Part shown: piece after piece, positions 1 to 64,000 of the stretch
Layout of the letters: each line of letters opens with the position of its first letter
Position numbering within the stretch: the first letter of the stretch is position 1
NCBI GenBank assembly: GCA_902797685.1
Contig: CADBTQ010000012.1
Coordinates: 8,753-72,752 of the forward strand
DNA length: 64,000 nt
Origin: an uncultured Eubacteriales bacterium
GTDB taxonomy: Bacteria > Bacillota > Clostridia > Christensenellales > CAG-1252
Direction of reading: 5' to 3'
Translations under genes and position numbers: made by a program
The notes under the pieces: generated by a model
Seen by the model: the letters and a program-made list of their open reading frames with translations, nothing else
Told to the model about the DNA's origin: nothing
Databases searched by the model: none

Positions 1-1118
1 AACAACTGGTTCATGGTGTCCGCATGGTCCTCACGGGTCTTGTCGTTGCCGATACCTTTGTCTTTAAGACGGCTAAGGGAGGGCAACACGTCGATGGGCG
101 GGTTGACGCCCTTTTTGTACAAGTCGCGCGACAAGATGATCTGCCCCTCGGTGATGTAGCCGGTCAAGTCGGGAATGGGGTGGGTCTTGTCGTCTTCGGG
201 CATGGTAAGGATGGGGATCTGGGTGATACTGCCCTCTTTGCCCTTGATACGACCCGCGCGCTCGTACAGCGTCGCCAAGTCGGTGTACAGGTAGCCGGGA
301 TAGCCGCGACGACCGGGCACCTCTTTGCGGGCGGCGGACACTTCGCGCAACGCCTCGGCGTAGTTGGTGATATCGGTCATGATGACCAACACGTGCATAC
401 CCTTTTCAAACGCCAAATACTCGGCGCAAGTCAACGCCACACGGGGGGTGGAAATACGCTCGATGGCGGGGTCGTTGGCGAGGTTGGTAAACAATACCGT
501 CCTCTCGATCGCGCCCGTCTTGCGGAAGTCGTCGATAAAGAATTGCGCCTCTTCGTAGGTGATACCGATAGCGGCAAACACCACGGCGAATTTGCTGTCT
601 TGATTGAGCACCCGCGCTTGTCTTGCGATCTGCGCCGCCAACTCGGCGTGGGGCAAACCGCTCATACTGAACACGGGCAGTTTTTGACCGCGCACCAAGG
701 TATTAAGACCGTCGATGGCGGAGATACCCGTTTGGATAAACTCGTTGGGATAGTTGCGGCTGGCGGGGTTGATGGGTGCGCCGTTGATGTCCAAGCGTTG
801 CTCGGGCAATATGGGCGCGCCGCCGTCGCGGGGGTTGCCCATACCGTCGAAGACTCTGCCCAACATATCGGTGGACACGTCAAGACGTTGGCTGTGTCCC
901 AAAAAGCGGGCGCGCGCGGTGGCGATCTTGAGCCCTTGGGTATTTTCGAACAACTGCACCACGGCTTTGTCGTCCTTGACTTCCAAGACCTTGCCACGGC
1001 GGATCTCGCCGTTTTGTTGCATCACCTCGACCAATTCGTCGTATTTGACCCCTTGCACGCCCTCGACGAGCATCAAAGGTCCTACTACTTCGCGTATCGT
1101 TTTGTATTCCTTAATCAT
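1..1118 (-). CDS. ntpB: V-type ATP synthase subunit B, N-terminal ~372 codons (gene runs off the left edge)
   Basis: Absent from the ORF track because it is truncated. Hand translation from ATG 1118-1116 gives [32 protein letters not shown]. The same frame near 719 gives [18 protein letters not shown], typical of V/A-ATPase B. RBS GGAGGGG lies upstream and the start overlaps the ntpA stop by 8 nt. Confidence 0.9.
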
Positions 1119-2877
1119 TGCTTTCCCCTCCGTCGCACAGGGCTTTGAGTTGGGCGCTAAGTTCCGCCGCTACGTCGTCCAAAGTCGCCAATTCCCCTTC
1201 GGGAACGTACTTGGCACGACCGATCTTTTCGCGGGCGGGCACCGACAAAATGTCCTCGAGATCGGCGTAGTTGTCCACCGCTTGGTTGCCCAAGTCGTAG
1301 AACAAATGAATGAGTTTGAGCATCTTGTATTGCTTTTCCAAGCTGGCGAAGGTATCCACCTCGTGGAAAGCGTTTTGGTGCAAGAAGTCCTCGCGGATCA
1401 TCTTGGCGGTCTCCATAGTCATACGGTCGCGGTAACTCAAAGCGTCCATACCCACCAAGCGGACGATCTCCTGCAGGTTGGCTTCCTGTTGCAAAATGTT
1501 CATGGCAAAGGCGCGCATCTCCATAAAGTCGTCGCCCACGTTGCGGTCGAACCAATCCCCCAGTCTATCCGCGTACAAGCTGTAACTGATGAGCCAGTCG
1601 ATGGCGGGGAAGTGACGTTTGTACGCCAGTTGCGCGGACAATCCCCAAAACACCTTGACGATACGCAAAGTGGCTTGGGACACGGGCTCGGACAAATCGC
1701 CTCCGGGAGGGGACACGGCGCCGATAGCGGATACGCTACCGACCACGCCTTCGCTGCCCAGCACCTTGACGATACCCGCGCGCTCGTAGAACTCCGCCAA
1801 ACGGCTGGAAAGATAAGCGGGATAACCTTCGTCGCCCGGCATCTCCTCGAGCCGTCCGCTCATCTCGCGCAACGCTTCCGCCCATCTGGAGGAAGAGTCC
1901 GCCATGATCGCCACGCTGTAACCCATATCGCGGAAGTATTCGGCGATGGTGATACCCGTATAGATACTCGCTTCACGTGCCGCCACGGGCATATCCGAAG
2001 TGTTGGCGATGAGCACCGTGCGCTTCATCAAAGGTTTGCCCGTTTTGGGGTCGAGTAGCGCAGGGAACTCGTTGAGCACGTCGGTCATTTCGTTGCCGCG
2101 CTCGCCGCAGCCCACGTACACGATGATCTGCGCGTCCGCCCACTTGGCAAGCTGGTGTTGCACCACCGTTTTGCCGCTGCCGAAAGGACCGGGCACCGCC
2201 GCCACACCGCCTTTGGCGATGGGGAACAGGGTATCGATGACCCGCTGTCCCGTCACCATGGGTGCGGAGGGAGTCATTTTTTCGAGATAGGGACGAGCGC
2301 GACGCACCGGCCAGCGTTGGAGCATAGCCACTTCGTGGATATCCCCGCCGTCCACCAAAGTCGCCACCGTTTGGGTGATGTTGTAGTCCCCCTCCGAGAT
2401 GGCGTTGACCACGCCTTTGACGCCAAAGGGCACCATGATCTTGTGCAACACGATGGGGGTCTCTTGCACCACGCCCAACACGTCGCCCGCCGCAACCGTT
2501 TCGCCCACGTGCTTGACGGGGACGAAGTGCCACAGTTTGTCATGATCCAAGTTGGTGATCTCCATACCGCGCACGATGCGGTCGCCGTAGCGCTCGGCGA
2601 TCTTGTCAAGGGGACGTTGGATACCGTCGAAGATACCCTCGATCAAACCGGGAGCCAACTCCACGGACAAGGGCATACCCGTGCTGATCACTTGGTCGCC
2701 CACGCCCAATCCCGCGGTCTCCTCGTAGACTTGGATGGAAGCGCGATCCCCTCTTAACTCGATGATCTCGCCGATCAACCCGTCCTTGCCCACTTTGACA
2801 ACGTCGTAGATCTTGGCGTCCGCCATGCCTTCCGCCACGATCAAAGGTCCGGATACTTTTACGATTTTACCAGTCAT
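1111..2877 (-). CDS. ntpA: V-type ATP synthase catalytic subunit A
   Basis: 588-aa ORF beginning [18 protein letters not shown], with Walker [10 protein letters not shown]. It sits between the F and B subunits. Confidence 0.95.
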
Positions 2878-3203
2878 TATCTATCCTCTCTTCCAAACAG
2901 AATGTCCACGCCCAAGGCGCGCTCCATCTGTTCCTTCATTTTTTCCTCGGCATAGCCGTTGGAGCCCTCCCCCGTGGGGACGGGCACGATGACGGGATAC
3001 GCGTCCTGCAAAAAGCGCTTGAGCCATTCGTCAAGCTCCTTGCAAAACACGTCCGACACCAATATCACTTTGTATTTTTTGGCGCACTTACGCAAGGTCT
3101 CTTTGGCGGATTGCGCGTCGGAGGCGGTGTAGGTATCCACACCCGCCGCGCGAAACGCCAACACGGCCTCGCCGTCGCCTATGATCGCTACGTTAGAAGC
3201 CAT
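2877..3203 (-). CDS. ntpG: V-type ATP synthase subunit F (NtpG position of the E. hirae operon)
   Basis: 108-aa ORF beginning [22 protein letters not shown], typical of subunit F. Its stop abuts the ntpA start. Confidence 0.85.
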
Positions 3204-4140
3204 ACCCTATCTTCAACCTCGCTTTGATATTGTCTCTGTCCGCGCCCGAACGCTTGCCCGCCATGACGACGCGCACGTTGTCGATCTCGGCGCTTTTGTA
3301 GAGGAAGTACAACACGAAAGGAAGTATTCCCTCGCTTTCGTACCGCTTGGACTCCAAAGAACGCAGTCCAAACGAGCCCGCTTCCTTTTCGAAGGCGACC
3401 AATTGCTCCTTGCCCTCTTTGGCGGCTAACGCCTTGCGGATAAGACCGCCTATGGGATCGTAGGCAAACTTGCGCTCCACCTTGGCTCTATCCGCTTTGG
3501 TGATGAACCGCAAATCCTCTTTGCCGAGCGTGCCCCCCTCGAGGAACAAGGGCTCCTCTTCGCCGGAGCGGATCGCCACCGACAGATTTTTGCCGTCGAT
3601 CTCGGCTTGGATCAACCTTTTGAGAACGCGTGTGCGCACGTAAGAGAGCAAATGCCCGTAGTAGGCGTCGGCAAACAGGGTGCTGATCTTGGCGCCCGTC
3701 GCCTTGTCCTCTTGGTACAGCCCTACCGCCTCTTTGATCGGTTTGGCGAGATAGTCGGGCGTATCGCTCTTATCTCCCGCCACCGCCTTGCGGATCTCCT
3801 CCACCTTGACCTTGCCCTCGGGAAGGTAAGGCAACTCGATCCCTTCAAGATGCGCGTTGCGTGTAGAAACCTCGGCGTTGAAAAAGTCGTAAGAGTCCAA
3901 CACCCAGCAAAGGGTCTCGTCGGTGGGGGCGAAGTCTTTGACGAACTGCACCAACTTCTCCCTCTCGGTGGAGATCGCGGTGCGGTAATCCTCCCCCTCT
4001 ACTTGATAACCCCACTCGCCCAAAAGCCTAAGGCAATCGGCGTAGTCCGAGTCCAAAAGACGGCTGAGTTTGTCCCCGCCCAACAAAGTCGACTCTCTCG
4101 AGCGACATATCGCATTGACGTAAGTCTTATCCCTTGCCAT
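3193..4140 (-). CDS. ntpC: V-type ATP synthase subunit C (d-like)
   Basis: 315-aa ORF of the size and operon position of subunit C, overlapping both neighbours. Confidence 0.8.
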   Translation of the reverse strand: MARDKTYVNAICRSRESTLLGGDKLSRLLDSDYADCLRLLGEWGYQVEGEDYRTAISTEREKLVQFVKDFAPTDETLCWVLDSYDFFNAEVSTRNAHLEGIELPYLPEGKVKVEEIRKAVAGDKSDTPDYLAKPIKEAVGLYQEDKATGAKISTLFADAYYGHLLSYVRTRVLKRLIQAEIDGKNLSVAIRSGEEEPLFLEGGTLGKEDLRFITKADRAKVERKFAYDPIGGLIRKALAAKEGKEQLVAFEKEAGSFGLRSLESKRYESEGILPFVLYFLYKSAEIDNVRVVMAGKRSGADRDNIKARLKIGYGF

Positions 4141-4712
4141 CAGTCAAACAACCTCTTAGACAGTTGCATCTCCGACTTCTCCTGCACCTCTTTGACCAAG
4201 GCGTCGTAAGAAAAGTCGCGCCGAAATCCCGCGCTCTCCAACACGAATCCGTTGGGGACTTCCTTATCCAATTTGACGGTAAGACCCCGCTCTTTGCAGA
4301 CGGGTAGGGTCGAAACCTCGTACAGTTCCGCTTTGCCGCCGTCCGCCAAAAGCACGACGTCTCCTTTGTCCGCATAGCGGACGAGAAGGGAATCGATCAA
4401 AGAAAGGGTGGCTTTGGGGTCGAGCGCCAAAAGTTTGTCCATCACCTTGCGGTAAACTCGGGACAAGATATCCCTTTTGGCGTCCAACAAGATCTTGCGT
4501 GCCTCCAAATTGGCGTCGATACGCCGTTTGGCACACAAGTCCTCCTCCGCTATCTTTGCCTTGCGCTCCAACTCGGCACGGTAGGAAGCCAACGCTTGTT
4601 CGGTCTCCTCTCTCTTTTGGTCGGCATAAGATAGGGCGCTCTCTTTGATGGTCTCCACTTCCGCCTGTGATTGGTCGGTGATAGCGGATAACAACGATTC
4701 GAGACCTTCCAT
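4140..4712 (-). CDS. ntpE: V-type ATP synthase subunit E (peripheral stalk)
   Basis: 190 aa with a charged, coiled-coil-like N-terminal half (EETEQALASYRAELERKAKIAEED), in the expected operon position. Confidence 0.8.
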   Translation of the reverse strand: MEGLESLLSAITDQSQAEVETIKESALSYADQKREETEQALASYRAELERKAKIAEEDLCAKRRIDANLEARKILLDAKRDILSRVYRKVMDKLLALDPKATLSLIDSLLVRYADKGDVVLLADGGKAELYEVSTLPVCKERGLTVKLDKEVPNGFVLESAGFRRDFSYDALVKEVQEKSEMQLSKRLFD

Positions 4713-4713
4713 A

Positions 4714-5148
4714 TTACATCATGATGCCCAACACCAGAGCCAAGATCGCGTAGAACTCGATCATCGCGGGGAACAGCATGTACTTACCGCTGCCCTCGTC
4801 GTTTTTGCCCACGGCGTAAATACAGCTTGCCGAAGTTTTGCCCTGCAACACGGCAGAAGCCAAACCCGAGATGCCCAAAGCGATCCCCGCCGCAAACATG
4901 ATCCAACCCGAGGTCATATTGTCGATCGCCTTCATCGCGGACAGTTTCATGACCGCCAAAACGAAGCCGTAGATACCTTGGGTAGCAGGCAACAGGGACA
5001 ACACGATGACTTTAGAGAACTTTTTGTTGTCCTCCGCCAACACGCCGGCGGCTGCCGAACCGGTCTTGTACAGACCGAAAGCAGAGCCGATGCCGCACAG
5101 GAACATACAAATCGCCAAGCCGATTGCACCTAAAGATTGTCCATCCAT
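4714..5148 (-). CDS. ntpK: V-type ATP synthase subunit K (proteolipid, 4-TM duplicated c subunit)
   Basis: 144-aa hydrophobic ORF. The motifs LLPATQGIYGF, LQGK and MIEFYAIL align with E. hirae NtpK LLPGTQGLYGF, AQGK and MVETYAIL. Confidence 0.9.
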   Translation of the reverse strand: MDGQSLGAIGLAICMFLCGIGSAFGLYKTGSAAAGVLAEDNKKFSKVIVLSLLPATQGIYGFVLAVMKLSAMKAIDNMTSGWIMFAAGIALGISGLASAVLQGKTSASCIYAVGKNDEGSGKYMLFPAMIEFYAILALVLGIMM

Positions 5149-5196
5149 ATTAGTTTTCCTCCAATTTTACTCGTCGAGGACTCCCCCGACGGTTGT

Positions 5197-7185
5197 TTAC
5201 TTATCGATATAGACGTGCTTGTGCACGCTGCCCAAGGGACGGAAGAGTTCCCCTTCCCCCTCGTAGAACTTGCCGAAGAACTCCACGTATTGCAGACGGC
5301 TGTCGTGGATATAGGCGCCCAACAAACTGATCGCCAAGTTGAACACGCCGCCCGCCACGATGAGAATGACGCCGAAGATAACGCCCACGGGTCCTTTGGG
5401 GAACAGCAAGCCGATGGCTAAGGTGTTGGTAAAGATGTTGGCGATCTGCGCGCCCGACAACATAAGACCGTAAAGACGAGCGTAGGACAAAATGTCGCTG
5501 ACGTAGTTGATCAAGCCGTACAGCGAGCCGCCCACTTTGGTGATCTTGCCAAAGCCCTTGGCGGTGATACCCGCCGTCAGCACGCCCAAACCGATCAAAC
5601 CGATGGTGACGTACATGGCGATAGGCGCCCACGAATAGTTTTTGGCGGTGGCGAACACCCACACGCACATGGCGGTCAAGCCCCAACTCCATACCAAGCC
5701 GCCAAAGATACCGTCGAGGATCTGTTTGCGTCTGAAGTGTTGGATGGCTTTGAGCAATAGTCCCGCCGCGATGTGCAAAACGCCGAGCCCCAAGCACCAC
5801 AGCAAAATACTGGGTACGGTGATGCCCATGACCGAAGCGGATACGTTGATGGCGTCGATATGCGCGTTGTAGAAGTCGTTGTATCCCTCTCCCGCCACCG
5901 TGCGCAGCAAGGGGAAGCCCCACCAGCTGTCGAACAGCGCGCCGAAGAGGACGGCGAAAAACCCGCCGAAGGCGAATACCTTAGACAGGCGATAGATACC
6001 CGTGCCGGGGCGACGGGTGCGAGCGAGCAAAAAGCCGCCCAAGATCATGGCGAGTCCGTAGCCCAAGTCCCCCATGATGAGTCCCATAAAGAGGGAGAAG
6101 AAAAAGCTCATCACGCCGTTGGGGTCCAAAGCGCCGTAAGCGGGCACCGAATACATATCCGTCACCGCTTGGAAGTTGGACACCACTTTGTTGTTGATCT
6201 CCAAAGTGGGCGCGAACTGATCGCGCGGAATGGGCGAAGTCTCCAACACGTAGGCGGAGGTATAGGCAGACACCGCCTGTTTGACCTCGTCCACTTTGTC
6301 GGTGGGAACGTACCCCTCCAAAATAAACGCCGAAGCGGTGTACATCATCTCGGACGCACACTTTTCCTTTTCGGCGACGAAAAGCAAATAATCTTCGTAG
6401 ACTTTGAGTAGTTTGGCGTCTTCCGCACGAGCCCACACTTCCTCGTGAGCGGCGGCGATAAGACCGTCCTTTTGCTCGATCTCGCACTTGAGATCGTCCA
6501 CCACCTCTTGGGCTGTCTTGTCCTCGTGATAGGGACAGGCGACGAAGCCCGAGTGGGACAGGACGGATTGCACCGAGTCGAGAGCGTCACGGTGGGCGAC
6601 GACCGATACGACGGTGCCCTCTTTGCCGACGCCAAAACTCTCCCAAACGCAAAGGGAGACCCCTTCGATCTCTTGGGTAAACAGTTTGATCTTGTCCGAT
6701 GGGACGGTACCCAAATAGGTTTTGCAAGTGGCGGTATCCGCAAAGCGAGCGAAACTGAACGGTACCGAAAGATAGTTTTGATAAGCGCCCAAGCGTGCCA
6801 GCAAATTGTTGCGAGCGCGAACGGCTTCGTTCTCCTTCTCCTTTTGCTCCTCCAACCACGCCATCACTTCTTCGGCTTTGGCGCGGGAAGAACCCATAGC
6901 GAAGAACTCCTCTCTCCCTACCGAGAAGCCGTCTTTGACCACGCCGTCCTTTTTGACGTCCTTGGGGGCTAGAGCCAAGACCGAATTGAGATACTCCAAC
7001 GCTTTGGCGCAGCGATCCACGCGGGCTAAGGTGTCGGTGGCGGTCTCTTCCGGACTAAAAGCGGGCTCGAGCGGAGAGGTCTTTTTGACCTGCACCGCAC
7101 CCGTCCCCGATAAGACGTCCAACAATGCGTCACGATCCCGTCCCAAACCGATGAGGGACAGGCTGCTCATTTCAGCGATCGCCAT
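5197..7185 (-). CDS. ntpI: V-type ATP synthase subunit I (a-like stator)
   Basis: 662 aa with a soluble N-terminal half and a polytopic C-terminal half, in the expected operon position. Confidence 0.9.
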   Translation of the reverse strand: MAIAEMSSLSLIGLGRDRDALLDVLSGTGAVQVKKTSPLEPAFSPEETATDTLARVDRCAKALEYLNSVLALAPKDVKKDGVVKDGFSVGREEFFAMGSSRAKAEEVMAWLEEQKEKENEAVRARNNLLARLGAYQNYLSVPFSFARFADTATCKTYLGTVPSDKIKLFTQEIEGVSLCVWESFGVGKEGTVVSVVAHRDALDSVQSVLSHSGFVACPYHEDKTAQEVVDDLKCEIEQKDGLIAAAHEEVWARAEDAKLLKVYEDYLLFVAEKEKCASEMMYTASAFILEGYVPTDKVDEVKQAVSAYTSAYVLETSPIPRDQFAPTLEINNKVVSNFQAVTDMYSVPAYGALDPNGVMSFFFSLFMGLIMGDLGYGLAMILGGFLLARTRRPGTGIYRLSKVFAFGGFFAVLFGALFDSWWGFPLLRTVAGEGYNDFYNAHIDAINVSASVMGITVPSILLWCLGLGVLHIAAGLLLKAIQHFRRKQILDGIFGGLVWSWGLTAMCVWVFATAKNYSWAPIAMYVTIGLIGLGVLTAGITAKGFGKITKVGGSLYGLINYVSDILSYARLYGLMLSGAQIANIFTNTLAIGLLFPKGPVGVIFGVILIVAGGVFNLAISLLGAYIHDSRLQYVEFFGKFYEGEGELFRPLGSVHKHVYIDK

Positions 7186-7492
7186 GAATGATCTCCTCTA
7201 CCAGTTCGTTTGCCAAGCCGTCCAAAGAAGGCTCCAATCGAGACGCCAACAAGTCGGCGGCTTTGGTCGCTTCGGCTACGATGTCACGATATTGGTTATC
7301 CGCTTTGAGGGTGGCTTGCTCCATCACCCCCGCCATGTAGGCTTTGCCCTGCTCTTTGGCTTGGCGCACCTTGTCGGCGGTGGCAAGATCGACCTCTCCA
7401 CGAGAGGCTTGCGCGGCTTCCTGCGCCGCCCTTACCGCCTCTTTGGCTTGGTCTTCACAGCTCTTGATCTCGGATAACGCTTGCTCAATCAT
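7172..7492 (-). CDS. ntpF: V-type ATP synthase small stalk subunit (G/H-like; NtpF position)
   Basis: 106-aa highly charged helical ORF (AKEAVRAAQEAAQASRGEV). It is the first gene of the operon and overlaps ntpI by 14 nt. Confidence 0.7.
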   Translation of the reverse strand: MIEQALSEIKSCEDQAKEAVRAAQEAAQASRGEVDLATADKVRQAKEQGKAYMAGVMEQATLKADNQYRDIVAEATKAADLLASRLEPSLDGLANELVEEIIHGDR

Positions 7493-7531
7493 ATTATCTC
7501 TCCTAAGCGCGCTAGCGCAATACTAATAATA

Positions 7532-7561
7532 ATTGTATCATAGACGAAATAGGCTTGTCAA
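7532..7561 (-). promoter_or_regulatory. Candidate sigma-A promoter of the V-ATPase operon
   Basis: The minus strand reads TTGACA (7561-7556), an 18-nt spacer, then TGaTACAAT (extended -10, hexamer 7537-7532), about 40 nt upstream of the ntpF start. Confidence 0.45.
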
Positions 7562-7573
7562 TACGCCGTAACG

Positions 7574-8248
7574 TCATTCCTTTTCGTCGATGGCGGCGCT
7601 GAGACGGCTCATGCCTTCGTTACGACCCGCCAAATAGAGGATGTCGCCCGAGGAAAAAACGTAATCGGGCATAATGTTGTCCAATACGCCGTCCACCCGC
7701 TCGATGGCGATGATGTTGAGTCCGTAATTTTCGCGGAAGTTGACCTCGAGCACCGTCTTACCTACGTAGGAAGCGGGCACTTCCAACTTGCTGATGTTGA
7801 TCTGCTCGGACAGTTGCACCACGTCCAATACGCCGCTGTTTTCCAACATGGTCGCAAGGCGTACCGCCATATCCCTCTCGGGGAAGACCACTTCGGCACC
7901 CAACCTTGCCAAGATCTTGCCGTGCATACGGTTGTCCGCCTTGGCGATCACGCGGGGGACGCCCAAATTGATGATCTGCAAGGTGGTCAAGATGGACAGA
8001 TCGATGGCTTCGGACAGACAGACCATCACCACGTCGCAACGCTTGATCCCCGCCTCGACCAACGACTTTTCGTCGATAGAGGGGCAAAACAGGGCGTGCG
8101 GGGTAAAATCTCTTGCGACCGACACCCTTTCTTCGTCGCGGTCGATCGCCAAGATGTCCGCGCCCAAAAGTGACAACTCCTGCACCACTTGCATACCGAA
8201 GCGCCCCAAACCTACGACGCCGTATTTGGTCTTGTTTTTGCGTTTCAT
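7574..8248 (-). CDS. ktrA: Trk/Ktr potassium uptake system, NAD-binding RCK subunit
   Basis: 224 aa with the Rossmann motif GVVGLGRFGMQVV and a C-terminal RCK_C-like half. It pairs with the adjacent TrkH/KtrB gene. Confidence 0.85.
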   Translation of the reverse strand: MKRKNKTKYGVVGLGRFGMQVVQELSLLGADILAIDRDEERVSVARDFTPHALFCPSIDEKSLVEAGIKRCDVVMVCLSEAIDLSILTTLQIINLGVPRVIAKADNRMHGKILARLGAEVVFPERDMAVRLATMLENSGVLDVVQLSEQINISKLEVPASYVGKTVLEVNFRENYGLNIIAIERVDGVLDNIMPDYVFSSGDILYLAGRNEGMSRLSAAIDEKE

Positions 8249-8257
8249 ACTCTCTCC

Positions 8258-9592
8258 TTAACCGACGGTGATATCACCCTCGGGATAGTGGACTCTCTGC
8301 CCTTCCGACTGGTACCACATAGTGGCGACCGTCATGGGACCCACACGACCCACAAACATCAATGCGATCAACAGCAATCTACTGCCCACCCCGAGCGAAG
8401 CGGTGATACCCGTGCTCATACCCACGGTGCCCGCCGCCGAGATGCACTCGAACGCCACGTCCCGCATGGGGATCGCAGGCTCCATGATCGACATGAGCAT
8501 GATGCCCAACAGATCGGTCATCAGCATCAACACCAACGCCACCGACGCCTTACGATAGGTCTCGCTCGAGACGGTGTAGTGGAAGGCGTGACTGTTTTTG
8601 TTGAACGAATACGACCACACCCGCATACCCAATACGAATAGCGTGGTGGTACGGATACCGCCCGAAGTGGATCCCGGGGCGCATCCCACGAACATCCAAA
8701 TATAGATCACCATGATGGCGGCGTTGGAAAAGGTACTCAGATCGAAGGTCGTAAAACCGCCCATACGGCTGGACTGGGCTTGGAAGAAGGCGCCAAGCCA
8801 GGAGACGTTGCCGTACTGGGTGACTTTGATCAACACCATACCCACGGCAGCCAAAAGACCTTCCATCAGCAAGACCACCTTGCTGTGCATACTCATCTTG
8901 CGCCAGTTGAGGCGGGTATCCACCATCTCGCGAATGACCAAAAAGCCCAAGCCGCCCACGAACATGATGGCGACGGTGATCAAATTGAGCGCCACGTTGT
9001 CGCGATAGGCGAACAAACTATTGCCCCCCAAAGCGTCCATGCCCGCGTTGTTGAAAGCGGCGATGGTATGGAAAAAACTCAACCCGACCGCTTGGGCGAC
9101 CGGGTAATCCTGTACGAACACCCAAAACGAGGCGAACGCACCCGTGATCTCGATGGAAAAGGTGGTGACGAACACGGCACGCACGAAGCGCACGATGCTC
9201 TTGCGGCTGTTGAGATTCATGCTCTCGGCAAAGACGATACTCTCCGAAAGACTCATCTTGCGGCGCATCATGATCGCCATCAGTGCGCCGAACGCCATCA
9301 CACCGATACCGCCGATCTGCATGAGGATCGCCAACACGACCAACCCAAATACCGAAAAGGTCTCCCCCACGTTGACAACCCCCAACCCCGTGGTGGTGGA
9401 AGCGGAAGCCGAAGTAAACAAAGCGGTCAGATAATCGATGGAGTGCCCCTCTTTGGTGGCGAAAGGCATCGACAACAGAGCCGACCCCAACAAAATGAGA
9501 ATGGCAAAACTCACCGCGATCACTCTTGCGGGCGGTTGGTGGCGAAGCTTGCGCTTGATATTGAGCAATTTTTGTTGGGTCTCGGTTTTCAT
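8258..9592 (-). CDS. ktrB: TrkH/KtrB-family potassium transporter membrane subunit
   Basis: 444-aa polytopic protein with repeated M1-P-M2-type segments carrying G-rich selectivity loops (TTTGLG, NNAGMD, RMGGFT, STSGGIR). Confidence 0.85.
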   Translation of the reverse strand: MKTETQQKLLNIKRKLRHQPPARVIAVSFAILILLGSALLSMPFATKEGHSIDYLTALFTSASASTTTGLGVVNVGETFSVFGLVVLAILMQIGGIGVMAFGALMAIMMRRKMSLSESIVFAESMNLNSRKSIVRFVRAVFVTTFSIEITGAFASFWVFVQDYPVAQAVGLSFFHTIAAFNNAGMDALGGNSLFAYRDNVALNLITVAIMFVGGLGFLVIREMVDTRLNWRKMSMHSKVVLLMEGLLAAVGMVLIKVTQYGNVSWLGAFFQAQSSRMGGFTTFDLSTFSNAAIMVIYIWMFVGCAPGSTSGGIRTTTLFVLGMRVWSYSFNKNSHAFHYTVSSETYRKASVALVLMLMTDLLGIMLMSIMEPAIPMRDVAFECISAAGTVGMSTGITASLGVGSRLLLIALMFVGRVGPMTVATMWYQSEGQRVHYPEGDITVG

Positions 9593-9620
9593 GCCCTACT
9601 ATTATGACACAAAAGTTTGA

Positions 9621-10835
9621 CTATGTCAAATGACAAAACGCAAAGGCAGAGCGGCCTGCGACGATCCCGCTCGTCCACGCCCAATGGAGATTGAAGCCGC
9701 CGCAAACTCCGGTGACGTCCAACACCTCTCCCGCAAAAAACAATCCGGGGTGGGTCTTGCTTTCCATATTGGGGTAGACCGAGGACAGCTTTACCCCGCC
9801 CAACGCCACTTGCGCGTGGTCAAACCCGGTCGTACCGGTCACTCCAAACGACCAATTTTTGGCTCTATGAGCCAAAGCGCGGATTTGATCGGGGGTCAGA
9901 TCGGCAAGTCCTTGGGACAAACCGATCCCTTCCTCTTTGAGAAGAGTATAAGCGATGGGCTTGTCGCAAAGTCCCACGAACAACTTGTCCGCGTCTCCCT
10001 TTCGGCGCATAGACAGCATACGATACAGTTCCTCTTCGGACAAAGTAGGAAATAGGTCTAACGATATATGGGGGCGGCGCGCGATGGGTATAGACAAACT
10101 CAACTGCATGACGGCGATACCGCTCAACGTCCCTTCGCCAAACAGCACCTCGCCCTTCTCCCGAGCGATGGGGGCGTCCCCGTCGAAGAGGGTCAGATCG
10201 GCAAACGTCCTTACCCCTTTGAGAGAAAAGTATTTTTTGTCCGTTTTGAGGGGACACAGCGCGGGAAGGAAAGGTCTGACCTCGGCGAGTGCGGCAAGCC
10301 ACGGGTTGTCCCTTCCGCCGATCGTCGGGGACGCGGGCGAGCCCACCGCCACCACGACCGCACGGGCAAAGACCGAGCCGATAGCGCAGCGCACCACGTA
10401 CCCGCCTTTGGTGGGCAAAACCTCTTTGACTTCGTCCGTCATGCGCGCTACTCCCAACTCGTCCGCTTTGAGATAGAGCGCGTCGGTGACCGAGGCGGCG
10501 CGATTGGACCAAGGATAGACTCTCCCCTCGTCGTCCGGTTGGGTCAAGACCCCCAAGTCGGCAAAAAACAAGGGTACCGCCTGCGGATCGGCGGACAGGA
10601 CGGCGCCAAGCGTAGCGGGATCGTCCGTACGGTAGCAGTCCACGCCCACGTGCAAATTGGACAAATTGCAACGCCCGTTGCCGCTTGCCGACACCTTGCG
10701 GGCGGTCTTGGCGGAAGCGTCCAACAACAACGTCTCCGCGCCCTTTTGCCTTGCCGTAACGGCGGCGGCGTATCCCGAGGCGCCCGCCCCTATGACTACC
10801 ACGTCCCACGTTTTACTCACTTTGTTTCTCCTCAT
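9621..10835 (-). CDS. HI0933/BaiN-family NAD(P)/FAD-dependent oxidoreductase
   Basis: 404 aa with the N-terminal dinucleotide fold DVVVIGAGASGYAAA and the family signature SGNGRCNLSN. An alternative GTG start at 10820 is preceded by AGGAGA. Confidence 0.8.
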   Translation of the reverse strand: MRRNKVSKTWDVVVIGAGASGYAAAVTARQKGAETLLLDASAKTARKVSASGNGRCNLSNLHVGVDCYRTDDPATLGAVLSADPQAVPLFFADLGVLTQPDDEGRVYPWSNRAASVTDALYLKADELGVARMTDEVKEVLPTKGGYVVRCAIGSVFARAVVVAVGSPASPTIGGRDNPWLAALAEVRPFLPALCPLKTDKKYFSLKGVRTFADLTLFDGDAPIAREKGEVLFGEGTLSGIAVMQLSLSIPIARRPHISLDLFPTLSEEELYRMLSMRRKGDADKLFVGLCDKPIAYTLLKEEGIGLSQGLADLTPDQIRALAHRAKNWSFGVTGTTGFDHAQVALGGVKLSSVYPNMESKTHPGLFFAGEVLDVTGVCGGFNLHWAWTSGIVAGRSAFAFCHLT

Positions 10836-12345
10836 GATCGGTAGAGGGTGCCTCTACCGTAGCGTCGTTGTGCCGAACGGAGAGCGGTGCCTCTACCGTA
10901 GCGTCGTTGTGCCCTTGAGATTCTTCGCTTTGCTCAGAATGACTGTCAGGGGGAGATGCCTCCTGCTTAGTTTCGTTGTGTCCTTGAGATTCTTCGCTTT
11001 GCTCGGAATGACGACTGGAGACCGATACCTCTTGCGTGGTGTCGCTGCTTCTTTGAGATCCTTCGCTTTGCTCAGAATGACGGGCGGAGGGGTCGGTGAC
11101 TTCGTCTTCGATCGGGGCTTGCTCCTTTTGGGCTTTGGCTTGTTCCACCTGTCTCGTCAATTCTTCCAACAACGCTTGCCCGTCTTGACGGGTGGCTTTT
11201 TGGCGGGAACGATATTTGAACACGAAATAGACGATCAACAATACGACCGCCACCGCCGCCAATACGATGGCGATGATCGAGGTTTTGCTCAGCCCTTTGC
11301 GGGAAGACTCCTTGATGGTGTTGCCGCAGTTTTGCACGACTGCCGCCACCTGCTCTTTGGTGGTACAAGAGGCAAGCTCCAATTCGGCTTGCTCTACGAT
11401 GCGGGCGACGCGCGCCCGCCCTTCCTCGTCGTAATCTTTCAAAAAGTCTTCGGTCAAATACAGCCGAAGCGCCGCCTTGGCGTTGGCCATCACCCGCGCC
11501 CATTCCACCACGTTCGCGTCCAGCAGCACGGTGGCGTTAGATACCACGCTCTCCCAATACTCGATCACTTGCGGCTTGTCCTCGTAGCGATGGTGCTTGT
11601 CCTCGTCCGAGGAAAAGTATCCGATCATACTTTGATGGGCACCGATCAACGCGCTCCAATCCTCGGGCGAATAATAGGTTTTGAGACCCTCGAGCGACCG
11701 CTCATATGAGGTGGGATCCATCTCGATAGAATAGCCCTCGATCGCCACGGGGGCAAGATCGAACGCCAACAGCGCGGCGTTGACGGCGTCCGCCCACAAT
11801 TCGTCGGCGTACCCCACCCACCTATCGACCGCGTCGACCCAACCGTCGATCACTTGCGACCTCGTCGGGATGCTATTGATCTCTTGGGCAAAACTGTCGA
11901 AAAGAGCCGTCAGCCCCTCTTGGGTATCCACGTCGGGCAACGCCTCGTCCAACAAAGTCAGCAGTCCCGCCACTTGGTCCCATTCGGCTTGGTCGTACTC
12001 CTTGGCGGTAGAGCGGGTCATACCAAACGTCAAGTGGGTGGAATCCACGTACAGCCTTAGCCTCGCTTCCTCTTTGTCGTAGGTCAATTTGAGCCGCAAA
12101 AAGGCGGTTTCGTCCTCTTCGGCAACTGACGACGCGGACAAAAGATTTTGCCCTTCCACCACGAGGTCGTAGTACGTCTTATCCGCGTGCAGAGGGTAGT
12201 CTCCGCCCGTCTCGAGCGCCGAAGACAGGGTGACGACGATCTCGTGCAAACGCTCCCCTTCCCCCTCGGCGCACGCCAACATTGACGGCGACAACGCCGT
12301 CAACACAAGGCAAAGGATAGCGAACAACACGACTGCTTTTTTCAT
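10813..12345 (-). CDS. Single-pass membrane protein: signal peptide, extracytoplasmic domain, TM helix and a repetitive acidic/Ser-rich cytoplasmic tail
   Basis: 510 aa. N-terminus is MKKAVVLFAILCLVLTALSPSMLACA and the TM helix is IIAIVLAAVAVVLLIVYFVF. The tail carries HSEQSE(E/G)SQ x3 and HNDATVEAP x2. Confidence 0.7.
   Translation of the reverse strand: MKKAVVLFAILCLVLTALSPSMLACAEGEGERLHEIVVTLSSALETGGDYPLHADKTYYDLVVEGQNLLSASSVAEEDETAFLRLKLTYDKEEARLRLYVDSTHLTFGMTRSTAKEYDQAEWDQVAGLLTLLDEALPDVDTQEGLTALFDSFAQEINSIPTRSQVIDGWVDAVDRWVGYADELWADAVNAALLAFDLAPVAIEGYSIEMDPTSYERSLEGLKTYYSPEDWSALIGAHQSMIGYFSSDEDKHHRYEDKPQVIEYWESVVSNATVLLDANVVEWARVMANAKAALRLYLTEDFLKDYDEEGRARVARIVEQAELELASCTTKEQVAAVVQNCGNTIKESSRKGLSKTSIIAIVLAAVAVVLLIVYFVFKYRSRQKATRQDGQALLEELTRQVEQAKAQKEQAPIEDEVTDPSARHSEQSEGSQRSSDTTQEVSVSSRHSEQSEESQGHNETKQEASPPDSHSEQSEESQGHNDATVEAPLSVRHNDATVEAPSTDHEEKQSE
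10847..11081 (-). repeat. In-frame tandem DNA repeats inside the 3' end of the 10813-12345 gene
   Basis: A 28-nt unit ggtgcctctaccgtagcgtcgttgtgcc occurs at 10847 and 10886 (39-nt period). A 30-nt unit cttgagattcttcgctttgctc(a/g)gaatgac occurs at 10914, 10983 and 11052 (69-nt period). Confidence 0.9.
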
Positions 12346-12381
12346 ATATGCGAATCGCCCGCGAAAACGGGCGACGAACGA

Positions 12382-14187
12382 TCAATATTTGAAGTTTTTG
12401 TTGATCTCGGCAAAGAACTCGACCGGGATCTTGACGACTTGGCGGTCGTAGGTCAGCATGCCGTTGACCTCGTCCTGCACGTCGGACACTTGGGTGTAGA
12501 CCAAAGCGGACAGCCCCTCGTGCATCTTGGGGATGAGCCTATCCAAATACAGCTTTTTGATCCCGTCGAGCAACCCTTCCTTGGTTTTGAAGGACTTGTA
12601 ACCGGGCATATTGACCCCAAACACCGTGCTTTCGTTGTGAATGTGCCCCGGCTCCATGTAGATGAGCCCGCCGAACTCAGTCAAGCACACCGCGCGATCG
12701 TCGTTTTTGTCGATCTTGGTAAAGCGCAAGGGGGAGAAATAGATGTGGAAACTGTTGATGTCCCCGCCCCCTTGGTCGTGCCAACCGCTGGCGTGGTCGA
12801 TCAAACGGGTGGGATCGTATTCCCTGACCATCTGCGCCGCTTTGAGGGCGTCGAATTGTCCCCAACCCTCGTTGAAGGGCACCCACAGACACAGCGACGT
12901 CACGTTGATCAACGCGTCCATCGTGCCGTACATATCGCGATAGTACTCGGCACGCCCCTCGGCGTCCGCACGGTGGAACAGTTTGTAGTTCTTTTTGCCG
13001 TCGGACAAGCGGAAGAAGCGTTTGTACTTGGGATCCAAGATCATGCCCGCTACCGAGCTGATGCCGATCGCCCACATATTGTACGCTTCGGCGCCGCCCG
13101 ACACCATGTCCTGCCACACCAACATACCCAGCCTATCGCAATGGTAGTACCAACGCAAAGGCTCGACTTTGATATGCTTGCGGAGCATATTGAAGCCCAT
13201 ATCCTTCATGGTTTGGATATCGTAGATAAGCGCCTCGTCCGACGCGGCGGTGTACATACCGTCCGACCAATAGCCTTGGTCGAGCAAGCCGTTTTGGAAA
13301 TAGGGTTTGTTGTTGAGCGCCAAGCGGGTGTAACCTTTGTCGTCCTTGATCAAGCCGAATTTGCGCATACCGAAGTAACTGGTGACGTGATCCTCCCCGC
13401 AAGTGATATCGAGGTCGTACAACTTGGGGTTTTCGGGACTCCAATACTCGTAAGAGATCAGTTTGAGACAGATCTCCCCTTTGCCCGCGCCTTTGGCGAG
13501 TACTTTGTCCCCGTCCAACACCTTCCAGTCGACTTCCACGTCCTCGCCCACCACGTCGGCGCGCAAAAACACGCAGTTGTCGTCGATGTCGGGGGTGATG
13601 CGCAAAGCGCGGATATAGGTGGTGGGTACCGACTCCAACCACACCGTTTGCCATATACCCGAGGTGGGCAAATACCAAATGCCCGAGCCGCCCATGATCT
13701 GCTTGCCGCGGGCTTGATGTCCCTTTTCGCTGGGGTCGGTCACCGCGAGAGTGAGTTCGTTGTCCCCCTCTTCCAAAAAGTCGGTGATATCCATATCGAA
13801 GGGCAGATAGCCGCCGCGGTGGGTGCCGACGACTTTGCCGTTCAAAGACACTTCGCACAAATAGTCCACCGCCCCAAAGTGCAACAAGACTCTACCTTTG
13901 TTGAAGTCTTGGGGCAACGCGAAAGTGCGGCGATAGTACAAAGTATCCGCGGGGGTCACCGTCCTCTCCACACCCGATAACAAAGTCTCGGGCGAAAAGG
14001 GTACCAAGATCTTGCCCTCGTAACCGCCGAAAGAGGCGGACGTGGGATAGATGGCGTAATCCCATTCCCCGTTGAGGTTGATATAGCTATCGCGGACGAG
14101 TTGGGGACGAGGATACTCGGGTAACACGTTGTTGCGGTCCAAGTTTTGTCCCCAAGGGGTGTACAGTTTGTTGTCGGGTTTTTTCAT
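12382..14187 (-). CDS. Glycoside hydrolase family 2 (beta-galactosidase/beta-glucuronidase-like)
   Basis: 601 aa. The N-terminus LPEYPRPQLVRDSYINLNGEWDY...LLHFGAVDYLCEVSLNGKVVGTHRGGYLPFDMDIT is typical of the GH2 sugar-binding domain, and a TIM-barrel part contains WVPFNEGWG. Confidence 0.85.
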   Translation of the reverse strand: MKKPDNKLYTPWGQNLDRNNVLPEYPRPQLVRDSYINLNGEWDYAIYPTSASFGGYEGKILVPFSPETLLSGVERTVTPADTLYYRRTFALPQDFNKGRVLLHFGAVDYLCEVSLNGKVVGTHRGGYLPFDMDITDFLEEGDNELTLAVTDPSEKGHQARGKQIMGGSGIWYLPTSGIWQTVWLESVPTTYIRALRITPDIDDNCVFLRADVVGEDVEVDWKVLDGDKVLAKGAGKGEICLKLISYEYWSPENPKLYDLDITCGEDHVTSYFGMRKFGLIKDDKGYTRLALNNKPYFQNGLLDQGYWSDGMYTAASDEALIYDIQTMKDMGFNMLRKHIKVEPLRWYYHCDRLGMLVWQDMVSGGAEAYNMWAIGISSVAGMILDPKYKRFFRLSDGKKNYKLFHRADAEGRAEYYRDMYGTMDALINVTSLCLWVPFNEGWGQFDALKAAQMVREYDPTRLIDHASGWHDQGGGDINSFHIYFSPLRFTKIDKNDDRAVCLTEFGGLIYMEPGHIHNESTVFGVNMPGYKSFKTKEGLLDGIKKLYLDRLIPKMHEGLSALVYTQVSDVQDEVNGMLTYDRQVVKIPVEFFAEINKNFKY

Positions 14188-14190
14188 AGA

Positions 14191-15900
14191 CTAACTCCTT
14201 TTGTTGTGATCGAGCGGCACTTTGACCGCGCTGCCCTCGGGACAAGGACCGTCGTAGCAAACGCTGCCGAACACGTCCACGACCCTAAGGTGACGTTGAT
14301 ACCAAGAAAAGGTCAATACCCTGCCTTGGTAGTGTAAATGACGCAATATCATCGCCCTGCCCGTGGGCGATCGGGGCTTGACGAGCAAGCCGTCGTGAGT
14401 GGGGGTAAGCCCCCAAAGGGATTTGAGCAACAGTTCCACCGCTTGGCAGTTGAGATAGGGATCCTGCCCTCTCTCGCTTCCCAGTCCTTGGCAAGCGTAG
14501 GGAGAATGAACGCCCAACAGGCGGTCGTGGCAGTAGGACGACAGCAAATTGCCCCCCAACGCCTCTTTGACCTCTTTGTCCGCCCAAAGCCCCATTGATA
14601 GCAGCGCCGCCTCTTCCGAGGTGGTCTTGGCACTATGACGGGTGCGCACGTTAGCCACCCCGTCGTACAGTTTGAAGAAAGCGCCCGATAGCGGTTTGTC
14701 GGTACCCGTCGTCAAAGGGAAAAAGGTGTCCGCCGAGAGGGTCAACCCCTCGCGGTAGTGCCCGCCCCATGGAGTGGGGACCCACTTTTTGTCCAGTTCC
14801 CTCTCCACTTGGACGGCGCGGGCGGCATAATCGGTCGCCTCTCCCGTTTTGCCCAAGCGCTGCGCCCACACGGACGATAGGTGCAAAGCTTGCCAAAGAG
14901 CGCACAGTCCCTCGACCTTGCGAGGTTTTGCCGCCTTGAGACAATCCTGCCCCACTTGATACAAAGCGGTATCGTCGGTATCCAGCCCCACAGTCAGTGC
15001 GGCAAGGGCAAGATATTCGTCTTTGCGTCCTTCGCCGTAAAGGGCAAAAAGGGAGCCCATCAGTCCCGCAATCGCGGACTTGTCCCCCGAGGAGACGATC
15101 GTCCAAGCGCTAAGCGCCAACTCCTTGGTGGGGCGCTCCTTAGTGGGATAGACGAACTGCTCCTGATACTTGACGTACTCCAACCCCCTCAAAAGGGCGT
15201 GGGAGAGAAAACAGTCCGCTTCGGTCCCGCTCTTTAAGGTCAAGCCTTTTTGCATACACTCGTCCACCAGAGCAAAGCGTTTTTTGCCTTCCAACACACA
15301 GTCGACGAGTAGATCGCCATAAGCGGGATAATAGACCAAATACCAAGTGGCGTTCCCTTCGGGGGACAGCACCCTCTCGGGATCGCCGTCCAAGTCGTTG
15401 AGCATTTTGCCCTCGGTATCCGCCAGCCCCACCGTGTGACGGCAAACGGACGTCGTCTCTTGCTTATCCCACGCCAAGCGTAAGGACAAAGAGGCTTCCG
15501 TCCGATTGACGGCGGTCACTTTTTGGATCAAAGCGGGCAAGAGCGCCGAAGGGTAATAGGTGCGTTCCACCCATCCCCACGAGGTGTCGGTGCGCACGGT
15601 CACCGCGCCCCTCACGTCCACGAAAGCGAGTTGCTCCTGGACTAGGTCGCCGTTAAGATACAGGCGGCAATCCTCGGTATAGGTCGCCTCTCCCCACTTG
15701 GGGTATCGGCAGATCTTGACCACTTGCAAGGGCTCGCTACGGTAACACACCGCATAGTCTCCCCCGCGACCCGCCATCTCCACGTAATCGGCGGTGGGCT
15801 CGGGAAAGAGAGTGCGCACACGCTTGTCGGGATAATATACGCGGAAAGTGGGACGATATATATCGTCGATATAAGGTGCGACCCACTTTGGCAACGTCAT
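14191..15900 (-). CDS. Uncharacterised protein, possibly an (alpha/alpha)6-barrel glycoside-hydrolase-like fold (function uncertain)
   Basis: The track ORF 14191..16233 is trimmed to ATG 15900, which is preceded by AGGAGG. The upstream extension crosses the divergent promoter region. The stop lies 3 nt from the GH2 start. Confidence 0.6.
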   Translation of the reverse strand: MTLPKWVAPYIDDIYRPTFRVYYPDKRVRTLFPEPTADYVEMAGRGGDYAVCYRSEPLQVVKICRYPKWGEATYTEDCRLYLNGDLVQEQLAFVDVRGAVTVRTDTSWGWVERTYYPSALLPALIQKVTAVNRTEASLSLRLAWDKQETTSVCRHTVGLADTEGKMLNDLDGDPERVLSPEGNATWYLVYYPAYGDLLVDCVLEGKKRFALVDECMQKGLTLKSGTEADCFLSHALLRGLEYVKYQEQFVYPTKERPTKELALSAWTIVSSGDKSAIAGLMGSLFALYGEGRKDEYLALAALTVGLDTDDTALYQVGQDCLKAAKPRKVEGLCALWQALHLSSVWAQRLGKTGEATDYAARAVQVERELDKKWVPTPWGGHYREGLTLSADTFFPLTTGTDKPLSGAFFKLYDGVANVRTRHSAKTTSEEAALLSMGLWADKEVKEALGGNLLSSYCHDRLLGVHSPYACQGLGSERGQDPYLNCQAVELLLKSLWGLTPTHDGLLVKPRSPTGRAMILRHLHYQGRVLTFSWYQRHLRVVDVFGSVCYDGPCPEGSAVKVPLDHNKRS

Positions 15901-16060
15901 ATACTCCTCCTTTGCGCTAACGCTATCGATTATTATATCATATTTTTTGCAATTTGTATAGGGGCAATACGGTTTTGGACAAAAAGTTGTGTTTTGGGGG
16001 AGCAAAATGGTATAACCGCGCCCAAAACGGACGATAATGCGGTTGAACAAGGAGGATATT

Positions 16061-17185
16061 ATGAACAAAATCGCACGAAAACTGCTGATCGTAGCGGTGA
16101 TGGTCGCCGTCGTCGCGTCCCTTGCCGCCTGCAACAAGGATACCAAACCGACCCAGATCGACGAGCCCGTCAAAGCGCAAGGGATCACCTTGACTTCCAC
16201 CCGCTTGTTGATGACCAAAGACGCGCAGACCACCCTGACCTATACCGTCGACCCCCAAGAGAGAAAGGGGGACGTCAGTTTTGAGACGAGCGACGAAGGG
16301 GTCGCCGAGATCTCGTCGGACGGGGTGGTGACCGCCAAAGGAACGGGGGTCGCGACCTTGAAAGTCAAAGCGGACGACAAGTACGCCGAATGTCGCGTGG
16401 TGGTGGGCGATCTGATCGTGTCCAAGCAAAGCGAGAAGACGGCGCAAGCGACGGACAACGCCACCGAAGACGGCGACGACGCCCGACAAACCCAAGATAA
16501 GACCACCATCGTCGGCAGCGGCAACAAAGTGTACGGCAGTCTACCCCAAGGCGTCGAACACGCCGAGGCCGGGCAGACCGTTTTGATTGACGAAGGCAAA
16601 TACGACGAGAGGATCACCCTCAACAAAAACCTGTCGCTCGTTGGGATCAACAACCCCTCCATCGCGGGGATCACCGTGACAAGCGGCAAGGCGACTTTGG
16701 TCAATTTGGCGTTCTCAGCTACCGACTACCCCGCCGAGGGCACGGCGAGCGTGCATATCAAGAGCGGCGCCTCGGCTGAGATCACCGACTGCTTTTTCAA
16801 CATCGTCAAAGAGGGCGAGCCTCAAGGCGGGTATGCGGTACTGGCGGACAAGATGAGCGGAGGGCTCAAGATGGAAAACAACACCCTCTCCAACTATCGC
16901 TACGGGATATACGTCTGCCCCACCGATCAGGAGATCACCATTCGCCAAAACCGTCTGAGCGGAATATCGGTGGGGATCGGAGTGGACCTGCGCCAACAAA
17001 ACACCGACCGCGATCTGCCCACGAGAGGCTCTATCTCGGGCAACCAATACAACGAAGTGGAACGCCACACCCAGTTTTTGCACTACGCCGAGACCTATGA
17101 CGGAGACTTGGACTTTGAGGACAACGAGGAAGAAAACGCGTCCAACGGGCAAAGCGATACGGGAGGAAGCGGACTGTTGGAATGA
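16061..17185 (+). CDS. Lipoprotein with a Big_2 (bacterial Ig-like) domain and right-handed beta-helix repeats
   Basis: Start trimmed to ATG 16061 after AAGGAGG. The lipobox is VASLAAC. The Big_2-like segment reads ITLTSTRLLMTKDAQTTLTYTVDP...VVTAKGTGVATLKV, and the beta-helix repeats read NNTLSNYRYGIYV...QNRLSGISVGIGV. Confidence 0.75.
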   Translation: MNKIARKLLIVAVMVAVVASLAACNKDTKPTQIDEPVKAQGITLTSTRLLMTKDAQTTLTYTVDPQERKGDVSFETSDEGVAEISSDGVVTAKGTGVATLKVKADDKYAECRVVVGDLIVSKQSEKTAQATDNATEDGDDARQTQDKTTIVGSGNKVYGSLPQGVEHAEAGQTVLIDEGKYDERITLNKNLSLVGINNPSIAGITVTSGKATLVNLAFSATDYPAEGTASVHIKSGASAEITDCFFNIVKEGEPQGGYAVLADKMSGGLKMENNTLSNYRYGIYVCPTDQEITIRQNRLSGISVGIGVDLRQQNTDRDLPTRGSISGNQYNEVERHTQFLHYAETYDGDLDFEDNEEENASNGQSDTGGSGLLE

Positions 17186-17401
17186 TGCGTTGCCAAAGTC
17201 AACATGACGTTTGCGCCGAGCGCCAATGATGCGCCGTCTAAGACGGCATGATGCGTGCTATCGCACACGAGGGAGTGATGTACACGGCAAACCGTGACGA
17301 TACGCACGATTATCAATCGTGATGATATCCACCGCTATGCGGTGATATCGGAAGGCGCCGGCCGCTCCTTACAGACGGCGTTTACGCCGCACACGATCGA
17401 A

Positions 17402-17429
17402 AGCCCCGCTTTGTCGGGGCTTTTTGTTT
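17402..17429 (+). terminator. Rho-independent terminator
   Basis: Stem AGCCCCG, loop ctttgt, stem CGGGGCT, followed by TTTTTGTTT. Confidence 0.7.
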
Positions 17430-17508
17430 GGCAGCGCGTCATTTTGCAGAGCAAAATACATTGTGTCCGCGACACACGTCACTCGCAAGCGGATTTTACG
17501 CTTGCGCC

Positions 17509-17535
17509 TTCGACGTTAGCGTCTTTCTTTCGACA
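17509..17535 (-). promoter_or_regulatory. Two Spo0A-box-like elements upstream of spoIIE
   Basis: ttcgaca at 17529-17535 is the reverse complement of the consensus 0A box TGTCGAA. ttcgacg at 17509-17515 corresponds to CGTCGAA (6/7). A TATGAT -10-like hexamer lies at 17568-17573. Confidence 0.35.
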
Positions 17536-17579
17536 AGGGTCGGCACGCGATACGGTGCCACTTGCGGTATGATGTAGCC

Positions 17580-19823
17580 ATGAAAAAGCCGCTTACCGCT
17601 CTTAGTTATATCGCCTACTTTTTGTTGTTTGGATTGTTTGCCATCGCCGAGTACAAGGGGGTACGCCCTCTGGGGATAGGTATGTACGTGGGACTCCTCA
17701 TCGTCAAACGCAACTGGTGGATCCTCTCCCCCATCCTCATCGCCGCGGGAGTGGTCGCCGAAATGAGTTGGCAATCGGCGGTGTTGACCGCCTCGGCGGT
17801 AGCGGCGTGCGGTTTGACCTATCTCGTCTACTTTAAGCAGGACAAGCCCGTCAGTCCGTCCGTATTGCTGATCGCGTCCACCTTGAGTCAACTTCCCGTG
17901 CTGTTTGTGTACGGCGTGACGGTCGAGCGCGCCATCATGGGGGTGGCGTACCTTGCCGCCCACCTCGTGTGGACTTGGGCTTCTATGGCGATCTGCAGGC
18001 TTTTCGTCAAGGGGTGGAGCAACACGTCTCCTCTCGATCAACTTGCCTTGGCGCTCGCCTTTGTGGCAATAGGCTTGGGGCTTGGACGATACAGCCCGTG
18101 GAACGTGCTGTTGGGCGCGGTGGGCGTGGGAGTGCTCGTCCACACCGTCAGACTAAGGGAAGAAGGCGTATGGTACGTGTTGGCGATGGCGGCGGGCGTT
18201 GCCTTGGCAACGGGAGACGTGTACTGGGGAGTCAGTATCGCCCTGATGGGCGGAGTCGCTTATCCTTTGAAAGGGTATCACCCGGTGTGGACGGGGTTGG
18301 CGGCAGAGGGCGTGCACCTCGTCTTTGCCTTTGCGTTGGGGGTGTACGGCGCCTATTACTTTCCCACCGCTATCCTGTTGGGCGTGGGGGCGCTCGCTCC
18401 CGCGCTCCTACCCAAAGTCACCCTCAAAAAACTGACCGACCGCCTATCCCCCACCGCGGGTCCCGGCAGTCGCTACCTCGTCAACCACACGAGGCGGGAC
18501 TTGTACCGCTCGGTGGACGGGTTGGCAAACGTGTTGGACGATATGCGGGCGGTGTTGGCGCAAGGCATGAGCTGTCTGCCGCCCATCAAAGAAAACAAAA
18601 ACCAATTGGCAAAAGATCTGGCGGCGACCGTATGCCGCGATTGTCCTTCCCGCCCCACGTGCGAACAAGCGCTCTCCTCGTCGACCGCGCTCGCCATGTA
18701 CGATCTCATTACCAAGCGGCTGGACTTGGGGCGTATTTCCCGCTTGGACGCGCCCCCGTTTTTTGCCGAATACTGCACGAGGACGGCGTATGCGGTGGAA
18801 AACTGCAATCAACTGGTGGCGGGCTACGACCGCCGCAAGGTGGTGTGCGACACCTCGGACGAGAGCAAACGAATGATGGCGGAGCAGCTGCAAGGGATAG
18901 CGGGCATGATGCACACCTTTGGCGACTCGCTCAAACAAACGGTCACGTACGAAGTGGCGGGAGAGCGCAAGATCAAAGACGCGTTGAGCAATCACGGCGT
19001 GGTCGCCAAAGAGGTGATACTCTATCGCAACAAGGGGGTATATACCGTCGTACTGACCGTAAGAGAGCAGGACGCCGCCAAAAAAGCGGTGGGAGCCACG
19101 CTCGACAAATTGCTCGGCGCGACGATCAAAAAGGACGGCAAGGTCCAAGCGGGGGGCTGGGTCACTTTGACCTACGTTTCCGCGCCGCCGTTGGGGTATC
19201 TGACGGGGCAAAAGGCGGTGCCCAAAGCGGGCTCCCCCGCCTCGGGCGACACGTACAGCGTGACCCCCATCGGCACGGACAAAGTGATGTTGGCGCTGTG
19301 CGACGGCATGGGAAGCGGCAAAGACGCCCACCAAGGGTCGGAAGCCGCCATGAGTTTGGTGGAAGGGTTTTATCAAATCGGATTGGACGAGGACGCGGTG
19401 CTCGGGCTTCTCAACCGCATGTTGGTATTGCGCAACGGAGAGAGTTTTCAGGCGCTGGATATGTGCGTGGTAGACCTTAGACGCGGCTACGCCGATTTTA
19501 TCAAATTAGGCGCGCCCGAGTCGGTGATACGCCACCACAGCAGTATGCAAGTGATCCCCGGCGGAGCGCTTCCGTTGGGGATATTGGACGAAGTGACCCC
19601 CAAGGTGACCCGCGCCAAGATCGAGGCGGGCGACATGATCGTCTTGGCGACCGACGGCATCTCCGAGACGATCGGCACGGACGGGATCGTGCGAATGAGC
19701 GATCAAAATCCCACCGTCAACCCTTCGACCTTGGCGGGACTGATCGTGGAGGACGCCCTTTTCGTCAACCGCGAAGACGACAAGACGGTGCTGTGTTGCA
19801 GAGTGTTCGCCTTGGAATCCTAA
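17580..19823 (+). CDS. spoIIE: Stage II sporulation protein E (polytopic N-terminus plus PP2C phosphatase)
   Basis: The N-terminal ~300 aa is multi-TM. The C-terminal PP2C signature is GDTYSV...MLALCDGMGSGKDA...LDMCVVDL...MIVLATDGISE. The start is uncertain: the track uses TTG 17562, and ATG 17580 has no clear RBS. Confidence 0.85.
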   Translation: MKKPLTALSYIAYFLLFGLFAIAEYKGVRPLGIGMYVGLLIVKRNWWILSPILIAAGVVAEMSWQSAVLTASAVAACGLTYLVYFKQDKPVSPSVLLIASTLSQLPVLFVYGVTVERAIMGVAYLAAHLVWTWASMAICRLFVKGWSNTSPLDQLALALAFVAIGLGLGRYSPWNVLLGAVGVGVLVHTVRLREEGVWYVLAMAAGVALATGDVYWGVSIALMGGVAYPLKGYHPVWTGLAAEGVHLVFAFALGVYGAYYFPTAILLGVGALAPALLPKVTLKKLTDRLSPTAGPGSRYLVNHTRRDLYRSVDGLANVLDDMRAVLAQGMSCLPPIKENKNQLAKDLAATVCRDCPSRPTCEQALSSSTALAMYDLITKRLDLGRISRLDAPPFFAEYCTRTAYAVENCNQLVAGYDRRKVVCDTSDESKRMMAEQLQGIAGMMHTFGDSLKQTVTYEVAGERKIKDALSNHGVVAKEVILYRNKGVYTVVLTVREQDAAKKAVGATLDKLLGATIKKDGKVQAGGWVTLTYVSAPPLGYLTGQKAVPKAGSPASGDTYSVTPIGTDKVMLALCDGMGSGKDAHQGSEAAMSLVEGFYQIGLDEDAVLGLLNRMLVLRNGESFQALDMCVVDLRRGYADFIKLGAPESVIRHHSSMQVIPGGALPLGILDEVTPKVTRAKIEAGDMIVLATDGISETIGTDGIVRMSDQNPTVNPSTLAGLIVEDALFVNREDDKTVLCCRVFALES

Positions 19824-19932
19824 CATCGTTTCTTCCGACTATGTAATAAAATGTGAATCCATAGTCACTTTTTTGCGTATTGCGTTTGCATATAATAGAC
19901 TGTCGGTGATACAATGGTGCGGGAGAAAACGA

Positions 19933-20643
19933 ATGAAAGTCAGACGGATCGTATCGATTATACTCAATCTCGGCGTGGTGATCATGGTCGCTTTGTCGGT
20001 CGCCTTTATGATGACGGGCTACAAGTTTATGGGCGAGTCGAACTCGCTGACCGCCACCGATATCAACGCCTTTAAGTTTTTCACGGTGGACAGCAACGTG
20101 CTGATGGCGGTGGTCGCTTTGATCTATATCGCATTCGAGGCGCTGCTTCTTGGCGGCAAACTCCAAAAGATACCCACCTGGCTACATATCCTCAAATTGG
20201 TCGGCACGGCGGGCGTGACCCTGACCTTGATGACGGTGGTCTTGTTTTTGGCGCCGTTGGTGGCGGCGGGAGGTCATCCCTTGGGCTATTGGGCGCTCTT
20301 TTACAACAGCAATCTGTTTTTGCACTTGTTGGCACCCGTGTTCGCCATCGCGGCGTTTGTGTTTTGCGAGACGACCGACTCGATCGCTTGGCGTTACAGT
20401 TGGTTGGGGATCGTCCCCATGGGGCTCTATTCGATCTACTACGCCGCCAACGCCTTGTCCCACGCGGTGGACGGCAAAGTGTCGCCCGTGTACGACTGGT
20501 ACTACTTCGTGCAAGGGGGCGTGTGGCAGATGGCGATCGTGCTGCCGCTGATGTTGGGCATGACCTACCTGTTCAGTTGGCTGTTGTGGCTGGGCAACCG
20601 CGGTATGCACAAGGTCTATCTCCCAAAGGCGCCTACCGAATAG
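19933..20643 (+). CDS. Polytopic membrane protein (possibly Pr6Pr/FAR-17a-like family)
   Basis: Start trimmed to ATG 19933 after GGGAG. About six hydrophobic helices are visible, with an FFTVDSNVLM motif. Confidence 0.6.
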   Translation: MKVRRIVSIILNLGVVIMVALSVAFMMTGYKFMGESNSLTATDINAFKFFTVDSNVLMAVVALIYIAFEALLLGGKLQKIPTWLHILKLVGTAGVTLTLMTVVLFLAPLVAAGGHPLGYWALFYNSNLFLHLLAPVFAIAAFVFCETTDSIAWRYSWLGIVPMGLYSIYYAANALSHAVDGKVSPVYDWYYFVQGGVWQMAIVLPLMLGMTYLFSWLLWLGNRGMHKVYLPKAPTE

Positions 20644-20661
20644 CCGATTTTCCGAACAATC

Positions 20662-20697
20662 AAAAACCGTTCCCCTCTTTGGCGGGAACGGTTTTTT
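20662..20697. terminator. Bidirectional rho-independent terminator between convergent genes
   Basis: Stem AACCGTTCCC, 9-nt loop, stem GGGAACGGTT, flanked by an A-run and a T-run. Confidence 0.75.
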
Positions 20698-20731
20698 ACT
20701 TCGTATGGATCGTTTGTGTGGTGTCCTTTGG

Positions 20732-21448
20732 CTATACAGCGTCTCCGCCCATGGTGATCTCCTCTTTGAGGAGAGTGCCGTCCTCTCGGAGGGTCAGACG
20801 GTAGGCTTTGCCGCCCGTGGAGACCACCGCAACGGGTTTTTCGTCACGGTAGTGGATGGCGCAGTTGTCCTCCAACGCGATGGCGGGAGCGCCGTCTTGC
20901 AACACCACCTCGTCGAACTCGGGTCGGCGATTATAGTGCGGGGACATCATGCCGCGAAGTAGGTGCAACCCCTTGCGGACGTGGTACTCCCCCATCTCTC
21001 CGTCAAGCGCGGAGTCGGTGTACATCAGATCGAACCAACAGATCGCGCCCGCGGACAGTCCCGCCACGGGGATCCCTTGGTGGTAGGCTTGACGGATCAA
21101 TTTGTCCAATCCCGTGCGGCGCCACTCCTCGAGCATAAAGCAGGTGTCGCCCCCGCCGATGTAGATGAGGTCGCAGTTAAACAGCTTGTCTTTGAGCTTT
21201 TGCTCGTCCATTTCCCCGCCGCGCACGGTCAGCACCAAGTCCGCTTTGATATCGAAGAGGGTGGTGTACGTCTTGCGGAAGGTGTTGAAATAGGGCTTGC
21301 TGTCGTGAGAAGCGGTGGGCACGAATATCGCCACGGGGCGGTTGCCCTTGGCGTGGCGATAGGCTAACGTCGCGACGTAAGCGTCTATCCCCAAAGTCTC
21401 TTTTTGGCGGAGTTCTCCCCCGCCTATGGTGATCAAATGGCGTTCCAT
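20732..21448 (-). CDS. Peptidase S51 family protein (dipeptidase E-like)
   Basis: 238 aa. IYIGGGDTCFMLEEWRRTGL...IPVAGLSAGAICWF is the S51 nucleophile-Ser context. Confidence 0.75.
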   Translation of the reverse strand: MERHLITIGGGELRQKETLGIDAYVATLAYRHAKGNRPVAIFVPTASHDSKPYFNTFRKTYTTLFDIKADLVLTVRGGEMDEQKLKDKLFNCDLIYIGGGDTCFMLEEWRRTGLDKLIRQAYHQGIPVAGLSAGAICWFDLMYTDSALDGEMGEYHVRKGLHLLRGMMSPHYNRRPEFDEVVLQDGAPAIALEDNCAIHYRDEKPVAVVSTGGKAYRLTLREDGTLLKEEITMGGDAV

Positions 21449-21516
21449 GGCACTATCTTACCACGAATTTGAGAGTTGGTCAACATATCCGAAGCACCCC
21501 TCGCGTACCCTACTGT

Positions 21517-22725
21517 ATGAAACGACTATTGGTAACAACGTTGTTGATCGTATGCCTTGCACTGGTCGGTTGCGGCGGTAAGAACGAGCCCGAAACGATC
21601 TCCCGTCCTCGTGCGGTCGCCACGCTTGCGCTCGACGAGGGGACGATCGCTTGCCAAATGCAGTTGGAAGGACACTCGGACGGGACGGTGACCCTTGCTT
21701 TGCCTTCCGCGCCTTTTGCGATGGACGCGATCACCTGCTCCCCGCAAGTGGTGACTATGGACGAGCAAGACGGCGAATTGCGCCTTTTGTTGGAAGACAA
21801 AGGAGAGTATCGTCTCGACTTGAGTTTTACCCTATCCCTTCCCAAAGAGGGGGCGGCGTATTACGCCAAACACCTCTACTACGTGCCCGACTATCTGCCC
21901 TGTTTGGTCGCCACGCCCACCGACTACACGGTCACGGTGACCTTGCCGAGCGAGTACGTCTTGGTACACGCGGGAGACTTGACCTATCGCCACTATGCGG
22001 ACGGAGTGCAAACCCGCACCTATGCGATAGAGCGCGCAAGCAGTCTGTTGTTGGTGGCGGGGACGGCGCTCGTCAAAGCCCCGATAGAGGGCGTCGCCTA
22101 TTACTCGACGGGAGACCCCTTAGCCGAATTGAGCGCACGCCAAATCGAGCAAGCGGCGGACTTGTTTGGGACGACTTGGGGACAGAGGCGATTGGACGCG
22201 GTCGTCGCGCTGAGTGCCCCCACCGCCTACGAGGGGATCGCCGTGGTGCCGCCAAGAGAGTCCGCCACGAGTTCGGCGGGTGTGTACTCCGCCGCCTCTT
22301 TGTACTGGAAGACCCTGCCCATTGACGACGACGCGCACCCATGGGTGGCGAGGTCGTTGACCGAGTACGCGGTGTGGTATTACTACCGCTCTACGGACGA
22401 GCGCGCGGCGTACAATCTATACCTTAGCGCTTATCGCGGCGCCACCGCTTACGACTATTTGTCGGGGAACAAACCGCGTTTGGATCTCCCCCTTGCCGCC
22501 TACGACGAAGAAGCACGCAGCGCGATTTTGGAATGCAAAGGGTTTTTGATGTGGTATTCCCTCTATCAAGTGGCGGGAGAACGGCTCAATTTGGCGCTCA
22601 AAGCGTTACCTTTGGGCAAGACGATGGACGACAAGGCGTTCGTCCAAGCGTTGATCGAACGGCTGGGTCCGGAATACGCCACCTTTTTTGAAGCGTGGCT
22701 GGGGGGCGCGGTGATGCTACTATAA
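21517..22725 (+). CDS. Lipoprotein of unknown function
   Basis: Start trimmed to ATG 21517, giving MKRLLVTTLLIVCLALVGCGG (lipobox). I see no intact HExxH motif. Confidence 0.65.
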   Translation: MKRLLVTTLLIVCLALVGCGGKNEPETISRPRAVATLALDEGTIACQMQLEGHSDGTVTLALPSAPFAMDAITCSPQVVTMDEQDGELRLLLEDKGEYRLDLSFTLSLPKEGAAYYAKHLYYVPDYLPCLVATPTDYTVTVTLPSEYVLVHAGDLTYRHYADGVQTRTYAIERASSLLLVAGTALVKAPIEGVAYYSTGDPLAELSARQIEQAADLFGTTWGQRRLDAVVALSAPTAYEGIAVVPPRESATSSAGVYSAASLYWKTLPIDDDAHPWVARSLTEYAVWYYYRSTDERAAYNLYLSAYRGATAYDYLSGNKPRLDLPLAAYDEEARSAILECKGFLMWYSLYQVAGERLNLALKALPLGKTMDDKAFVQALIERLGPEYATFFEAWLGGAVMLL

Positions 22726-22730
22726 AATAC

Positions 22731-22759
22731 TTGTCAAAAGAATGTTTTTGGGATATACT
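22731..22759 (+). promoter_or_regulatory. Candidate promoter of ssrA
   Basis: TTGTCA (22731-22736), a 17-nt spacer, then TATACT (22754-22759), 15 nt upstream of the mature tmRNA 5' end. Confidence 0.5.
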
Positions 22760-22773
22760 ATATGGGTAAACGT

Positions 22774-23121
22774 GGGAGTGTTCCGGCATTCGACACGGTA
22801 AGAGATGGCAAAGTAAGCATGCCGAAGGCTCGTCTTCGTACCAACGAGAACTTTTTAAAAGAATCGACAACAATCGTTCTTTCGCGTTTGCTGCTTAATG
22901 CAAACTGTCGCGCCATTGAGCCAACTGTGATGGTTGCGGCATCAACAAGGTGTTGGGAACCGAGTTGCATCCCGCCGCGTGGTGCAAAACGGAATGAAGC
23001 GGCTTGGGCAAAGTAGCCTGTCTATGGGCGACGTAGCCGACACCAAAACACACGACTAAGCATGTAGAAAGCGATGTGGTCTCTATCGCGGACAAGGGTT
23101 CAACCCCCTTCACTTCCACCA
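22774..23121 (+). ncRNA. ssrA: tmRNA (SsrA), 348 nt
   Basis: The 5' GGGAGTGTTCCGGCATTCGACACGG resembles the Bacillus GGGGACGTTACGGATTCGACAGGG. The acceptor stem GGGAGTG/CACTTCC has a G3-U pair, followed by the T-arm AAGGG-TTCAACC-CCCTT, discriminator A and CCA. The tag ORF ends GAC AAC AAT CGT TCT TTC GCG TTT GCT GCT TAA (22866-22898), i.e. ...DNNRSFAFAA*. Confidence 0.9.
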
Positions 23122-23125
23122 AAAA

Positions 23126-23149
23126 AGCGAGCATTGGGCTCGCTTTTTT
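23126..23149 (+). terminator. ssrA terminator; core of a longer inverted repeat (23110-23160)
   Basis: Stem AGCGAGC, loop attgg, stem GCTCGCT, followed by TTTTTT. Confidence 0.8.
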
Positions 23150-23234
23150 GGTGGAAGTGAAGGTCTGTCGGTCGCACCTTCTTGTCGCACTGGGTGCCAA
23201 CAAGCTGGACCCCTCTCTTCGCTCGTGTTATGAC

Positions 23235-23293
23235 CAACCCCCTTCTATTTTGATATCGAGCGTTGGGCTCGTTTTTTTGCAAAGTGAAAGTTA
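23235..23293 (+). repeat. Degenerate direct repeat of the tmRNA 3' end plus terminator
   Basis: caaccccctt...cgagcgttgggctcgttttttt...aagtgaaagtt parallels 23101-23165 caaccccctt...gcgagcattgggctcgctttttt...aagtgaaggtc. Confidence 0.6.
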
Positions 23294-23333
23294 GTGAGTT
23301 AACAAATGACCCGATCAAGTAAAGTCCGTGCGT

Positions 23334-23360
23334 AAAAAACGTCCGCCGAACGGCGGGCGG
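23334..23360 (-). terminator. Rho-independent terminator of the DUF218 gene
   Basis: The minus strand reads CCGCC gttc GGCGG acg TTTTTT. Confidence 0.55.
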
Positions 23361-23370
23361 AGTAGGGAGA

Positions 23371-24198
23371 TCAAAAGGCTAAGTTTCCCTGCAAGGCGGT
23401 AAAGACGGTGCAGACGGTCTCCCACAAGACGTTTTCGAGATAAAGGGCGGGAGAGGACGGCGCAGGCAGGGGTCGGATTTGGGTGTAGCCCTGTTTCTTG
23501 GCGATCTTGCTCGCTCTGAACAGGTGATAGTCGTTGGTGATCACCCCAAGGGGGGATGTTTTGTCCACGAGTTGCGCAGTGTAAACGAAGTTTTCCACCG
23601 TCGTCTTGGCTTGCGGCTCGACGATGAGTTTGTCCGAAGCGCCCTCGAAACCGTGAGAAGCGAGATAGCGTTGCATATACGCCGCCTCGGTTTTGAAGGG
23701 ATCGTCGCTGTTGCCTCCCGTCAACACAAAGACTGCGTCGGGGTGATCGGCGTGATACGCTGCCGCCCTATCCAAGCGCAAAACGAGGTCCTTGGGCAAC
23801 TCTTCCCCGTCCACGGCAAGACCCAACACGCATACGGTATCGACCGAACTGTCGCGACGCATAGCGCCCGTGACGACGATAGTGACGCCCAAAGCGACAA
23901 CGAAAGCGCAAACGAGTACGATCACTACGCGCAACGCAAAACCCGCGACTTTTGCCGCCTTGTTGCGCCACGAAAAGAGGTGAAAGCGAAGATCGAACGC
24001 GGGGAGCGAAAGGAAAGCGATCACCCCCGCTTCCGCCAATAACCGGGTCACGGCGCTCAGTTTTTTGGCGCTTTCCGCCGTGCAAAGTCGGTAGATCATC
24101 ACCCCCAAACAGTACGCAAAGAGGGCGCAGCAAACGGCGAGCAACAGGTATGCCACGATCTTTTGCGCTCTACCTACGGGCTGTTTGGTTCTTTCCAT
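23371..24198 (-). CDS. YdcF/SanA-like (DUF218) membrane-anchored protein
   Basis: 275 aa with N-terminal TM helices. The C-terminal domain reads VFVLTGGNS...TTVENFVYT...VITNDYHLFRA, characteristic of DUF218. Confidence 0.7.
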   Translation of the reverse strand: MERTKQPVGRAQKIVAYLLLAVCCALFAYCLGVMIYRLCTAESAKKLSAVTRLLAEAGVIAFLSLPAFDLRFHLFSWRNKAAKVAGFALRVVIVLVCAFVVALGVTIVVTGAMRRDSSVDTVCVLGLAVDGEELPKDLVLRLDRAAAYHADHPDAVFVLTGGNSDDPFKTEAAYMQRYLASHGFEGASDKLIVEPQAKTTVENFVYTAQLVDKTSPLGVITNDYHLFRASKIAKKQGYTQIRPLPAPSSPALYLENVLWETVCTVFTALQGNLAF

Positions 24199-24207
24199 AC
24201 TCCTCTC

Positions 24208-27200
24208 CTATTCGATCGACTGCCCGCCGTCGTCCACCGTCCCCTCGAGGGCGTCCGTCTCCTGCGATACGGGCGCGACGAAATCGTCGGGATCGTCTTG
24301 GATGGGGGGCGCCGACTCCTCCAACATCTGCTCCGCCTCTTCGGTGACCTTGTCGGACGGGATCTCTTGCTCCTCTTGAGGGGCGTCTTCCACGTCCGCT
24401 TGCAGCTCTTCACTGACGTCTTTCTCGGGCCGCTTACTCGTGCGACGAGGCTTAGCCTCGCGGTTACGCAAAGCGATCGGCGTGACGACGAGTAGCAGTA
24501 GAGCAAGACCCAAAGCAATACACGATACGATGCACAAATGCAACAGCAGCACGGCAAGGGCAAACAACACAGACAAAATCGTCCATACGACCAAAAGCCC
24601 TTTGCCTTTTTTGTCGTTGAGGGCGCAGATCACCAACGCCAAGATGGTCGCGACCGAGGGCAAGATCGCCAGCCAACCCAAGCAATCGTCCTCCCAAAAG
24701 GCGTGAATGAACACCTTTTGGGGCGTTACGAACGCGAATTGGGACAACCTGTCCGTGGTGACGACGACCATACCGTCTTGGAGGACGTAATCCACGAAGG
24801 AAACGTCCTCGGAAGAATGGATATGCAACAAACGGAACGACTTACCTTTGATCGAGGCGGGAAGGGGCAAGCGGATGGTGATAACGGAATCGGGTTGCAC
24901 CTCGTTGCCGTCCGCGTCCAACAGGCTTACCGAATAAACGTACGCAAACTCCTCTCCTTCCGCCAAATGCTCCTTGAAGGGGGCGAACTCGGACGAGTAT
25001 TTGACGTCCTCTTGGACTGCGGCTTGCAGTTTGTACTCGCTTTCGGGATCGAGCCCGCGCACTTCGACGCCCACGCCCGAAGCCTTTAACACGGGACGAA
25101 CGACCAACACCTGCGTTTCCTCGACGGTAACGACGAAATTGTCGAACGCAAACGGTTCGTCGGTATAGATATAGTAGTCGTATCGACCCGCCGTTTCGTT
25201 GTCCACCCCGCCCAAATCGACTAAGACGGCGGCAAGGATCCGATCTTTGATCGCCTTGGCGGTAGACTCCGCAAACCCGTCCAGACCCAACACGTCGGGG
25301 CGCACTACGGGCAAGGGATCGCCCGCGTCGATAGAGAGAGAGTCGCTCACGGTCACGGTAAGGGGGCGCTTGGCGATCGTCACCTCAAATTGCCCCAAGC
25401 TGTCCGCATGGCTTTGCGCTTGGGCGCGGTAATACACGGTGTACGTCCCCGCATCGACAAAGGCGGGTAGGTCGCCGTATTCCCCGCCTTGGACAAGAGA
25501 ATAGCCAAACGTCACCTCTTTGCCGCCCGCGGCGACCGCTTGGGCGCTCAACTCGGGCACTTGGGGCAGATCGTTGTACACAAGGCTTTGCTCTTGGCTC
25601 ACCGAAACCTCGCTAAGGGCGGCGGGAGAGATCACCACCGCAAAACTGCCTTCGGTATCCAAGTGATTGGGGGCGGTAGCGCGGTAGTACACGGTATACG
25701 TCCCCGCTTCCACAAAGGCAGGTAGATCGCCGTACTCCTCGTCTATACGAGTTTTGTACCCAAAGGTCACCTTTTGACCGCCTATAGCGGTGGCGGCGGT
25801 CACAACCTGCGGGGTCTTGGCGCTACCGTCGAAGGTAAGCGAGCCCACCTGCAAAACGCTCACCTCGCTAAGGGCGGCGGGCAAGACTAGGTAAGCGCCG
25901 ACCGTCCCCTCGAAGGTCACGTCGTAATTGTCGTTGAGACTAACCCCCGTCACGTCGTACGATCCCACCGCGCTGTCGCTCGTGACGGCGGCAGAGAGTT
26001 GGTACACCTCGAAATCGTCGCTGACGATAGCGCCCGAGGTAACGGTGGCGGACAAAACGGCGGGAGAAGAGCCGTAAACCGAACTGACCTTATCCACCGT
26101 AACGACGATGGATTTGGGTAGTACGGTCAATTTGCCGCTCGTAACGGTCAATTCGTAGTTGGGGGCGACCAATCCTTGGGGGGTGATGACGTATTGTCCC
26201 ACGTCGTCGAATTGGCGGTAGGTATAGCCGTACTCTACGCCGTCGCCAAACACGCTTTCGTCCTCGCCCTCCACGAAGCCTTCGCAAAGAAGTCCGCCCG
26301 AAGCGGGCAAATCGCCATAGGCGATGGTATGATCGCGAGCGGTGACGGAGAGGGGCGCTTTGGCTACCGTTACGGCAAGTACGTCCTCCCCGTTTAGCTC
26401 AAAGCGATCGGCGATCCCCGCCGCCGAGCAGTCAAACAGGTATTCCCCCGCGTCCTTCATCACCTCAAACGATTGAGGCAGGAGCGCAAAGTCGAAAACC
26501 TCGTCCCGCCAAACGTATTGGGCGGAAACCTCTTGCAAACGATCGCAGCCGTTGTAGACGAAACGATCGACGACGACAAGATCGGACACGCCGACAAGGC
26601 GGCGCAACACGTTGAAAGCAAACTCCCCTTGGGCTATCGCAAAGTCGTACACCTTTTCGCAATCGTTGTACGCCGAGGGGTCTACGTCCCTCTCGCCGAA
26701 GCGCACGGTGACGGGGTACGCCCCGGGCAGAGCGCCCGCGGTGTAATCGGTTTGTAAGGATAAGAGATGGGATTTTGCCCACTCTTCCCACGCCGACCTA
26801 TCCTCGTCGCCGAGCCAACCCGTGATCGTGCAATCCAAAGAGGGCTGCTCGTCGAGATAGCGAATATCCGCGGGCACGACGGGGGTGACGATCAGTTGCA
26901 ATTTGGCGATAGATACGGCAAGAGTATCGACAGACAACTCAAAACACGCCTCGTCTTGCGCGTTCAAAACGAAGCGAACGTCGTATTCGCCCGGCAGGAC
27001 GAAAGAGGCTTGTTCGCCGTCTTGGGTCACCGACGATACCGCCACTTGATGGGCTTGACCGTCAAACTCAAAATAGGCGTCGATCAAGGCGGTTTGATCC
27101 TGTCCGTTGTAGACGAAGCGACCCGATTGGGTAAGAGCGTCGATCGGTCTTTTGGCGACGGTCACTTCAAACGAGCCTTTGCTATCGAGGTGATTGGGCG

Positions 27201-29640
27201 CGGTCGCCACGTAATACACGGTATAAGTACCGGGCGTGCTAAACGAGGGCAACGCCCCGTATACGCCGTCTAAGTCGCTCGAATAGGCAAAAGTCACGGT
27301 TTGACCGCCCAAAGAGGTGGCGGTCGCTTTGACCGAGGGGGTCAGCAAAGCACCGGTATAAGTCAGCGCCCCCTCTTGTGCGACCTCTACGTCACCGAGA
27401 GTCGCGGGGGCGATCGAGGCGGTCAAGACCCACCCCTCGTCGTCCACGCCCGCGTAATTGGGGTCGGTGGATACGACGCGGTAGCGGATGGTATAGTCGT
27501 TAGCCCCCATGGCTTGGGGCAATTCGTTAGTCCACTCTCCGCCGTCAAGGCTGTATTCCACCTCGCCGCGAAGGGCTTGCCCCGCACTTAGCAGCGTCAA
27601 AAGCTCCCCGTCGTAGACCAAGCCCTCTACCGCTTTGGGCGCGGATACGAGTACGCACGCCGCTTGGCGGATGGTATACGAGTGGGTGACGATCGAGGGC
27701 AACGCGTAATCGGTTTCGCCAAAAGCAAAGGCGACTGCGGCGGTATAATCTCCGGCGTTACGGAAAGAGACCGCTTCGCCGCCTTGACTGTAAGCGACGG
27801 TCAAAACGACGGACTCGCCCGCTACGTCAAGATAGGTCGCCGTGACCGCCTGTTCGGTCGCGTTATAAACGTAATCGTCCTCCGCCCAAACGATGGCGAT
27901 CACCTTGGGAGATACGGTGACGACAAAGCGCCAATCCTCCTCGCTACGATCCAAATGGTTGGCGTCCCCCACCACGCGATAGCGAACGGTATAGTCGCCC
28001 GCATGGGTAGCGGCGGGCAGATCGTCCGTCCAATCTCCCCCATCCAAACGATATTGATAATTGCCACCCGACGCGCTGCCCGCGACGCAAAGCGTTTGGA
28101 GCGTGCCGTCGAAGATCAACCCCGCCGCGCCTTGGGGGTGGGCGGTCAACGTGGGCGAGGCTTTGGCGATATTGACCGCCGCGTGCCAGTCCTCGTCGAT
28201 CGCGTCATTGTAGTTGTCGTCCCCTTGGATGCGGTAATACACCGTATAATCCCCCGCGTCGCACGCCGAGGGCAAAGCGGTAGACCACTCTACCCCGTCC
28301 AAACTATACGCCAACGCCCCCGCCGACACGGTACCCGCGTTAAGCAGCGTTTGTCCCTCTCCGTTGTAGACCAAATCGGTCTTGGCGGTGGGCGCCGCGA
28401 TCAGTATGGGGTCCGCTTTGGCGATCGTGACGGATACGCTATCCGATGGATTGACGGCAAACAGCGTTTTGTAATTGACGTATTCCACGGGGTCTTCCTC
28501 GTCGGGGACGGCAAGCGCAAAACGGTATGTCCCCGCGCCGATCATCTCGGCAAAGCCCACAGGAGTCAGGGTCATATCGAAGTCAAACGACTTGGTTTCG
28601 CCCGAATCCGAATATTCGGTCAAATAGTGCGCGGTGACGTCTAAGAGATGATCGGCGCCGTCGTAGACGAATCCGCCCGAGACCGTCAATTCGTCGGAAA
28701 GTATCTGTTTGGGATGGACGATCAAATCGTATTCCCCCTCCGCTCGGACGGGATTGGGATCGTAAACTCCCAAAAACTCTTTGTATCCCGCGGGGTACAC
28801 TTCCTCGTCCAAGTAGGATTGACCGCTGACCAACACCTCGAAGACGCCGGGGTACGAGCCCAAACGATAGTTGGTGTCCACCACGGCGACGTACTCCCTG
28901 ACGAAATCTTCCCACCTCTCTCCATCTTGTTCGGTAAGCCAACCCGAGAGGGTGTATTCGATCGTGGGTTTGTCGTCCAAAAAGCAAATGGGAGTGGGAA
29001 CGGATGGCGTAACGACCAACTGTACTCCGTTGATCGATAGGGACACGAAAGGATATTCCAAAGCAAAATTATCTTGGTCGGCGGGGGTTAGTTCCACCGT
29101 CAACACGTATTGACCGATCTCTTGGACCACCTCGGTTTCCTCGCCGGCGGCATCCAAGACGGAAAGTACGTTGATCGGGTGCGTCTCTCCCCCAAAGACA
29201 AACGAGGGCTTAACCGCCTGCCGCTGATCCTGCCCGTCGTAGGTCAGAGCGATGCTGTCGGGATAGACGTACGCTTTGGCGATGGAGACGGAAAGGACGT
29301 TGACGTCCCCTTCCCCGTCTTGATCGTCGATCCACTTGTAAGACACTTGGTACTCGCCCGCGTCAGTCCCTTGGGGGATCTCTTCCGACCAAGACACGCC
29401 GTCCAAACTATACACGAACTTGCCGTCCTCGATCACGCCCGCGTTGATCAACGCTTGCTTTTCACCCGTATAGATCAAGCCGCTTTTGGCGGTGGGGGCG
29501 GCGGTAAGGGTGGGCGCCAATAAGAGCGGGTCCTCCCAAGCCAGGGCGACTTGGGTACAAAAACCCGTCGTCAAGGCGAGTAATATCAGCAAGCCGACCC
29601 ATAATGCCGGCAACAATTTTGGAGTGCATTTCCTGACCAT
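24208..29640 (-). CDS. Giant (1810 aa) cell-surface protein with MBG/Ig-like repeats, an N-terminal signal peptide, a C-terminal triple-TM anchor and an acidic tail
   Basis: The signal peptide is LLPALWVGLLILLALTTGFCTQVALA. A module L(I/V)Y(T/N/D)G..Q.L...G....YSLDG..W...P...DAGDYTVYYR..GD.NY recurs many times. MBG-like segments read TARDHTIAYGD...VGQYVITPQG.LVAPNYELTVTSGKLTVLP. No LPXTG motif is present. Confidence 0.9.
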   Translation of the reverse strand: MVRKCTPKLLPALWVGLLILLALTTGFCTQVALAWEDPLLLAPTLTAAPTAKSGLIYTGEKQALINAGVIEDGKFVYSLDGVSWSEEIPQGTDAGEYQVSYKWIDDQDGEGDVNVLSVSIAKAYVYPDSIALTYDGQDQRQAVKPSFVFGGETHPINVLSVLDAAGEETEVVQEIGQYVLTVELTPADQDNFALEYPFVSLSINGVQLVVTPSVPTPICFLDDKPTIEYTLSGWLTEQDGERWEDFVREYVAVVDTNYRLGSYPGVFEVLVSGQSYLDEEVYPAGYKEFLGVYDPNPVRAEGEYDLIVHPKQILSDELTVSGGFVYDGADHLLDVTAHYLTEYSDSGETKSFDFDMTLTPVGFAEMIGAGTYRFALAVPDEEDPVEYVNYKTLFAVNPSDSVSVTIAKADPILIAAPTAKTDLVYNGEGQTLLNAGTVSAGALAYSLDGVEWSTALPSACDAGDYTVYYRIQGDDNYNDAIDEDWHAAVNIAKASPTLTAHPQGAAGLIFDGTLQTLCVAGSASGGNYQYRLDGGDWTDDLPAATHAGDYTVRYRVVGDANHLDRSEEDWRFVVTVSPKVIAIVWAEDDYVYNATEQAVTATYLDVAGESVVLTVAYSQGGEAVSFRNAGDYTAAVAFAFGETDYALPSIVTHSYTIRQAACVLVSAPKAVEGLVYDGELLTLLSAGQALRGEVEYSLDGGEWTNELPQAMGANDYTIRYRVVSTDPNYAGVDDEGWVLTASIAPATLGDVEVAQEGALTYTGALLTPSVKATATSLGGQTVTFAYSSDLDGVYGALPSFSTPGTYTVYYVATAPNHLDSKGSFEVTVAKRPIDALTQSGRFVYNGQDQTALIDAYFEFDGQAHQVAVSSVTQDGEQASFVLPGEYDVRFVLNAQDEACFELSVDTLAVSIAKLQLIVTPVVPADIRYLDEQPSLDCTITGWLGDEDRSAWEEWAKSHLLSLQTDYTAGALPGAYPVTVRFGERDVDPSAYNDCEKVYDFAIAQGEFAFNVLRRLVGVSDLVVVDRFVYNGCDRLQEVSAQYVWRDEVFDFALLPQSFEVMKDAGEYLFDCSAAGIADRFELNGEDVLAVTVAKAPLSVTARDHTIAYGDLPASGGLLCEGFVEGEDESVFGDGVEYGYTYRQFDDVGQYVITPQGLVAPNYELTVTSGKLTVLPKSIVVTVDKVSSVYGSSPAVLSATVTSGAIVSDDFEVYQLSAAVTSDSAVGSYDVTGVSLNDNYDVTFEGTVGAYLVLPAALSEVSVLQVGSLTFDGSAKTPQVVTAATAIGGQKVTFGYKTRIDEEYGDLPAFVEAGTYTVYYRATAPNHLDTEGSFAVVISPAALSEVSVSQEQSLVYNDLPQVPELSAQAVAAGGKEVTFGYSLVQGGEYGDLPAFVDAGTYTVYYRAQAQSHADSLGQFEVTIAKRPLTVTVSDSLSIDAGDPLPVVRPDVLGLDGFAESTAKAIKDRILAAVLVDLGGVDNETAGRYDYYIYTDEPFAFDNFVVTVEETQVLVVRPVLKASGVGVEVRGLDPESEYKLQAAVQEDVKYSSEFAPFKEHLAEGEEFAYVYSVSLLDADGNEVQPDSVITIRLPLPASIKGKSFRLLHIHSSEDVSFVDYVLQDGMVVVTTDRLSQFAFVTPQKVFIHAFWEDDCLGWLAILPSVATILALVICALNDKKGKGLLVVWTILSVLFALAVLLLHLCIVSCIALGLALLLLVVTPIALRNREAKPRRTSKRPEKDVSEELQADVEDAPQEEQEIPSDKVTEEAEQMLEESAPPIQDDPDDFVAPVSQETDALEGTVDDGGQSIE

Positions 29641-29703
29641 ATCTTCCTCCGTTTGTACAAACAGCTGTCACGTCACTAAGTCAATAACAAGAAAAGTAAG
29701 TGC

Positions 29704-29732
29704 ATTATACCATACCTTTGTCGTTTTAACAA
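29704..29732 (-). promoter_or_regulatory. Candidate promoter of the giant surface-protein gene
   Basis: The minus strand reads TTGTTA, a 17-nt spacer, then TGgTATAAT (extended -10). The leader contains the palindrome TTTGTACAAA at ~29651-29660. Confidence 0.5.
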
Positions 29733-29772
29733 GTTTTATATGCATTATTTAATCTACCGCTACGATACCGCC

Positions 29773-29801
29773 TTTACAAAATCGAGCGGTTGCTTTATAA
29801 T
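29773..29801 (+). promoter_or_regulatory. Candidate promoter of the 29830-34266 plus-strand genes
   Basis: TTTACA (29773-29778), a 17-nt spacer, then TATAAT (29796-29801). Confidence 0.45.
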
Positions 29802-29829
29802 AAAAATAGATCGACCGAAGGAGAAAAAG

Positions 29830-31251
29830 ATGTACCCGTTTGATGAAAAAAGTCTATTGGAAGGCGTAAAAACGATGAACTCGTTCGGCTCCCGCACCAC
29901 GGGGTCGGCGGGTCACAAACGATTCGTGCAATATCTCAAAGACGAGATCGCCGAGATGGGATTGGAAACACATAGCGACTTCAAGACCTTCGATCGGTGG
30001 GAAGCCAGATCCGCCTCGATCGTCATTCATTCCAAAGAGGGGGACGTAGCGGTGCACGTGTCCTCTCCCTTCCCCTACTCGGGCGAGACGGACGAGGAGG
30101 GGATCACGGCGCAACCCGTCCTCAACCAGTGGCGGTATCTCAATTTCCTCTCCGCTATCGGCAAGATCGCGGTCGTCAAGGTCAAAGACCTTGGCAACAT
30201 CTACTCGGGTATCGCCTTTGACCGCAAACGGGCACTGCCGGAGGACTTGCACGTGCAGCGCTACTACAAAGGTCCCGTCGCCACCTCGTTTATCCGCTCG
30301 CCTTTTTTGGAAGTCGCCAAAGCCCAAGGGGTCAAAGCGGTCATCTGCGTATGGGACGGCATGAGCGACCAAATGGTGGAGGGACAATACCTCAACTTTA
30401 TCTTAGACTACCAAGGCATCCCCGCCGTGTGGGTCAACTCGACCGACGGCAAGAGGATACTCGAAGCGTGCCGCAAAAAGGAGCCGATCACTTTGACCTT
30501 GCTTGCCGACAAAGAGAAGGACGCGGTGGGCGAATCCATCTATACGGTGATCAAAGGCACCGAGACGGACAAGGAGACTATCCTCGTCAACACCCATACC
30601 GACGGGGTCAACTGCGTGGAAGAAAACGGACCGTTGGCGATGTTGGGGATGATGCGCTACTTCGTGGAGCACCCGCCCCGTCGCACGATGGTATTTGCCT
30701 TTGTGGCGGGACACTTCCGTCTGCCCCACTTCAAAAAGCCGGGGGCGGTGAGCGACCAAGCGAGTTCGCTATGGCTACACCAGCACAAGGACTTGTGGGA
30801 CGGCAAGAAGGGGCACGCCAAAGCGGTGGCGGCGCTGACGGTGGAACACTTGGGCTGCACCGAGTGGAAGGACGTGGACGGGGTGTACACCAACACCGAT
30901 CCCATCGACGTCGAGGTGGTGTACACGGGCAACAAAAAGGTGGACGACATCTATTACGCCTCGCTCGAGGGGCGCACCAAAGTGCGCACCGTCACCTTGC
31001 GGGGACACAACTTTTTGCACTTCGGTGAGGGGCAACCCCTCTTTAACGTGGGCGTGCCCGCCATCGCCTTAGTCACCAGTCCCGACTACTTGTGCGTGGA
31101 GAGCGAGGGGCACGAGATGGACAAGTTCGACCCCGACCTCATGTACCAACAGACGGTATCTTTCGTCAAAATGGCGGAGATGATCGACCGCACTCCCGCC
31201 AAAGAACTGGGGCGCGCCGACCCCTACAGCATCGGCGTAAGCAAAGTATAA
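29830..31251 (+). CDS. M28/PA-domain peptidase-like protein (metal ligands appear partly diverged)
   Basis: Start trimmed to ATG 29830 after AAGGAGA. ILVNTHTDGVNCVEENGPLAMLGMMRYF resembles the M28 H-x-D...(D/E)N-x-SG region. Confidence 0.5.
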   Translation: MYPFDEKSLLEGVKTMNSFGSRTTGSAGHKRFVQYLKDEIAEMGLETHSDFKTFDRWEARSASIVIHSKEGDVAVHVSSPFPYSGETDEEGITAQPVLNQWRYLNFLSAIGKIAVVKVKDLGNIYSGIAFDRKRALPEDLHVQRYYKGPVATSFIRSPFLEVAKAQGVKAVICVWDGMSDQMVEGQYLNFILDYQGIPAVWVNSTDGKRILEACRKKEPITLTLLADKEKDAVGESIYTVIKGTETDKETILVNTHTDGVNCVEENGPLAMLGMMRYFVEHPPRRTMVFAFVAGHFRLPHFKKPGAVSDQASSLWLHQHKDLWDGKKGHAKAVAALTVEHLGCTEWKDVDGVYTNTDPIDVEVVYTGNKKVDDIYYASLEGRTKVRTVTLRGHNFLHFGEGQPLFNVGVPAIALVTSPDYLCVESEGHEMDKFDPDLMYQQTVSFVKMAEMIDRTPAKELGRADPYSIGVSKV

Positions 31252-31260
31252 GGAGAGAAT

Positions 31261-33312
31261 ATGAAACCCGAATATCAACCTTTACTGACCCCGTGGAAAA
31301 TCGGCAACGTCGAGATCAAAAACCGCATCGTGTTGACCTCGATGGGCGGCACCAACCTGCTCGGCTGGATGGAAAACCACCACTTCGACGAAGTGGGCGC
31401 TCGCTTTATACTGGAAGTGGCGAAAAACAACGCGGGACTGGTGTTGCCCGGTTGCCAACCCGTGTACAACCCCATGTTCGGTCAGTGGCTGCACCGCAAC
31501 AAAAAGATGTACAAGGACTTGGCGAAATGGATGCCCAAGTTGCACCAAACGGGCGCAAAACTCTTTGTGCAACTGACGGCGGGATTCGGGCGCAGTTTTA
31601 CCGTGTCCCCCATGATGGAAAAACTGTACGCCAACAAGGCGTTGAGAGCCCTCGCCAAACCCGTGATGGACTTGGACCGCATCACCGCGTCCGCTTCCCC
31701 CTCTCCCAACCGTTGGTCGGACGTGATCCCCTCGAGGGAGATGACGGTGGAAGAGATACAAGAGGTGATCGACTCGTTTGCCAAGTGCAGCAAACTGCTC
31801 AAGGACGCGGGCGTGGACGGGGTGGAAGTACACGCGGTACACGAGGGGTATTTGCTCGACCAATTCACCCTCAAATACGTCAACAAGCGTACCGACCGCT
31901 ACGGCGGGAATATCGAGGGTCGCTACCGCTTTGCCGCCGAGATCGTCCAAGCCATCAAAAAGGAATGCGGTAAGGACTTCCCCGTGTCCTTGCGGTACTC
32001 GGTCGTATCCAAGACCAAGGGTATGCGCCAAGGGGCGTTGCCGGGCGAGGAATACGTCGAAGTGGGCAGGGATATGCAAGAATCGGAGATCGCCGCCAAG
32101 TATTTGCAAGACGCGGGCTACGATATGCTCAACTGCGACAACGGCACCTACGACGCTTGGTATTGGGCGCATCCGCCTATCTATATGCCCCAAAACTGCA
32201 ACCTCGAAGACGTGGAACACATCAAGCAATTTGTGGATATTCCCGTGGTGTGCGCGGGTCGTATGACCTTGGACGCGGCGGCACAAGCCATCGCGCAAGG
32301 CAAATTGGACGGCGCGGGATTTGCCCGCAACTTTTTGGCGGACCCCGAGTGGTTTACCAAGATCATCGAGGACAGGCCTCAAGACGTCCGACCCTGCATC
32401 CTGTGCCACAGCGGGTGCTTTAATATGTGCCACTACAAAGGAGTGCCCAACGAGCAGGATTTGTCCGACTCTCTGCACCTTGCGCGCTGTGCGGTCAACG
32501 CCGAGATGATGCAGTGGGACAAACACCATATCACCCCCGCCAAGCGTCCCAAGACGGTGCACATCGTGGGCGGCGGTATCGGCGGCATGGAGACGGCAAG
32601 GGTCGCCAAACTAAGGGGACTTACGCCCATCATCTACGAAAAAAGCGACCGTTTAGGCGGTACGTTTATCGCCGCGAGCGCCGAAAGTTACAAAGGAAGA
32701 CTAAGGGAATTGTTGGATTGGTATCGTCGCGAGATGGATAAAATGGGCGTCGAGGTCAGACTGAATACCGAGGTCAAAGACCTCTCCCAATTCGGCAAAG
32801 ACCCGGTCGTCGTCGCCACGGGCGCCAAAGCGAGAGTGCTCAAGCGGGTCAAAGGTCACGAAAAGATGATCGAAGCGTGCGACTACCTCTTGGGTGCTCA
32901 AGTCGGAGACAGCGTTGCGGTGATAGGCGGCGGCTTGACCGGCTGCGAGATCGCCTACGAATTGGCGCTATCGGGCAAAAAGGTGTCCATCGTGGAGATG
33001 AAAGACGACCTCATCGCCCAAAAGGGAGTGTGCCTTGCCAACAGTTCGTACCTAAGGGAATGGTTTGCTTGGAAAGGGGTGCCCGTCTATCTCGATACCA
33101 CCCTCAAAGAGGTCACGGATCACGGCGTGATCTGCACTCATGAGGGCAAGGACTTCGAGGTCAAAGCGGACTCGGTGATCAGTTCGGCGGGCTATATCCC
33201 CGCACCTATCGCTAAAGCAGGCAAAAACGTGTATCTCGTGGGGGACTGCGACCACGTGGGCAACCTGCGTTCGGTCATTTGGCAAGCCTACGAGACGGCG
33301 ATGAAACTATAA
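31261..33312 (+). CDS. 2-enoate reductase / 2,4-dienoyl-CoA reductase-like flavoenzyme (OYE FMN domain, 4Fe-4S and FAD/NAD(P) domain)
   Basis: 683 aa. The OYE motifs are NRIVLTSMGG and AVHEGYLLDQF...RTDRYGG, the Cys cluster is CILCHSGCFNMC...C, and the two Rossmann motifs are IVGGGIGGME and VIGGGLTGCE. Confidence 0.85.
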   Translation: MKPEYQPLLTPWKIGNVEIKNRIVLTSMGGTNLLGWMENHHFDEVGARFILEVAKNNAGLVLPGCQPVYNPMFGQWLHRNKKMYKDLAKWMPKLHQTGAKLFVQLTAGFGRSFTVSPMMEKLYANKALRALAKPVMDLDRITASASPSPNRWSDVIPSREMTVEEIQEVIDSFAKCSKLLKDAGVDGVEVHAVHEGYLLDQFTLKYVNKRTDRYGGNIEGRYRFAAEIVQAIKKECGKDFPVSLRYSVVSKTKGMRQGALPGEEYVEVGRDMQESEIAAKYLQDAGYDMLNCDNGTYDAWYWAHPPIYMPQNCNLEDVEHIKQFVDIPVVCAGRMTLDAAAQAIAQGKLDGAGFARNFLADPEWFTKIIEDRPQDVRPCILCHSGCFNMCHYKGVPNEQDLSDSLHLARCAVNAEMMQWDKHHITPAKRPKTVHIVGGGIGGMETARVAKLRGLTPIIYEKSDRLGGTFIAASAESYKGRLRELLDWYRREMDKMGVEVRLNTEVKDLSQFGKDPVVVATGAKARVLKRVKGHEKMIEACDYLLGAQVGDSVAVIGGGLTGCEIAYELALSGKKVSIVEMKDDLIAQKGVCLANSSYLREWFAWKGVPVYLDTTLKEVTDHGVICTHEGKDFEVKADSVISSAGYIPAPIAKAGKNVYLVGDCDHVGNLRSVIWQAYETAMKL

Positions 33313-33321
33313 GGAGACACC

Positions 33322-34266
33322 ATGAAAGAGTACAAGTTTTGGGGTTGGCAAACCGCCGACGTCAAGCCGCTCGGCAAGACCTACCCCTTCGAGGATCCGA
33401 GACAAATGTACGACTACCTCACCCGCTGTTGGGGTGCGGACACCTGCGCGCCGAGGCTGAGGGACAAGTGGTCGCCCGCCAATATGACCGAGGGACAATG
33501 CTCCATCACCGCGTTTTTGGTGCAGGATATTTTCGGCGGCGAAGTGTACGGCATCCGCCTACCCGACGGAGCGTACCACTGCTACAACGTGGTGGGAGAG
33601 GTGCAATTCGATCTCACCAGCGAGCAATTTGGGGACGAAGTGTTGGATTACACCCAAGGAGTGCCGCAGAGTAGAGAGGAGCATTTTGCCGACCAAGACA
33701 AATTCGCTCGCTACCTGCTCCTCACCAAAAAGTTGCTCGAAGCGTGCGCCGAGAGCAAGCAAGAGAGTGCCGAAAATCCCACTCCCCTCGCCTCCGCCCG
33801 CACCTCGTACAACCGCGATATGTATCGCGGTCTCCAACGCAAAAACACCGTTTGGGCGGGCTTCGGTTTGGGACTGGGATTAGTCTTTTTGGGGGCGGGG
33901 ATCGCCTTGATGCTGACCCGCCACAGCATGATCTACTACGTGCTGACGGCGATGGGCGCCTTTTTGACCCTCTTTGGCGGCATGATGATCGGATTGATCG
34001 TTCACAATACTCGCAAAGGAGTCGCCGCCCAAGTCACCGCGCAAGCCGACTTTTACCCCGACTACCTCGTGGTGCGCACCTTCGTCCACGGCGAGGAAAA
34101 CGCCCACAGCAAGGTGTACTACCGCGATTTGGCGTTTTACCGCACCGATGACGACTACGCCTATATCTACGTCAATCCCCAACAGGCTTTCCCCCTCAAA
34201 TTGGGGCAAGACACGGGCAAGATCCTCGAGATCCTCGACCGCAACCAAGTCAAAACCAAATACTGA
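33322..34266 (+). CDS. Hypothetical protein: YunG-like N-terminal domain, two TM helices and a YcxB-like C-terminal domain (tentative)
   Basis: 314 aa with EGQCSITAFLVQDIFGGEVYG...YHCYNVV...DLTSEQF, a central hydrophobic hairpin, and an RBS 7 nt upstream. Confidence 0.55.
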   Translation: MKEYKFWGWQTADVKPLGKTYPFEDPRQMYDYLTRCWGADTCAPRLRDKWSPANMTEGQCSITAFLVQDIFGGEVYGIRLPDGAYHCYNVVGEVQFDLTSEQFGDEVLDYTQGVPQSREEHFADQDKFARYLLLTKKLLEACAESKQESAENPTPLASARTSYNRDMYRGLQRKNTVWAGFGLGLGLVFLGAGIALMLTRHSMIYYVLTAMGAFLTLFGGMMIGLIVHNTRKGVAAQVTAQADFYPDYLVVRTFVHGEENAHSKVYYRDLAFYRTDDDYAYIYVNPQQAFPLKLGQDTGKILEILDRNQVKTKY

Positions 34267-34276
34267 CGCGTACCGA

Positions 34277-34320
34277 TAAAAAAACGCACCGTCACAACAT
34301 ATTGTGGCGGTGTGTTTTTG
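34277..34320. terminator. Bidirectional terminator between convergent genes
   Basis: A 14-bp stem ACGCACCGTCACAA / TTGTGGCGGTGTGT with a CATA loop, flanked by an A-run and a T-run. Confidence 0.8.
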
Positions 34321-34341
34321 TTGATCGCTATATATGGTAGT

Positions 34342-36945
<2,604 letters not shown>

Positions 36946-36966
36946 AGTTTCACCTCCTTAAAGAGA

Positions 36967-37587
36967 TTATAACGGTAGGTCGGCCGCCAAAAACGTCCTT
37001 TCCACTTCTTCCGCCGCGCGCTCGGGCTCGTCCAACAAGTAAAAGAAGGATTTGAGCGCGTGATCGAAGGCGTCGATATAGGCGGAGATCCCCTCCCCTA
37101 TGGCGGCGCTCGAGGATAAGTCGGTCACAAACAGTTTGACAAACTTGCCGTCAGTCAAACTCAGACGGGTTTCGGGGTGATACGCCCTCTCGATACGAGC
37201 CCACAGTTTGAAAAACTGCCCCACCAGTAGCGACAGGGTGGCGTTTTGGGTGCGCATAGACACCTTGAGTTCCCCCACCGCCACGTCGTGGGTGCGGTAC
37301 ATTTCCACTTGATACCTCACGGTGGGATTGTACTTGTACGACAGCGAGCTACGCAAAGTCAACGTCGTGGGCGTTGCCGCCTCAGCGACCTGAAACACCG
37401 AGCCAAGCAAAGACTCGATACGGTCAAACACTTCCGAGTTGCGTTTTTCGGGGGTCTCGTATGACACGTATTCCGCCAAGATCTGATTGACGAGATTGGA
37501 ACGGTTGGTGTGATTTTGGTACGCCAAGCGGTCGATGGCGTCCACCACTCGTTCGGACAATATCAAGGAATAGATGTTCTTTTTCAT
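36967..37587 (-). CDS. Ribbon-helix-helix (CopG/Arc-like) N-terminal domain protein, co-transcribed with clpB
   Basis: 206 aa. The N-terminus IYSLILSERVVDAIDRLAYQNHTNRSNLVNQILAEYV fits a beta-alpha-alpha RHH pattern. It lies 21 nt upstream of clpB. Confidence 0.55.
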   Translation of the reverse strand: MKKNIYSLILSERVVDAIDRLAYQNHTNRSNLVNQILAEYVSYETPEKRNSEVFDRIESLLGSVFQVAEAATPTTLTLRSSLSYKYNPTVRYQVEMYRTHDVAVGELKVSMRTQNATLSLLVGQFFKLWARIERAYHPETRLSLTDGKFVKLFVTDLSSSAAIGEGISAYIDAFDHALKSFFYLLDEPERAAEEVERTFLAADLPL

Positions 37588-37605
37588 AGCCTTCCTCCTA
37601 TTAAA

Positions 37606-37634
37606 ATTGTAGCACGGTTTATATAACTCGTCAA
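37606..37634 (-). promoter_or_regulatory. Candidate promoter of the RHH-clpB operon
   Basis: The minus strand reads TTGACG, a 17-nt spacer, then TGcTACAAT. The -35 is flanked by direct repeats TTATATAAAACC and TTATATAAACC. Confidence 0.5.
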
Positions 37635-37719
37635 TGGTTTTATATAATTTTGTTTGCGAGTTTTTGATTTTCTTTCCTTATCATGATCGACGCGACCGCT
37701 CGGTTATAATCGACCGTAA

Positions 37720-37737
37720 TGTGAAATTATTTTCACA
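37720..37737. promoter_or_regulatory. Perfect 18-bp palindrome TGTGAAATTATTTTCACA (operator candidate)
   Basis: Read directly from the sequence. It lies 16 nt upstream of the -35 of the 37753 promoter. Confidence 0.3.
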
Positions 37738-37752
37738 ATATACTCCTTTCGA

Positions 37753-37781
37753 TTGACACGGATATTGGGCAGGAGTATAAT
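37753..37781 (+). promoter_or_regulatory. Consensus sigma-A promoter of the methyltransferase/HMA gene set
   Basis: TTGACA (37753-37758), exactly 17 nt of spacer, then TATAAT (37776-37781). Confidence 0.65.
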
Positions 37782-37828
37782 AGAACCAAAGATGAATGAT
37801 TTTTCATATTGAGGTAGTAGGAGTATAT

Positions 37829-38716
37829 ATGGGAAAGTATCATATCCAAACCAACAGCGTACAGGAAACCTTGGTGATCCCCCTCTACGGGCGCAAATTG
37901 TGTAGCGAGCGCTTCCCTGCCCTATTCAAAGACGACAAGGCGGTGGAGTTGATCGATCGGCTCGACTACGACTTCGGCGATCTGAAAAAGAGGGCGCAAA
38001 GCACGGGGTATCAATTTGGAGCGCTGGAGGTGGCGATGCGTCAAAACGACCTCTCCTACGAGATCAAGGACTATCTCGCCGCTCACCCCCAAGCCGCCAT
38101 CGTCAACTTGGGTTGCGGACTGGATCAAACCGCGGAAAACTGCCAAGGTGAACAAAACCGCGTGTACAATATCGACTTCCCCGACGTGATAAAGGCGCGC
38201 AACGTGCTCATTCCGCCCTCGGGGCTCGTTACCAATATCGCCGCCGATCTCAACGATACGTCGTGGTTTGACTCGATCGACGATACCCACGGGGTGGTCT
38301 TCGTGGCGGCGGGGGTGTTTTACTATTTCAAAACCCAATCCGTCCGCAAACTGTTTTGTGCCATGGAAAAACGGTTTGCGGGCGGCAGGTTATGCTTTGA
38401 CTCAGCCGGCAAGCGCGCGGTCAAGATCATGCTCAAAACTTGGGTCAAGCAAGCGGGCGTGACCTCGATCAAGGACTATTTCGCCCTATCCGACGCCGTC
38501 AAGGAGTTGTCCCCTTGGTTTGAGAGCGCCAATGTGACGAGCAAAGGCTATATGCTCGGCTACAACGACCTCAAAGACCCGTCCGTGCCCGCCTCTTTCC
38601 GCTTGCTCGCCCGCTTGGGCGACGGCGTAATGAAGATGCGGATCGTCAAGATCGATTGGGAGAGCAAGCGACGAGCTGGACAACTCGGCTTTGAAAAGAG
38701 TCCGAACGCGAAATAA
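37829..38716 (+). CDS. Class I SAM-dependent O-methyltransferase (LCMT/TcmP-like family)
   Basis: Start trimmed to ATG 37829. ETLVIPLYGRKLCSERFP...VNLGCGLD...YNIDFPDV resembles the COG3315/PF04072 pattern. Confidence 0.65.
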   Translation: MGKYHIQTNSVQETLVIPLYGRKLCSERFPALFKDDKAVELIDRLDYDFGDLKKRAQSTGYQFGALEVAMRQNDLSYEIKDYLAAHPQAAIVNLGCGLDQTAENCQGEQNRVYNIDFPDVIKARNVLIPPSGLVTNIAADLNDTSWFDSIDDTHGVVFVAAGVFYYFKTQSVRKLFCAMEKRFAGGRLCFDSAGKRAVKIMLKTWVKQAGVTSIKDYFALSDAVKELSPWFESANVTSKGYMLGYNDLKDPSVPASFRLLARLGDGVMKMRIVKIDWESKRRAGQLGFEKSPNAK

Positions 38717-38739
38717 ACGAACGCACAAGGAGAACGACG

Positions 38740-39360
38740 ATGGGACTACTCAAAATAGTATTTAACAACACAGGCAAGCCCCAAGGGACGATGGGCAAAA
38801 TGATGCTCAAAGGAATGAACGGCGGCTCGCACGCTACCCTTGCCGATTTCGGCATGTCCTTTTTGTCCGCGTCGGGCGTCAACCGCATCGCCGAACTGGG
38901 ATTTGGCGGAGGGCGCAATATCGGGGAATTGCTCAAAAAGTATCCTCACGCCACTTTGGACGGGGTGGATCACTCCCGCTTGTCGGTGGAGACCGCCAAA
39001 GAATACAACAAACAAAACGCCGACCGCATCGATCTAAGAGAGAGCACGATCGCCGATATGGATCTGCCCCTCGGGCGATACGATCTCGCCACCGCCTTCG
39101 AGACGGTGTACTTTTGGGGGGATATCCGCTTTTGCTTTGGCAAAGTGCACGACCTACTCAAAAGCGGCGGGAAGTTTTTGATCGTCAACGAGTCGGATGG
39201 CACGGACGATACGGGGCGCAAGTTTGAAGACATCATCGACAACATGAAAGTTTACACCGAAGAGCAACTGGTCGCAAGTCTCAAAGAAGCGGGGTTTGGC
39301 ATCGTAGAGGTACACCACCACGACCAAAAACCTTGGATCGCCATCCTTGCTCAAAAGTAA
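38740..39360 (+). CDS. Class I SAM-dependent methyltransferase
   Basis: 206 aa with motif I IAELGFGGGRN and a strong AAGGAG RBS. Confidence 0.7.
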   Translation: MGLLKIVFNNTGKPQGTMGKMMLKGMNGGSHATLADFGMSFLSASGVNRIAELGFGGGRNIGELLKKYPHATLDGVDHSRLSVETAKEYNKQNADRIDLRESTIADMDLPLGRYDLATAFETVYFWGDIRFCFGKVHDLLKSGGKFLIVNESDGTDDTGRKFEDIIDNMKVYTEEQLVASLKEAGFGIVEVHHHDQKPWIAILAQK

Positions 39361-39468
39361 CCCATGAAGTATCGCGGTATGCCCCAAGGTATGTGGGCGC
39401 TTTTTTTGCCCTATTACAACGCGAGCATCCCTGCCGCGGGGAAAACCGCGATAAAGGAGGAAAGAATT

Positions 39469-39720
39469 ATGACTAAAATCACGATAGGGATCGACGGCAT
39501 GATGTGCGGTATGTGTGAAGCGCATATTTGCGATACCATTCGCAAAGCCGTACCAAGCGCCAAAAAGGTAAAAGCGTCAAGGCACAAAAAAGAGGCGACC
39601 TTCCTTACGGACAAAGACGTGGACGAGCAAGCGGTCAAAACGGCTGTCGCCGATATGGGCTACCGCGTGCTTTCGTATCAGGCGGAAGCGTACCAAAAGC
39701 ACGGTCTGTTTGGTAAATAA
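39469..39720 (+). CDS. Heavy-metal-associated (HMA) domain protein, CopZ-like metallochaperone
   Basis: Start trimmed to ATG 39469 after AAGGAGG. The metal-binding loop GMMCGMCEAH matches GMxCxxC. Confidence 0.75.
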   Translation: MTKITIGIDGMMCGMCEAHICDTIRKAVPSAKKVKASRHKKEATFLTDKDVDEQAVKTAVADMGYRVLSYQAEAYQKHGLFGK

Positions 39721-39768
39721 GCCGTCGAAAAAACCAACCGAAGCGGAGCGATTGGCGCAAAAAGAGAA

Positions 39769-40569
39769 ATGATGGATCGAAAACCGAATTACAAAAACTG
39801 GGTGCCCACCGGTATGGTGGTGGGGTTTTGGACGGGATTTGGCGTTTGCTTGCTCTTTGCCGCCCTCTTTGGCGGATGGGGATTGACGAGCAAAACGATA
39901 TGGCAGATCGTGTTGTTTGGAGTATTTGCTTTGGGCGCCGTCGTGCTACTTCCCATCAGTCTTTATATGCAAACCTGGCACAACGCCTTCTCCTACACGG
40001 GCAAACGCAAACTGTCCAAGCGCATAGTGGAAGGCGTGGCAAACTACGTTGAGTTGACCCAAGGTCAAACTTGTTTGGACGTCGGGTGCGGCTCGGCGGC
40101 GTTGACGATAGCCGTCGCCAAACGCAATCCCCAAAGCCTTGTCGTGGGCGTGGATCGTTGGGGCAAGGACTACGCCTCTTTTTCGAAAGGGCTTTGCCAA
40201 GCCAACGCCCAAGCGGAAGGGGTAAACAACGTGCGTTTTGAAAAGGGTGACGCCACGTCTCTTCCCTTTGCGGACGAGACCTTTGACGCGGTGTGTAGCA
40301 ATTACGTCTATCACAACATCCGCTCTTCCGACAGACAAGCCATCTTGATGGAGACGCTGCGCACCCTCAAAAAGGGCGGGACGTTTGCCATCCACGACCT
40401 GTTTACCGCACAAAAATACGGGGATATGCAAGATTTCGTGCAATGTCTTCGCGACTTGGGATATCGGAAAGTGGAGTTGATCGACACGACCCAAGGGCTG
40501 CTGATGAGCGAAAAAGAGGCAAAACGACTTTGTCTTAACGGCTCGGCGATCCTAACGGGGACAAAATAA
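39769..40569 (+). CDS. Membrane-anchored class I SAM-dependent methyltransferase
   Basis: 266 aa with two N-terminal TM helices followed by motif I LDVGCGSAALT and a post-I/II region. Confidence 0.7.
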   Translation: MMDRKPNYKNWVPTGMVVGFWTGFGVCLLFAALFGGWGLTSKTIWQIVLFGVFALGAVVLLPISLYMQTWHNAFSYTGKRKLSKRIVEGVANYVELTQGQTCLDVGCGSAALTIAVAKRNPQSLVVGVDRWGKDYASFSKGLCQANAQAEGVNNVRFEKGDATSLPFADETFDAVCSNYVYHNIRSSDRQAILMETLRTLKKGGTFAIHDLFTAQKYGDMQDFVQCLRDLGYRKVELIDTTQGLLMSEKEAKRLCLNGSAILTGTK

Positions 40570-40624
40570 AAGGTGTCACCGACGGTGACACCCATTGGGC
40601 GGTCGGTAATCGACCGCTTTTTTT
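40562..40624. terminator. Pair of back-to-back hairpins terminating the convergent operons
   Basis: GGTGTCACC-gac-GGTGACACC is preceded by AAAATAAAA and serves the minus strand. GCGGTCG-gtaat-CGACCGC is followed by TTTTTTT and serves the plus strand. Confidence 0.7.
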
Positions 40625-40627
40625 GTT

Positions 40628-42838
40628 TTAGCCTTTGGGACGGGTGGATTTGACCAAAGTCAACACGTTGTTGGGCTCTATCCGCTCGTAAGACGCCGAA
40701 GCGCAAAGGCTTTTGACGATGGTGATACCGAAGCCGCCCAAACCGCTGCCCGCCACCAACGATTGGTCTGCAACGTTGGGTTTGACGGCAAGAGGATCGA
40801 AAGGCGCACCGTTGGACGAGACGGTCAAGACCACGTTGTCGTCTTGCTCTTTGGCGTCGACTTCCACCGCAAAGCCTTTGCCCGTCTTTTCGTAGGACAC
40901 CAAATTGTTGAGCAGTTCGTCGAAGATGACGTCAAACTCCCCCAATACGCTTGCGTCCAAATGGGCAAACGCCGAGTTAAACGCATCGGTCACCTGTTCG
41001 ATCGCGCCGAAGTCGGGATCTTCGATGCGGACGTGATACGATTTGCCTTTTGGCTCCCCTTTGGGCATAAACAGCAACATGGTCACGTCGTCGAACGGCT
41101 CTTCCCCGCCCACGAAGGCGGATAGCGCTTCCCGCATGGCGGGTAACACGTCAAGTCCCTTGGCGTTGCACTCGCGGAGTACCTCGTTGATACGGTCGTA
41201 ACCGAACTCCTCGTTGAGCGAATTGATCCCCTCGTTGAGTCCGTCGGTGTACATAAAGAGGCGCTTGCCCCCGATCTTGCACTTGGACGCACGATAGGGG
41301 AAACCTTTGATCCCGCCCAACACGAAGTTGGGGGCCACTTCCATGCGCTCCACCCCCTCGCGGGAGAGGAGATAGGGTCTTTCGTGCCCCGCGCTACAAT
41401 AGGTCATCTCCCCACTATCGAGATCGATCACCCCCACGAAAGCGGTGACGAACAGACCCGCTTTGTTGTTGACCATCAACTCGTCGTTGACCGAGGTCAA
41501 CGCCGCGCCCAAGTCGTCGGTGGACTGCAACGCGTTTTTGATCAAGCCTTTGGCTTTCATCATAAACAAAGCGGCGGGCACCCCTTTGCCGGTAACGTCC
41601 GCAATGACTACCGCCAAGCGGTTGCCGTCCAAATAGAAGTAGTCGTAGAAGTCGCCGCCCACTTCCTTGGCGGGGGTGACGGACGCTTCCACTCGCGCCT
41701 TGTCGTCCTCAAAACAAGGAGAAGGCAAGGCTTCCATCTGTATCTCGGTGGCGATCGCCAATTCCGCGTTGACACGCTCTCTTTCCTTGGCGTCGCTCTC
41801 TATTTTGAGGGTGTAGCGGATGATCTCGTCCTCTAAGGTGACGAAAGACGAGGACAACAGCCCCAATTCGTCCAAGGCTTTGATTTGGGGATCGATGACT
41901 TCCAATTTGTCACCTTGGAGCACCTTGTCGGTAAAGGACTTGGTACTGTCGGTCAGTTTGGTGATGTTTTTGATCAGTGCGAAGTGCACCAAGAGCGCAT
42001 ACGCCGCGACCAAAAGCACGGTCACCACCGACAGAGCGATCAATTCCAAATAGAGGAAGGTATTGACGGACTGCACCAAAGACTTTTCGTCGTACTCGAT
42101 AAACACGGTGGCGACGTACTCGTTTTCAAACACACCTTCTTCGATCTCCACGTCGTGATACAGATCGAAATAACGCATAGTGTGTCCGCCAAAGACGAAC
42201 TCTTTGTCCCCCTTGTCGGGGTTGGCTCCGTCCGAGTCGGTCATTTGATAGTAGTCGCCCGCAAGGCGCGCGCCCTCGGCGGGATTGTCTTCCAAACGGT
42301 AGTTGGAGTCGATCAGATAGACATACCGATCCCGATCCTCGTCGCGCCAAGCGACGAAGGCGTAATGCACCCCTTGGGTGGCAAATGCGGTCGCCAACTG
42401 CGCCGAGGTTTGGTAATAGGTATTGCGCCATTGCAGACTATACATGGACAGACCGATACCGATACCGCCGCCGGGGTACAGCTGACCGTATTTTTTGCCG
42501 CTGTAATACACGTATTTCTTTTGGGTCAAAGACAGTCGGGCGAGTTCTTCGGGTTGGGATTGATACCGCGCCGCCAAGTACGCGTCCATGCCCTCGTCGG
42601 TCGGGTCTTCCGCGTATTGAGCGCGCACGTACGTGCCGACCGCCGAGATGTCTTCGAGACGTCCCACGTCCTCGAAATAGCTTTCAAACTCCGCCGTACA
42701 ATGCTCGAGCGACTGATTGAAATTGGAGCGCGTCCTCTCGCGGTAGATAAAAAAGCTAAACAGAAAAGCCGCGACCATCAACGCGACGGACAATCCCGCC
42801 CCGATGAGGATGATCTTGGCTCGTATGCCAAATCGCAT
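40628..42838 (-). CDS. Transmembrane sensor / HAMP / PP2C (SpoIIE-RsbU type) phosphatase fused to a C-terminal RsbW-like GHKL (HATPase) domain
   Basis: 736 aa: TM1, a ~250-aa extracytoplasmic region, then TM2. The PP2C motifs are GGDFYDYFYL...VVIADVTGKGVPAALFMM...LFMYTDGLNE...DDVTMLLF. The C-terminus has the N-box DELLNNLVSY and a GLGGFGITIV G-box. Confidence 0.85.
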   Translation of the reverse strand: MRFGIRAKIILIGAGLSVALMVAAFLFSFFIYRERTRSNFNQSLEHCTAEFESYFEDVGRLEDISAVGTYVRAQYAEDPTDEGMDAYLAARYQSQPEELARLSLTQKKYVYYSGKKYGQLYPGGGIGIGLSMYSLQWRNTYYQTSAQLATAFATQGVHYAFVAWRDEDRDRYVYLIDSNYRLEDNPAEGARLAGDYYQMTDSDGANPDKGDKEFVFGGHTMRYFDLYHDVEIEEGVFENEYVATVFIEYDEKSLVQSVNTFLYLELIALSVVTVLLVAAYALLVHFALIKNITKLTDSTKSFTDKVLQGDKLEVIDPQIKALDELGLLSSSFVTLEDEIIRYTLKIESDAKERERVNAELAIATEIQMEALPSPCFEDDKARVEASVTPAKEVGGDFYDYFYLDGNRLAVVIADVTGKGVPAALFMMKAKGLIKNALQSTDDLGAALTSVNDELMVNNKAGLFVTAFVGVIDLDSGEMTYCSAGHERPYLLSREGVERMEVAPNFVLGGIKGFPYRASKCKIGGKRLFMYTDGLNEGINSLNEEFGYDRINEVLRECNAKGLDVLPAMREALSAFVGGEEPFDDVTMLLFMPKGEPKGKSYHVRIEDPDFGAIEQVTDAFNSAFAHLDASVLGEFDVIFDELLNNLVSYEKTGKGFAVEVDAKEQDDNVVLTVSSNGAPFDPLAVKPNVADQSLVAGSGLGGFGITIVKSLCASASYERIEPNNVLTLVKSTRPKG

Positions 42839-42848
42839 AGCCTTCTCC

Positions 42849-43145
42849 TTATTTGACGGTGAGCACGTTGATAAAGCCGGTCACCCCGAAGATCTCGCGC
42901 ACCACGGCGTTGATGTGGTGGATCTCCATCTCTTTGCCGGCGTCGTCCAACTCGCGCTTGAGCGCCAACAGCACCCGAAGTCCCGCCGAGGAGATGTATT
43001 CCACCTCGGAAAAGTCCAAGACGACCTTGTTTTCGGTGATGGTCTCGCTCTTGATGGCTTGATCAAACTGCGCCGAGGTGACGGTGTCCAATCTGCCGAT
43101 GATTTTGACGTTAAACTCTTGACCGTGTTCAAATCTGACTTCCAT
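42849..43145 (-). CDS. STAS-domain anti-sigma-factor-antagonist-like protein (RsbV/SpoIIAA family)
   Basis: 98 aa. LDFSEVEYISSAGLRVLLAL contains the conserved phospho-acceptor Ser context. Confidence 0.9.
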   Translation of the reverse strand: MEVRFEHGQEFNVKIIGRLDTVTSAQFDQAIKSETITENKVVLDFSEVEYISSAGLRVLLALKRELDDAGKEMEIHHINAVVREIFGVTGFINVLTVK

Positions 43146-44901
43146 TTTTTTGTTCTCCTAACTTGATTTTGAATACCGTATTATTGAGGTTGAGTACCCT
43201 CATATAATTCATTTCGTCTGCCAACCCCTCGATCAAGGCGATGCCGCCCGTGAGGTACTGTTCGTCCTGCTCGTACTCGTACTTAGTGGGGTCGAAAGGC
43301 ATGCCGTCGTCACGGATACGAAGGAGCATTTCCTCCGCCCCTATTTTGAGATTGACGTCTACGAAGTGGGCGGCTTGCCGCTTGTAACCGTAGTGCACGA
43401 TATTGGCGACCATCTCCTCGCAAGCCAAGCCGACCACCTGTGCGTTGCGGTTGTCCACCCCGTGGGACAACGCGAAATCGACCACGTCTTTGGAGACGAC
43501 CGCCGCGTTCTCTTCCCTGTTTTCGACCGAGATGTCAAAGGTATTGACGTCGTCTTTTTCCAACATGAACAGTCCGTGATATTGCTTGTGCTTGGCATTG
43601 TAGATCAGCACGAACGCGTACGTCACGATAATGACCGCCACCTCGGTGACCACCCGTGCCAGAGCAAAGCCGAACATACCGTTGGTTTTGAGTAACACCA
43701 AAGTCAACGGAATGATAAACACCGCTTCCCGCAAGATGACCGCCACGATAGCGGGCAGGTTTTTGCCGATGGCGGGATAATAGTTGGTCGAAAACTTGTT
43801 GATCTCCAAGGGGATCGCCGCAATCAGGTAGATGCGCAAGATGTACTCCACTTGTCCGAGAGAGAGGCCCGTCCCCTTAAAGCCGAACAAAGAGGCGTAG
43901 GCACGGGGCCATATCATAATGAGGGCGGTCAGGGCGGCGGTCACCGCGATATTGATCCAATAGATACGACTGACCACCGATTTGAGGGAGTAAAAATCCC
44001 TCTCCCCATGCAGCACCCCGCACACGTTGGGGATAAGTCCCAATATACCGCCCGAAAAGAGGTCGAACACAAAGATCAAGTTGCTCACCAAACCAAAGAT
44101 GATCAGATCCACCTCGGCGGTGATCATGCGGCTGAACACCACGTTGATGACGAAAGTCTGCACCGCAAGGAGCAAAAAAGTCAACGCGGTGGGCAGTGAC
44201 GCCTTGACAGCCGCGCCAAACTCCTTGGCAGCCCCTTTGAGGTTGAAGGTAAACTTGAGCATCCTCTTTTTGGAGCGGGCATAAAAGATGACGGTGACAA
44301 GCCCTACCGCATAGCCGAAGGGCGTAGACAAAGCGGCGCCGTACGCCCCCATCGAAAACACCTTGATAAACAAGATCTCCGCGCCCACCTTGACGGCGTT
44401 GGCGAGGATATAAAAGATAGAAGACAGGCGGGGATTGTTGTCGGTGGCGATAAAGGTCGCCAGCATCATGGCAAGCATGAGCACCGGGTCGGTCGCCATG
44501 TACACCAAGATATATTGGTAGGACTCCTCCACCAAACTCTCGGCAAACAGCCCCGCCAAGGGGCGCGCCACGAAGGGAGAGAGGATGGCGAACACCGCCG
44601 ATACCGCCGTCCCCCATATCAGACACGCCGAAAACACCTTGTTGGCGGCGACGAGATTGCGCTTGCCCAACAAGTTGGCGATGGCGATGGAGCCGCCCGC
44701 CGCCAAGGCAAAGCCGGGGATCTGTATGACGTACAAGACGGGCATGACCAAAGAGTCGGCGGTAAGCGAGTCCGATCCGATCATGTTGCCGATGAGGATG
44801 CCGTCTAATAGCGACCCAAACTGCATGGCAAAGATCATCAGCACCGACGGGAGCAGATATTGATAAAACTTTTTGTTGATCAGCTTGGCGTTGCGTTGCA
44901 T
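43129..44901 (-). CDS. MATE-family efflux transporter fused to a C-terminal RsbW/SpoIIAB-like GHKL kinase domain
   Basis: Start trimmed to ATG 44901 (TAATG overlap with the NRPS stop). The N-terminal ~445 aa is a 12-TM MATE domain (FYQYLLPSVLMIFAMQFGSLLDGILIG). The last ~146 aa (43132-43569) carry the N-box EEMVANIVHYG, G1 RDDGMPFDP and G2 GGIALIEGL. Confidence 0.8.
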   Translation of the reverse strand: MQRNAKLINKKFYQYLLPSVLMIFAMQFGSLLDGILIGNMIGSDSLTADSLVMPVLYVIQIPGFALAAGGSIAIANLLGKRNLVAANKVFSACLIWGTAVSAVFAILSPFVARPLAGLFAESLVEESYQYILVYMATDPVLMLAMMLATFIATDNNPRLSSIFYILANAVKVGAEILFIKVFSMGAYGAALSTPFGYAVGLVTVIFYARSKKRMLKFTFNLKGAAKEFGAAVKASLPTALTFLLLAVQTFVINVVFSRMITAEVDLIIFGLVSNLIFVFDLFSGGILGLIPNVCGVLHGERDFYSLKSVVSRIYWINIAVTAALTALIMIWPRAYASLFGFKGTGLSLGQVEYILRIYLIAAIPLEINKFSTNYYPAIGKNLPAIVAVILREAVFIIPLTLVLLKTNGMFGFALARVVTEVAVIIVTYAFVLIYNAKHKQYHGLFMLEKDDVNTFDISVENREENAAVVSKDVVDFALSHGVDNRNAQVVGLACEEMVANIVHYGYKRQAAHFVDVNLKIGAEEMLLRIRDDGMPFDPTKYEYEQDEQYLTGGIALIEGLADEMNYMRVLNLNNTVFKIKLGEQKNGSQI

Positions 44902-47900
44902 TAGATGTCGCTCCTTGTAAAGAAGTTGAGTGAATCGAGCGAGTTGATCGCGTTGCGCAAATACTGCTCGTCGGTAATGGGCCACTTGTAGCCCAAGTGA
45001 TACAGCGCTTTGACCGTAAACTGGTTGTCGGACAGGATAAACGAGTGGGTGTGCGCGTCGGAAGAGGCGTAGTTGAGCAGAGAGGACACCAACATATTTT
45101 TGCTGTCGTCCGCCATCATCTCGCGCATCGCCTCGTCAAAGCGAGCGTCCGAGACGACCTCGATATCGAAGCCCAACTCGTTCATGACCGCGACGATGTC
45201 GCCCATCTGCACCATGTGGGAGTTAGCGGCGTGGAACACGGTAAACTTGGAGTCGGTCTGAGACAACAACAGCACCACTTTCGCCACCTCGTCGATAGGG
45301 GTAAAGTCGACGGCAACGTCCATCGACCCCACCGGGAACTTGTGCAGCGTAGCGTACCCTTTGAGGTCGCGCATAAAGCCGTTGGTGATGGAGTTGGCTT
45401 GGAACTCGCCGTCGCTTTGCCGGCTCATGAGGTTGCCCACGCGGATGACCTTGCCGTCCAAGCCTTCGTCCACTCCTTCCAGTATCGCCTTTTCGGCGTT
45501 GAACTTGGAGTGCACGTACTTGTTGGAGATGTCCTGTCCAAAGTCGAGCATATCTTCCCTCATGCGGAAAGACTCGTCAAACTTGCCGTCCACGTTCTCG
45601 CCCGCGACCGACAGAGTGGAGATCTGCACCAATCTGACGCCCCTCTCTTTGGCGATGCCGATCAGGTTTTGCACCCCGCCCACGTTGACCCGCTCGATGC
45701 TGTCGTCCACGGCAAAGTGCTTGACCAAGGCGGCGCAGTTGATGATGGTATCGAACTCCACCTCTTTGAGTTTGGCGCCAAGATCGGGATCGGTCACGTC
45801 CGAATCCACGATGGTGACGTATTGTTCGAGCTTGTCTTCCAAGGGCGAATCGAAGTAATAGGCAAGCATACCCGTCAGTCTATCTTTGGCGTTGAGGCGG
45901 GAAGAGCGTGCCAAGGCGACCGTATGCACACCTTGGTCCAATAATTCTTTGAGGATATGGATGCCCAAAAATCCCGTCACGCCCGTGACGAGCACCTTGC
46001 CCAAGGGACGGCTGAAGTCCACGTCGTCCACGTATTCGGGACGATTGTAACCCATGGAGCCGACCACCACTTGGGGTTTGTCCTCCTCTTTGGCGGTCTC
46101 CCCCGACTTGGAGAGGATATGGCGTTCCAGATCCAATACGGTGGAATACTCAAACACGTCTTGGTAGGCGATAGGCAGGTTTTGTTGCAGCGCCAACATG
46201 GCGATCTTAGAGGCCGACAGCGACGTGCCGCCGAGGTCGAAAAAGTCCTCGTCTACGCCCACTTGTTTGACCCCCAACGCCTTGGCGAAGATGCCCACCA
46301 GTTGCTCCTGAAGCCTGGTGGTCGCCCCCTTGACGGGTCCTTTGTTTTGTTGGGTAAACTCCCCTTCGGGCAGGGCTTTCTTGTCGATCTTGCCGCTGGC
46401 GGTAAGGGGCATTTTGTCCAACTGCATCAACACCTTGGGGATCATGTAGGGGGTCAACGACTTGGACATATGCGCGATCAAATCGTTTTTGTCCACCGTG
46501 GAAGTGGCGGTATAGTACGCCGCGAGATAGTCCCCGTCGGTGGCGTTGGTCTTGACCACGATGATAGAGCGGGATACGGAGGGATAGGAGTTGAGCACCT
46601 TTTCGATCTCGTCCAACTCCACCCGCAAGCCTCTCAACTTGACTTGGTTGTCGAGCCTGCCGAAAAACTCCACGTTGCCCTCGGCGTTGTAGCGAGCCAA
46701 ATCGCCGCTGCGGTAGGCGCGCTTGCCGTCCACCGTGATAAACTTTTCGCGGGTCTTGTCTTCCATACCGAGGTAGCCGATACCCACGCACTCGCCTGCG
46801 ATGGTCAAGTCGCCGATGGCGCCGATAGGCAGGATATGCCCCGCTTGATCCAAGATATACAAAGCGGTGTTGGCAAGGGGTTTGCCGATGGTGACGTACT
46901 TATCTTCCACCTTGTGATAAGTGCAGGTGATGGTGGTCTCGGTGGGACCGTAACCGTTGTAGATGGCGGCGTGTACCCCAAGCGAACGCAATTTGGCGCA
47001 CAATTCCTGCGGCACCGCTTCCGCCCCCATATCCAACGCCTCGAACTGTTTGAGCGCGTCCACAAACTCCTTGGAGTCGATCACATTGGACACGAACGAG
47101 GGAGTCATAAACATCAGGTTGACCCCTTCCGCCTTGAGCGTTTTGGCGAGCAACAAGGGGTTTTCGATCTCCTCTTCGGTGGCGATCACGGCGGTATAGC
47201 CGTGGGATAGGGGCACGCACTCCTCCTGCAAGGACGCGTCAAACGCAAACGACGCAAACGAGCAAGACACCGCGCCGCCCTTGATACCGCGGTACAAGGC
47301 GGTACCGCGATTGGTGCCGTCCAATACGTAGTTGACGAGGTTGCGATGGGAGATCATCACCCCTTTGGGTTTGCCGGTAGAGCCCGACGTGTAGATGATA
47401 TAGCACAGCGAATCCTGCGGGATAGCGAGGTCGGGATTGGCGACCTTGTCGCTCTTTTGCGCCTCTTCCAACAACACGACCTCAAGACCGCTCTTGGCGA
47501 TCAGCTCTTGCTTTTGCTCGGCGATCTCCCCGATCGTCACGAGGTATTTTGCCGCCGAATCCTCGGCGATATACTCGATACGCTCGTCGGGGTACTTGGG
47601 ATCCACGGGCACGAAAGCACCGCCCGACTTGACGATACCCTGCCTTACCACGTAAGCGTCCGCGACGCGAGGCATCATCATCATGACCTTGTCCCCGATC
47701 TTGACGCCTGCGTCGATCAAGGCGTGCGCCACCTTGTTGGCGCGCTCGTTGAGATCCTTATAGGTGTATCGACCCCCTCTGCCCACCACGGCAAGGTGAT
47801 CGGGGTTGAGGCGGGCTTGTTTTTCCACTAACTGATTGAAAGACACGTCGGGAATGGGCTCGAAGGTCGAGTTGAACTCGGCGTACATCTCTCTGTCTTT

Positions 47901-50900
47901 GGCGGGCAAGGTATCGATATCCTTGATCGACTCTTTGCGGGACAATTCCCCAAGCACCAACTCAAACAAGCGGGCGAAAGAGTCCATACTGTCTTGGTTG
48001 TAGCAGGACTCGTCCCACTCGAAGTGAGCGCGGTACACCCCCTTCTCCAAAAACACGTCCACCGAAAAGGCGCTCTTGGGGGTGTCCGACTCGATCAAGA
48101 CCGATTCCACTTTGGCGTCGCCGATGTGATCGAAGGTAAACGAATCCCCTTGGTAGGCGAACATCACGTCCGCGGGCACGTCAAAGTCGGCGACCACTTC
48201 GGCAAACGAATAGACGCTGTTTTGCAGTTTGACGAGGTCTTCTTTCATCTTGGTCAAGCCGTCCAACACCTTGCCCTCTTCCTTGTACGCCATATACACG
48301 GGCAGGGTCTTGACGAGCATGGACACGGTGTTGGCGGTACGGGAAGAAGTCCTACCGTCGTAGATGGTGGTATACAGGCTGTCCGACTTGTACAAGTACT
48401 TGGACAGCGTAAACCCAAAAGCGTAGTTGAAATAGGCGTTGAGGGTCAGCTTGTGTTCGCTCACAAACTTTTTGAGCCCCTCGACGTCAAGGGTCAAGAA
48501 GTAGTCGTGCGAGCAAAGACGAGATTGCTCCTTGACCTTCATATCCTTTTTGACGACGTACTCCCCGTCCATATCTTTGAGGTAATCCGCATAAAAGGCT
48601 TTGGCAGCAGCCAATTTGTCCTCGGTGCGATCTTCCTTTTCCTTGAGGGCGACTTCGTAGCCCGTAAAGGTTTCCGCTTCCACCTTTTGCCCTTGGTAGG
48701 CTTTGCCCAAATCGGCGAGCAAGATCGCCTCGCTGGTGCCGTCGCAGAGAATGTGATGGAAATCGAGGAACAGATAGTCCCCGTCGTGGGCGTGGTAGAT
48801 CTCCGCCCGATACAGGGGAGAGGCGATCAAGCCGAAGGGGCGCACCAAGTCGGCGGGCACCGCTTCGGGCACGTCGTACTCGCGTATCACGGGAGCAAGG
48901 TCGCTGCGGCAAGCCAAAATGTCCCCGTCCTCGTTCATACGAAGGGTGGTCTTGACGTAGGAGTGGGCGTCGATGACCTCGCTAAGCGCCTTCTTGAGCC
49001 GAGCGATATCCATCCCCTTGGGGAGACGGAACAGGATGGGAATGTTGTAGTTAGTGGTGTTGGGATGGGCGGCGCACTCCACGAAGATGCCCTCTTGGGT
49101 CTTGGAGATGGGATACTCGGACAAGATCTCGTAGGTCTTCTGTTCTTCCGCACCCGCCAACGCCTTGGCAAGCGCGCGCACGGTGGGGTACTGTTTGAGC
49201 ATACCGTTATCCACGTCTTTGCCGAAGCGCTTGGACAGCATGATGGCAAAACGAATGGACGTCACGCTGGTCAGTCCCGCCTCGTAGACGTCGGTCGTCA
49301 CGCCGAACGAATCGGTGCCGATGATCCCTTTGAGAATATCGTAGATCGCCGTCTCGTCCTCACCCTCGGGCAACACCTTCTCCGCCGCACGTACCTGAGG
49401 CACGGGCAGAGCGCGTTTGTTGACCTTTTGGTTTTGGTTGAGAGGGATCTTGTCGATCTGCATGGTGTAAGCGGGCACCATATAGGGGGGCTTGCGCGAG
49501 GCGATAAACGCGTTGAGCGCGTCGATATCCACGGGGTGGTCGCTCACCACGTAAGCGCAAATAAACTTGATGCCCGAAGGATCGGTAAAGTCCTTGACCG
49601 TGGCGTCGGCGATCCCCTCGAATTGGCGGATCACTTCTTCCACCTCGGACAACTCCACGCGGAAGCCGCGGATCTTGACTTGTCCGTCCTTACGTCCGAT
49701 AAAGTCCAACGTGCCGTCCAGCAAGTAGCGCACCACGTCGCCCGTCTTGTACAAACGGCGGAAAGCGGGGTCTGGATCAAAGCCGTTAGTCAAAAACGCC
49801 TTGGCGTTTTCTTCCTCGCGATTGAGATAGCCGCGGGCGACTTGCGGACCCGATATATACAGCTCGCCCTGCGCCAAGGGGGGCAGACGGCGACCGTTTT
49901 TGTCTAAGATATAGGATTTGTAACAGCAGTTGACCTTGCCGATGGGCACGCGGTAGTACTTGCGGTCGACAAGTTGCGACGAGCAGTACACCGTCCCCTC
50001 GGTGGGGCCGTACGCGTTGTAGAGCGCATATCCTTTAGGCGGGTCGATGGGAACGAGTTTTTCCCCACCCACCGTGAGATAGCGCAAGGTCTTGGATTCG
50101 ATCATCTCCACGAATTGTCTGCCCACTTGGGTGGTCAAGATGGCGTGGGTGATACCGTTGTCGTTGAAATAGTCCCCCAACTTGATCAGATCCAGCCGCA
50201 TTTCGTCGGGAATGACGTACACGCAGCCGCCGTGAGTTAGGGCGGGGTACAAGTCCATCATATCCGCGTCGAAGCCGTAGGACGCGTACGCCGCCACCCG
50301 AGCGGTCTCGTCCACTTGGTGCGCTTGGGCGTGGAAGGAGCAAAAGGCGTTGATATTGCCGTGTTCGAGCATCACGCCCTTGGGCACGCCGGTAGAGCCC
50401 GACGTGTACAGCATAATAAACAGGTCTTGGGGACGGGGTTTGCCCGTGGGTTTGCCTTGGGGCAACGACCCGATCTCGTCGGTGTACAGCACCTCTCCCT
50501 CAAAGGCGGGCAACAACTCGCCCAAAGAGGGGTCTCGAATGATGGCTTTGCTTGCGGCGTCCTTGACCATAAACTCCAACCGCTCCTCGGGGTACGAGGG
50601 GTCCAACGGTTGGTAAGCGGCGCCCGACTTGATCACGCCCAAACTGGCGATGACGATGTACTCGGACTTGCGAATGAGAACGGACACCACGTCTTCTCTG
50701 CCGATCCCTTTGGATTGCAGATAGCAAGCGATACGGTCGCTCTTTTCGTCCACCTGAGAGTAGGTGTAACTCTTGTCCTTAAAGACCACGGCGGGTCGAG
50801 AGGGAAAGCGCTTGACCATCTCGGCAAAGTGGTCGAGCACGGTGAGGGCGGGGTCGATCGCGGAAAGATCCGCTTGGTTGAAACCGTCTAAGAGTCGCTT

Positions 50901-52112
50901 ATCCTCTTCGGTGACCAAGTCCACTTGTTGCAACAGATCGCGGTGCAAAAACTCCTCGAGCACTTGGTCGTACATCGCCGCAAAGTGGCGCAGGGTGCTC
51001 TCCTCGTAGAGGTCGGAGCGGTACTCCACCCACATCTCGAAACTATCGCCCGTGCGGTGCAACTCGATCGCCAAATTGCCCTTGCCGTCACGTCTTACCA
51101 GTTGCTCGACGGGTAAGGTCTTACCGCCCAAGGTCGTATGATAAAAAGAATCCCCTTGATAAGCGAACATCACCCCGCAATTGACGCCGAGATCTTGGCT
51201 CAACGCCGAGAAGGGGTACAGCAAGTGTCGTACGCTGTCGGACAACTGCTTACTCGCGCCTTTGACGTAATCTTCAACCGTCTCGACCGTTTGAAGATAC
51301 AAAGGAAACGTCTTGACGAACATACCCATACTCGACTGTGTATCGGGGTTGCGCCCGTTGGACACGGTCAAAAAGAGGGCTTTGTCGTCCATGTTGATCT
51401 TGGAAAGAAGATACCCGAACGCCGCCGCGAAATAGGACGAGGTCTTGGCTTGCCAAAGGGTGGTCTTACCCTTGACCGCTTGGTTGGAAACGAACAGTTT
51501 AGTCTTGAAAAAGCCGTAGGCGGGCGCGCCGTCGTTGCGGTCGAAGATCAAGCCCGAATCGGTCTCGGGGTCGGCGACCGTCTTTTCCCAATACGCCTTG
51601 TCCTCTGCCAAGCGGGGAGACGACAACAGTTCGGCTTCCTGCCTCGCCCACACGTTGGCGTCCACCGTTTCGGGAGAAAGGGGTCTGCCCTCGTAAGCGG
51701 CGGTCACCTCGTCGATAAAGAGTTTGAGCGAGGTGCCGTCCATCAGGATATGGTGGAAGTCAAACACGAAGTAATACTCCCCCGCCACCTTGTGCAACGA
51801 CAGGCGGTAGAAGTGACTACCTATCATCTCGAAAGGAGGGGACTCGAGATGGAGATCATTCTCTTCGATCAAGGGGATCTCGATCTCCCGAGGCTCCACG
51901 TGTTTGAGGATAGCGCCGTCTTCTCCCTGCGTCAACACGGTATTGAGATAGGGGTGCGCCTCAAACACCGACTTGACCCCTTTGACGAAGCGGTCGACGT
52001 CGAGGTCTGTGCCCAAATCGACGTAATTGGTCAAATTGTAAGCGTCCGTGGGGGTAAGACAGGACGCAAAAATCCCTTCTTCGGTCTTGGATAACGGATA
52101 GTAGTTCTTCAT
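44901..52112 (-). CDS. Bimodular non-ribosomal peptide synthetase, C-A-T-C-A-T-R (terminal thioester reductase)
   Basis: 2403 aa. C domains have HHILMDG (aa 120-126) and HHILCDG (1119-1125). A domains have LYTSGSTGVPKG (569-579) and IYTSGSTGKPKG (1574-1584), NAYGPTE/NGYGPTE, YKTGD/YRSGD and GRxDxQVKxRGxRVEL. The T-domain Ser residues are in AGLTS(949) and GGTS(1964). The R domain has TGVTGFLG (2043-2050) and YVHSK (2199-2203). Confidence 0.95.
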   Translation of the reverse strand: MKNYYPLSKTEEGIFASCLTPTDAYNLTNYVDLGTDLDVDRFVKGVKSVFEAHPYLNTVLTQGEDGAILKHVEPREIEIPLIEENDLHLESPPFEMIGSHFYRLSLHKVAGEYYFVFDFHHILMDGTSLKLFIDEVTAAYEGRPLSPETVDANVWARQEAELLSSPRLAEDKAYWEKTVADPETDSGLIFDRNDGAPAYGFFKTKLFVSNQAVKGKTTLWQAKTSSYFAAAFGYLLSKINMDDKALFLTVSNGRNPDTQSSMGMFVKTFPLYLQTVETVEDYVKGASKQLSDSVRHLLYPFSALSQDLGVNCGVMFAYQGDSFYHTTLGGKTLPVEQLVRRDGKGNLAIELHRTGDSFEMWVEYRSDLYEESTLRHFAAMYDQVLEEFLHRDLLQQVDLVTEEDKRLLDGFNQADLSAIDPALTVLDHFAEMVKRFPSRPAVVFKDKSYTYSQVDEKSDRIACYLQSKGIGREDVVSVLIRKSEYIVIASLGVIKSGAAYQPLDPSYPEERLEFMVKDAASKAIIRDPSLGELLPAFEGEVLYTDEIGSLPQGKPTGKPRPQDLFIMLYTSGSTGVPKGVMLEHGNINAFCSFHAQAHQVDETARVAAYASYGFDADMMDLYPALTHGGCVYVIPDEMRLDLIKLGDYFNDNGITHAILTTQVGRQFVEMIESKTLRYLTVGGEKLVPIDPPKGYALYNAYGPTEGTVYCSSQLVDRKYYRVPIGKVNCCYKSYILDKNGRRLPPLAQGELYISGPQVARGYLNREEENAKAFLTNGFDPDPAFRRLYKTGDVVRYLLDGTLDFIGRKDGQVKIRGFRVELSEVEEVIRQFEGIADATVKDFTDPSGIKFICAYVVSDHPVDIDALNAFIASRKPPYMVPAYTMQIDKIPLNQNQKVNKRALPVPQVRAAEKVLPEGEDETAIYDILKGIIGTDSFGVTTDVYEAGLTSVTSIRFAIMLSKRFGKDVDNGMLKQYPTVRALAKALAGAEEQKTYEILSEYPISKTQEGIFVECAAHPNTTNYNIPILFRLPKGMDIARLKKALSEVIDAHSYVKTTLRMNEDGDILACRSDLAPVIREYDVPEAVPADLVRPFGLIASPLYRAEIYHAHDGDYLFLDFHHILCDGTSEAILLADLGKAYQGQKVEAETFTGYEVALKEKEDRTEDKLAAAKAFYADYLKDMDGEYVVKKDMKVKEQSRLCSHDYFLTLDVEGLKKFVSEHKLTLNAYFNYAFGFTLSKYLYKSDSLYTTIYDGRTSSRTANTVSMLVKTLPVYMAYKEEGKVLDGLTKMKEDLVKLQNSVYSFAEVVADFDVPADVMFAYQGDSFTFDHIGDAKVESVLIESDTPKSAFSVDVFLEKGVYRAHFEWDESCYNQDSMDSFARLFELVLGELSRKESIKDIDTLPAKDREMYAEFNSTFEPIPDVSFNQLVEKQARLNPDHLAVVGRGGRYTYKDLNERANKVAHALIDAGVKIGDKVMMMMPRVADAYVVRQGIVKSGGAFVPVDPKYPDERIEYIAEDSAAKYLVTIGEIAEQKQELIAKSGLEVVLLEEAQKSDKVANPDLAIPQDSLCYIIYTSGSTGKPKGVMISHRNLVNYVLDGTNRGTALYRGIKGGAVSCSFASFAFDASLQEECVPLSHGYTAVIATEEEIENPLLLAKTLKAEGVNLMFMTPSFVSNVIDSKEFVDALKQFEALDMGAEAVPQELCAKLRSLGVHAAIYNGYGPTETTITCTYHKVEDKYVTIGKPLANTALYILDQAGHILPIGAIGDLTIAGECVGIGYLGMEDKTREKFITVDGKRAYRSGDLARYNAEGNVEFFGRLDNQVKLRGLRVELDEIEKVLNSYPSVSRSIIVVKTNATDGDYLAAYYTATSTVDKNDLIAHMSKSLTPYMIPKVLMQLDKMPLTASGKIDKKALPEGEFTQQNKGPVKGATTRLQEQLVGIFAKALGVKQVGVDEDFFDLGGTSLSASKIAMLALQQNLPIAYQDVFEYSTVLDLERHILSKSGETAKEEDKPQVVVGSMGYNRPEYVDDVDFSRPLGKVLVTGVTGFLGIHILKELLDQGVHTVALARSSRLNAKDRLTGMLAYYFDSPLEDKLEQYVTIVDSDVTDPDLGAKLKEVEFDTIINCAALVKHFAVDDSIERVNVGGVQNLIGIAKERGVRLVQISTLSVAGENVDGKFDESFRMREDMLDFGQDISNKYVHSKFNAEKAILEGVDEGLDGKVIRVGNLMSRQSDGEFQANSITNGFMRDLKGYATLHKFPVGSMDVAVDFTPIDEVAKVVLLLSQTDSKFTVFHAANSHMVQMGDIVAVMNELGFDIEVVSDARFDEAMREMMADDSKNMLVSSLLNYASSDAHTHSFILSDNQFTVKALYHLGYKWPITDEQYLRNAINSLDSLNFFTRSDI

Positions 52113-52180
52113 GCCCGGGTTCTCCTTGATTAACGGCGGTAAGCCACCGGCTTGAGGGGGCGATACCCTCTCTTGTCAGA

Positions 52181-53353
52181 TTAAAAAGCCAGCGAATCGA
52201 CCGAAGCGATCAACTTAGCCAATTCCTTTTTGTAGAATGCGATCTCCTCCGCGTGGTCTTCCCCGCGGTGCAAAGTGCGGCGGACGGCGCGTTGCAACAG
52301 GCGGGTGTACCCGATGACTTGCGCCTTTTCGGCATACCCTTTGAGGGTCTCCTCGTCGGTGGTGTCGAAGTATTTTTGCAAAGTCTTGTGCCACACTTGA
52401 ATGGACTCGTCCGCGGTGATACCCAAGAAGTCGCCCGCGTGATCCATGTCAAGCGAGTGGAATCCGATATAGGCGTTGAACACCGAGCCGAACTCGAACA
52501 CGGGGTTGCCCACGCACAAAGTATCCATATCGATCAAGATGGCTTCGCCGTTTTGGACCATCACGTTTTTGAGGTGATAGTCCCCGTGGATGAGGTGATG
52601 GGACTCGGGTACGGCTTTGACCAGTTGCTCCAATTTGGCGCCCACGTCCTCGTCCAAGTAGGTCTTGGCGATGTTGACCCACCTAAGCGCCAATTCCTTG
52701 ATATTGGGGATGTCTTCGTCTTCCACCTCGATGGAGTGGATCTTTTTGAGCAGATCCACGTAGATATCCACGTAATGATCCAATTTGTCGGGTTCTTGGG
52801 TGATGCACGCCGCCAAGGATTTGGCGTTGAGCAACTCGAACACGGTGCCGTACAACTTGCCCACTTGCACGATGTCGTAGGAGATGGCGGTGTTGACGCC
52901 CAGCACGAACGCCTTTTTGGCGAGCGAGCGCTCCCTTTGGATGTCCTCGAAGCTGTCGGGGTTGGCGTAGACCTTGACGATGGTCTCGGGATCGATGCGA
53001 TACACCTTGCCGTTGGCGCCCTCGCCGATGACCTCGCAACCGTCCACCGATATCTTTTTGTACGCCTTTTCCACGGGCATCAACTCGGTAAAGCCGGTCA
53101 TGTCGAAGATCTCGTACACGTCGGTGGTGACGTTGACGAGTTTGAGGCTGCTATACGACTTGCGCAGACGCAAGACAACTCGTAGTCCCGCCGACGAGAT
53201 GTACTCCAGATCGGCAAGATCCAGCACCAGTTGGTCAAACGACTGACCGCTCAGCACCCGGTTGATCTCCTGCGCCACCGCTTCGGCGTTGTTGGAGTCG
53301 ATACGACCGTCCAAATAGATGACCAATTTACTTCCGATAAACTCATTTCTCAT
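52181..53353 (-). CDS. STAS domain fused to a protein-kinase-like / aminoglycoside-phosphotransferase-fold kinase domain
   Basis: 390 aa. The N-terminal STAS is LDLADLEYISSAGLRVVLRL. It is followed by the Gly loop IGEGANGKVYRI..VKVY, the catalytic HGDYHLKNVMV and the metal-binding LIDMD. Confidence 0.8.
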   Translation of the reverse strand: MRNEFIGSKLVIYLDGRIDSNNAEAVAQEINRVLSGQSFDQLVLDLADLEYISSAGLRVVLRLRKSYSSLKLVNVTTDVYEIFDMTGFTELMPVEKAYKKISVDGCEVIGEGANGKVYRIDPETIVKVYANPDSFEDIQRERSLAKKAFVLGVNTAISYDIVQVGKLYGTVFELLNAKSLAACITQEPDKLDHYVDIYVDLLKKIHSIEVEDEDIPNIKELALRWVNIAKTYLDEDVGAKLEQLVKAVPESHHLIHGDYHLKNVMVQNGEAILIDMDTLCVGNPVFEFGSVFNAYIGFHSLDMDHAGDFLGITADESIQVWHKTLQKYFDTTDEETLKGYAEKAQVIGYTRLLQRAVRRTLHRGEDHAEEIAFYKKELAKLIASVDSLAF

Positions 53354-53919
53354 TGTGGTTCCCCCTTAAATACCAAGTAAACTAATTGTTTGTATTCCAA
53401 ATATGCGAACGTGTCGCCCAATTCGCTCTCCAGTAAGCCCAATATCGAGCGATAGTACCATTCGTGTTGGGCTTTGCGCCTCTCGTTAAACGCCTCGAAC
53501 ACGCGGTTGCCGATGAGCACGTAATCTTTGGAAAGCGCACGCATGTTGCTCAATTTGTCGGACAGCCACACGATCTTTTCTTCTCTGTTGGCTTTTGCCA
53601 ACTCGTCCAAGGATTCCTGCTTGCGTATCTTCCAAGTGACGGAAGCGGGCTGGTCTTTGCGCTTGTTTTCGGTCTCGCTCTTAACTAGGGCGAGCACCCT
53701 CTTGCCAAACAACTCTTCCACTTCCTCCTCCGTGGCGTCGGTGTCTTCGAGTACGTCGTGCAGAAGCGCCGCGATGATGACGTCCTCGTCGTCTGTCAGC
53801 GAAGCCGCCACCGCCGCCGCTTCCATGGGATGCAGGATATACGGCACGTGCGACAACTTGCGTATCTGCCCCTCGTGCATTCGAGCGGCATAGTCGATCG
53901 CTAATTGTAGTCTCGTCAT
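53350..53919 (-). CDS. HD-domain protein of the RelA/SpoT (p)ppGpp-hydrolase type (small alarmone hydrolase-like)
   Basis: The track ORF is trimmed to ATG 53919 (ATGA overlap with the upstream stop). YILHPMEAA...ALLHDVLEDTDAT matches the H...HD...ED signature of SpoT-type hydrolases. 189 aa. Confidence 0.75.
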   Translation of the reverse strand: MTRLQLAIDYAARMHEGQIRKLSHVPYILHPMEAAAVAASLTDDEDVIIAALLHDVLEDTDATEEEVEELFGKRVLALVKSETENKRKDQPASVTWKIRKQESLDELAKANREEKIVWLSDKLSNMRALSKDYVLIGNRVFEAFNERRKAQHEWYYRSILGLLESELGDTFAYLEYKQLVYLVFKGEPQ

Positions 53920-55949
53920 AGTTTTTTCTCCAATATCAATATATTTTGCCCGTCGACGTAGTCGTAGCGCACGTCGTCGACCAAGCGTTTGGTCATATAT
54001 ACCCCCAATCCGCCCTCTTTGCGCTCCTCGGCGCTCAAGGTCACGTCGGGCTCTTTGGCGGCGAGAGGGTTGTAGGGTTTGCCGTGGTCTTGGAAGGTGA
54101 TAGACAGCTTGTCCTCTATCCACTGCAGCTTGACAACGACGTCGCCCGCTTGCCGCCCCAGATAGGCGTAACTCGCGACGTTGACGAAGATCTCCTCCAC
54201 CGCGACCCCCAACTGCATCAGCCACTTGGGGCTATCCGCTTTTTGAGAGGCAAACCCCTCCACAAAAGCGTTCACGTCGTCCAACTCTTTGGGATCGGCG
54301 GCAAACGTTCTCGTCTCACCGCCGCCTCCTTGATAACTCATACAAAGCATAGTCATATCGTCAAATTGGGGCGCTTCGCCCACAAACGCGCCCACTCGCG
54401 CTACAACGTCCTCGACAGTGGCTTGGGGAGTATTGCCCGCCAACGTCTTCAACGCCTCGAGGGTGGCGTCCAATCCAAACATCTTTTGCTCGCCGTCGGT
54501 GGCTTCGGGCACCCCGTCGGTGTAGAGGAACAACTTGTCTCCCCGCTTCATGGTAAACTCGAAGTTGGTGTATTTGACCCCCTCCATCGCGCCCACGATC
54601 ACCCCGCGCTTGGCTTTGACGAACTCGGCGCTCCCGTCGGGATGGGTCAGGATGGGTTGGTCGTGTCCCGCGTTGGAAGCGATCACTTTGCCGGTGGATA
54701 TCTCCACTATTCCCAACCATATCGTCACGAACATCTCGGCTTGGTTGTGCGAGCAGATGCGGTCGTTGACGAACGCCATTGCGTCCGCGGGACTTAATCC
54801 GCTCGTCACCCCCTCGTTGAGAAGGATCTTGGTGACCATCATAAACAGAGCCGCGGGCACGCCCTTACCCGACACGTCGCCGATCATCACGGCAAGGTGA
54901 TCGGGATCGACCAAGAAAAAGTCGTAGAAGTCGCCTCCCACTTGCTTGGCGGGATTCATGATCCCGTACAAGTCGAACTCCTTGCGATCGGGAAACGCGG
55001 GGAACCGGGAGGGCAACGACCCTTCCTGTATTTGCTTGGCGATATCCAACTCCGCCCCGATCTTTTGTTTTTCGGCGATGGCGTCGGACAAGTGGTCGAT
55101 GTACTCCAGAGTGGCGGTCTCCATCGTCGCCATGGCTTGCGCCAAAGCGGAGATCTCGGAGATACGGCTGATATTGCCATCCAAAGGCACGTCGGGAGCG
55201 CTGTTGTGGGTGGCAAAGCGCTGCGCTTCGTCCATGATGGTGCGGATGGGCTTGACGAATTGATCTTTGGCGATGAACACGTAAGCGGTGATGACGACCA
55301 ACGCCAACAGCGCCGTCGTCACGCTGATGATGATCGCGTAACTATTGCCCCACTTGTGCAACAAGTCCATCGACTGCTGTACGCAGATGATCCCCGCCAC
55401 CGTGCCGTCCTGCCGCTTTAGCGGGATAAGGCTGTTGATATGCGCGGGCGCCGAAGCGGTGCGTTCTCTCGTGACGGTCGCGCGCTCCAACTTTCCCTCC
55501 ATCAGGTCTTGGTACACGCCCCAGTAGTCGGACGACTTTTGCTCCCAGACCGAGCCCAGTTCCCACGGGGTGTAGCCCGACCTATCGCTCGGACAGTTGA
55601 TGATAGAGGTGTATTTGTGATAGTCGTACTCTTCCAAGGGGCGGATGATATAGACGATGTACACCCCTTGATTTTCGCAAAACTGCTTAAGCAGCGCGGT
55701 CTTTTGGGCATGCTCGTCCAATTTGTCGCCCGCAAGATACGCGTCCGCGTCCTCTCCGGTGACGAATTGGGTCACTGTGGTCGCGGTGGCAAAAGCGGAC
55801 TCGTTGTAGCGGGTGGTCAAGGTATCGTTGAACTTGCTGTACCCGATCGCCGCCGTGATCACGCCGAAAATCACCAACAGGATCGTCGTCGACACCACGA
55901 TATTGAAAACGAGCGAATTATGTATGCGCTTTGCCTTTGATTTTGCCAT
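53916..55949 (-). CDS. Transmembrane sensor (Cache-like ectodomain) / HAMP / PP2C phosphatase fused to a C-terminal RsbW-like GHKL domain
   Basis: 677 aa. The PP2C motifs are GGDFYDFFLV...VMIGDVSGKGVPAALFMM...LFLYTDGVPE...DDMTMLCM. The C-terminus has the N-box EEIFVNVASYA, QDHGKPYNP and EGGLGVYMTKRL. Confidence 0.85.
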   Translation of the reverse strand: MAKSKAKRIHNSLVFNIVVSTTILLVIFGVITAAIGYSKFNDTLTTRYNESAFATATTVTQFVTGEDADAYLAGDKLDEHAQKTALLKQFCENQGVYIVYIIRPLEEYDYHKYTSIINCPSDRSGYTPWELGSVWEQKSSDYWGVYQDLMEGKLERATVTRERTASAPAHINSLIPLKRQDGTVAGIICVQQSMDLLHKWGNSYAIIISVTTALLALVVITAYVFIAKDQFVKPIRTIMDEAQRFATHNSAPDVPLDGNISRISEISALAQAMATMETATLEYIDHLSDAIAEKQKIGAELDIAKQIQEGSLPSRFPAFPDRKEFDLYGIMNPAKQVGGDFYDFFLVDPDHLAVMIGDVSGKGVPAALFMMVTKILLNEGVTSGLSPADAMAFVNDRICSHNQAEMFVTIWLGIVEISTGKVIASNAGHDQPILTHPDGSAEFVKAKRGVIVGAMEGVKYTNFEFTMKRGDKLFLYTDGVPEATDGEQKMFGLDATLEALKTLAGNTPQATVEDVVARVGAFVGEAPQFDDMTMLCMSYQGGGGETRTFAADPKELDDVNAFVEGFASQKADSPKWLMQLGVAVEEIFVNVASYAYLGRQAGDVVVKLQWIEDKLSITFQDHGKPYNPLAAKEPDVTLSAEERKEGGLGVYMTKRLVDDVRYDYVDGQNILILEKKL

Positions 55950-55952
55950 AAC

Positions 55953-57503
55953 TTAGCCTCCCAATTTGCTGATGATCTCGGGCAGACGGAGCACAAGTTG
56001 ATAAAAGCCCTCGAGGTAGCAGATGACAAAGCCGACCATACCCACGGTGGGGATGATCATATCGATAGACGAAGGCTTGTAGGTGCGTGTGTACGAAAAC
56101 AGCATGATGAACGGTATCACCAAAAGCAGCACGAAAGACTGTCCGAACCCGAGCCGTTGGGCGAGATCCGCTCCCGACACCACCCCCTCGATGACGAGCG
56201 GACTCGTTTTTTCGATGACGGCGGCAACGACAAAATACAGTATGATATCCAATATGGCGACGACCAACAAAAAGACGGACGCCGAAATAGAGAAATGCAA
56301 CGAATTGAGGTTGGTCTTAAGAAAGGCTTGATATTCCTCTCTGCTTTTGCCTCGGTGCAAAAACACCCTCTCGCGGTTTTTGATAAAGAACGACAACCCG
56401 ATAAAAGTCAAAAAGGTCAAAGGCGCCTTGGTGGTCAGGAAGGGGAACACGTAAACGGGCACGTTGAGTTCGGGGTGCAATACGCACAGGTATTTGGCGA
56501 CGAACGAACCCACCTCGTACAATACGGGCAAAATGGCAAGCAGGCGGAATAGTACCAGTTTTTTGCCCACGAACACTTTTTTGGGAGTGTAATTGACAAA
56601 AAAGGTAAACAGCGTGCAGACGAACAAATCGACGAAAATGTTGAACGCCATGTATCCCTTCCCGGAGAAAGACTTGAACAGAGTGCTTGCCGTCGCCGCC
56701 GCGTCCGTTCCCTCCGAGCCGTCGGCCATCATTTTGATAATGCCCAAAAGGTATCGCTGGTACAACAGCATAAACGCGCCGAACACGAGAAGCGCCATAA
56801 ACGCGTAAGTCGCCAACAATCGCTGATAACCGTTTTTGGCGTTGATGATGACCGCGAAATTCGCCATCAAAAACAAAGGGACGGACAAGGTGCCGAATAT
56901 CTGCAAAAAGACGACCAAGCCGCTAAACTTCATGAGTTTGGCGTCGAAGCGCATGCCCAAAGACAAGATCAAAGCGACCTGGGTGCCGATAATGGCAAGC
57001 CAGGCGAAAACGCGAAGATAACGATAAGACAACGGTCCGCGGTAGCGGATATCGTTTGCCAACGTGACCTCGTCGATCCGACGACGGCGTTTCCCTTTGC
57101 GTTTTTTCCCTTTGCGCCGGGTTTCGCCGTCCGCGGTCGTGTCGGCGGGGACTTCTCCCTCTTGCGTTACGACCGACTCGACGAGCTCCTCCTCTTGCAC
57201 GCCGTTTGCGTCGTCCGAAGTATCGGCTGCCCCGTCCGTCTCGGACGCCGCATCGGACTCGGCGGGCAACTCCTTTGGGGTTTGCTCAATGAAGGCAGCT
57301 CCCTCGCCGTCTTGCGCAACCGCCGTCTCTTCATTCCCCGACGCTTCGTGATCCTGTCGGGAGTCGATCGAGGCGACCGAGACTGCATTTTGAGGGGTCA
57401 CATCTTCTTCCTTATCCACAAAAACATCCTCGGCGGGAGCCAAGGGTGCTTTTGGGGTGTCGCTTGTTTGAGCGGGATCGACCCGTTCCGATTTACGTTT
57501 CAT
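55953..57503 (-). CDS. Polytopic membrane protein with a ~140-aa acidic disordered N-terminus and a polybasic patch; unknown function
   Basis: 516 aa with RRKGKKRKGKRRRR before the first of ~9-10 hydrophobic helices. Its stop is 3 nt from the next start, whose RBS (GGGAGG) lies inside its last codons. Confidence 0.7.
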   Translation of the reverse strand: MKRKSERVDPAQTSDTPKAPLAPAEDVFVDKEEDVTPQNAVSVASIDSRQDHEASGNEETAVAQDGEGAAFIEQTPKELPAESDAASETDGAADTSDDANGVQEEELVESVVTQEGEVPADTTADGETRRKGKKRKGKRRRRIDEVTLANDIRYRGPLSYRYLRVFAWLAIIGTQVALILSLGMRFDAKLMKFSGLVVFLQIFGTLSVPLFLMANFAVIINAKNGYQRLLATYAFMALLVFGAFMLLYQRYLLGIIKMMADGSEGTDAAATASTLFKSFSGKGYMAFNIFVDLFVCTLFTFFVNYTPKKVFVGKKLVLFRLLAILPVLYEVGSFVAKYLCVLHPELNVPVYVFPFLTTKAPLTFLTFIGLSFFIKNRERVFLHRGKSREEYQAFLKTNLNSLHFSISASVFLLVVAILDIILYFVVAAVIEKTSPLVIEGVVSGADLAQRLGFGQSFVLLLVIPFIMLFSYTRTYKPSSIDMIIPTVGMVGFVICYLEGFYQLVLRLPEIISKLGG

Positions 57504-57554
57504 AAGCTATCCTTATGGCCGCCGCACCCAAAGGCAAAGGCGGCTCGTATGTCG

Positions 57555-58628
57555 TCAGGAATTGGTTTTGCGGACGTTTGCGCCGTAAATGGTCGTCCAG
57601 TCGTCGCGCATGGAGATGACGTGGAAGCCCTCGGCTTTCCATTGCTCGCCGAGCTTTTCGGCTTTGACGGTATTGCCGTAATCGCGCGCTTCGTCGTTGG
57701 CGATCAACATAAACACCGCGGCTTTGTAGCGGTTGCGGGTCACGGTGTAGCGGTGCATGCTGACGTCGCCCGAACTGTTGCCGAAAGACAACACGGGTTG
57801 CTTGTCGATCTCTTGCACGATCTGCAACACTTTGTTGGTTTTGAGGTTTTTGACAAGCAAGGTATCGGTGCGCAACACCTCGTCGCCACGGGCGAATTGA
57901 TAATCGAGACTGTCCGCATCCCCTTGATCGGTCGCGCGGAGTTTGACGTCCATACCGATGATCTGCTCGTTGGGAATGTGGCAGGGCTCGCTTGCCAAGG
58001 CGCGGCAGATAAAGCGATCCGAACCCGAAACGATGTAGGTCTTAAACCCGTTTTGTTGCAAGTAGTCGATGACCTCGAGCATGGGCTGATAAAACGCCGA
58101 GCCGTAGGTCATGCCCGCAAACCCCTCGGGAGTCTTTTTGAGGAAGTCGGCAACGTAAGCCTCGAAGTCCTTGACGCTCATCCCCTCAAAAGCTTTGGCT
58201 TGCGCCAAGGCGTGTTGCATCGCCATATCCGAGGGATAGCTCCAATCGTGCTTGCTGTCGCGAATGAGTTGCGCCACTCTCTTCACCTCTTCGGGAGCCT
58301 CGTAGTTAGGATCGTCCAACCCGCGGTACTCGAGGAGCAAATACTCCAAATAGGTGGGGAACAATTCCCCGTACAGGGTGCCGTCCATATCGAACACGGC
58401 GATACGATCTTCCACGGGGATAAAGGTGTCCGCATTGTTGTCTGTCACCGATGCGACGTATTGTTTGAGTGCGGAGAGAGAGGAACAATCGTTCCAATAA
58501 TGAAAGCGATACTCGCTCTCCTCTTGTTTGCACCCCACGAAGGCGCAAGACGCCAAGACGACCGCCAGTACCAAAACGGCGATCACGAGGGAAGTCAATT
58601 TGCTTGCGTTGATTTTGCGATCATTCAT
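57555..58628 (-). CDS. HAD-superfamily (subfamily IB-like) hydrolase, probable lipoprotein
   Basis: Start trimmed to ATG 58628 after GAGGTG. The signal/lipobox is VLAVVLASCAFVGC, HAD motif I is VFDMDGTL, and later motifs are IVSGSD and FGNSSGD. Confidence 0.75.
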   Translation of the reverse strand: MNDRKINASKLTSLVIAVLVLAVVLASCAFVGCKQEESEYRFHYWNDCSSLSALKQYVASVTDNNADTFIPVEDRIAVFDMDGTLYGELFPTYLEYLLLEYRGLDDPNYEAPEEVKRVAQLIRDSKHDWSYPSDMAMQHALAQAKAFEGMSVKDFEAYVADFLKKTPEGFAGMTYGSAFYQPMLEVIDYLQQNGFKTYIVSGSDRFICRALASEPCHIPNEQIIGMDVKLRATDQGDADSLDYQFARGDEVLRTDTLLVKNLKTNKVLQIVQEIDKQPVLSFGNSSGDVSMHRYTVTRNRYKAAVFMLIANDEARDYGNTVKAEKLGEQWKAEGFHVISMRDDWTTIYGANVRKTNS

Positions 58629-58681
58629 AAAACACCTCGACATAAGGACGCCCGCTGATCAAGCGGAGCGTCGAATATTCG

Positions 58682-59332
58682 TTATTTGAGCATTTTGCGA
58701 CCTTTGTTGAGCAGGTCGAGGTAGTAGAGATAAGCGACGATCGACACCAAAGAGGTGGCGATGGAAGCGACCATACCGATGAGCCCGAGGACTTGGGCGG
58801 CACTTTCGTTGTTGACCAGACCCAACACCGCGCCCAGTAAATGCAACACGAATGCGGCGATGTACAAGCCGAGGATCAGTTTGAGATTGCGCACGCCGTG
58901 ATCGCGCACCTTGTCGTCCCCCACCGTCTCGGCAAGAGAAATGATACCGGTAATGACGAAGAAGGTCACAAAGATCTTGCACAGTTCGCCGACGGCGTTG
59001 CAGATGGGAGTATACGCGCCCAATTTGACCGATTGCAGAATGGTGCCGACCAAAGACGCCAAGATGCCCAACAAAATGCAGGCGAGCGCCTTGGTAAAAC
59101 GAGGTTCGTCCTTGCCCGCTTGGGAAGTGCCCACCAGTTGCAGGATAAACGCGACGAATGCCAAAACGCCCATAACGATCGCCAAAACGCCGGCGGCAGA
59201 CAGTACGGCGTCGTTGGACACGCCGAAGAAGGTCATCACCGCGGTGACGGCGACCAAGATGGCCGTGCAAACGGAGATCATCTCCGCGGCAAAAATGTTG
59301 GTAATGCCTTTGTAAGCTTTTTCAAATTGCAT
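58682..59332 (-). CDS. Six-TM membrane protein of unknown function
   Basis: 216-aa hydrophobic ORF co-directional with its neighbours. Confidence 0.6.
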   Translation of the reverse strand: MQFEKAYKGITNIFAAEMISVCTAILVAVTAVMTFFGVSNDAVLSAAGVLAIVMGVLAFVAFILQLVGTSQAGKDEPRFTKALACILLGILASLVGTILQSVKLGAYTPICNAVGELCKIFVTFFVITGIISLAETVGDDKVRDHGVRNLKLILGLYIAAFVLHLLGAVLGLVNNESAAQVLGLIGMVASIATSLVSIVAYLYYLDLLNKGRKMLK

Positions 59333-59359
59333 AGTCTATCTCCTTTTGTTGTCAAGGAT

Positions 59360-60160
59360 TTAACGACTGCTCGACGAAGAAGACGAGGAATTGCCTTGCA
59401 CTTTGGCGACGATCTGCAAGATCTTGAGGATGAGTTGCAAAAACTCGAGGATCAGATCGTTGATATATTGGATGTTGTACAACTTGAACAGTTGTTTCAT
59501 CATGTCGATCTCTTCGTCGGTCGCCATATTCTCCTCTTTGAGGATCTTGCAAGCGCGCGCTTGCGCCTTGACCTCGGTCTTGAGGGTCATGATAGACAGC
59601 ACGAAGGACACGACGTAGAACGCCAGACCCAACGCCGCCGAAATGACGGTCACGACGCCCGAGAAGTTGAAGAAGATCAAGTCGATGATGACGCCCACGC
59701 CGATCAAAGGGATAAAGGCGAAGGGTCCCAAGTACATCAAAGGGGTGAGAACGACGCGGGTGCGCATATCCTTGTCCCCTTCCTTATCCAAGATCGCCAA
59801 AGCCGATTTTTCGGCGCCTATCGCCAGCGAGGTAATGGACGGCTTGCGGGTCGTCAATCTTCTCAAACGGACTTTTTTGAAGTAGTGGGAGTAGCTGTTG
59901 CCGAAAAGCATGGAGCCCACGACCGACACTTTGATCTTTTGCAGGCCGTTTTGGTCGAGGATGCGTCTTGCCGCTTGCTCGCCCGTCAAGCCGCGGGAGT
60001 TTTGGCGACGATTGTACACCATGTACTTGATCGACAACCAAATGGAGATGACGATCGACACGGCGGCGACTGCCGCGATCAAACAAGCGACGATAAAGAT
60101 CGCCCATTGCAGCGCGGGAGACACGTTTTCGAACTGCTCTACGTTTTCAAATAAAGGCAT
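59360..60160 (-). CDS. YugP-like (Zn_peptidase_2 family) membrane protein lacking the HExxH motif, with a C-terminal poly-Ser tail
   Basis: Start trimmed to ATG 60160 after GGAGGG. GLTGEQAARRILDQNGL resembles YugP. The position of HExxH reads AEKSA. The protein ends QGNSSSSSSSSR. Confidence 0.55.
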   Translation of the reverse strand: MPLFENVEQFENVSPALQWAIFIVACLIAAVAAVSIVISIWLSIKYMVYNRRQNSRGLTGEQAARRILDQNGLQKIKVSVVGSMLFGNSYSHYFKKVRLRRLTTRKPSITSLAIGAEKSALAILDKEGDKDMRTRVVLTPLMYLGPFAFIPLIGVGVIIDLIFFNFSGVVTVISAALGLAFYVVSFVLSIMTLKTEVKAQARACKILKEENMATDEEIDMMKQLFKLYNIQYINDLILEFLQLILKILQIVAKVQGNSSSSSSSSR

Positions 60161-60301
60161 ATCCGATACCCTCCGTAAATATAATATATTATATTGTAAC
60201 ACATACCCGCATAGGTTTGCATAGTGTTTTGAACAAAAAACCACCAAATTATCTTTTTTTGTTCCCGACTCAGGCGTTTTCCGAAATTATGGCAAAGCGG
60301 T

Positions 60302-60331
60302 TTGACTTTATGAGTCCTTTGTCGCTACAAT
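60302..60331 (+). promoter_or_regulatory. Candidate cstA promoter
   Basis: TTGACT (60302-60307), an 18-nt spacer, then TACAAT (60326-60331). Confidence 0.4.
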
Positions 60332-60373
60332 AGAACCGCGGATACTCTTTTGTCTTTGGAGATAGGATCGGAC

Positions 60374-61897
60374 ATGATTACTTTCTTTGTTGCGTTGGTA
60401 TTGCTGGTAGTGGGCTATTTCGTCTATAGCCGCGTGAGTGAAAAGATCTTTGCGATCGACTCTCGTCCCACGCCCGCCGTCGCTCATCCCGACGGCGTGG
60501 ACATCACCCCTTTGCCCAAATGGAAAGCGTTTTTGATCGAACTTCTTAACATCGCGGGCACAGGTCCTATTTTCGGCGCGATCAGCGGCGCGCTCTTTGG
60601 ACCCGTCGTCTTTTTGTGGATCGTGCTGGGCTGTATCTTGGGCGGCGCGGTACACGACTATTTTTCGGGTATGATCTCCTCCCGCAACGGCGGGCAGTCC
60701 ATCGTCAAGTTGTCTGGGCGTTATCTCGGCAAGGCGGCGGAAGTGGTCATGCGTATCTTTTCGGTCATTTTGCTCATTTTGGTGACCGCGGTATTCGTGG
60801 TCTCCCCCTCTACGCTGCTCGAATCGCTGACAGGCGGCAAGGTCTTTGCCTGGATATGGATGATCGTTATCCTCGTGTACTACCTCGTCAGTACCCTCGT
60901 GCCCATCGACAAAGTGATCGGCAAACTCTACCCCGTCTTCGGGGTCGTCCTCATTACCATGGCGGTGGCGGTCATCGTCGGTATCATGGTCAAATCGGAT
61001 CGTTACCCCATGTTGGAGTTGATCGGCAACTTCCGCGACTTTTCGGCGGCTAACGGCGACCTGCCTTGGTGGCCGTTTATGATGACCACGGTGGCATGCG
61101 GTGCGGTCAGCGGCTTCCACGCCACCCAATCCCCCATGATCGCCAAGTGCATCAAGAGCGAAAAAGACGGCCGTCAGGTCTTTTACGGCGCGATGGTCGC
61201 CGAAGGGGTGATCGCCCTCATCTGGGCGGCGGCGGCAATGGCTTACTTCCGCGTGGATACGGCGGACGGTTGGAGCGCCTTAGCCGCGATCGGCGGCAAC
61301 TCCACCTCGGTCGATCAAATCGCGCGCGGGGTGCTGGGCAAAGTGGGTACCGTCCTTGCCATCGTGGGGGTCGTCATCTGCCCCGTCACCAGCGGCGACA
61401 CCGCATTGAGAAGCGCGCGTTTGATCGTGGGCGAGGTGTTCAAACTCGATCAAAAGAAGATCGTCAATCGCCTCATCCTCACCGTCCCCTTGTTCGCCGT
61501 CGTGATCGGCATCAGTATCTGGAACTTTATGGATCCCCACAATTTCAACTTGCTTTGGCATTGGTTCGCTTGGGCAAATCAATTTTTGGCGGCGATCTGC
61601 CTGTGGGTTTGCACGGGTTATTTGCTCAAAACCCATCTTAACAAGTACTCGTCCTTATTTACGGCTGTCCCCGCTGTATTTATGACGGTGGTGGTCGTGA
61701 CCTATTTGTTTGCCGAGCCCGAGATCGCGTTGGGGCGCGTTGTCCCCTACCCTATCGCTTTGATCGTGGGCGGATGCGTCACGCTTGTCCCCGCGATCTA
61801 CTACCTTTACAGGCTGTTTAGCCGTAGCGTGCTTATCGAGCCGGCGGACCTTCCGCCCGAACGCCCCGACGAAACGACGACGGTGCAAAACCCATAA
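60374..61897 (+). CDS. cstA: Carbon starvation protein A (peptide/pyruvate transporter family)
   Basis: Start trimmed to ATG 60374. FLIELLNIAGTGPIFGAISGALFGPVVFLWIVLGCILGGAVHDYFSG parallels E. coli CstA FAAIAGAGPLVGPVLAAQMGYLPG...AGAVQDF. Confidence 0.9.
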   Translation: MITFFVALVLLVVGYFVYSRVSEKIFAIDSRPTPAVAHPDGVDITPLPKWKAFLIELLNIAGTGPIFGAISGALFGPVVFLWIVLGCILGGAVHDYFSGMISSRNGGQSIVKLSGRYLGKAAEVVMRIFSVILLILVTAVFVVSPSTLLESLTGGKVFAWIWMIVILVYYLVSTLVPIDKVIGKLYPVFGVVLITMAVAVIVGIMVKSDRYPMLELIGNFRDFSAANGDLPWWPFMMTTVACGAVSGFHATQSPMIAKCIKSEKDGRQVFYGAMVAEGVIALIWAAAAMAYFRVDTADGWSALAAIGGNSTSVDQIARGVLGKVGTVLAIVGVVICPVTSGDTALRSARLIVGEVFKLDQKKIVNRLILTVPLFAVVIGISIWNFMDPHNFNLLWHWFAWANQFLAAICLWVCTGYLLKTHLNKYSSLFTAVPAVFMTVVVVTYLFAEPEIALGRVVPYPIALIVGGCVTLVPAIYYLYRLFSRSVLIEPADLPPERPDETTTVQNP

Positions 61898-61939
61898 AGG
61901 CGAGCCGTCTTGATCCCACCATATCTGGCGATAAAAATG

Positions 61940-61978
61940 AGGCAAACCGCAAAATGTAGCGATTTGCCTTTTTGTTTT
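61940..61978. terminator. Bidirectional terminator between cstA and the convergent lipoprotein gene
   Basis: AGGCAAA...TTTGCCT with an inner CGC/GCG extension, flanked by an A-run and a T-run. Confidence 0.6.
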
Positions 61979-61994
61979 GACATGAGATCTCGTC

Positions 61995-63308
61995 TTACTT
62001 GTTGTCGGTTTGATCTTCCCAATCGGACATATCGGGCAAGTCGATATGAGCGTTGCCGTAGACGATCGTCGCTGTGTACGTTAGGGTATGCTTGCCACCG
62101 TCTTGGTAGACGATCTCGGCCGTATAATCGATACTGGTGACGAGTCCGTTGCGAGAGATGGCGATCAGTTTGATCGACTCCTCGCCCTTTCCCGCCTCAA
62201 AGACCAGCGATTTTACTTCGTCGTCGGTATCGTCTTGGATCTTTTGGATCGTACATTGATACGAAGCGTCCTGAGGCAACATATCGACTTCGTCCATCTC
62301 GGGCATAAACACGGTAAAATAGTTGCGATATCCGCTCCCGTCCTCTTGATAGGCGTTGCCCTCGTCGGACTCTAACCCCGTCATATACTTGCCATCTTTG
62401 ACAAAGGCAAACAATTTGAGCACCTCACGATCGATGACGCACTTGTCCCCGTCGACGGTTTGAACAAAACTTCTTTCGTCGTCCTCGTCAAAACGTGTCC
62501 TTGCGGTCGCCACCAAATTGGTGCTTTTGAGCGACTCGGCAAAAAACTTTTCGTACGCTTTGAACGACGCTTCTTCTCCCTTGACGGTTTCCGCGTCCTT
62601 GTTGTGCCAATCGGACATATCGGGCAACTCGATATGAGCGGTGCCGTAGACAAAGGTCAGGGTCTCTTTTTCGGTGACAGGCTCGGTCGAGTCGGCGGGA
62701 ACGTAGGTGGACGTCGAGACGTAGCCGGTCACCAGACCGTCTTTCGCCGTAGCGGTCACTTCCAACTTTTCAACTCCCATGCTCGCCGTAAAGGTCAACG
62801 TGGCGTTCGCCTCGCCGGTGGCGCCTTTGGTGCCGACCTTGCCATTGACCGTCGTCTTGATCTCGCAGTGATATTGGACGTCGTCTTCGTCGATGACTAC
62901 GTCAAAACATTCGGCATAAGCATAGCGGTTTTGGTCGTAGGCGTCCTTATCCTCGGAGTAACGACCGCCGTCTTTGCCGACCACAGCCGACATGTATTTA
63001 CCGTCTTGGACATAATAATAAAGACTGATACCGTCCGTTTGGATCCAGCTTTTGTCCCCGTCGATGGTTTCGACGATGGTGGTGTCGTCCTCTCCGTACG
63101 TATACACGGTGGTGACTATCTGATTGGTATTGGCGAGGGTGTCCTCCACAAAGCCGTTAAACAGCGCCATGGCGTCCTCTTTGCCGTCGGCGGTCTCTTC
63201 AAAATTGCCGCTGCCGTCAAACTCGAAATGGCATCCGACAAGCGCGAACGAACACGCAAGGATGGCGACGATCGCGATCAAAGCGACCAAATACTTCGAC
63301 CGTTTCAT
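61995..63308 (-). CDS. Lipoprotein made of two homologous halves; unknown function
   Basis: 437 aa with the lipobox ILACSFALVGC. Both halves end VYG(T/N)AHI(E/D)LPDMSDW and share T.DGDK, V.DGKYM and GLVT motifs. Confidence 0.75.
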   Translation of the reverse strand: MKRSKYLVALIAIVAILACSFALVGCHFEFDGSGNFEETADGKEDAMALFNGFVEDTLANTNQIVTTVYTYGEDDTTIVETIDGDKSWIQTDGISLYYYVQDGKYMSAVVGKDGGRYSEDKDAYDQNRYAYAECFDVVIDEDDVQYHCEIKTTVNGKVGTKGATGEANATLTFTASMGVEKLEVTATAKDGLVTGYVSTSTYVPADSTEPVTEKETLTFVYGTAHIELPDMSDWHNKDAETVKGEEASFKAYEKFFAESLKSTNLVATARTRFDEDDERSFVQTVDGDKCVIDREVLKLFAFVKDGKYMTGLESDEGNAYQEDGSGYRNYFTVFMPEMDEVDMLPQDASYQCTIQKIQDDTDDEVKSLVFEAGKGEESIKLIAISRNGLVTSIDYTAEIVYQDGGKHTLTYTATIVYGNAHIDLPDMSDWEDQTDNK

Positions 63309-63634
63309 AGTATCCTCCTTAAGTTCTTATATCGATATTGTATCGCTTTTTCTTTGCCACTGTCAAACGGTCGTGGGCTAATCGACTGCTCCGCTATCTC
63401 TCCAAGTTACAAAAATAACCGATTATATATTCCGTTCGCGTTGCTCCCGACCACGCAAGGTTCACCATGGCAAAGCTCAATATGTTGTTATTGTGTAATC
63501 ACGATATATCTATATGTAGTATATCGATCGCAAAAACGCAGCGGTTTTGTCATCAAATCATTTTAATATTTTTGGCAAAGTATGCCAAACTATGTTCGCC
63601 AGTAGAACAAATCGCATATCTTGTTCCGCAAAAC

Positions 63635-63664
63635 AAAAAGACCACAACATATTGTGGTCTTTTT
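63635..63664. terminator. Hairpin terminator immediately 3' of the tRNA fragment
   Basis: AGACCACAA-cata-TTGTGGTCT flanked by A5 and T5. Confidence 0.7.
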
Positions 63665-63708
63665 GGCGTTCGTGGGCGGATTCGAACCGCCGGCGTTCCG
63701 CTTAGGAG
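63664..63708 (-). pseudogene. 3' fragment (anticodon loop to CCA) of a tRNA-Arg(CCU)-like gene; putative att core
   Basis: The minus strand reads CTCCTAA-GCGGA-ACGCC-GGCGG-TTCGAAT-CCGCC-CACGAAC-G-CCA. No matching 5' acceptor (GTTCGTG), D-arm or 5' anticodon-stem strand exists upstream. Confidence 0.6.
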
Positions 63709-63849
63709 CCATCGTAAACCCTCAAAATATCGTTTTTTCGGTGCAATTTCGTGCAAAAAGTGCGTTTTTTGCATTATTTTACTCGCATTTTCGTCATTTT
63801 TGACTGTTTTGCGCTCTATCTTTTATGCCATTTTCTGTTTTTCGTTCAA

Positions 63850-63871
63850 AAAGTATGCCAAAAGTATGCCA
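63850..63871 (+). repeat. Tandem 11-bp direct repeat AAAGTATGCCA x2, with a third identical copy at 63577-63587
   Basis: Read directly from the sequence. The copies flank the tRNA fragment on both sides in the same orientation. Confidence 0.8.
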
Positions 63872-64000
63872 ATTTTAGGACTTGATTATTAATGTTTGGC
63901 AGTAAAATACAACGCTTTTTTCATTTTCTCCCTCCTTTCGGTTTCTCTGCCTTTCGGTCGGTCATTGTATCACAGTTCTCGGAAAGGTAAATGGGACGGG

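Follow-up and report, generated by a model that had tools for sequence, protein, structure and literature searches.

A kinase-type domain fused to an exporter suggests sigma-independent partner switching in a conserved nonribosomal peptide synthetase cassette

What does a partner switch control when its STAS, PP2C and GHKL components are encoded around a nonribosomal peptide synthetase (NRPS) gene and no sigma factor gene accompanies them? The first-pass annotation of the window (the whole stretch of DNA that was analysed, 64,000 nt from a gut/rumen bacterium) described such an arrangement as eight minus-strand genes (g1-g8; Table 1), and re-reading the sequence reproduced, for each gene, its coordinates, reading frame, start codon and stop codon, and likewise all the junctions: ATGA overlaps at 53916-53919 (g2/g3) and 53350-53353 (g3/g4), a TAATG overlap at 44899-44903 (g5/g6), a 17-nt overlap at 43129-43145 (g6/g7), and gaps of 3 and 10 nt elsewhere, besides one 68-nt spacer in which no terminator-like hairpin was found. 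A Shine-Dalgarno-like motif precedes each of the eight start codons. The co-directional block is longer than first described, with three further genes upstream of g1, the nearest of which (for a HAD-like hydrolase) starts 51 nt away. Pfam profile searches bore out the GHKL, STAS and PP2C assignments and nearly all other domain calls; the exception was HAMP, which reached 16.9 bits in g2 (E 0.008), below its cut-off of 25, and was not detected in g8.

Table 1. Features of the operon and its flanks, in descending order of position in the window
Feature	Position	Strand	Description
Zn_peptidase_2 protein	59360..60247	-	upstream co-directional gene
Membrane protein, 216 aa	58682..59332	-	upstream co-directional gene
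HAD-like hydrolase	57555..58643	-	N-terminal membrane anchor (hydrophobic segment aa 19-37); Pfam HAD 2e-8
g1, 516-aa polytopic membrane protein	55953..57503	-	acidic disordered N-terminus, then ~8-9 TM helices (hydropathy)
g2, membrane sensor + PP2C + GHKL	53916..55949	-	first module A gene; SpoIIE 4e-49, HATPase_c_2 1e-21
g3, RelA/SpoT-type HD phosphohydrolase	53350..53919	-	HD_4 3e-21; TIGR00691 N-terminal region 4e-25
g4, STAS fused to APH/protein-kinase-like kinase	52181..53353	-	STAS 5e-16, APH 4e-18
Spacer, 68 nt	52113..52180		between module A and NRPS
g5, bimodular NRPS, C-A-T-C-A-T-R	44901..52112	-	Condensation x2, AMP-binding x2, PP-binding x2, NAD_binding_4 (Pfam)
g6, MATE exporter + GHKL	43129..44901	-	MatE 4e-21, HATPase_c_2 1e-14
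g7, single-domain STAS	42849..43145	-	STAS 1e-14; TIGR00377 above its cut-off
g8, membrane sensor + PP2C + GHKL	40628..42838	-	SpoIIE 2e-39, HATPase_c_2 6e-11; 2 TM, ~238-aa outer loop
Intrinsic terminator hairpins, back-to-back	40571..40619		end of the operon and of convergent plus-strand methyltransferase genes

The NRPS g5 carries HHxxxDG in both condensation domains, NxYGPTE twice, and GVTGFLG and YVHSK in its reductase (R) domain, and is predicted to release a reactive N-acyl dipeptide aldehyde, a small peptide of the protease-inhibitor type. This type of NRPS is already known. Guo et al. reportedly described in 2017 gut clusters of the same C-A-T-C-A-T-R architecture for N-acyl dipeptide aldehydes and pyrazinones, and Schneider and Balskus are said to have described in 2018 another such cluster, for ruminopeptin, in Ruminococcus bromii. 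The g5 enzyme resembles these in architecture, in its source among host-associated Clostridia and, by prediction, in aldehyde release. Two summaries likewise place such gut enzymes in host-associated Clostridia, with reductive release yielding peptide aldehyde protease inhibitors (PMC12327764, PMC8518294).

The gene that follows the NRPS encodes a MATE exporter (aa 1 to ~440) that continues into a SpoIIAB/RsbW-type GHKL domain (aa ~441-590; 43132-43581), the C-terminus of MATE proteins being cytoplasmic. A profile built from this domain matched SpoIIAB (4e-4) and RsbW (1e-3), and the top Foldseek matches of the AF2 model (pLDDT 80) were SpoIIAB, RsbW and UsfX (TM 0.72-0.84), so that by profile and predicted fold these three are its closest counterparts. 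SpoIIAB and RsbW are kinases that bind STAS proteins and phosphorylate them. The EE..N motif of the N-box and the DDG motif of the G1 box were intact in 77 of 77 primary MATE-GHKL copies checked, and E495, E496 and N500 together with D531 and G533 of the G1 box were invariant even in archaeal, proteobacterial and Fibrobacterota-type members that are only 23-29% identical.

Directly downstream, g7 encodes a STAS protein whose Ser53 aligns with Ser58, the phospho-acceptor of SpoIIAA. The first-pass annotation noted that g7 and g4 share the stretch EYISSAGLRV; this does not mark a special relation between the two, as YISSAGLR is invariant in 55/55 cassette STAS proteins and in 120 STAS-APH sequences (g4 and 119 homologues) and is a family-wide STAS signature. 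All or nearly all of the 44 aligned sequences (g8, g2 and 42 relatives) keep the PP2C metal-binding motifs of g8. The GHKL domain of g8 does not have the adenine-binding Asp of the G1 box, which reads S-N-G; this Asp is present in 7 of the 38 aligned sequences that cover the region and has been lost from the g8-type GHKL in most, and the g8 domain is therefore more likely a STAS-docking domain or regulatory pseudokinase. The extracytoplasmic domains of g2 and g8 are unrelated to each other, which agrees with the earlier suggestion of two different external inputs.

The MATE-GHKL fusion was used as the query to fetch 80 genome loci. An NRPS lay directly upstream of the fusion at 70 of 73 informative loci, a STAS gene directly downstream at 45 of 77, and both STAS and PP2C genes were present at 31 of the 42 loci at which both flanks were informative. 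The loci with STAS and PP2C span Clostridia, Bacilli and Negativicutes. The hosts of the fetched loci range over Clostridia (including Christensenella-labelled MAGs, Ruminococcus and Lachnospiraceae), Erysipelotrichaceae, Acholeplasmatales and Selenomonadaceae, and in Lachnospiraceae the fusion comes with a complete RsbU/V/W-like triad. Further NRPS and MATE-GHKL pairs were found at L087 and L090-L093, and the pair by itself was also seen in Fibrobacterota, Desulfobacterota and Methanobrevibacter. In the last of these, on two contigs that are both MAG bins, the fusion lies beside an R-terminated NRPS (L087) and beside an APH-STAS gene that overlaps it by 4 nt (L089). Neither STAS nor PP2C was found within 10 kb of the pair in L090 (Chitinispirillales), L091 (a Desulfobacteraceae-type contig), L092, several Lachnospiraceae loci and L036/L037, indicating that the GHKL domain can work without a linked STAS protein or that its partner is encoded elsewhere. 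The joint recurrence of NRPS, MATE-GHKL, STAS and PP2C-GHKL genes argues that their adjacency is not due to chance.

Co-conservation is strong for g5-g8 and does not extend to the whole eight-gene set of the first-pass annotation, the closest homologues of g2-g4 lying at loci without an NRPS. The eight genes contain two units and not one, a unit A (g2-g4) and a unit B (g5-g8, a conserved biosynthetic cassette). In unit A, g2 has TM helices at 17-35 and 206-224 with an outer loop of ~170 aa between them (by hydropathy) and a canonical RsbW-like GHKL domain in which EE..N, DHG and GGLG can be read directly; g3 resembles a small alarmone hydrolase, and a gene of its type also sits between PP2C-GHKL and STAS-APH genes at the unrelated loci L082-L085. 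Four motifs of g4 (Gly-rich loop, VKVY Lys, HGDYHxKN, LIDMD) do not vary across the 120 STAS-APH sequences. The g4 architecture is very common (all of the best 120 matches, and 8000 of 8000 scored candidates at E <= 1e-8), and the closest homologues of g4 (72% and 68% identity) lie within the same kind of PP2C-GHKL/HD/STAS-APH trio, with neither NRPS nor MATE-GHKL at those loci. L002, L004 and L007, the nearest relatives of the cassette, have no module A upstream of the NRPS; the related loci L003, L005 and L006 are uninformative on this point since they begin inside the NRPS. L001, assembled independently from a different sample, has an identical g4 with partial ORFs at the positions of g3 and of the NRPS start, which is consistent with the g3-g4-NRPS junction not being an assembly artefact, the flanks there being matched by position only. 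Unit A is thus best explained as a separate, widely distributed partner-switch module that would act through a STAS-regulated APH-like kinase (g4, the probable output protein) and an HD hydrolase. It would, in this lineage, have come to lie before the NRPS, at the position that a PPTase gene occupies in relatives, and it may supply a second input to the cassette.

Overall, the reading that we favour, if only with a modest degree of confidence, is that two units have been joined, with unit A separate and unit B acting as a sigma-independent partner switch in which the kinase domain borne by the dedicated exporter gates export or the coupling of NRPS and exporter. An extracytoplasmic signal would set the activity of the g8 phosphatase, which would dephosphorylate Ser53 of g7; unphosphorylated g7 would then bind the GHKL domain of the exporter, a contact that we infer from adjacency and homology only, and alter export or exporter-NRPS coupling, until the ATP-competent GHKL domain re-phosphorylated g7 and reset the switch. 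An anti-sigma module would in effect be built into a transporter, with the transporter (or the NRPS) taking the place of sigma as the controlled partner. A kinase fused to an export pump and accompanied by its usual partners, with sigma absent, suggests that the switch directly controls release of the compound, and post-translational control of export or synthesis, as proposed in the first-pass annotation, appears to be the best reading of the output.

A classical output, in which the GHKL domain of g6, g8 or g2 is a membrane-tethered anti-sigma factor that holds an unlinked sigma factor and the switch sets transcription of the cluster or a regulon instead of transport, seems improbable to us. 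All three GHKL modules are of the HATPase_c_2 family, the best structural matches of the exporter domain are true anti-sigma factors, and the host genome encodes a genuine SpoIIE, so that sporulation sigma factors of the SigF type are probably encoded elsewhere in it and are in principle possible targets; Leahy et al. also proposed a role in 'regulating NRPS expression' for comparable genes (PMC2812497). Against this, no Sigma70 domain was detected by Pfam in any window ORF of at least 80 aa, in agreement with the first-pass annotation, and no sigma gene lay within 10 kb of the cassette at 79 of the 80 related loci, although the positive control was detected; a single ECF sigma factor was found in 1.34 Mb of these loci. 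Moreover, the cassette has no conserved DNA-binding gene and moves as a unit across classes and phyla and into Methanobrevibacter. To our knowledge archaea, that genus included, have no sigma factors.

Somewhat less doubtful, though still unlikely, is that the exporter GHKL is mainly a nucleotide-dependent coupling or gating domain, perhaps one that docks the NRPS or senses ATP/ADP, with STAS and PP2C a later addition in Firmicutes. The only near-invariant pair is indeed NRPS and MATE-GHKL, and several lineages without nearby STAS or PP2C genes keep EE..N and DDG intact; yet STAS, where present, is usually the next gene and often translationally coupled, the fold is known to partner with STAS proteins and with sigma factors, and the Lachnospiraceae triad also speaks against this reading. 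We give a similarly low chance to one integrated eight-gene circuit responding to two signals, in which the g4 STAS docks on the GHKL of the exporter or g8, and the kinase and HD/HAD enzymes act on the product, for example by handling a phosphorylated, self-protected intermediate. The tight operon with its terminator-free spacer, the unrelated outer domains of g2 and g8, the membrane anchor of the HAD protein, and the STAS-APH genes within 10 kb of the cassette in L021, L028 and L075 or overlapping the fusion in L089 would fit such a circuit. However, three to four co-occurrences in 80 loci are about what chance would give for so common a multi-copy family, and both the NRPS-less trios that hold the closest g4 homologues and the absence of module A from the nearest relatives with informative upstream flanks favour two joined units.

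The SpoIIE/SpoIIAA/SpoIIAB-sigmaF and RsbU/RsbV/RsbW-sigmaB switches of Bacillus share three folds with this locus (PP2C, STAS with a conserved Ser, and HATPase_c_2 kinase), but here sigma is unlinked and kinase-like domains are fused to a MATE exporter and to phosphatases; scores lay far below the NCBIfam equivalog cut-offs for RsbW, SpoIIAB, SpoIIAA and SpoIIE. Sigma-independent partner switches include SiaABCD of P. aeruginosa, SypE/SypA of V. fischeri and BtrU/V/W of Bordetella, and the targets in the SiaABCD, Syp, Btr and HenR systems are a diguanylate cyclase, a polysaccharide locus, a type III secretion system and a glycosyltransferase. We know of no transporter-fused kinase domain or NRPS-cluster setting among these four. 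As proposed here, STAS phosphorylation controls a non-sigma target in them, the HenR module of Anabaena being a further such switch (PMC13555669). SypE is, like g2 and g8, a single protein with both a kinase-like and a PP2C domain, and in BtrUVW a secretion process is under control; the SiaA equivalog score was 64 against a cut-off of 700. The M. tuberculosis protein Rv1364c (PAS-PP2C-RsbW-STAS), whose structure 3KE6 is among the fold matches, also has PP2C fused to an RsbW-like domain, but it is cytoplasmic, has its own STAS and is linked to SigF control, whereas g2 and g8 are sensors that sit in the membrane and have no STAS domain. MlaB acting with MlaFE is a precedent for a STAS protein that modulates a membrane transporter. 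The C-terminal STAS domain of SulP/SLC26 proteins is another (review PMC8256260). In both, STAS is either part of the transporter or permanently attached to it, with no kinase/phosphatase cycling; here the transporter bears the kinase-like receptor and STAS is free and phosphorylatable.

The first-pass remark that no described cluster is organised in this way was too strong. In M. ruminantium M1, the NRPS mru0068 has as its neighbours two serine phosphatases, an anti-sigma factor antagonist and a MatE protein, for which roles in sensing, regulation and export were proposed (Leahy et al. 2010; PMC2812497). The M1 locus (mru0066-mru0071) resembles ours in its two-module NRPS with a reductase end and in the kinds of its neighbours, but it is known from genome-paper annotation, which mentions neither a MatE-kinase fusion nor cross-phylum conservation or sigma absence; mru0069 was compared by annotation, and GHKL on MatE was seen in two other Methanobrevibacter proteins. 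Although a similar neighbourhood was thus noted in 2010, and this kind of NRPS has been described before, we found no description in the literature of the MATE-GHKL fusion or of its implication.

With respect to the upstream end of the operon, g1 has no family match in Pfam or NCBIfam, and its homologues lie directly downstream of PP2C-GHKL genes in L014 and L039. Homologues of the HAD-like hydrolase were found upstream of the NRPS in two loci, directly in L013 and with a PPTase gene between in L029, and this hydrolase is a possible accessory gene.

The eight co-directional minus-strand genes at 40628-57503, numbered g1 to g8 from the upstream end, were read directly from the sequence, and the frames and junctions claimed for them in the first-pass annotation were all borne out. 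The genes are joined by two ATGA overlaps, one TAATG overlap, one 17-nt overlap and gaps of 3 and 10 nt, a Shine-Dalgarno-like motif stands ahead of every start codon, and hairpin terminators close the block. The spacer before the NRPS gene g5 holds no terminator comparable to that pair, and a promoter scan, in which sites were no commoner than in shuffled sequence, was neutral on an internal promoter before the NRPS. Upstream, the block extends by three co-directional genes encoding a HAD-like hydrolase, a 216-aa membrane protein and a Zn_peptidase_2 protein. Since homologues of the HAD gene lie upstream of an NRPS gene at two related loci (directly in L013, and with a PPTase gene between in L029), the hydrolase may serve the cluster as an accessory enzyme. 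Neither g1 nor the 216-aa membrane protein was given a family by Pfam. The N-terminus of g1 consists of about 145 acidic, disordered, low-complexity residues closing with KGKKRKGKRRRR, followed by about 8-9 TM helices, and g1 homologues were found only in two related loci (L014 and L039), directly after a PP2C-GHKL gene. The 437-aa ORF on the opposite strand is probably spurious.

Coordinates of features in and around the g1-g8 block and elsewhere in the window
Feature	Coordinates	Strand	Remarks
Sporulation phosphatase SpoIIE, genuine	17562-19820	+	SpoIIE_N + PP2C
1810-aa protein	24211-29640	-	MBG_2 and CopC-like matches
Hairpin terminators	40571-40619		Strong pair, end of block
g5, NRPS	44901-52112	-
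Spacer upstream of NRPS	52113-52180		68 nt
g1, polytopic membrane protein	55953-57503	-
HAD-like hydrolase	57555-58643	-	N-terminal membrane anchor
437-aa ORF	58841-60151	+	No family match; antisense to 216-aa membrane protein and Zn_peptidase_2

Nearly every domain that had earlier been read from motifs (PP2C, HATPase_c_2, MatE, STAS, APH, HD_4 and NRPS) was upheld by Pfam; the exception was HAMP, which had been placed in both TM sensor proteins and was found only below threshold in g2 and was absent in g8. Both g2 and g8 encode a SpoIIE-type PP2C phosphatase followed by HATPase_c_2 (4e-49 and 2e-39 for the SpoIIE domain), g3 encodes HD_4, g4 STAS plus APH, g6 MatE followed by HATPase_c_2, and g7 STAS. 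The three HATPase_c_2 matches in the cluster are of the SpoIIAB/RsbW-type kinase/anti-sigma fold. The STAS proteins g7 and g4 exceed the cut-off for STAS and also that for TIGR00377, and have the conserved phosphorylatable Ser; Ser53 of g7 aligns with Ser58 of SpoIIAA, and the surrounding YISSAGLR is invariant in 55/55 cassette STAS proteins as well as in all 120 STAS-APH sequences compared. The PP2C motifs GGDFYD, DVxGKG, TDG and DD, which bind metal, are kept in all or nearly all of 44 aligned sequences, and g3 scores 76 bits against a cut-off of 27 for HD_4, with the HP...HD residues of RelA/SpoT-type HD hydrolases present, and resembles small alarmone hydrolases. The window proteins fall below the NCBIfam equivalog cut-offs for RsbW (43.6 vs 145), SpoIIAB (20-22 vs 135), SiaA (64 and 55 vs 700) and SpoIIE (38 and 27 vs 491), and g4, at 111 bits against a cut-off of 228 for the APH-like paralogous family TIGR02172, is related to that family and not a member of it.

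The g6 exporter was examined as a fusion protein. Its MatE domain was matched in two stretches which, together with hydropathy, give two repeats and about 12 TM helices; TIGR00797 covers residues 20-404, but at 72.5 bits lies below the curated cut-off of 147.4. A profile built on the C-terminal 150 residues retrieved SpoIIAB first from the PDB (E 4e-4), then RsbW (1e-3), a match that needed a profile, as single-sequence phmmer against the PDB gave none for this domain. The AlphaFold2 model of the C-terminal domain (pLDDT 80, pTM 0.77) was matched best by SpoIIAB, RsbW and M. tuberculosis UsfX in Foldseek (E 1e-8 to 1e-6, TM 0.66-0.84), with histidine-kinase catalytic domains ranking behind them. 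Hundreds of close MATE-GHKL homologues are present in rumen and gut metagenomes. In a full HMM search over 1.84 billion representatives, clustered at 50% identity, nearly all of the best 150 clusters listed were near-full-length matches to the fusion, some of them labeled 'Na+-driven multidrug efflux pump/anti-sigma regulatory factor' in IMG, and the named members include Desulfobacteraceae, Zoogloeaceae, Chitinispirillales and two Methanobrevibacter MAGs. The archaeal members came from this 50%-cluster search; a Ruminococcus-type query for a Methanobrevibacter homologue returned no archaeal names among its best 120 matches.

The catalytic sites of the three GHKL domains differ. The g2 domain is canonical, and in g8 and most of its relatives the adenine-binding Asp of the G1 box is replaced by S, N or T while the N-box and G2 are retained, the Asp being present in only 7 of the 38 aligned sequences that cover the region. 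The ATP site of the g6 domain is intact: its N-box (EE..N) and G1 box (DDG) are kept in 77/77 primary copies, even where no STAS gene is nearby, and E495/E496/N500 and D531/G533 of G1 are still found in archaeal, proteobacterial and Fibrobacterota-type members whose identity is down to 23-29%. From these catalytic-site states, the exporter-fused GHKL is the sole kinase-competent GHKL always present in the core cassette. At six Lachnospiraceae loci (L056, L057, L058, L063, L066 and L071) a second MATE-GHKL paralogue follows right after the STAS gene, at about 12.7-15.4 kb in the locus. Since neither the Asn of the N-box nor the Asp of G1 survives in this paralogue (e.g. EEM|YSG), it resembles a pseudokinase receiver on a second pump.

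To survey the gene neighborhood, 80 loci carrying the MATE-GHKL fusion (L002-L081), one genome per species, were annotated by comparison with the proteins of the window and by an all-against-all clustering. In 70 of the 73 informative loci the gene just upstream of the fusion encodes an NRPS, in 45/77 the gene just downstream encodes STAS, and 31 of the 42 loci with both flanks informative have STAS as well as PP2C. Chance adjacency of g5-g8 is ruled out by this conservation across the 80 loci. The hosts are labeled Christensenella and other Clostridia, Erysipelotrichaceae, Acholeplasmatales, Bacilli, Ruminococcus, Selenomonadaceae and Lachnospiraceae, the last including the cultured Petralouisia muris and Sporofaciens musculi. 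Judged by these relatives, the window would come from a rumen Clostridia MAG close to the bins labeled Christensenella. Gene order varies, with a free RsbW-like gene and a PP2C gene ahead of the NRPS in Ruminococcus and Selenomonadaceae, and PP2C and a free RsbW-like protein after it, plus the second MATE paralogue, in Lachnospiraceae. Beyond these hosts, a C-A-T-C-A-T-R NRPS stands directly upstream of the fusion in a Chitinispirillales locus (L090) and, with a single ORF between, on a Desulfobacteraceae-type contig (L091), neither with STAS or PP2C; a further locus (L092) has a larger NRPS downstream of the fusion, and another (L093) again has the full cassette. On a Methanobrevibacter MAG contig (L087, 1-9302; GC 26%), an R-terminated NRPS, an MFS gene, MATE-GHKL and a PPTase are clustered, and neither STAS nor PP2C was detected within the 13.6 kb of this contig. 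The NRPS fragment of a Methanobrevibacter MAG matches g5 with 740 bits. In Methanobrevibacter sp. OttesenSCG-928-K11 (L089, 775-3968), the MATE-GHKL gene is overlapped by 4 nt by an APH-STAS fusion, whose domain order is reversed relative to g4, and a weak condensation-domain fragment lies upstream. Peptidase-C39-type ABC exporters occur within 10 kb of the cassette in six loci (L008, L012, L021, L028, L038 and L060), and LytS-type kinase/response-regulator pairs recur in five of the loci (L010, L012, L028, L029 and L038), with a similar pair upstream in L093; these exporters and regulator pairs are possibly a transcriptional layer of control.

The first-pass annotation had treated the eight genes as one network, and g2-g3-g4 (module A: PP2C-GHKL, HD hydrolase and STAS-APH kinase) fell outside the conserved set, as relatives of the cassette occur without it. 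The closest relatives of the cassette whose upstream flank is informative, namely L002 (which has a PPTase there instead), L004 and L007, all lack module A; L003, L005 and L006 begin inside the NRPS and are uninformative on this point. The closest g4 homologues (72% and 68% identity) belong to the same PP2C-GHKL/HD_4/STAS-APH trio at two unrelated chromosomal sites, neither of which has an NRPS or MATE gene nearby. Because it is absent from cassette relatives and occurs as a trio of its own elsewhere, module A is a self-standing partner-switch unit, and its predicted output is enzymatic, an APH-like kinase with a RelA/SpoT-type HD hydrolase. It may be functionally connected to the cassette in the window: STAS-APH genes also occur close to the cassette in L021, L028 and L075, and the APH-STAS fusion of L089 overlaps a MATE-GHKL gene. 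However, the STAS-APH architecture is widespread and the family is multi-copy, so that 3-4 co-occurrences in 80 loci are near chance expectation, and chance adjacency of g2-g4 to the cassette is possible. The kinase motifs of STAS-APH proteins do not vary among the 120 sequences compared (g4 and 119 homologues). An independent assembly from another sample (L001) contains an identical g4 between partial ORFs that correspond by position to g3 and the beginning of the NRPS, which is consistent with a real junction between module A and the NRPS. The three-gene module (52181-55949 in the window, minus strand) is conserved at the unrelated loci L082-L085, and this uncharacterised partner switch with a kinase output merits its own study. 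As a whole, the partner-switch interpretation stood in spirit for the four conserved genes g5-g8 and was overstated as an eight-gene network.

SpoIIA/Rsb-type systems control a sigma factor whose gene normally accompanies the module, and here the STAS, HATPase_c_2 and PP2C components were found without one. Consistent with the earlier claim, no ORF of at least 80 aa in the window has a Sigma70 domain in Pfam. Among the related loci, jackhmmer searches seeded with SigF, SigB, SigW and RpoE found one ECF sigma only in the 1.34 Mb of L002-L081 and no sigma factor in the archaeal and other-phylum loci, and as a positive control recovered the Pfam-annotated sigma gene of L082/L083. The genuine SpoIIE in the window places the host in a spore-former lineage, which is expected to have sporulation sigma factors elsewhere; the genes for SigF, SpoIIAA and SpoIIAB probably lie beyond the window.

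SpoIIAB/RsbW-type domains bind and phosphorylate unphosphorylated STAS proteins, PP2C phosphatases reverse this, and the termini of MATE transporters are cytoplasmic. On this footing, we infer that the g8 sensor would set the phosphorylation state of the STAS protein, that STAS bound to the GHKL domain of the exporter would alter export or the coupling of exporter and NRPS, and that this GHKL domain would itself reset STAS; the g8 GHKL would act as a docking pseudokinase, and module A would be either a second, separable input or an unrelated neighbor. The pump is the most likely target of the switch, because the exporter contains the anti-sigma-type kinase and because no other regulatory element of the NRPS family is as well conserved across phyla and domains. 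The main weakness of this STAS-switch model is that some NRPS and MATE-GHKL pairs occur without linked STAS or PP2C; the exporter GHKL may for this reason have a more basic role, for example in nucleotide-dependent gating or NRPS docking, with STAS control added onto it. A more specific reading, which we consider rather unlikely as a whole, is that the biosynthetic machinery replaces the sigma factor as partner of a transporter-borne anti-sigma-type kinase, its GHKL alternating between the NRPS (or a lock on the MATE channel) and STAS, for signal-gated aldehyde release by an ancient, mobile system of at least four bacterial phyla and methanogenic archaea; in that case an external signal, read by the PP2C sensor, would bring assembly line and pump into physical contact or separate them.

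Peptide aldehydes made by anaerobes of the gut and rumen potently inhibit proteases of hosts and of microbes. Their detection in native strains has reportedly failed in most attempts, the aldehydes having been obtained only via heterologous expression or chemical synthesis. The g5 protein has the domain order C-A-T-C-A-T-R in Pfam, as in the reductase-terminated NRPSs of these anaerobes, with two HHxxxDG and two NxYGPTE motifs and, in its R domain, the NAD(P)H motif GVTGFLG and YVHSK. Reductase-terminated gut NRPSs make N-acyl dipeptide aldehydes that inhibit proteases (PMC12327764, PMC8518294). Specificity codes of g5 read by hand (GrsA numbering) are DAMITGAVYK for A1 and DAQFDGGITK for A2, and the Asp at position 299 of A2 might, with low confidence, point to a basic residue and an argininal-type aldehyde. 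A PPTase gene (Pfam ACPS) belongs to the cassette at 37 related loci, directly upstream of the NRPS in L002 and 18 others, the position that module A occupies in the window; no PPTase of this family was found anywhere in the 64 kb.

Partner switches that work without a sigma factor and have enzymes as their targets form an accepted class that continues to grow. The organization had been considered undescribed, and is less unprecedented than that: Leahy et al. (2010) reported in M. ruminantium M1 the NRPS mru0068, which consists of two C-A-T modules and a terminal reductase and has on its flanks genes for two serine phosphatases, an anti-sigma factor antagonist and a MatE protein. They also noted a separate cluster of PPTase, phosphatase, antagonist and anti-sigma kinase, and proposed roles in sensing, regulation and export (PMC2812497). 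Full-text literature searching and a STAS review (PMC8256260) gave no paper connecting MATE or efflux with partner switching. What appears to be new is that the exporter itself includes an anti-sigma-type kinase, which in this NRPS family is conserved better than any other regulatory element. If the switch sits in the exporter, the STAS phospho-site and the sensor-domain ligands would offer a direct handle to activate silent clusters, and transporters would be a new output class for partner-switching signaling. Archaea have no sigma factors, and the same placement would explain how a 'bacterial sigma-factor' module functions after transfer into them. As the fusion family is large, this logic would extend to many clusters.

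The rest of the window contains a V-type ATPase operon, TrkAH, a glycosidase, ClpB, methyltransferases and SpoIIE, and the 1810-aa protein is probably a large surface protein.

Follow-up and report, generated by a model that had tools for sequence, protein, structure and literature searches.

Why should an exporter that lies beside a peptide synthetase carry an anti-sigma-type kinase domain on its cytoplasmic end? The question is raised by a single open reading frame (43129..44901, minus strand) in the 64,000-nucleotide stretch of DNA analysed here, hereafter the window. Read from its ATG, this frame encodes a protein of 590 residues in which a MATE transporter is followed by a domain of the RsbW/SpoIIAB type. 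Partner-switching modules are known mainly for regulating sigma factors, and more recently also a few enzymes and secretion. We suggest, with a probability of about one half, that the fused domain belongs to a partner switch tethered to the pump that exports the product of a nonribosomal peptide synthetase (NRPS), and that a free-standing STAS protein acting at the tail of the transporter gates export.

The fusion gene is part of a single operon for four proteins, the NRPS, the MATE fusion, the STAS protein and a membrane PP2C phosphatase, whose genes overlap or nearly abut (Table 1). The NRPS stop codon and the start codon of the fusion have one A in common (position 44901, in TAATG), AAGGAG stands 8 nt 5′ of that start, and the stop codon of the fusion (43129-43131) lies inside the STAS gene, whose ATG begins at 43145, so that these two genes overlap by 17 nt. 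The hairpin that follows the PP2C gene probably marks the end of the operon. The shared nucleotide, the 17-nt overlap and the grouping of NRPS, exporter and STAS in one operon of overlapping genes had already been described in a sequence-only reading of this DNA, and all three hold. Its further claim, that the three products are made in fixed stoichiometry, is overstated, since gene overlaps argue for translational coupling only. That reading had overlooked the fourth gene of the operon, as well as a STAS/PP2C/RsbW module that lies upstream of the NRPS.

Table 1. Positions in the window of the exporter operon, of the domains and motifs of the MATE fusion, and of the upstream module
Feature	Coordinates	Strand	Evidence or remark
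Terminator-like hairpin	40571..40593	-	10-bp stem and T-rich tail, just 3′ of the PP2C gene
Membrane PP2C phosphatase, 736 aa, fourth operon gene	40628..42838	-	Pfam SpoIIE 2.2e-39, HATPase_c_2 5.7e-11
Free-standing STAS protein, 98 aa	42849..43145	-	Pfam STAS 1.3e-14
Cytoplasmic RsbW/SpoIIAB-like tail, residues 445-590 (146 aa)	43132..43569	-	HATPase_c_2 1.4e-14
Degenerate G2 region GGIALIEGL, residues 552-560	43222..43248	-	65-sequence alignment
G1 box RDDGMPFDP, residues 530-538	43288..43314	-	Aligns to SpoIIAB RDEG
N-box EEMVANIVHYG, residues 495-505	43387..43419	-	Aligns to SpoIIAB SEAVTNAIIHGY
MATE transporter core, residues 1-440, 12 TM helices	43582..44901	-	Pfam MatE 3.8e-21
NRPS, 2403 aa, C-A-T-C-A-T-R (terminal reductase)	44901..52112	-	Pfam
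Second switch-like module upstream of the NRPS	52181..55949	-	Pfam
STAS-APH fusion, second module	52181..53353	-	Pfam
HD_4 protein, second module	53350..54225	-	Pfam
PP2C with canonical RsbW-like domain, second module	53916..55949	-	NCBIfam RsbW 2e-11, canonical motifs

The identity of the transporter can be settled from its architecture and fold. Pfam MatE matches the fusion protein in two stretches, and this signature, with two lobes of six helices each, places the core in the MATE family of the MOP superfamily. The full-length AlphaFold model (pLDDT 79.9) matches PfMATE (6FHZ) with a TM score of 0.83 over 443 aligned columns; that structure and DinF-BH (4LZ6) are its best Foldseek matches. 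Among 72 sequences, D33 in TM1 and the run D154-N155-N156-P157 are invariant. They are candidates for the TM1 acidic residue and the polar cluster of the N-lobe through which MATE proteins couple to cations, and may be the equivalents of PfMATE D41 and D184.

The tail is joined to TM12 by a short, conserved linker of approximately 14 residues, and its Pfam match spans residues 460-568. In a tail-only model (pLDDT 87.4) the nearest structures are SpoIIAB, RsbW, and UsfX (E about 3e-8, TM 0.74-0.85); the top 14 Foldseek matches are all of this anti-sigma kinase type (E 3e-8 to 4e-6), and histidine kinases are reached only at E≥1e-3. Searches of PDB sequences with the tail or the C-terminal domain of the PP2C protein as single sequences returned chance matches only, so we recovered the PDB relatives of the tail with a family profile (SpoIIAB 3e-4, RsbW 1e-3). 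In an alignment of 65 sequences, E496 and N500 of the N-box and D531, D532, G533, F536, D537, and P538 of the G1 box are invariant, and the mean distances (0.57 for the tail, 0.61 for the MATE core) show the tail as a whole to be changing no faster than the transporter. At the G2 region, G553 alone is a conserved glycine (63 of 65 sequences). Relative to the canonical GGxGL/GGLGL the box has a deletion of two residues, and the second RsbW-like domains described below have ATP lids about 10 residues longer than that of the tail. The tail, in other words, has the Bergerat fold, the N-box and the G1 box of an anti-sigma kinase, and lacks the glycine-rich GGxGL G2 box that closes a full-length ATP lid. 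The invariant E496, N500, D531, and G533 argue for retention of nucleotide binding. Because the lid is short and the G2 box degenerate, we go no further than calling kinase activity plausible; with these features the tail may instead bind STAS or nucleotide and not catalyse phosphotransfer. The domain assignments made from the letters alone were sound: the 12-TM MATE core is borne out by Pfam and by the PfMATE-like model, and the RsbW/SpoIIAB-type Bergerat domain by the HATPase_c_2 match, the family profile and the Foldseek neighbours. All three motifs that had been quoted are present, and the N-box and G1 box are conserved, but the third, described as G2-like, is a poor match to the consensus.

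The other components typical of a partner switch are encoded by the next two genes. The STAS protein scores 57 bits against TIGR00377 (cut-off 53.45). Its motif Y50-I-S52-S53-A-G55-L-R57 is invariant in 62 sequences, a distant branch of the family retaining A-S-A-G-L. For the STAS serine whose phosphorylation had been proposed for assay, S53 (codon 42987-42989) is the conserved candidate. We take S53, from the SSAGL/DSSGL motif, to occupy the position of SpoIIAA Ser58 and RsbV Ser56; the protein is a single STAS domain with serine at the canonical phosphorylation site, as in partner-switching systems. The PP2C protein consists of TM1, an outside domain (divergent, about 230 residues), TM2, a linker, a SpoIIE-type PP2C domain (405-589) and a second RsbW-like domain (613-730). 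Across 46 sequences the phosphatase conserves the motifs GGDFY, DVxGKG, TDG, and DD.T, with the metal-binding aspartates in place; the nearest NCBIfam phosphatase model is SiaA, at a score well under its cut-off. For the outside domain Pfam returned nothing, even with the threshold relaxed to E≤1. The second RsbW-like domain is fast-evolving, and the Asp of its G1 box is replaced (SSNG). With this gene in the operon the module is complete and has two RsbW-like partners. Domains of the second type occur fused to PP2C, standing alone, or, in MATE-K-K proteins of 754-786 residues, as a direct continuation of the tail; one MATE-K-K protein has NRPS-MATE-STAS surroundings, and the 10-kb contig of another MATE-K-K locus (L083) shows no NRPS.

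The presumed cargo is specified by the first gene of the operon. Pfam finds two Condensation, two AMP-binding and two PP-binding domains and a terminal NAD_binding_4 domain in the NRPS, and a two-module, reductase-terminated enzyme with an exporter as neighbour matches a cluster type of gut and rumen anaerobes. Judged by the domain order and by the report of Leahy et al. (2010), the product is probably an N-acyl dipeptide aldehyde. A PPTase gene is present in 35 related loci; none was found within the 64-kb window.

Might the fusion be peculiar to this contig, or an artefact of it? The same single ORF is found in about 70 species-level genomes, among whose hosts are Christensenellales, Bacilli, Ruminococcus, Selenomonadaceae, Treponema, and methanogens; in about 65 independent genomes it runs uninterrupted for 585-626 residues at 24-78% identity. 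Relatives at 73-78% identity are carried by Christensenellales-like rumen MAGs. Matches to the tail at E≤1e-10 fall into 271 clusters at 50% identity, the best-scoring being mostly full-length MATE fusions. An assembly or sequencing frameshift that merged two separate genes, the outcome that would have undone the sequence-only reading, is ruled out by this conservation: the same single ORF recurs with full-length coverage in about 65 independent genomes and in hundreds of metagenomic proteins, and we found nothing in favour of a frameshift. The occurrence of the family in methanogens suggests that the cassette as a whole has been passed on horizontally. Among the 120 matches listed for a homologue from a methanogen MAG none is labelled Methanobrevibacter; Methanimicrococcus proteins were found.

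The neighbourhood is conserved as well, and the gene set holds across phyla. The NRPS adjoins the fusion in 69 of 81 loci. In 68 loci the downstream flank reaches 1 kb or more, and in 85% of these the fusion is accompanied by STAS, which follows it directly in 51 and lies at another place in the locus in seven. STAS is absent from the available DNA in the other 10, five of them with about 10 kb downstream (L038, L039, L066, L072, and L077) and several others on short or truncated contigs. PP2C is present in 40 of the 54 loci with sufficient flank, and a second RsbW-like domain is usually found too. The trio of NRPS, MATE fusion and STAS persists where the gene order has changed and no PP2C gene is near (L079-81, L067-69). 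When all ORFs of the 81 loci were clustered, the only conserved families were the MATE fusion, NRPS, STAS, PP2C, and PPTase. Evolutionary distances of STAS follow those of the tail with a partial r of 0.61 when the MATE core is controlled for, and those of the second RsbW-like domain with 0.58, but do not follow those of the PP2C domain (0.13); as evidence these correlations are weak, since they come from data points that are not independent and carry no significance test.

We picture the tethered switch as follows. The phosphorylation state of STAS Ser53 would be set by the membrane phosphatase, responding to an envelope or extracellular input, and by RsbW-like kinase activity. Unphosphorylated STAS would dock on the transporter tail, as SpoIIAA does on SpoIIAB, and docking would alter the influence that the tail, held to TM12 by its short linker, exerts on the MATE core from the cytoplasmic side. 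This would gate the release of the NRPS product, which is probably a reactive peptide aldehyde, whether by activation or by inhibition of export. The tail would bind nucleotide and probably phosphorylate STAS, resetting the switch. It probably also has a partner in the second RsbW-like domain, the two imitating the RsbW/SpoIIAB homodimer, and their association would bring the phosphatase to the pump. The alternative partner, bound or set free as STAS switches, could be the MATE core that adjoins the tail in cis, or else the second RsbW-like domain or the NRPS. Conservation of the fusion across many gut and rumen microbes suggests an on/off switch for peptide export that operates on the proteins themselves. 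A fuller version of this proposal is more tentative, and we would give it somewhat less than an even chance. In that version, a phosphorylation switch built into the pump gates natural-product export post-translationally, tail and second RsbW-like domain together form a heterodimeric receptor-kinase for STAS on the cytoplasmic side of the transporter, and the PP2C protein feeds in a signal from outside. The system would then be the first partner switch with a transporter as its output and a widespread, horizontally mobile device by which methanogens and the bacteria of gut and rumen control their NRPS products.

The fusion architecture would fit equally well a signal that starts at the pump. 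The MATE core could sense substrate load or its own transport cycle and modulate the tail, the level of phospho-STAS then reporting export status to some other target, such as an unlinked regulator, the NRPS or the PP2C protein. The short, conserved linker between TM12 and tail would permit coupling in either direction, and the invariant nucleotide-binding residues suit a regulated kinase; we nevertheless consider this unlikely, because the loci contain no conserved effector besides the pump, the NRPS and the PP2C protein, and because the membrane PP2C, with a divergent sensor region of its own, is a more natural input. It is also conceivable, if quite improbable, that the tail is a true anti-sigma factor that holds an unlinked sigma factor, or the NRPS, at the membrane until STAS competes it off. 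Its nearest structural relatives are anti-sigma factors, the non-kinase UsfX among them, a degenerate G2 box and lid suit a binder better than an enzyme, and the NRPS is tightly linked to the fusion and translationally coupled with it. Yet the clustering of ORFs from the 81 loci revealed no conserved sigma factor gene, and methanogenic archaea, which lack bacterial sigma factors, carry the system; for these reasons we judge a classical anti-sigma role unlikely. Moreover, invariant N-box and G1 residues would be superfluous for pure sequestration, and none of our results indicates contact with the NRPS.

The catalytic-type residues of the tail are under strong purifying selection, which tells against its being a degenerate structural or dimerisation appendage, with STAS and PP2C controlling NRPS expression independently of the pump. 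Tail and STAS also occur together where no other RsbW-like gene and no PP2C gene is nearby, and the loci hold no transcription factor through which expression could be controlled. We regard this separation of functions as very improbable, even though the G2 box of the tail is degenerate, STAS is missing from some loci, and independent regulation of NRPS expression by the STAS/PP2C-type genes is what Leahy et al. (2010; PMC2812497) suggested for a cluster of Methanobrevibacter ruminantium.

The tethered switch that we favour shares its parts with several known systems. SpoIIE-SpoIIAA-SpoIIAB and RsbU-RsbV-RsbW of Bacillus have the same three, a SpoIIE-type PP2C, a single-domain STAS protein with the serine and a GHKL protein of RsbW/SpoIIAB fold with N-box and G1 box. 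In the window, by contrast, no sigma factor is linked, a 12-TM MATE transporter carries the RsbW-like domain as a fusion, a further domain of that type is present, and the tail has a reduced G2 box and lid. HsbR/HsbA and SiaABCD of P. aeruginosa, SypE/SypA of V. fischeri, BtrUVW of Bordetella, and Rv1364c of M. tuberculosis, the last being among the PDB matches of the tail by both family profile and Foldseek, resemble our fourth gene in carrying PP2C and RsbW-like domains on one polypeptide. To our knowledge none of these has an RsbW-like domain on a transporter or sits in a natural-product cluster, and our searches turned up no such arrangement for any of them. Their outputs are other than sigma factors (PMC8256260). 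SulP/SLC26 anion transporters bear a STAS domain at the C-terminus (PMC8256260), and thus likewise place a component of the STAS/anti-sigma system on the cytoplasmic end of a secondary transporter. The arrangement in the window is the inverse: the kinase-like partner is fused to a MATE/MOP protein rather than to one of SLC26 fold, and the 98-residue STAS protein, instead of lying in cis, has a gene of its own.

ClbM of the colibactin NRPS-PKS island (4Z3N, found as a structural match) is likewise a MATE protein dedicated to the product of the adjacent assembly line. Its chain, at 431 residues in the structural search, leaves no room for an additional domain of 146 residues, and we know of no phosphorylation control of its export. 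Closer in gene content is mru0066-mru0071 of M. ruminantium M1, a rumen inhabitant, where a two-module NRPS with a thioester reductase end (Figure S8) is flanked by MatE, an anti-sigma factor antagonist and serine phosphatases, genes of likely bacterial origin (Leahy et al. 2010; PMC2812497). The likeness is one of gene set, the MatE protein (mru0069) appearing in that paper as a plain efflux protein with no mention of a kinase-like tail. The sequence-only reading knew of no joining of MatE to a GHKL kinase domain, but the architecture is not absent from databases: besides this published gene set, there is the automatic JGI label for proteins of this kind, 'Na+-driven multidrug efflux pump/anti-sigma regulatory factor (Ser/Thr protein kinase)'. 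The fusion has no NCBIfam model of its own, and in the literature on MatE with HATPase_c_2, or on partner switching with MATE proteins, we found no study of the fusion itself.

A partner switch wired to a MATE pump would, if the favoured reading is true, bring membrane transport under the direct control of this mechanism. A handle would also be gained on when gut and rumen anaerobes release reactive peptides, products of the peptide aldehyde type being thought to target proteases of the host or of neighbours. As the family is large and conserved and its genetic context almost always the same, a single biochemical study would account for hundreds of gene clusters, and since the parts are small and soluble (a tail of 146 residues and a STAS protein of 98) the central claim is directly testable. 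The second switch-like module upstream of the NRPS lies outside the conserved core and recurs in only about five related loci; it is a possible cross-talk partner.

The fusion of a MATE exporter to a kinase-type tail in one ORF, which the sequence-only reading had described, is confirmed and is not an artefact of frameshift or assembly: in about 65 of the 75 loci kept, core and tail are read without a break as one ORF of 585-626 aa (24-78% identity). These loci come from a survey of single genomes, one for each species, in which 99 genomes encode a relative. The best 120 of 321 relatives from a database search are all 569-596 aa long, with both domains present and at least 96% query coverage; an exhaustive search with the tail alone gave 271 clusters (50% identity) at E<=1e-10, the best-scoring being mostly 570-606-aa proteins with the tail C-terminal. 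Pfam assigns the 590-aa protein MatE in two stretches (3.8e-21) and HATPase_c_2 at residues 460-568 (1.4e-14). Its full-length AlphaFold model (pLDDT 79.9, pTM 0.75) shows twelve long helices and, after them, a domain of the order beta-alpha-alpha-beta-beta-lid-alpha-beta-beta, and matches PfMATE (6FHZ, TM 0.83) and DinF-BH best, with the colibactin exporter ClbM also among the matches. For a tail-only model (pLDDT 87.4), the first 14 matches are SpoIIAB, RsbW and M. tuberculosis UsfX (E 3e-8 to 4e-6, TM 0.74-0.85), histidine kinases being matched only at E values of at least 1e-3. SpoIIAB (3e-4) and RsbW (1e-3) are also the best PDB sequences for the tail-family profile, which pairs E..N and RDDG of the tail with E..N and RDEG of SpoIIAB. 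These matches bear out the earlier motif-based proposal that the tail is a Bergerat domain of the anti-sigma-kinase type.

The fusion is the second of four consecutive minus-strand genes with near-zero spacing, which look like a single operon. The NRPS has the domain order C-A-T-C-A-T-R, ending in a reductase, and its stop codon shares one A with the start codon of the fusion (TAATG), with AAGGAG 8 nt upstream; the fusion overlaps the STAS ATG by 17 nt, and 10 nt separate the STAS and PP2C genes. Both overlaps, like the coordinates and motifs quoted earlier, were correctly read. The hairpin directly beyond the PP2C gene is one of two facing hairpins with T-rich tails, a bidirectional terminator-like site before a convergent methyltransferase gene, one of three in succession on the opposite strand.

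Features of the window and of related loci and proteins
Feature	Position or accession	Strand	Length
NRPS	44901..52112	-	2403 aa
MATE fusion	43129..44901	-	590 aa
STAS gene	42849..43145	-	98 aa
PP2C protein	40628..42838	-	736 aa
10-bp hairpin, T-rich tail	40571-40593
Bidirectional terminator-like site	40571..40619
Methyltransferase-like genes (LCM type, two class I SAM types)	37796..40569	+
Second switch-like gene set	52181..58643	-
STAS domain + APH-type phosphotransferase fusion	52181..53353	-
HD_4 hydrolase	53350..54225	-
PP2C + fully canonical RsbW-like domain	53916..55949	-
Protein with no family match	55953..57503	-	516 aa
HAD hydrolase	57555..58643	-
Sporulation SpoIIE (SpoIIE_N + PP2C domains)	17562..19823	+
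ORF matching only MBG_2 and CopC-like	24208..29640	-	1810 aa
Standalone second RsbW-like proteins	L050:293-742, L052:338-757, L054:328-747, L058:316-711, L059:277-693, L071:10395-10793
Tandem-domain MATE fusions	P0132, P0210, P0228; L082:888-3248, L083:1447-3720

The 98-aa protein is a STAS domain (Pfam 1.3e-14) whose motif Y-I-S-S-A-G-L-R is invariant in 62 sequences; A-S-A-G-L is kept in the distant branch, so the constant serine is S53, two residues before the glycine, which we take to be the position of the phosphorylated serine of SpoIIAA (DSSGL). The PP2C protein starts with a helix at its N-terminus; next come a highly divergent domain (about 230 aa) without a Pfam match, a second helix, a linker, a SpoIIE-type PP2C domain (2.2e-39) with its metal-site motifs kept (GGDFY, DVxGKG, TDG, DD.T), and a second HATPase_c_2 domain (5.7e-11).

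When all ORFs from 81 loci were clustered, the only widely common families were the fusion (80 loci), NRPS (69), STAS (59), PP2C protein (54) and PPTase (35). Of the 68 genome loci for which at least 1 kb of downstream sequence was available, 51 have the STAS gene directly downstream, 7 have it at another place in the locus and 10 have none; PP2C is present in 40 of the 54 loci having enough flank. In an abundant branch (a 361-member cluster) the fusion comes first, followed by a three-module reductase-terminated NRPS and then STAS, with no PP2C nearby, and three Lachnospiraceae loci (L067-69) share this order. The order changes but the trio persists; the stable core of the locus is therefore NRPS, fusion and STAS. 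In five loci with NRPS and fusion (L038, L039, L066, L072, L077), neither STAS nor PP2C was detected in about 10 kb downstream, and the tails there still keep the conserved residues; the 10-kb contig of one further fusion locus carries no NRPS. A PPTase homologue, which in related loci adjoins the NRPS, was found nowhere in the window.

Across 65 tail sequences, E496 and N500 of the N-box, D531 and G533 of the G1 Asp-x-Gly, F536-D537-P538, Y566, R568 and N573-N574-T575 are invariant, and the evolutionary rate of the tail is as low as that of the MATE core (mean corrected distance 0.57 vs 0.61). Conservation this strict at nucleotide-contact residues speaks for retained nucleotide binding. The N-box and G1 motifs of the sequence-only reading stand, but its G2-like motif is degenerate: G-I takes the place of GGLGL, and only one glycine is conserved. 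Compared with the other RsbW-like domains of these loci, the tail has an ATP lid about 10 residues shorter, and UsfX, an anti-sigma factor not known to have kinase activity, is among the nearest structures. Given these features beside the retained contact residues, phosphorylation of STAS by the tail is only plausible.

The second RsbW-like domain, in its PP2C-fused form, evolves twice as fast as the tail. There the G1 Asp is missing (SSNG) in the window and in most of its close relatives, and GGFG is kept; in Ruminococcus, Selenomonadaceae and a methanogen MAG the domain stands alone as a protein of about 140 aa, with fully canonical boxes (E..N, D-x-G, GGLG), adjoining a PP2C that lacks it. 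In a third arrangement, MATE chains of 754-786 aa carry it right behind the tail-type domain, HMMs splitting the two types cleanly (138 vs 44 bits for the first, 48 vs 79 for the second); one of these genes has the end of an NRPS on one side and a STAS gene on the other. RsbW and SpoIIAB act as dimers, and, taken with the three alternative fusions, this suggests pairing of the tail with the second domain at the pump. With the MATE core controlled, partial correlations of STAS distances are 0.61 for the tail, 0.58 for the second RsbW-like domain and 0.13 for the PP2C domain; the points are non-independent and the values carry no significance test, and this covariation may lend slight weight to a link of STAS with both RsbW-like domains.

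To parts, conservation, linkage and lack of a sigma factor that are directly observed, the best-supported reading adds contacts and an effect on transport that we infer: a partner switch in which the pump that exports the NRPS product serves as fixed partner. The membrane phosphatase would set the amount of unphosphorylated STAS, which would dock on the tail; the tail, through its short conserved linker to TM12, would change transport; and STAS would be reset by kinase activity of the tail, the second domain or both. The earlier proposal that STAS docks on, or is phosphorylated by, the tail and so governs efflux is partly supported, having missed the PP2C gene and second RsbW-like domain.

Among rival readings, the protein could be a transceptor, the signal running from pump to STAS; the tail could sequester some other protein, for example the NRPS or a sigma factor; or tail and STAS could have unrelated functions. 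A classical anti-sigma role is opposed by the occurrence of the system in archaea and by the absence of a linked sigma gene: no conserved sigma factor or DNA-binding regulator appeared among the clustered ORFs of the 81 loci. The locus has components matching the SpoIIE/SpoIIAA/SpoIIAB and RsbU/V/W modules, and its PP2C-RsbW fusion resembles HsbR, SypE and Rv1364c. SulP transporters that carry a fused STAS are the mirror image of a MATE with a kinase-type domain and a separate STAS. Non-sigma outputs are known from the Sia, Btr and Syp systems (PMC8256260). For M. ruminantium, a gene set of NRPS, MatE, anti-sigma antagonist and serine phosphatases was given separate roles in sensing, regulation of NRPS expression and export (Leahy et al. 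2010, PMC2812497); unlike here, a kinase-like tail was not noted. The M. ruminantium gene mru_0069 is expressed.

Our literature search found no study of the fusion, and NCBIfam no dedicated model. Many relatives are named 'Na+-driven multidrug efflux pump/anti-sigma regulatory factor (Ser/Thr protein kinase)' by the JGI pipeline and 'ATP-binding protein' or 'MATE family efflux transporter' by NCBI; the fusion is visible in automatic annotation, yet uncharacterised. The system is widespread, tightly constrained and directly testable. Its main hosts are uncultured rumen and gut organisms (Christensenellales, Erysipelotrichaceae/Acholeplasmatales/Bacilli, Ruminococcus, Lachnospiraceae, Selenomonadaceae), with a second branch in Treponema, Chitinispirillales, Synergistaceae, a Desulforhopalus isolate and methanogens (Methanimicrococcus, Ca. 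Methanofilum). Methanogenic archaea carry the whole cassette or the fusion alone (L071, a Ca. Methanofilum arcanum MAG; P0353 and P0357, Methanimicrococcus), a distribution that suggests horizontal transfer out of bacteria.

A second switch-like gene set is found immediately upstream of the NRPS; its STAS-APH fusion is seen again close to the cluster in about five related loci (L023, L030, L065, L076 and one more). The window also encodes a bona fide sporulation SpoIIE, and the host therefore probably has a classical sporulation partner switch as well. The product of the 1810-aa ORF is probably a cell-surface protein.

Follow-up and report, generated by a model that had tools for sequence, protein, structure and literature searches.

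A two-module, reductase-terminated synthetase from a rumen clade of the gut peptide-aldehyde family, predicted to release an N-acyl dipeptide aldehyde

Peptide aldehydes made by gut bacteria are potent protease inhibitors, and a product is known for very few of the many synthetases predicted to make them. Protease-inhibiting peptide aldehydes are made by a family of gut nonribosomal peptide synthetases (NRPSs; PMC8210680, PMC12327764, PMC12282076). The members from gut Clostridia carry a terminal reductase, and their di- and tripeptide aldehydes have been obtained as pyrazinones (Guo et al., 2017, as reviewed in PMC12282076, PMC8210680 and PMC12327764), which form by non-enzymatic cyclisation and oxidation (PMC12327764, PMC8210680). 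Some family products also carry an N-acyl tail (PMC8210680). An NRPS gene of an uncultured bacterium from the gut of cattle and sheep, lying in the 64-kb window, meaning the whole stretch of DNA that was analysed, raises the question of where it stands relative to this family and of what it would release: an N-capped aldehyde, a free aldehyde that cyclises, or an alcohol.

The gene is one uninterrupted open reading frame (44901..52112) on the minus strand, as are all features located below, and encodes 2403 amino acids from an ATG start with an AAGGAGA ribosome-binding site 8 nt upstream; the longest open reading frame inside it in the other frames spans 637 amino acids. The ORF list, the translation, Pfam and the NCBIfam AusA model together define its domain order as C-A-T-C-A-T-R. 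Pfam places two complete C-A-T modules and then a terminal SDR-type R domain within the one polypeptide, with Condensation at residues 3-407 and 998-1405, AMP-binding at 430-763 and 1430-1781, each followed by AMP-binding_C (823-896 and 1835-1908), PP-binding at 923-985 and 1936-1999, and NAD_binding_4 at 2042-2279. All of these matches lie far above cut-off (for example, AMP-binding E 5e-157 and Condensation E 9e-84). The order is the one proposed in a preliminary description of this DNA, whose domain borders agree to within about 15 codons and whose core motifs were all recovered at the positions claimed. The synthetase is intact, and every catalytic motif is present. Its best NCBIfam match is the AusA model (NF047350), with 1404 bits (1404.1) across residues 393-2387, from A1 to the end of R, against the 2500 bits needed for the equivalog cut-off. 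Because that alignment begins at residue 393, the N-terminal condensation domain (C1) falls outside the AusA model.

The gene has a large family in rumen and gut metagenome-assembled genomes (MAGs). A genome scan yielded 565 relatives, including Lachnospiraceae, Blautia and Ruminococcus loci, and the counts out of 80 given here refer to the 80 best loci among them. The best relative shares 72% identity, and full-length matches to the Blautia, Lachnospiraceae and Ruminococcus loci range from 39 to 47% identity. The C-A-T-C-A-T-R order recurs in 36 of the 80 loci. A cluster look-up of close relatives returned only the name 'amino acid adenylation domain-containing protein', with no characterised member among relatives above 45% identity. 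Relatives that share the code of the second adenylation domain form a rumen clade of MAGs from Clostridia, Erysipelotrichaceae, Acholeplasmatales and Christensenellales, and this NRPS clade is widespread in fore-stomach metagenomes of cattle, sheep, goat and deer. The preliminary description had assigned the gene to the peptide-aldehyde family of gut Clostridia. Architecture, homology and the reviews bear out that assignment, and reductase-ended modules, anaerobic Firmicute hosts and a predicted peptide aldehyde are common to both, the published clusters being likened here by their description in reviews. However, this copy sits in a rumen clade with its own shared A2 code and not in a human-gut one. 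It is thus an uncharacterised addition to an already known family of gut peptide-aldehyde synthetases, and it fits the known pattern in a way that is fairly ordinary and would not surprise a specialist.

The mode of release is indicated by the terminal thioester reductase domain (R, residues 2039-2403, 44904..45998; NAD_binding_4 E 6e-31, 108 bits versus a cut-off of 20). Its Gly-rich NAD(P)H motif TGVTGFLG (residues 2043-2050, 45963-45986), the ISTLS motif with Thr2166 (45609-45623) and the YVHSK motif with Tyr2199 and Lys2203 (residues 2199-2203, 45504-45518) were located by motif scan or motif alignment. [quoted passage not shown] This homology supports the earlier proposal, drawn from TGVTGFLG and YVHSK, that release is reductive, and the catalytic triad, whose absence would have counted against that proposal, is present as Thr/Tyr/Lys. 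R scores below the cut-off of TIGR01746 (138.6 versus 213.35 bits), although it aligns over positions 1-370 of the 371 in the model. Among the R domains of the family, 53 of 78 satisfy all three motif checks.

Specificity codes of the two adenylation domains were read off BLASTP and MAFFT alignments, using a PheA numbering that was checked on 1AMU (100% match over residues 184-526). For A1 (residues 430-896, 49425..50825) the code is DAMITGAVYK and for A2 (residues 1430-1908, 46389..47825, with Lys1908) it is DAQFDGGITK, in both cases reproducing the hand-aligned codes proposed earlier. A reading in which both codes end in Cys arose from a one-residue gap that BLASTP places after position 330; it was rejected because MAFFT --add and L-INS-i leave the stretch after GPTE ungapped. 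The A1 code is nearest to the Tyr-type code DALVTGAVVK, and the A10 motif of this domain, PLNQNQKVNK with Lys896, is a variant kept in 53 of the family's 76 internal A domains. Across the 14 closest loci with a recovered A2, the A2 code is the same, position 330 being either Ile or Val. Among the Stachelhaus codes compared with it, the nearest are those of ACV synthetase for Cys (DHESDVGITK, 6/10) and of a Gln-activating domain (DAQDLGVVDK, 5/10), an agreement too weak to call either Cys or Gln as the substrate. A literature search for the ten-letter codes of the family gave no match. The core Asp299-Gly-Gly-Ile-Ser/Thr is found in many A domains of the family with differing residues 236, 239 and 278, and so may mark the lineage rather than determine specificity. 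The A2 pocket is spacious and has a polar character (Gln239, Asp299, Gly301, Gly322), and because it has no basic residue, the code makes a Glu-type residue beside the aldehyde unlikely.

Both carrier domains have a predicted site for phosphopantetheine. T1 (residues 923-985, 49158..49346) carries AGLTS at 49266-49280 with Ser949 as the predicted attachment site, and T2 (residues 1936-1999, 46116..46307) carries LGGTS at 46221-46235 with Ser1964. The preliminary description had called AGLTS unusual; the motif is indeed there, but it is the family norm, being the commonest one among the carriers of relatives that feed a C domain (58 of 116). Gly946, Thr948 and Ser949 of T1 are invariant in the alignment of relatives. 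Carriers that precede R in the relatives have xGGTS or xGGSS in 77 of 81 cases.

The two condensation domains differ in how well their roles can be read. C2 (residues 998-1405, 47898..49121), with HHILCDG at residues 1119-1125 (48738-48758), is an elongation domain. C1 (residues 3-407, 50892..52106; Pfam Condensation E 1.8e-40) has the intact HHxxxDG motif that had been claimed for it, as HHILMDG at residues 120-126 (51735-51755), and it begins at residue 3 with no carrier upstream. The second, catalytic His is kept in 41 of 41 N-terminal C domains of relatives, and the xHxxxDG core in 40 of 41. C1 groups with N-terminal C domains only, in a clade of 28 members that has an SH-aLRT value of 81 in an IQ-TREE subset. 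Within 10 kb of the 27 loci of this clade, no separate A, T or C gene was found except one opposite-strand ORF (L008). C1 shares an N-terminal HHxxxDG motif without a preceding carrier with the lipo-initiation starter C domains of SrfAA, CDA and RzmA. However, among solved structures its similarity to such domains amounts to 20-31 bits (CDA-C1 20, RzmA-Cs 31) versus 50-60 bits to elongation C domains (TycC 51, LgrA 60), and it forms a family-specific clade. C2 gives no match to RzmA-Cs or CDA-C1 at E 0.01 or below, and it scores 110 bits against the C-domain region of the AusA model versus 46 bits for C1.

Relatives with more modules offer an indirect view of the first step. Among relatives with three or four modules, 19 carry Val, Ile, Leu or Ala at the Asp235 position of their loading A domain (FVAL replacing FDAS), and the loss of this amino-binding residue implies a start from a carboxylic acid, so that N-capping would be usual in the family. 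N-capped peptide aldehydes thus look typical of the family, to judge from its predicted loading modules. HMM scores had also suggested a likeness between C1 and the C domains that follow such acid-loading modules, 15 of 19 of which prefer the C1 model versus 0 of 14 C domains after amino-acid loaders. This likeness was downgraded to weak support because the IQ-TREE subset resolves three separate groups, with the C1 clade apart from the C domains after acid-loading modules, and branch lengths explain the score gap.

Further genes follow the synthetase in its operon. A MATE exporter with a C-terminal, RsbW-like HATPase_c_2 domain (43129..44901; Pfam MatE and HATPase_c_2) starts at an ATG that overlaps the NRPS stop codon as TAATG, and such a fusion lies directly beside the NRPS, after or before it, in 55 of 80 related loci. 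The ORF list had put the exporter start at a GTG at 44985, with an 81-nt overlap into the NRPS gene; because relatives have stop codons in that frame, the ATG at 44901 is taken as the true start. A free-standing STAS protein of 98 amino acids (42849..43145; Pfam STAS E 1e-14) comes next, an order that the nearest relatives share. The operon ends with a gene for a membrane PP2C (SpoIIE-type) phosphatase fused to HATPase_c_2 (40628..42838; Pfam), which is kept in about 40 of 80 related loci. A predicted intrinsic terminator (40571..40593), with a 10-bp stem of which 6 pairs are G-C and then TTTATTTTGT, closes the operon. Bovine metatranscriptome contigs tile the operon at 95-99% identity as far as its predicted terminator, spanning 40634-59000 and leaving 40000-40633 uncovered; these are low-depth assembled contigs of a related strain from one sample, in which DNA carry-over is possible. 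Neither Pfam searches of the large ORFs nor a six-frame HMM and motif scan found a phosphopantetheinyl transferase (PPTase), MbtH or thioesterase gene, or an additional C, A, T or R domain, in the 64-kb window, in agreement with the preliminary description for PPTase, MbtH and thioesterase. No acyl-loading gene was found in the window or in near relatives.

Taken together, the domains favour, with modest confidence, a functional two-module NRPS that releases an N-acyl dipeptide aldehyde. A PPTase encoded elsewhere in the genome would convert Ser949 and Ser1964 to their holo forms, A1 would load T1 with a hydrophobic or aromatic amino acid, and A2 would load T2 with the second residue. C1, having no carrier before it, would acylate residue 1 at its amine, the acyl group being supplied in trans, most likely as acyl-CoA or acyl-ACP from primary metabolism, after which C2 would form the peptide bond. 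The SDR-type R domain would then use NAD(P)H to reduce the thioester on T2 and so release an N-acyl dipeptide aldehyde. Such a product would be expected to inhibit Cys or Ser proteases in a covalent but reversible way, and the MATE exporter, whose gene starts within the NRPS stop codon, would carry it out of the cell.

The least secure step of this explanation is that of C1, for which N-acylation of residue 1 is an inference. If C1 were vestigial or purely structural, a free dipeptide aldehyde would pass non-enzymatically through a dihydropyrazinone to a pyrazinone, as with AusA and most gut clusters expressed heterologously. This course is the less probable one, but it has real weight: family products are isolated as pyrazinones (PMC12327764, PMC8210680), no gene for acyl loading accompanies the NRPS or its near relatives, and C1 is the least conserved domain, its mean identity to relatives being 48%, whereas C2 reaches 58% and the A and R domains about 70%. 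Moreover, 4 of 41 N-terminal C domains, but 0 of 119 internal ones, have another residue in place of the first His of HHxxxDG. Against a vestigial C1 stands its full length of 400 amino acids, with the His and Asp-Gly kept nearly throughout an old Bacillota-Mycoplasmatota clade, together with the N-capping deduced for relatives with acid-loading modules. A structural role is further disfavoured because A-T-C-A-T-R enzymes such as AusA exist, so that an N-terminal C domain is dispensable for the fold.

The two remaining alternatives concern the last step and the activity of the enzyme as a whole. A four-electron reduction, like those of the myxalamid (MxaA) and myxochelin (MxcG) reductases, would yield an N-acyl dipeptide alcohol. 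R does match the MxaA reductase (4U7W, E 2e-17) and the MxcG model, and two- and four-electron reductases are not yet distinguishable by sequence or structure (PMC8024701). The AusA reductase is nevertheless a much stronger match than that of MxaA (168 versus 67 bits), and characterised family members release aldehydes, which makes the alcohol an improbable product. It is still harder to believe that the synthetase is silent or inactive in its host for want of a cognate PPTase or of expression. Most near relatives have a PPTase directly upstream of the NRPS, at the place taken here by a STAS-kinase fusion gene, which speaks for a silent synthetase. However, the frame is intact with all motifs and a good ribosome-binding site, the metatranscriptome contigs cover the operon, and the closest relative, L072, likewise has no adjacent PPTase. 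Aldehyde release after N-acylation remains the preferred account of the locus.

Comparison with described systems helps to place this predicted N-acyl dipeptide aldehyde. AusA (PznA), the aureusimine synthetase of Staphylococcus aureus, is also dimodular with aldehyde release and has the same R catalytic residues. It differs in its A-T-C-A-T-R order, which begins without a C domain and so leaves the amine free to cyclise, giving a pyrazinone. The structure of ruminopeptin is said to have been inferred by Schneider and Balskus in 2018 from enzymology and synthesis, the product itself reportedly never having been isolated. Its rup cluster in Ruminococcus bromii (described in PMC12327764) is, like the present gene, a gut Firmicute NRPS predicted to yield an N-acylated dipeptide aldehyde, the likeness being one of description, and R. 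bromii is absent from the 80 best loci of the genome scan. Ruminopeptin candidates inhibit a Glu-specific protease, whereas A2 here makes a Glu-type residue beside the aldehyde unlikely. A parallel in gene content comes from another rumen organism, Methanobrevibacter ruminantium M1. Its mru0068, described as two C-A-T modules, is flanked by a pair of serine phosphatases, an anti-sigma-factor antagonist and an exporter of the MatE type (Leahy et al., 2010, PMC2812497). Going by that published description and by Pfam assignments of the neighbours, the gene set (MatE, STAS, phosphatase) is the same as here. Mru_0351, the source of the PCP-R structure 6VTJ (PMC8024701), has four modules versus two here. 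The host of both genes is an archaeon, in which they are thought to be of bacterial origin, whereas the present NRPS is bacterial.

A bolder and rather unlikely proposal is that the rumen clade with the A2 code DAQFDGGITK, found in Bacillota and Mycoplasmatota MAGs, makes an undescribed N-acyl dipeptide aldehyde whose aldehyde residue is polar or basic, such as a leupeptin-type, short acyl-(Tyr/Phe-like)-argininal. Its targets would be not the cathepsins of the host but proteases of other rumen microbes that resemble trypsin, clostripain or gingipain, and the fused exporter-kinase switch would govern its export. Two questions for enzymology arise from the A2 code common to the clade and from the conserved N-terminal C domain, namely which amino acid A2 selects and which acyl donor C1 uses. 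The clade appears to be transcribed in the fore-stomach, and defining its product would offer a way into the microbial control of rumen protein breakdown, which is relevant to nitrogen use in livestock. If the product is indeed a polar or basic N-acyl dipeptide aldehyde, it could be a natural check on rumen proteolysis.

The NRPS gene set out in the preliminary description is confirmed. Its open reading frame spans 44901..52112 on the minus strand, with an ATG start, 2403 codons, and a ribosome-binding site (AAGGAGA) 8 nt 5' of the ATG; in the other frames inside it, the longest open stretch is 637 codons. Pfam places Condensation domains at aa 3-407 and 998-1405 (C1 and C2), AMP-binding with AMP-binding_C at aa 430-896 and 1430-1908 (A1 and A2), PP-binding at aa 923-985 and 1936-1999 (T1 and T2), and NAD_binding_4 at aa 2042-2279 (R). 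The order agrees with the C-A-T-C-A-T-R architecture originally proposed, the borders differing by at most about 15 codons. The quoted motifs are also present: HHILMDG and HHILCDG in the C domains, AGLTS (Ser949) and LGGTS (Ser1964) in the carriers, and TGVTGFLG and YVHSK in R.

Thousands of relatives came up in a protein search: the best is 72% identical, and about 100 proteins of equal length lie at 55-64% identity. The close relatives all come from metagenome assemblies, and their naming stops at 'adenylation domain-containing protein'. A scan of species-representative genomes, seeded on the family peptides AYASYGFD and IPLNQNQK and hence biased towards relatives with these peptides, yielded 565 relatives. 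The best 80 of these, mostly from rumen MAGs, include Clostridia, Erysipelotrichaceae, Acholeplasmatales, Christensenellales, and Lachnospiraceae, with Blautia, Sporofaciens, and others at 39-47% identity; the top locus belongs to a roe-deer rumen Clostridia MAG (72%). In some Lachnospiraceae relatives, the main synthetase is followed a few kb downstream by a second NRPS gene, a single-module C-A-T-R with the code DIFHLAGIGK (related loci L018, 19534-23835; L028, 23068-27309; L045, 13544-17050).

[quoted passage not shown] Reductive release, as proposed earlier, is upheld as a predicted activity by the alignment of the Gly-rich NAD(P)H motif and of the triad (Thr in ISTLS, Tyr and Lys in YVHSK) with these solved reductases. 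TIGR01746 aligns end-to-end with R at 138.6 bits (cut-off 213, not reached), and the AusA equivalog model scores 1404 bits against the whole protein (cut-off 2500, not reached). On these matches and scores, the enzyme is clearly of the reductase-terminated kind but no AusA orthologue. Two-electron and four-electron reductases are indistinguishable by sequence (PMC8024701); an aldehyde is the favoured predicted release product of R because the AusA match is far stronger and this chemistry is reported for the family.

To read the specificity codes, A1 and A2 were each aligned (BLASTP, MAFFT) to a GrsA-PheA fragment that matches 1AMU exactly over residues 184-526. These alignments returned the codes first read by hand, DAMITGAVYK for A1 and DAQFDGGITK for A2. 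A gapped reading from BLASTP, with a one-residue gap after position 330, was ungapped in two MAFFT alignments and was dropped. The A1 code shares 7 of 10 residues with DALVTGAVVK, the Tyr code of the Stachelhaus table; among near relatives it differs at positions 239, 278, 299, 322, and 331 while remaining hydrophobic. The A2 code is common to the 14 closest loci with A2 recovered, position 330 being Ile or Val. The A10 motif of A1, PLNQNQKVNK, is unusual and retains the catalytic Lys; motifs of this type are the norm for internal A domains in the related loci. AGLTS in T1 had been called unusual. The motif is as quoted, but the oddity disappears, since AGLTS is the family norm for carriers feeding a C domain (58 of 116, the rest including close variants), whereas carriers preceding R have xGGTS. 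By this comparison, AGLTS in T1 is no defect.

The class of product hinges on the step at the N-terminal C domain. HMMs built from the family were used to map the domains of the 80 best loci, of which 36 are C-A-T-C-A-T-R, 24 are A-T-C-A-T-C-A-T-R, and four have four modules. Nineteen of these longer enzymes have a loading A domain in which Asp235, the residue found at that site in amino-acid-activating domains, is replaced by Val, Ile, Leu, or Ala; FDAS becomes FVAL or FVVL, and the remaining core motifs are retained. With Asp235 replaced, a carboxylic acid would start those assembly lines, and these relatives should give N-capped peptide aldehydes. One C-A-T-C-A-T-R enzyme (locus L048, 1751-9034) has an N-terminal C domain nearest to the C domain after the acid-loading module in L018 (6527-15502), and six more N-terminal C domains group with this clade. 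Because of this grouping, the loading module seems to have been repeatedly lost or gained in the family.

For the enzyme in the window, we lean towards an N-acyl dipeptide aldehyde, with N-acylation in trans as the most likely function of C1. The main rival, release of an unacylated aldehyde that would cyclise to a pyrazinone, we consider less likely. An active C1 is supported by its position in a clade made up entirely of N-terminal C domains, 28 in all (FastTree support 99; SH-aLRT 81 in an IQ-TREE subset), and by the catalytic second His, present in all 41 N-terminal C domains; the xHxxxDG core is found in 40 of them, the exception having Asp-Arg for Asp-Gly. Within 10 kb of the C1-clade loci, no separate loading module was found, save one opposite-strand ORF in locus L008. 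Other features weaken the case for an active C1: its mean identity (48%) is the lowest of all domains, the first His is substituted in 4 of 41 N-terminal C domains versus none of 119 internal ones, C1 is closer to solved elongation C domains than to solved starter C domains, and its clade is separate from C domains after acid loaders in the IQ-TREE subset. The earlier suggestion that C1 acylates residue 1, made from its intact HHxxxDG, is kept as a prediction.

The NRPS stop codon overlaps the start of a MATE exporter with a C-terminal HATPase_c_2 domain, followed by a 98-aa STAS protein, a membrane PP2C-HATPase_c_2 protein, and a strong predicted terminator (40571-40593). The MATE-HATPase_c_2 fusion lies next to the NRPS in 55 of the 80 loci, and the STAS and PP2C genes occur in about half. 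The same gene set surrounds mru0068 in M. ruminantium, as described in 2010 (PMC2812497). Pfam analysis of all large ORFs and a six-frame HMM/motif scan bear out the reported absence of PPTase, MbtH, and TE genes from the 64 kb and found no further NRPS domains there. Most near relatives (loci L001, L002, L004-L008, and L011-L013) have an Sfp-type PPTase homologue immediately upstream of the NRPS; neither the window nor L072, the closest relative, has one. The PPTase site is occupied in the window by a STAS domain fused to an APH-type kinase fold (52181-53353, minus strand), accompanied upstream by an HD hydrolase, a second PP2C-kinase, and a 516-aa membrane protein. These upstream genes have no counterparts among the 80 loci, none of which matches the APH-type part by tblastn. 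Just past the terminator, the opposite strand (37796-40569, plus strand) carries genes for three SAM-dependent methyltransferases plus a small ORF, none of which is kept beside the NRPS in relatives.

Elsewhere, the window contains a V-type ATPase operon (1-7185), clpB (34342-36945), and a gene (24208-29640, minus strand) whose 1810-aa product, probably a large surface protein, has MBG_2 repeats and a weak CopC-like stretch. A genuine SpoIIE gene (SpoIIE_N and PP2C; 17562-19823, plus strand) suggests that the host is one of the spore-forming Clostridia.

Of the gene's sampled words, 36-40% are present in two bovine metatranscriptome runs, both from a single sample. Their contigs, 95-99% identical to the window, tile 40634-59000; 40000-40633 is empty there but covered by a DNA run, and the edge of coverage coincides with the predicted terminator. 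This coverage, by contigs that were assembled at low depth and come from a related strain, fits in vivo transcription across the entire operon. At 51606-51610 in C1, the contigs lack one nucleotide and have gained another 4 nt away, a compensated frameshift altering only one or two codons. In one contig of DNA sequencing run X1, positions 46392 and 54611 are linked through 25 foreign letters; since the fit on one side is just 21 nt long, an assembly artefact or a different organism is the most likely source. Gut and rumen metagenomes of cattle and sheep from many studies contain near-identical DNA. Overall, our analysis supports the gene as a new, uncharacterised member of a known family of reductase-terminated peptide-aldehyde synthetases of gut and rumen anaerobes.
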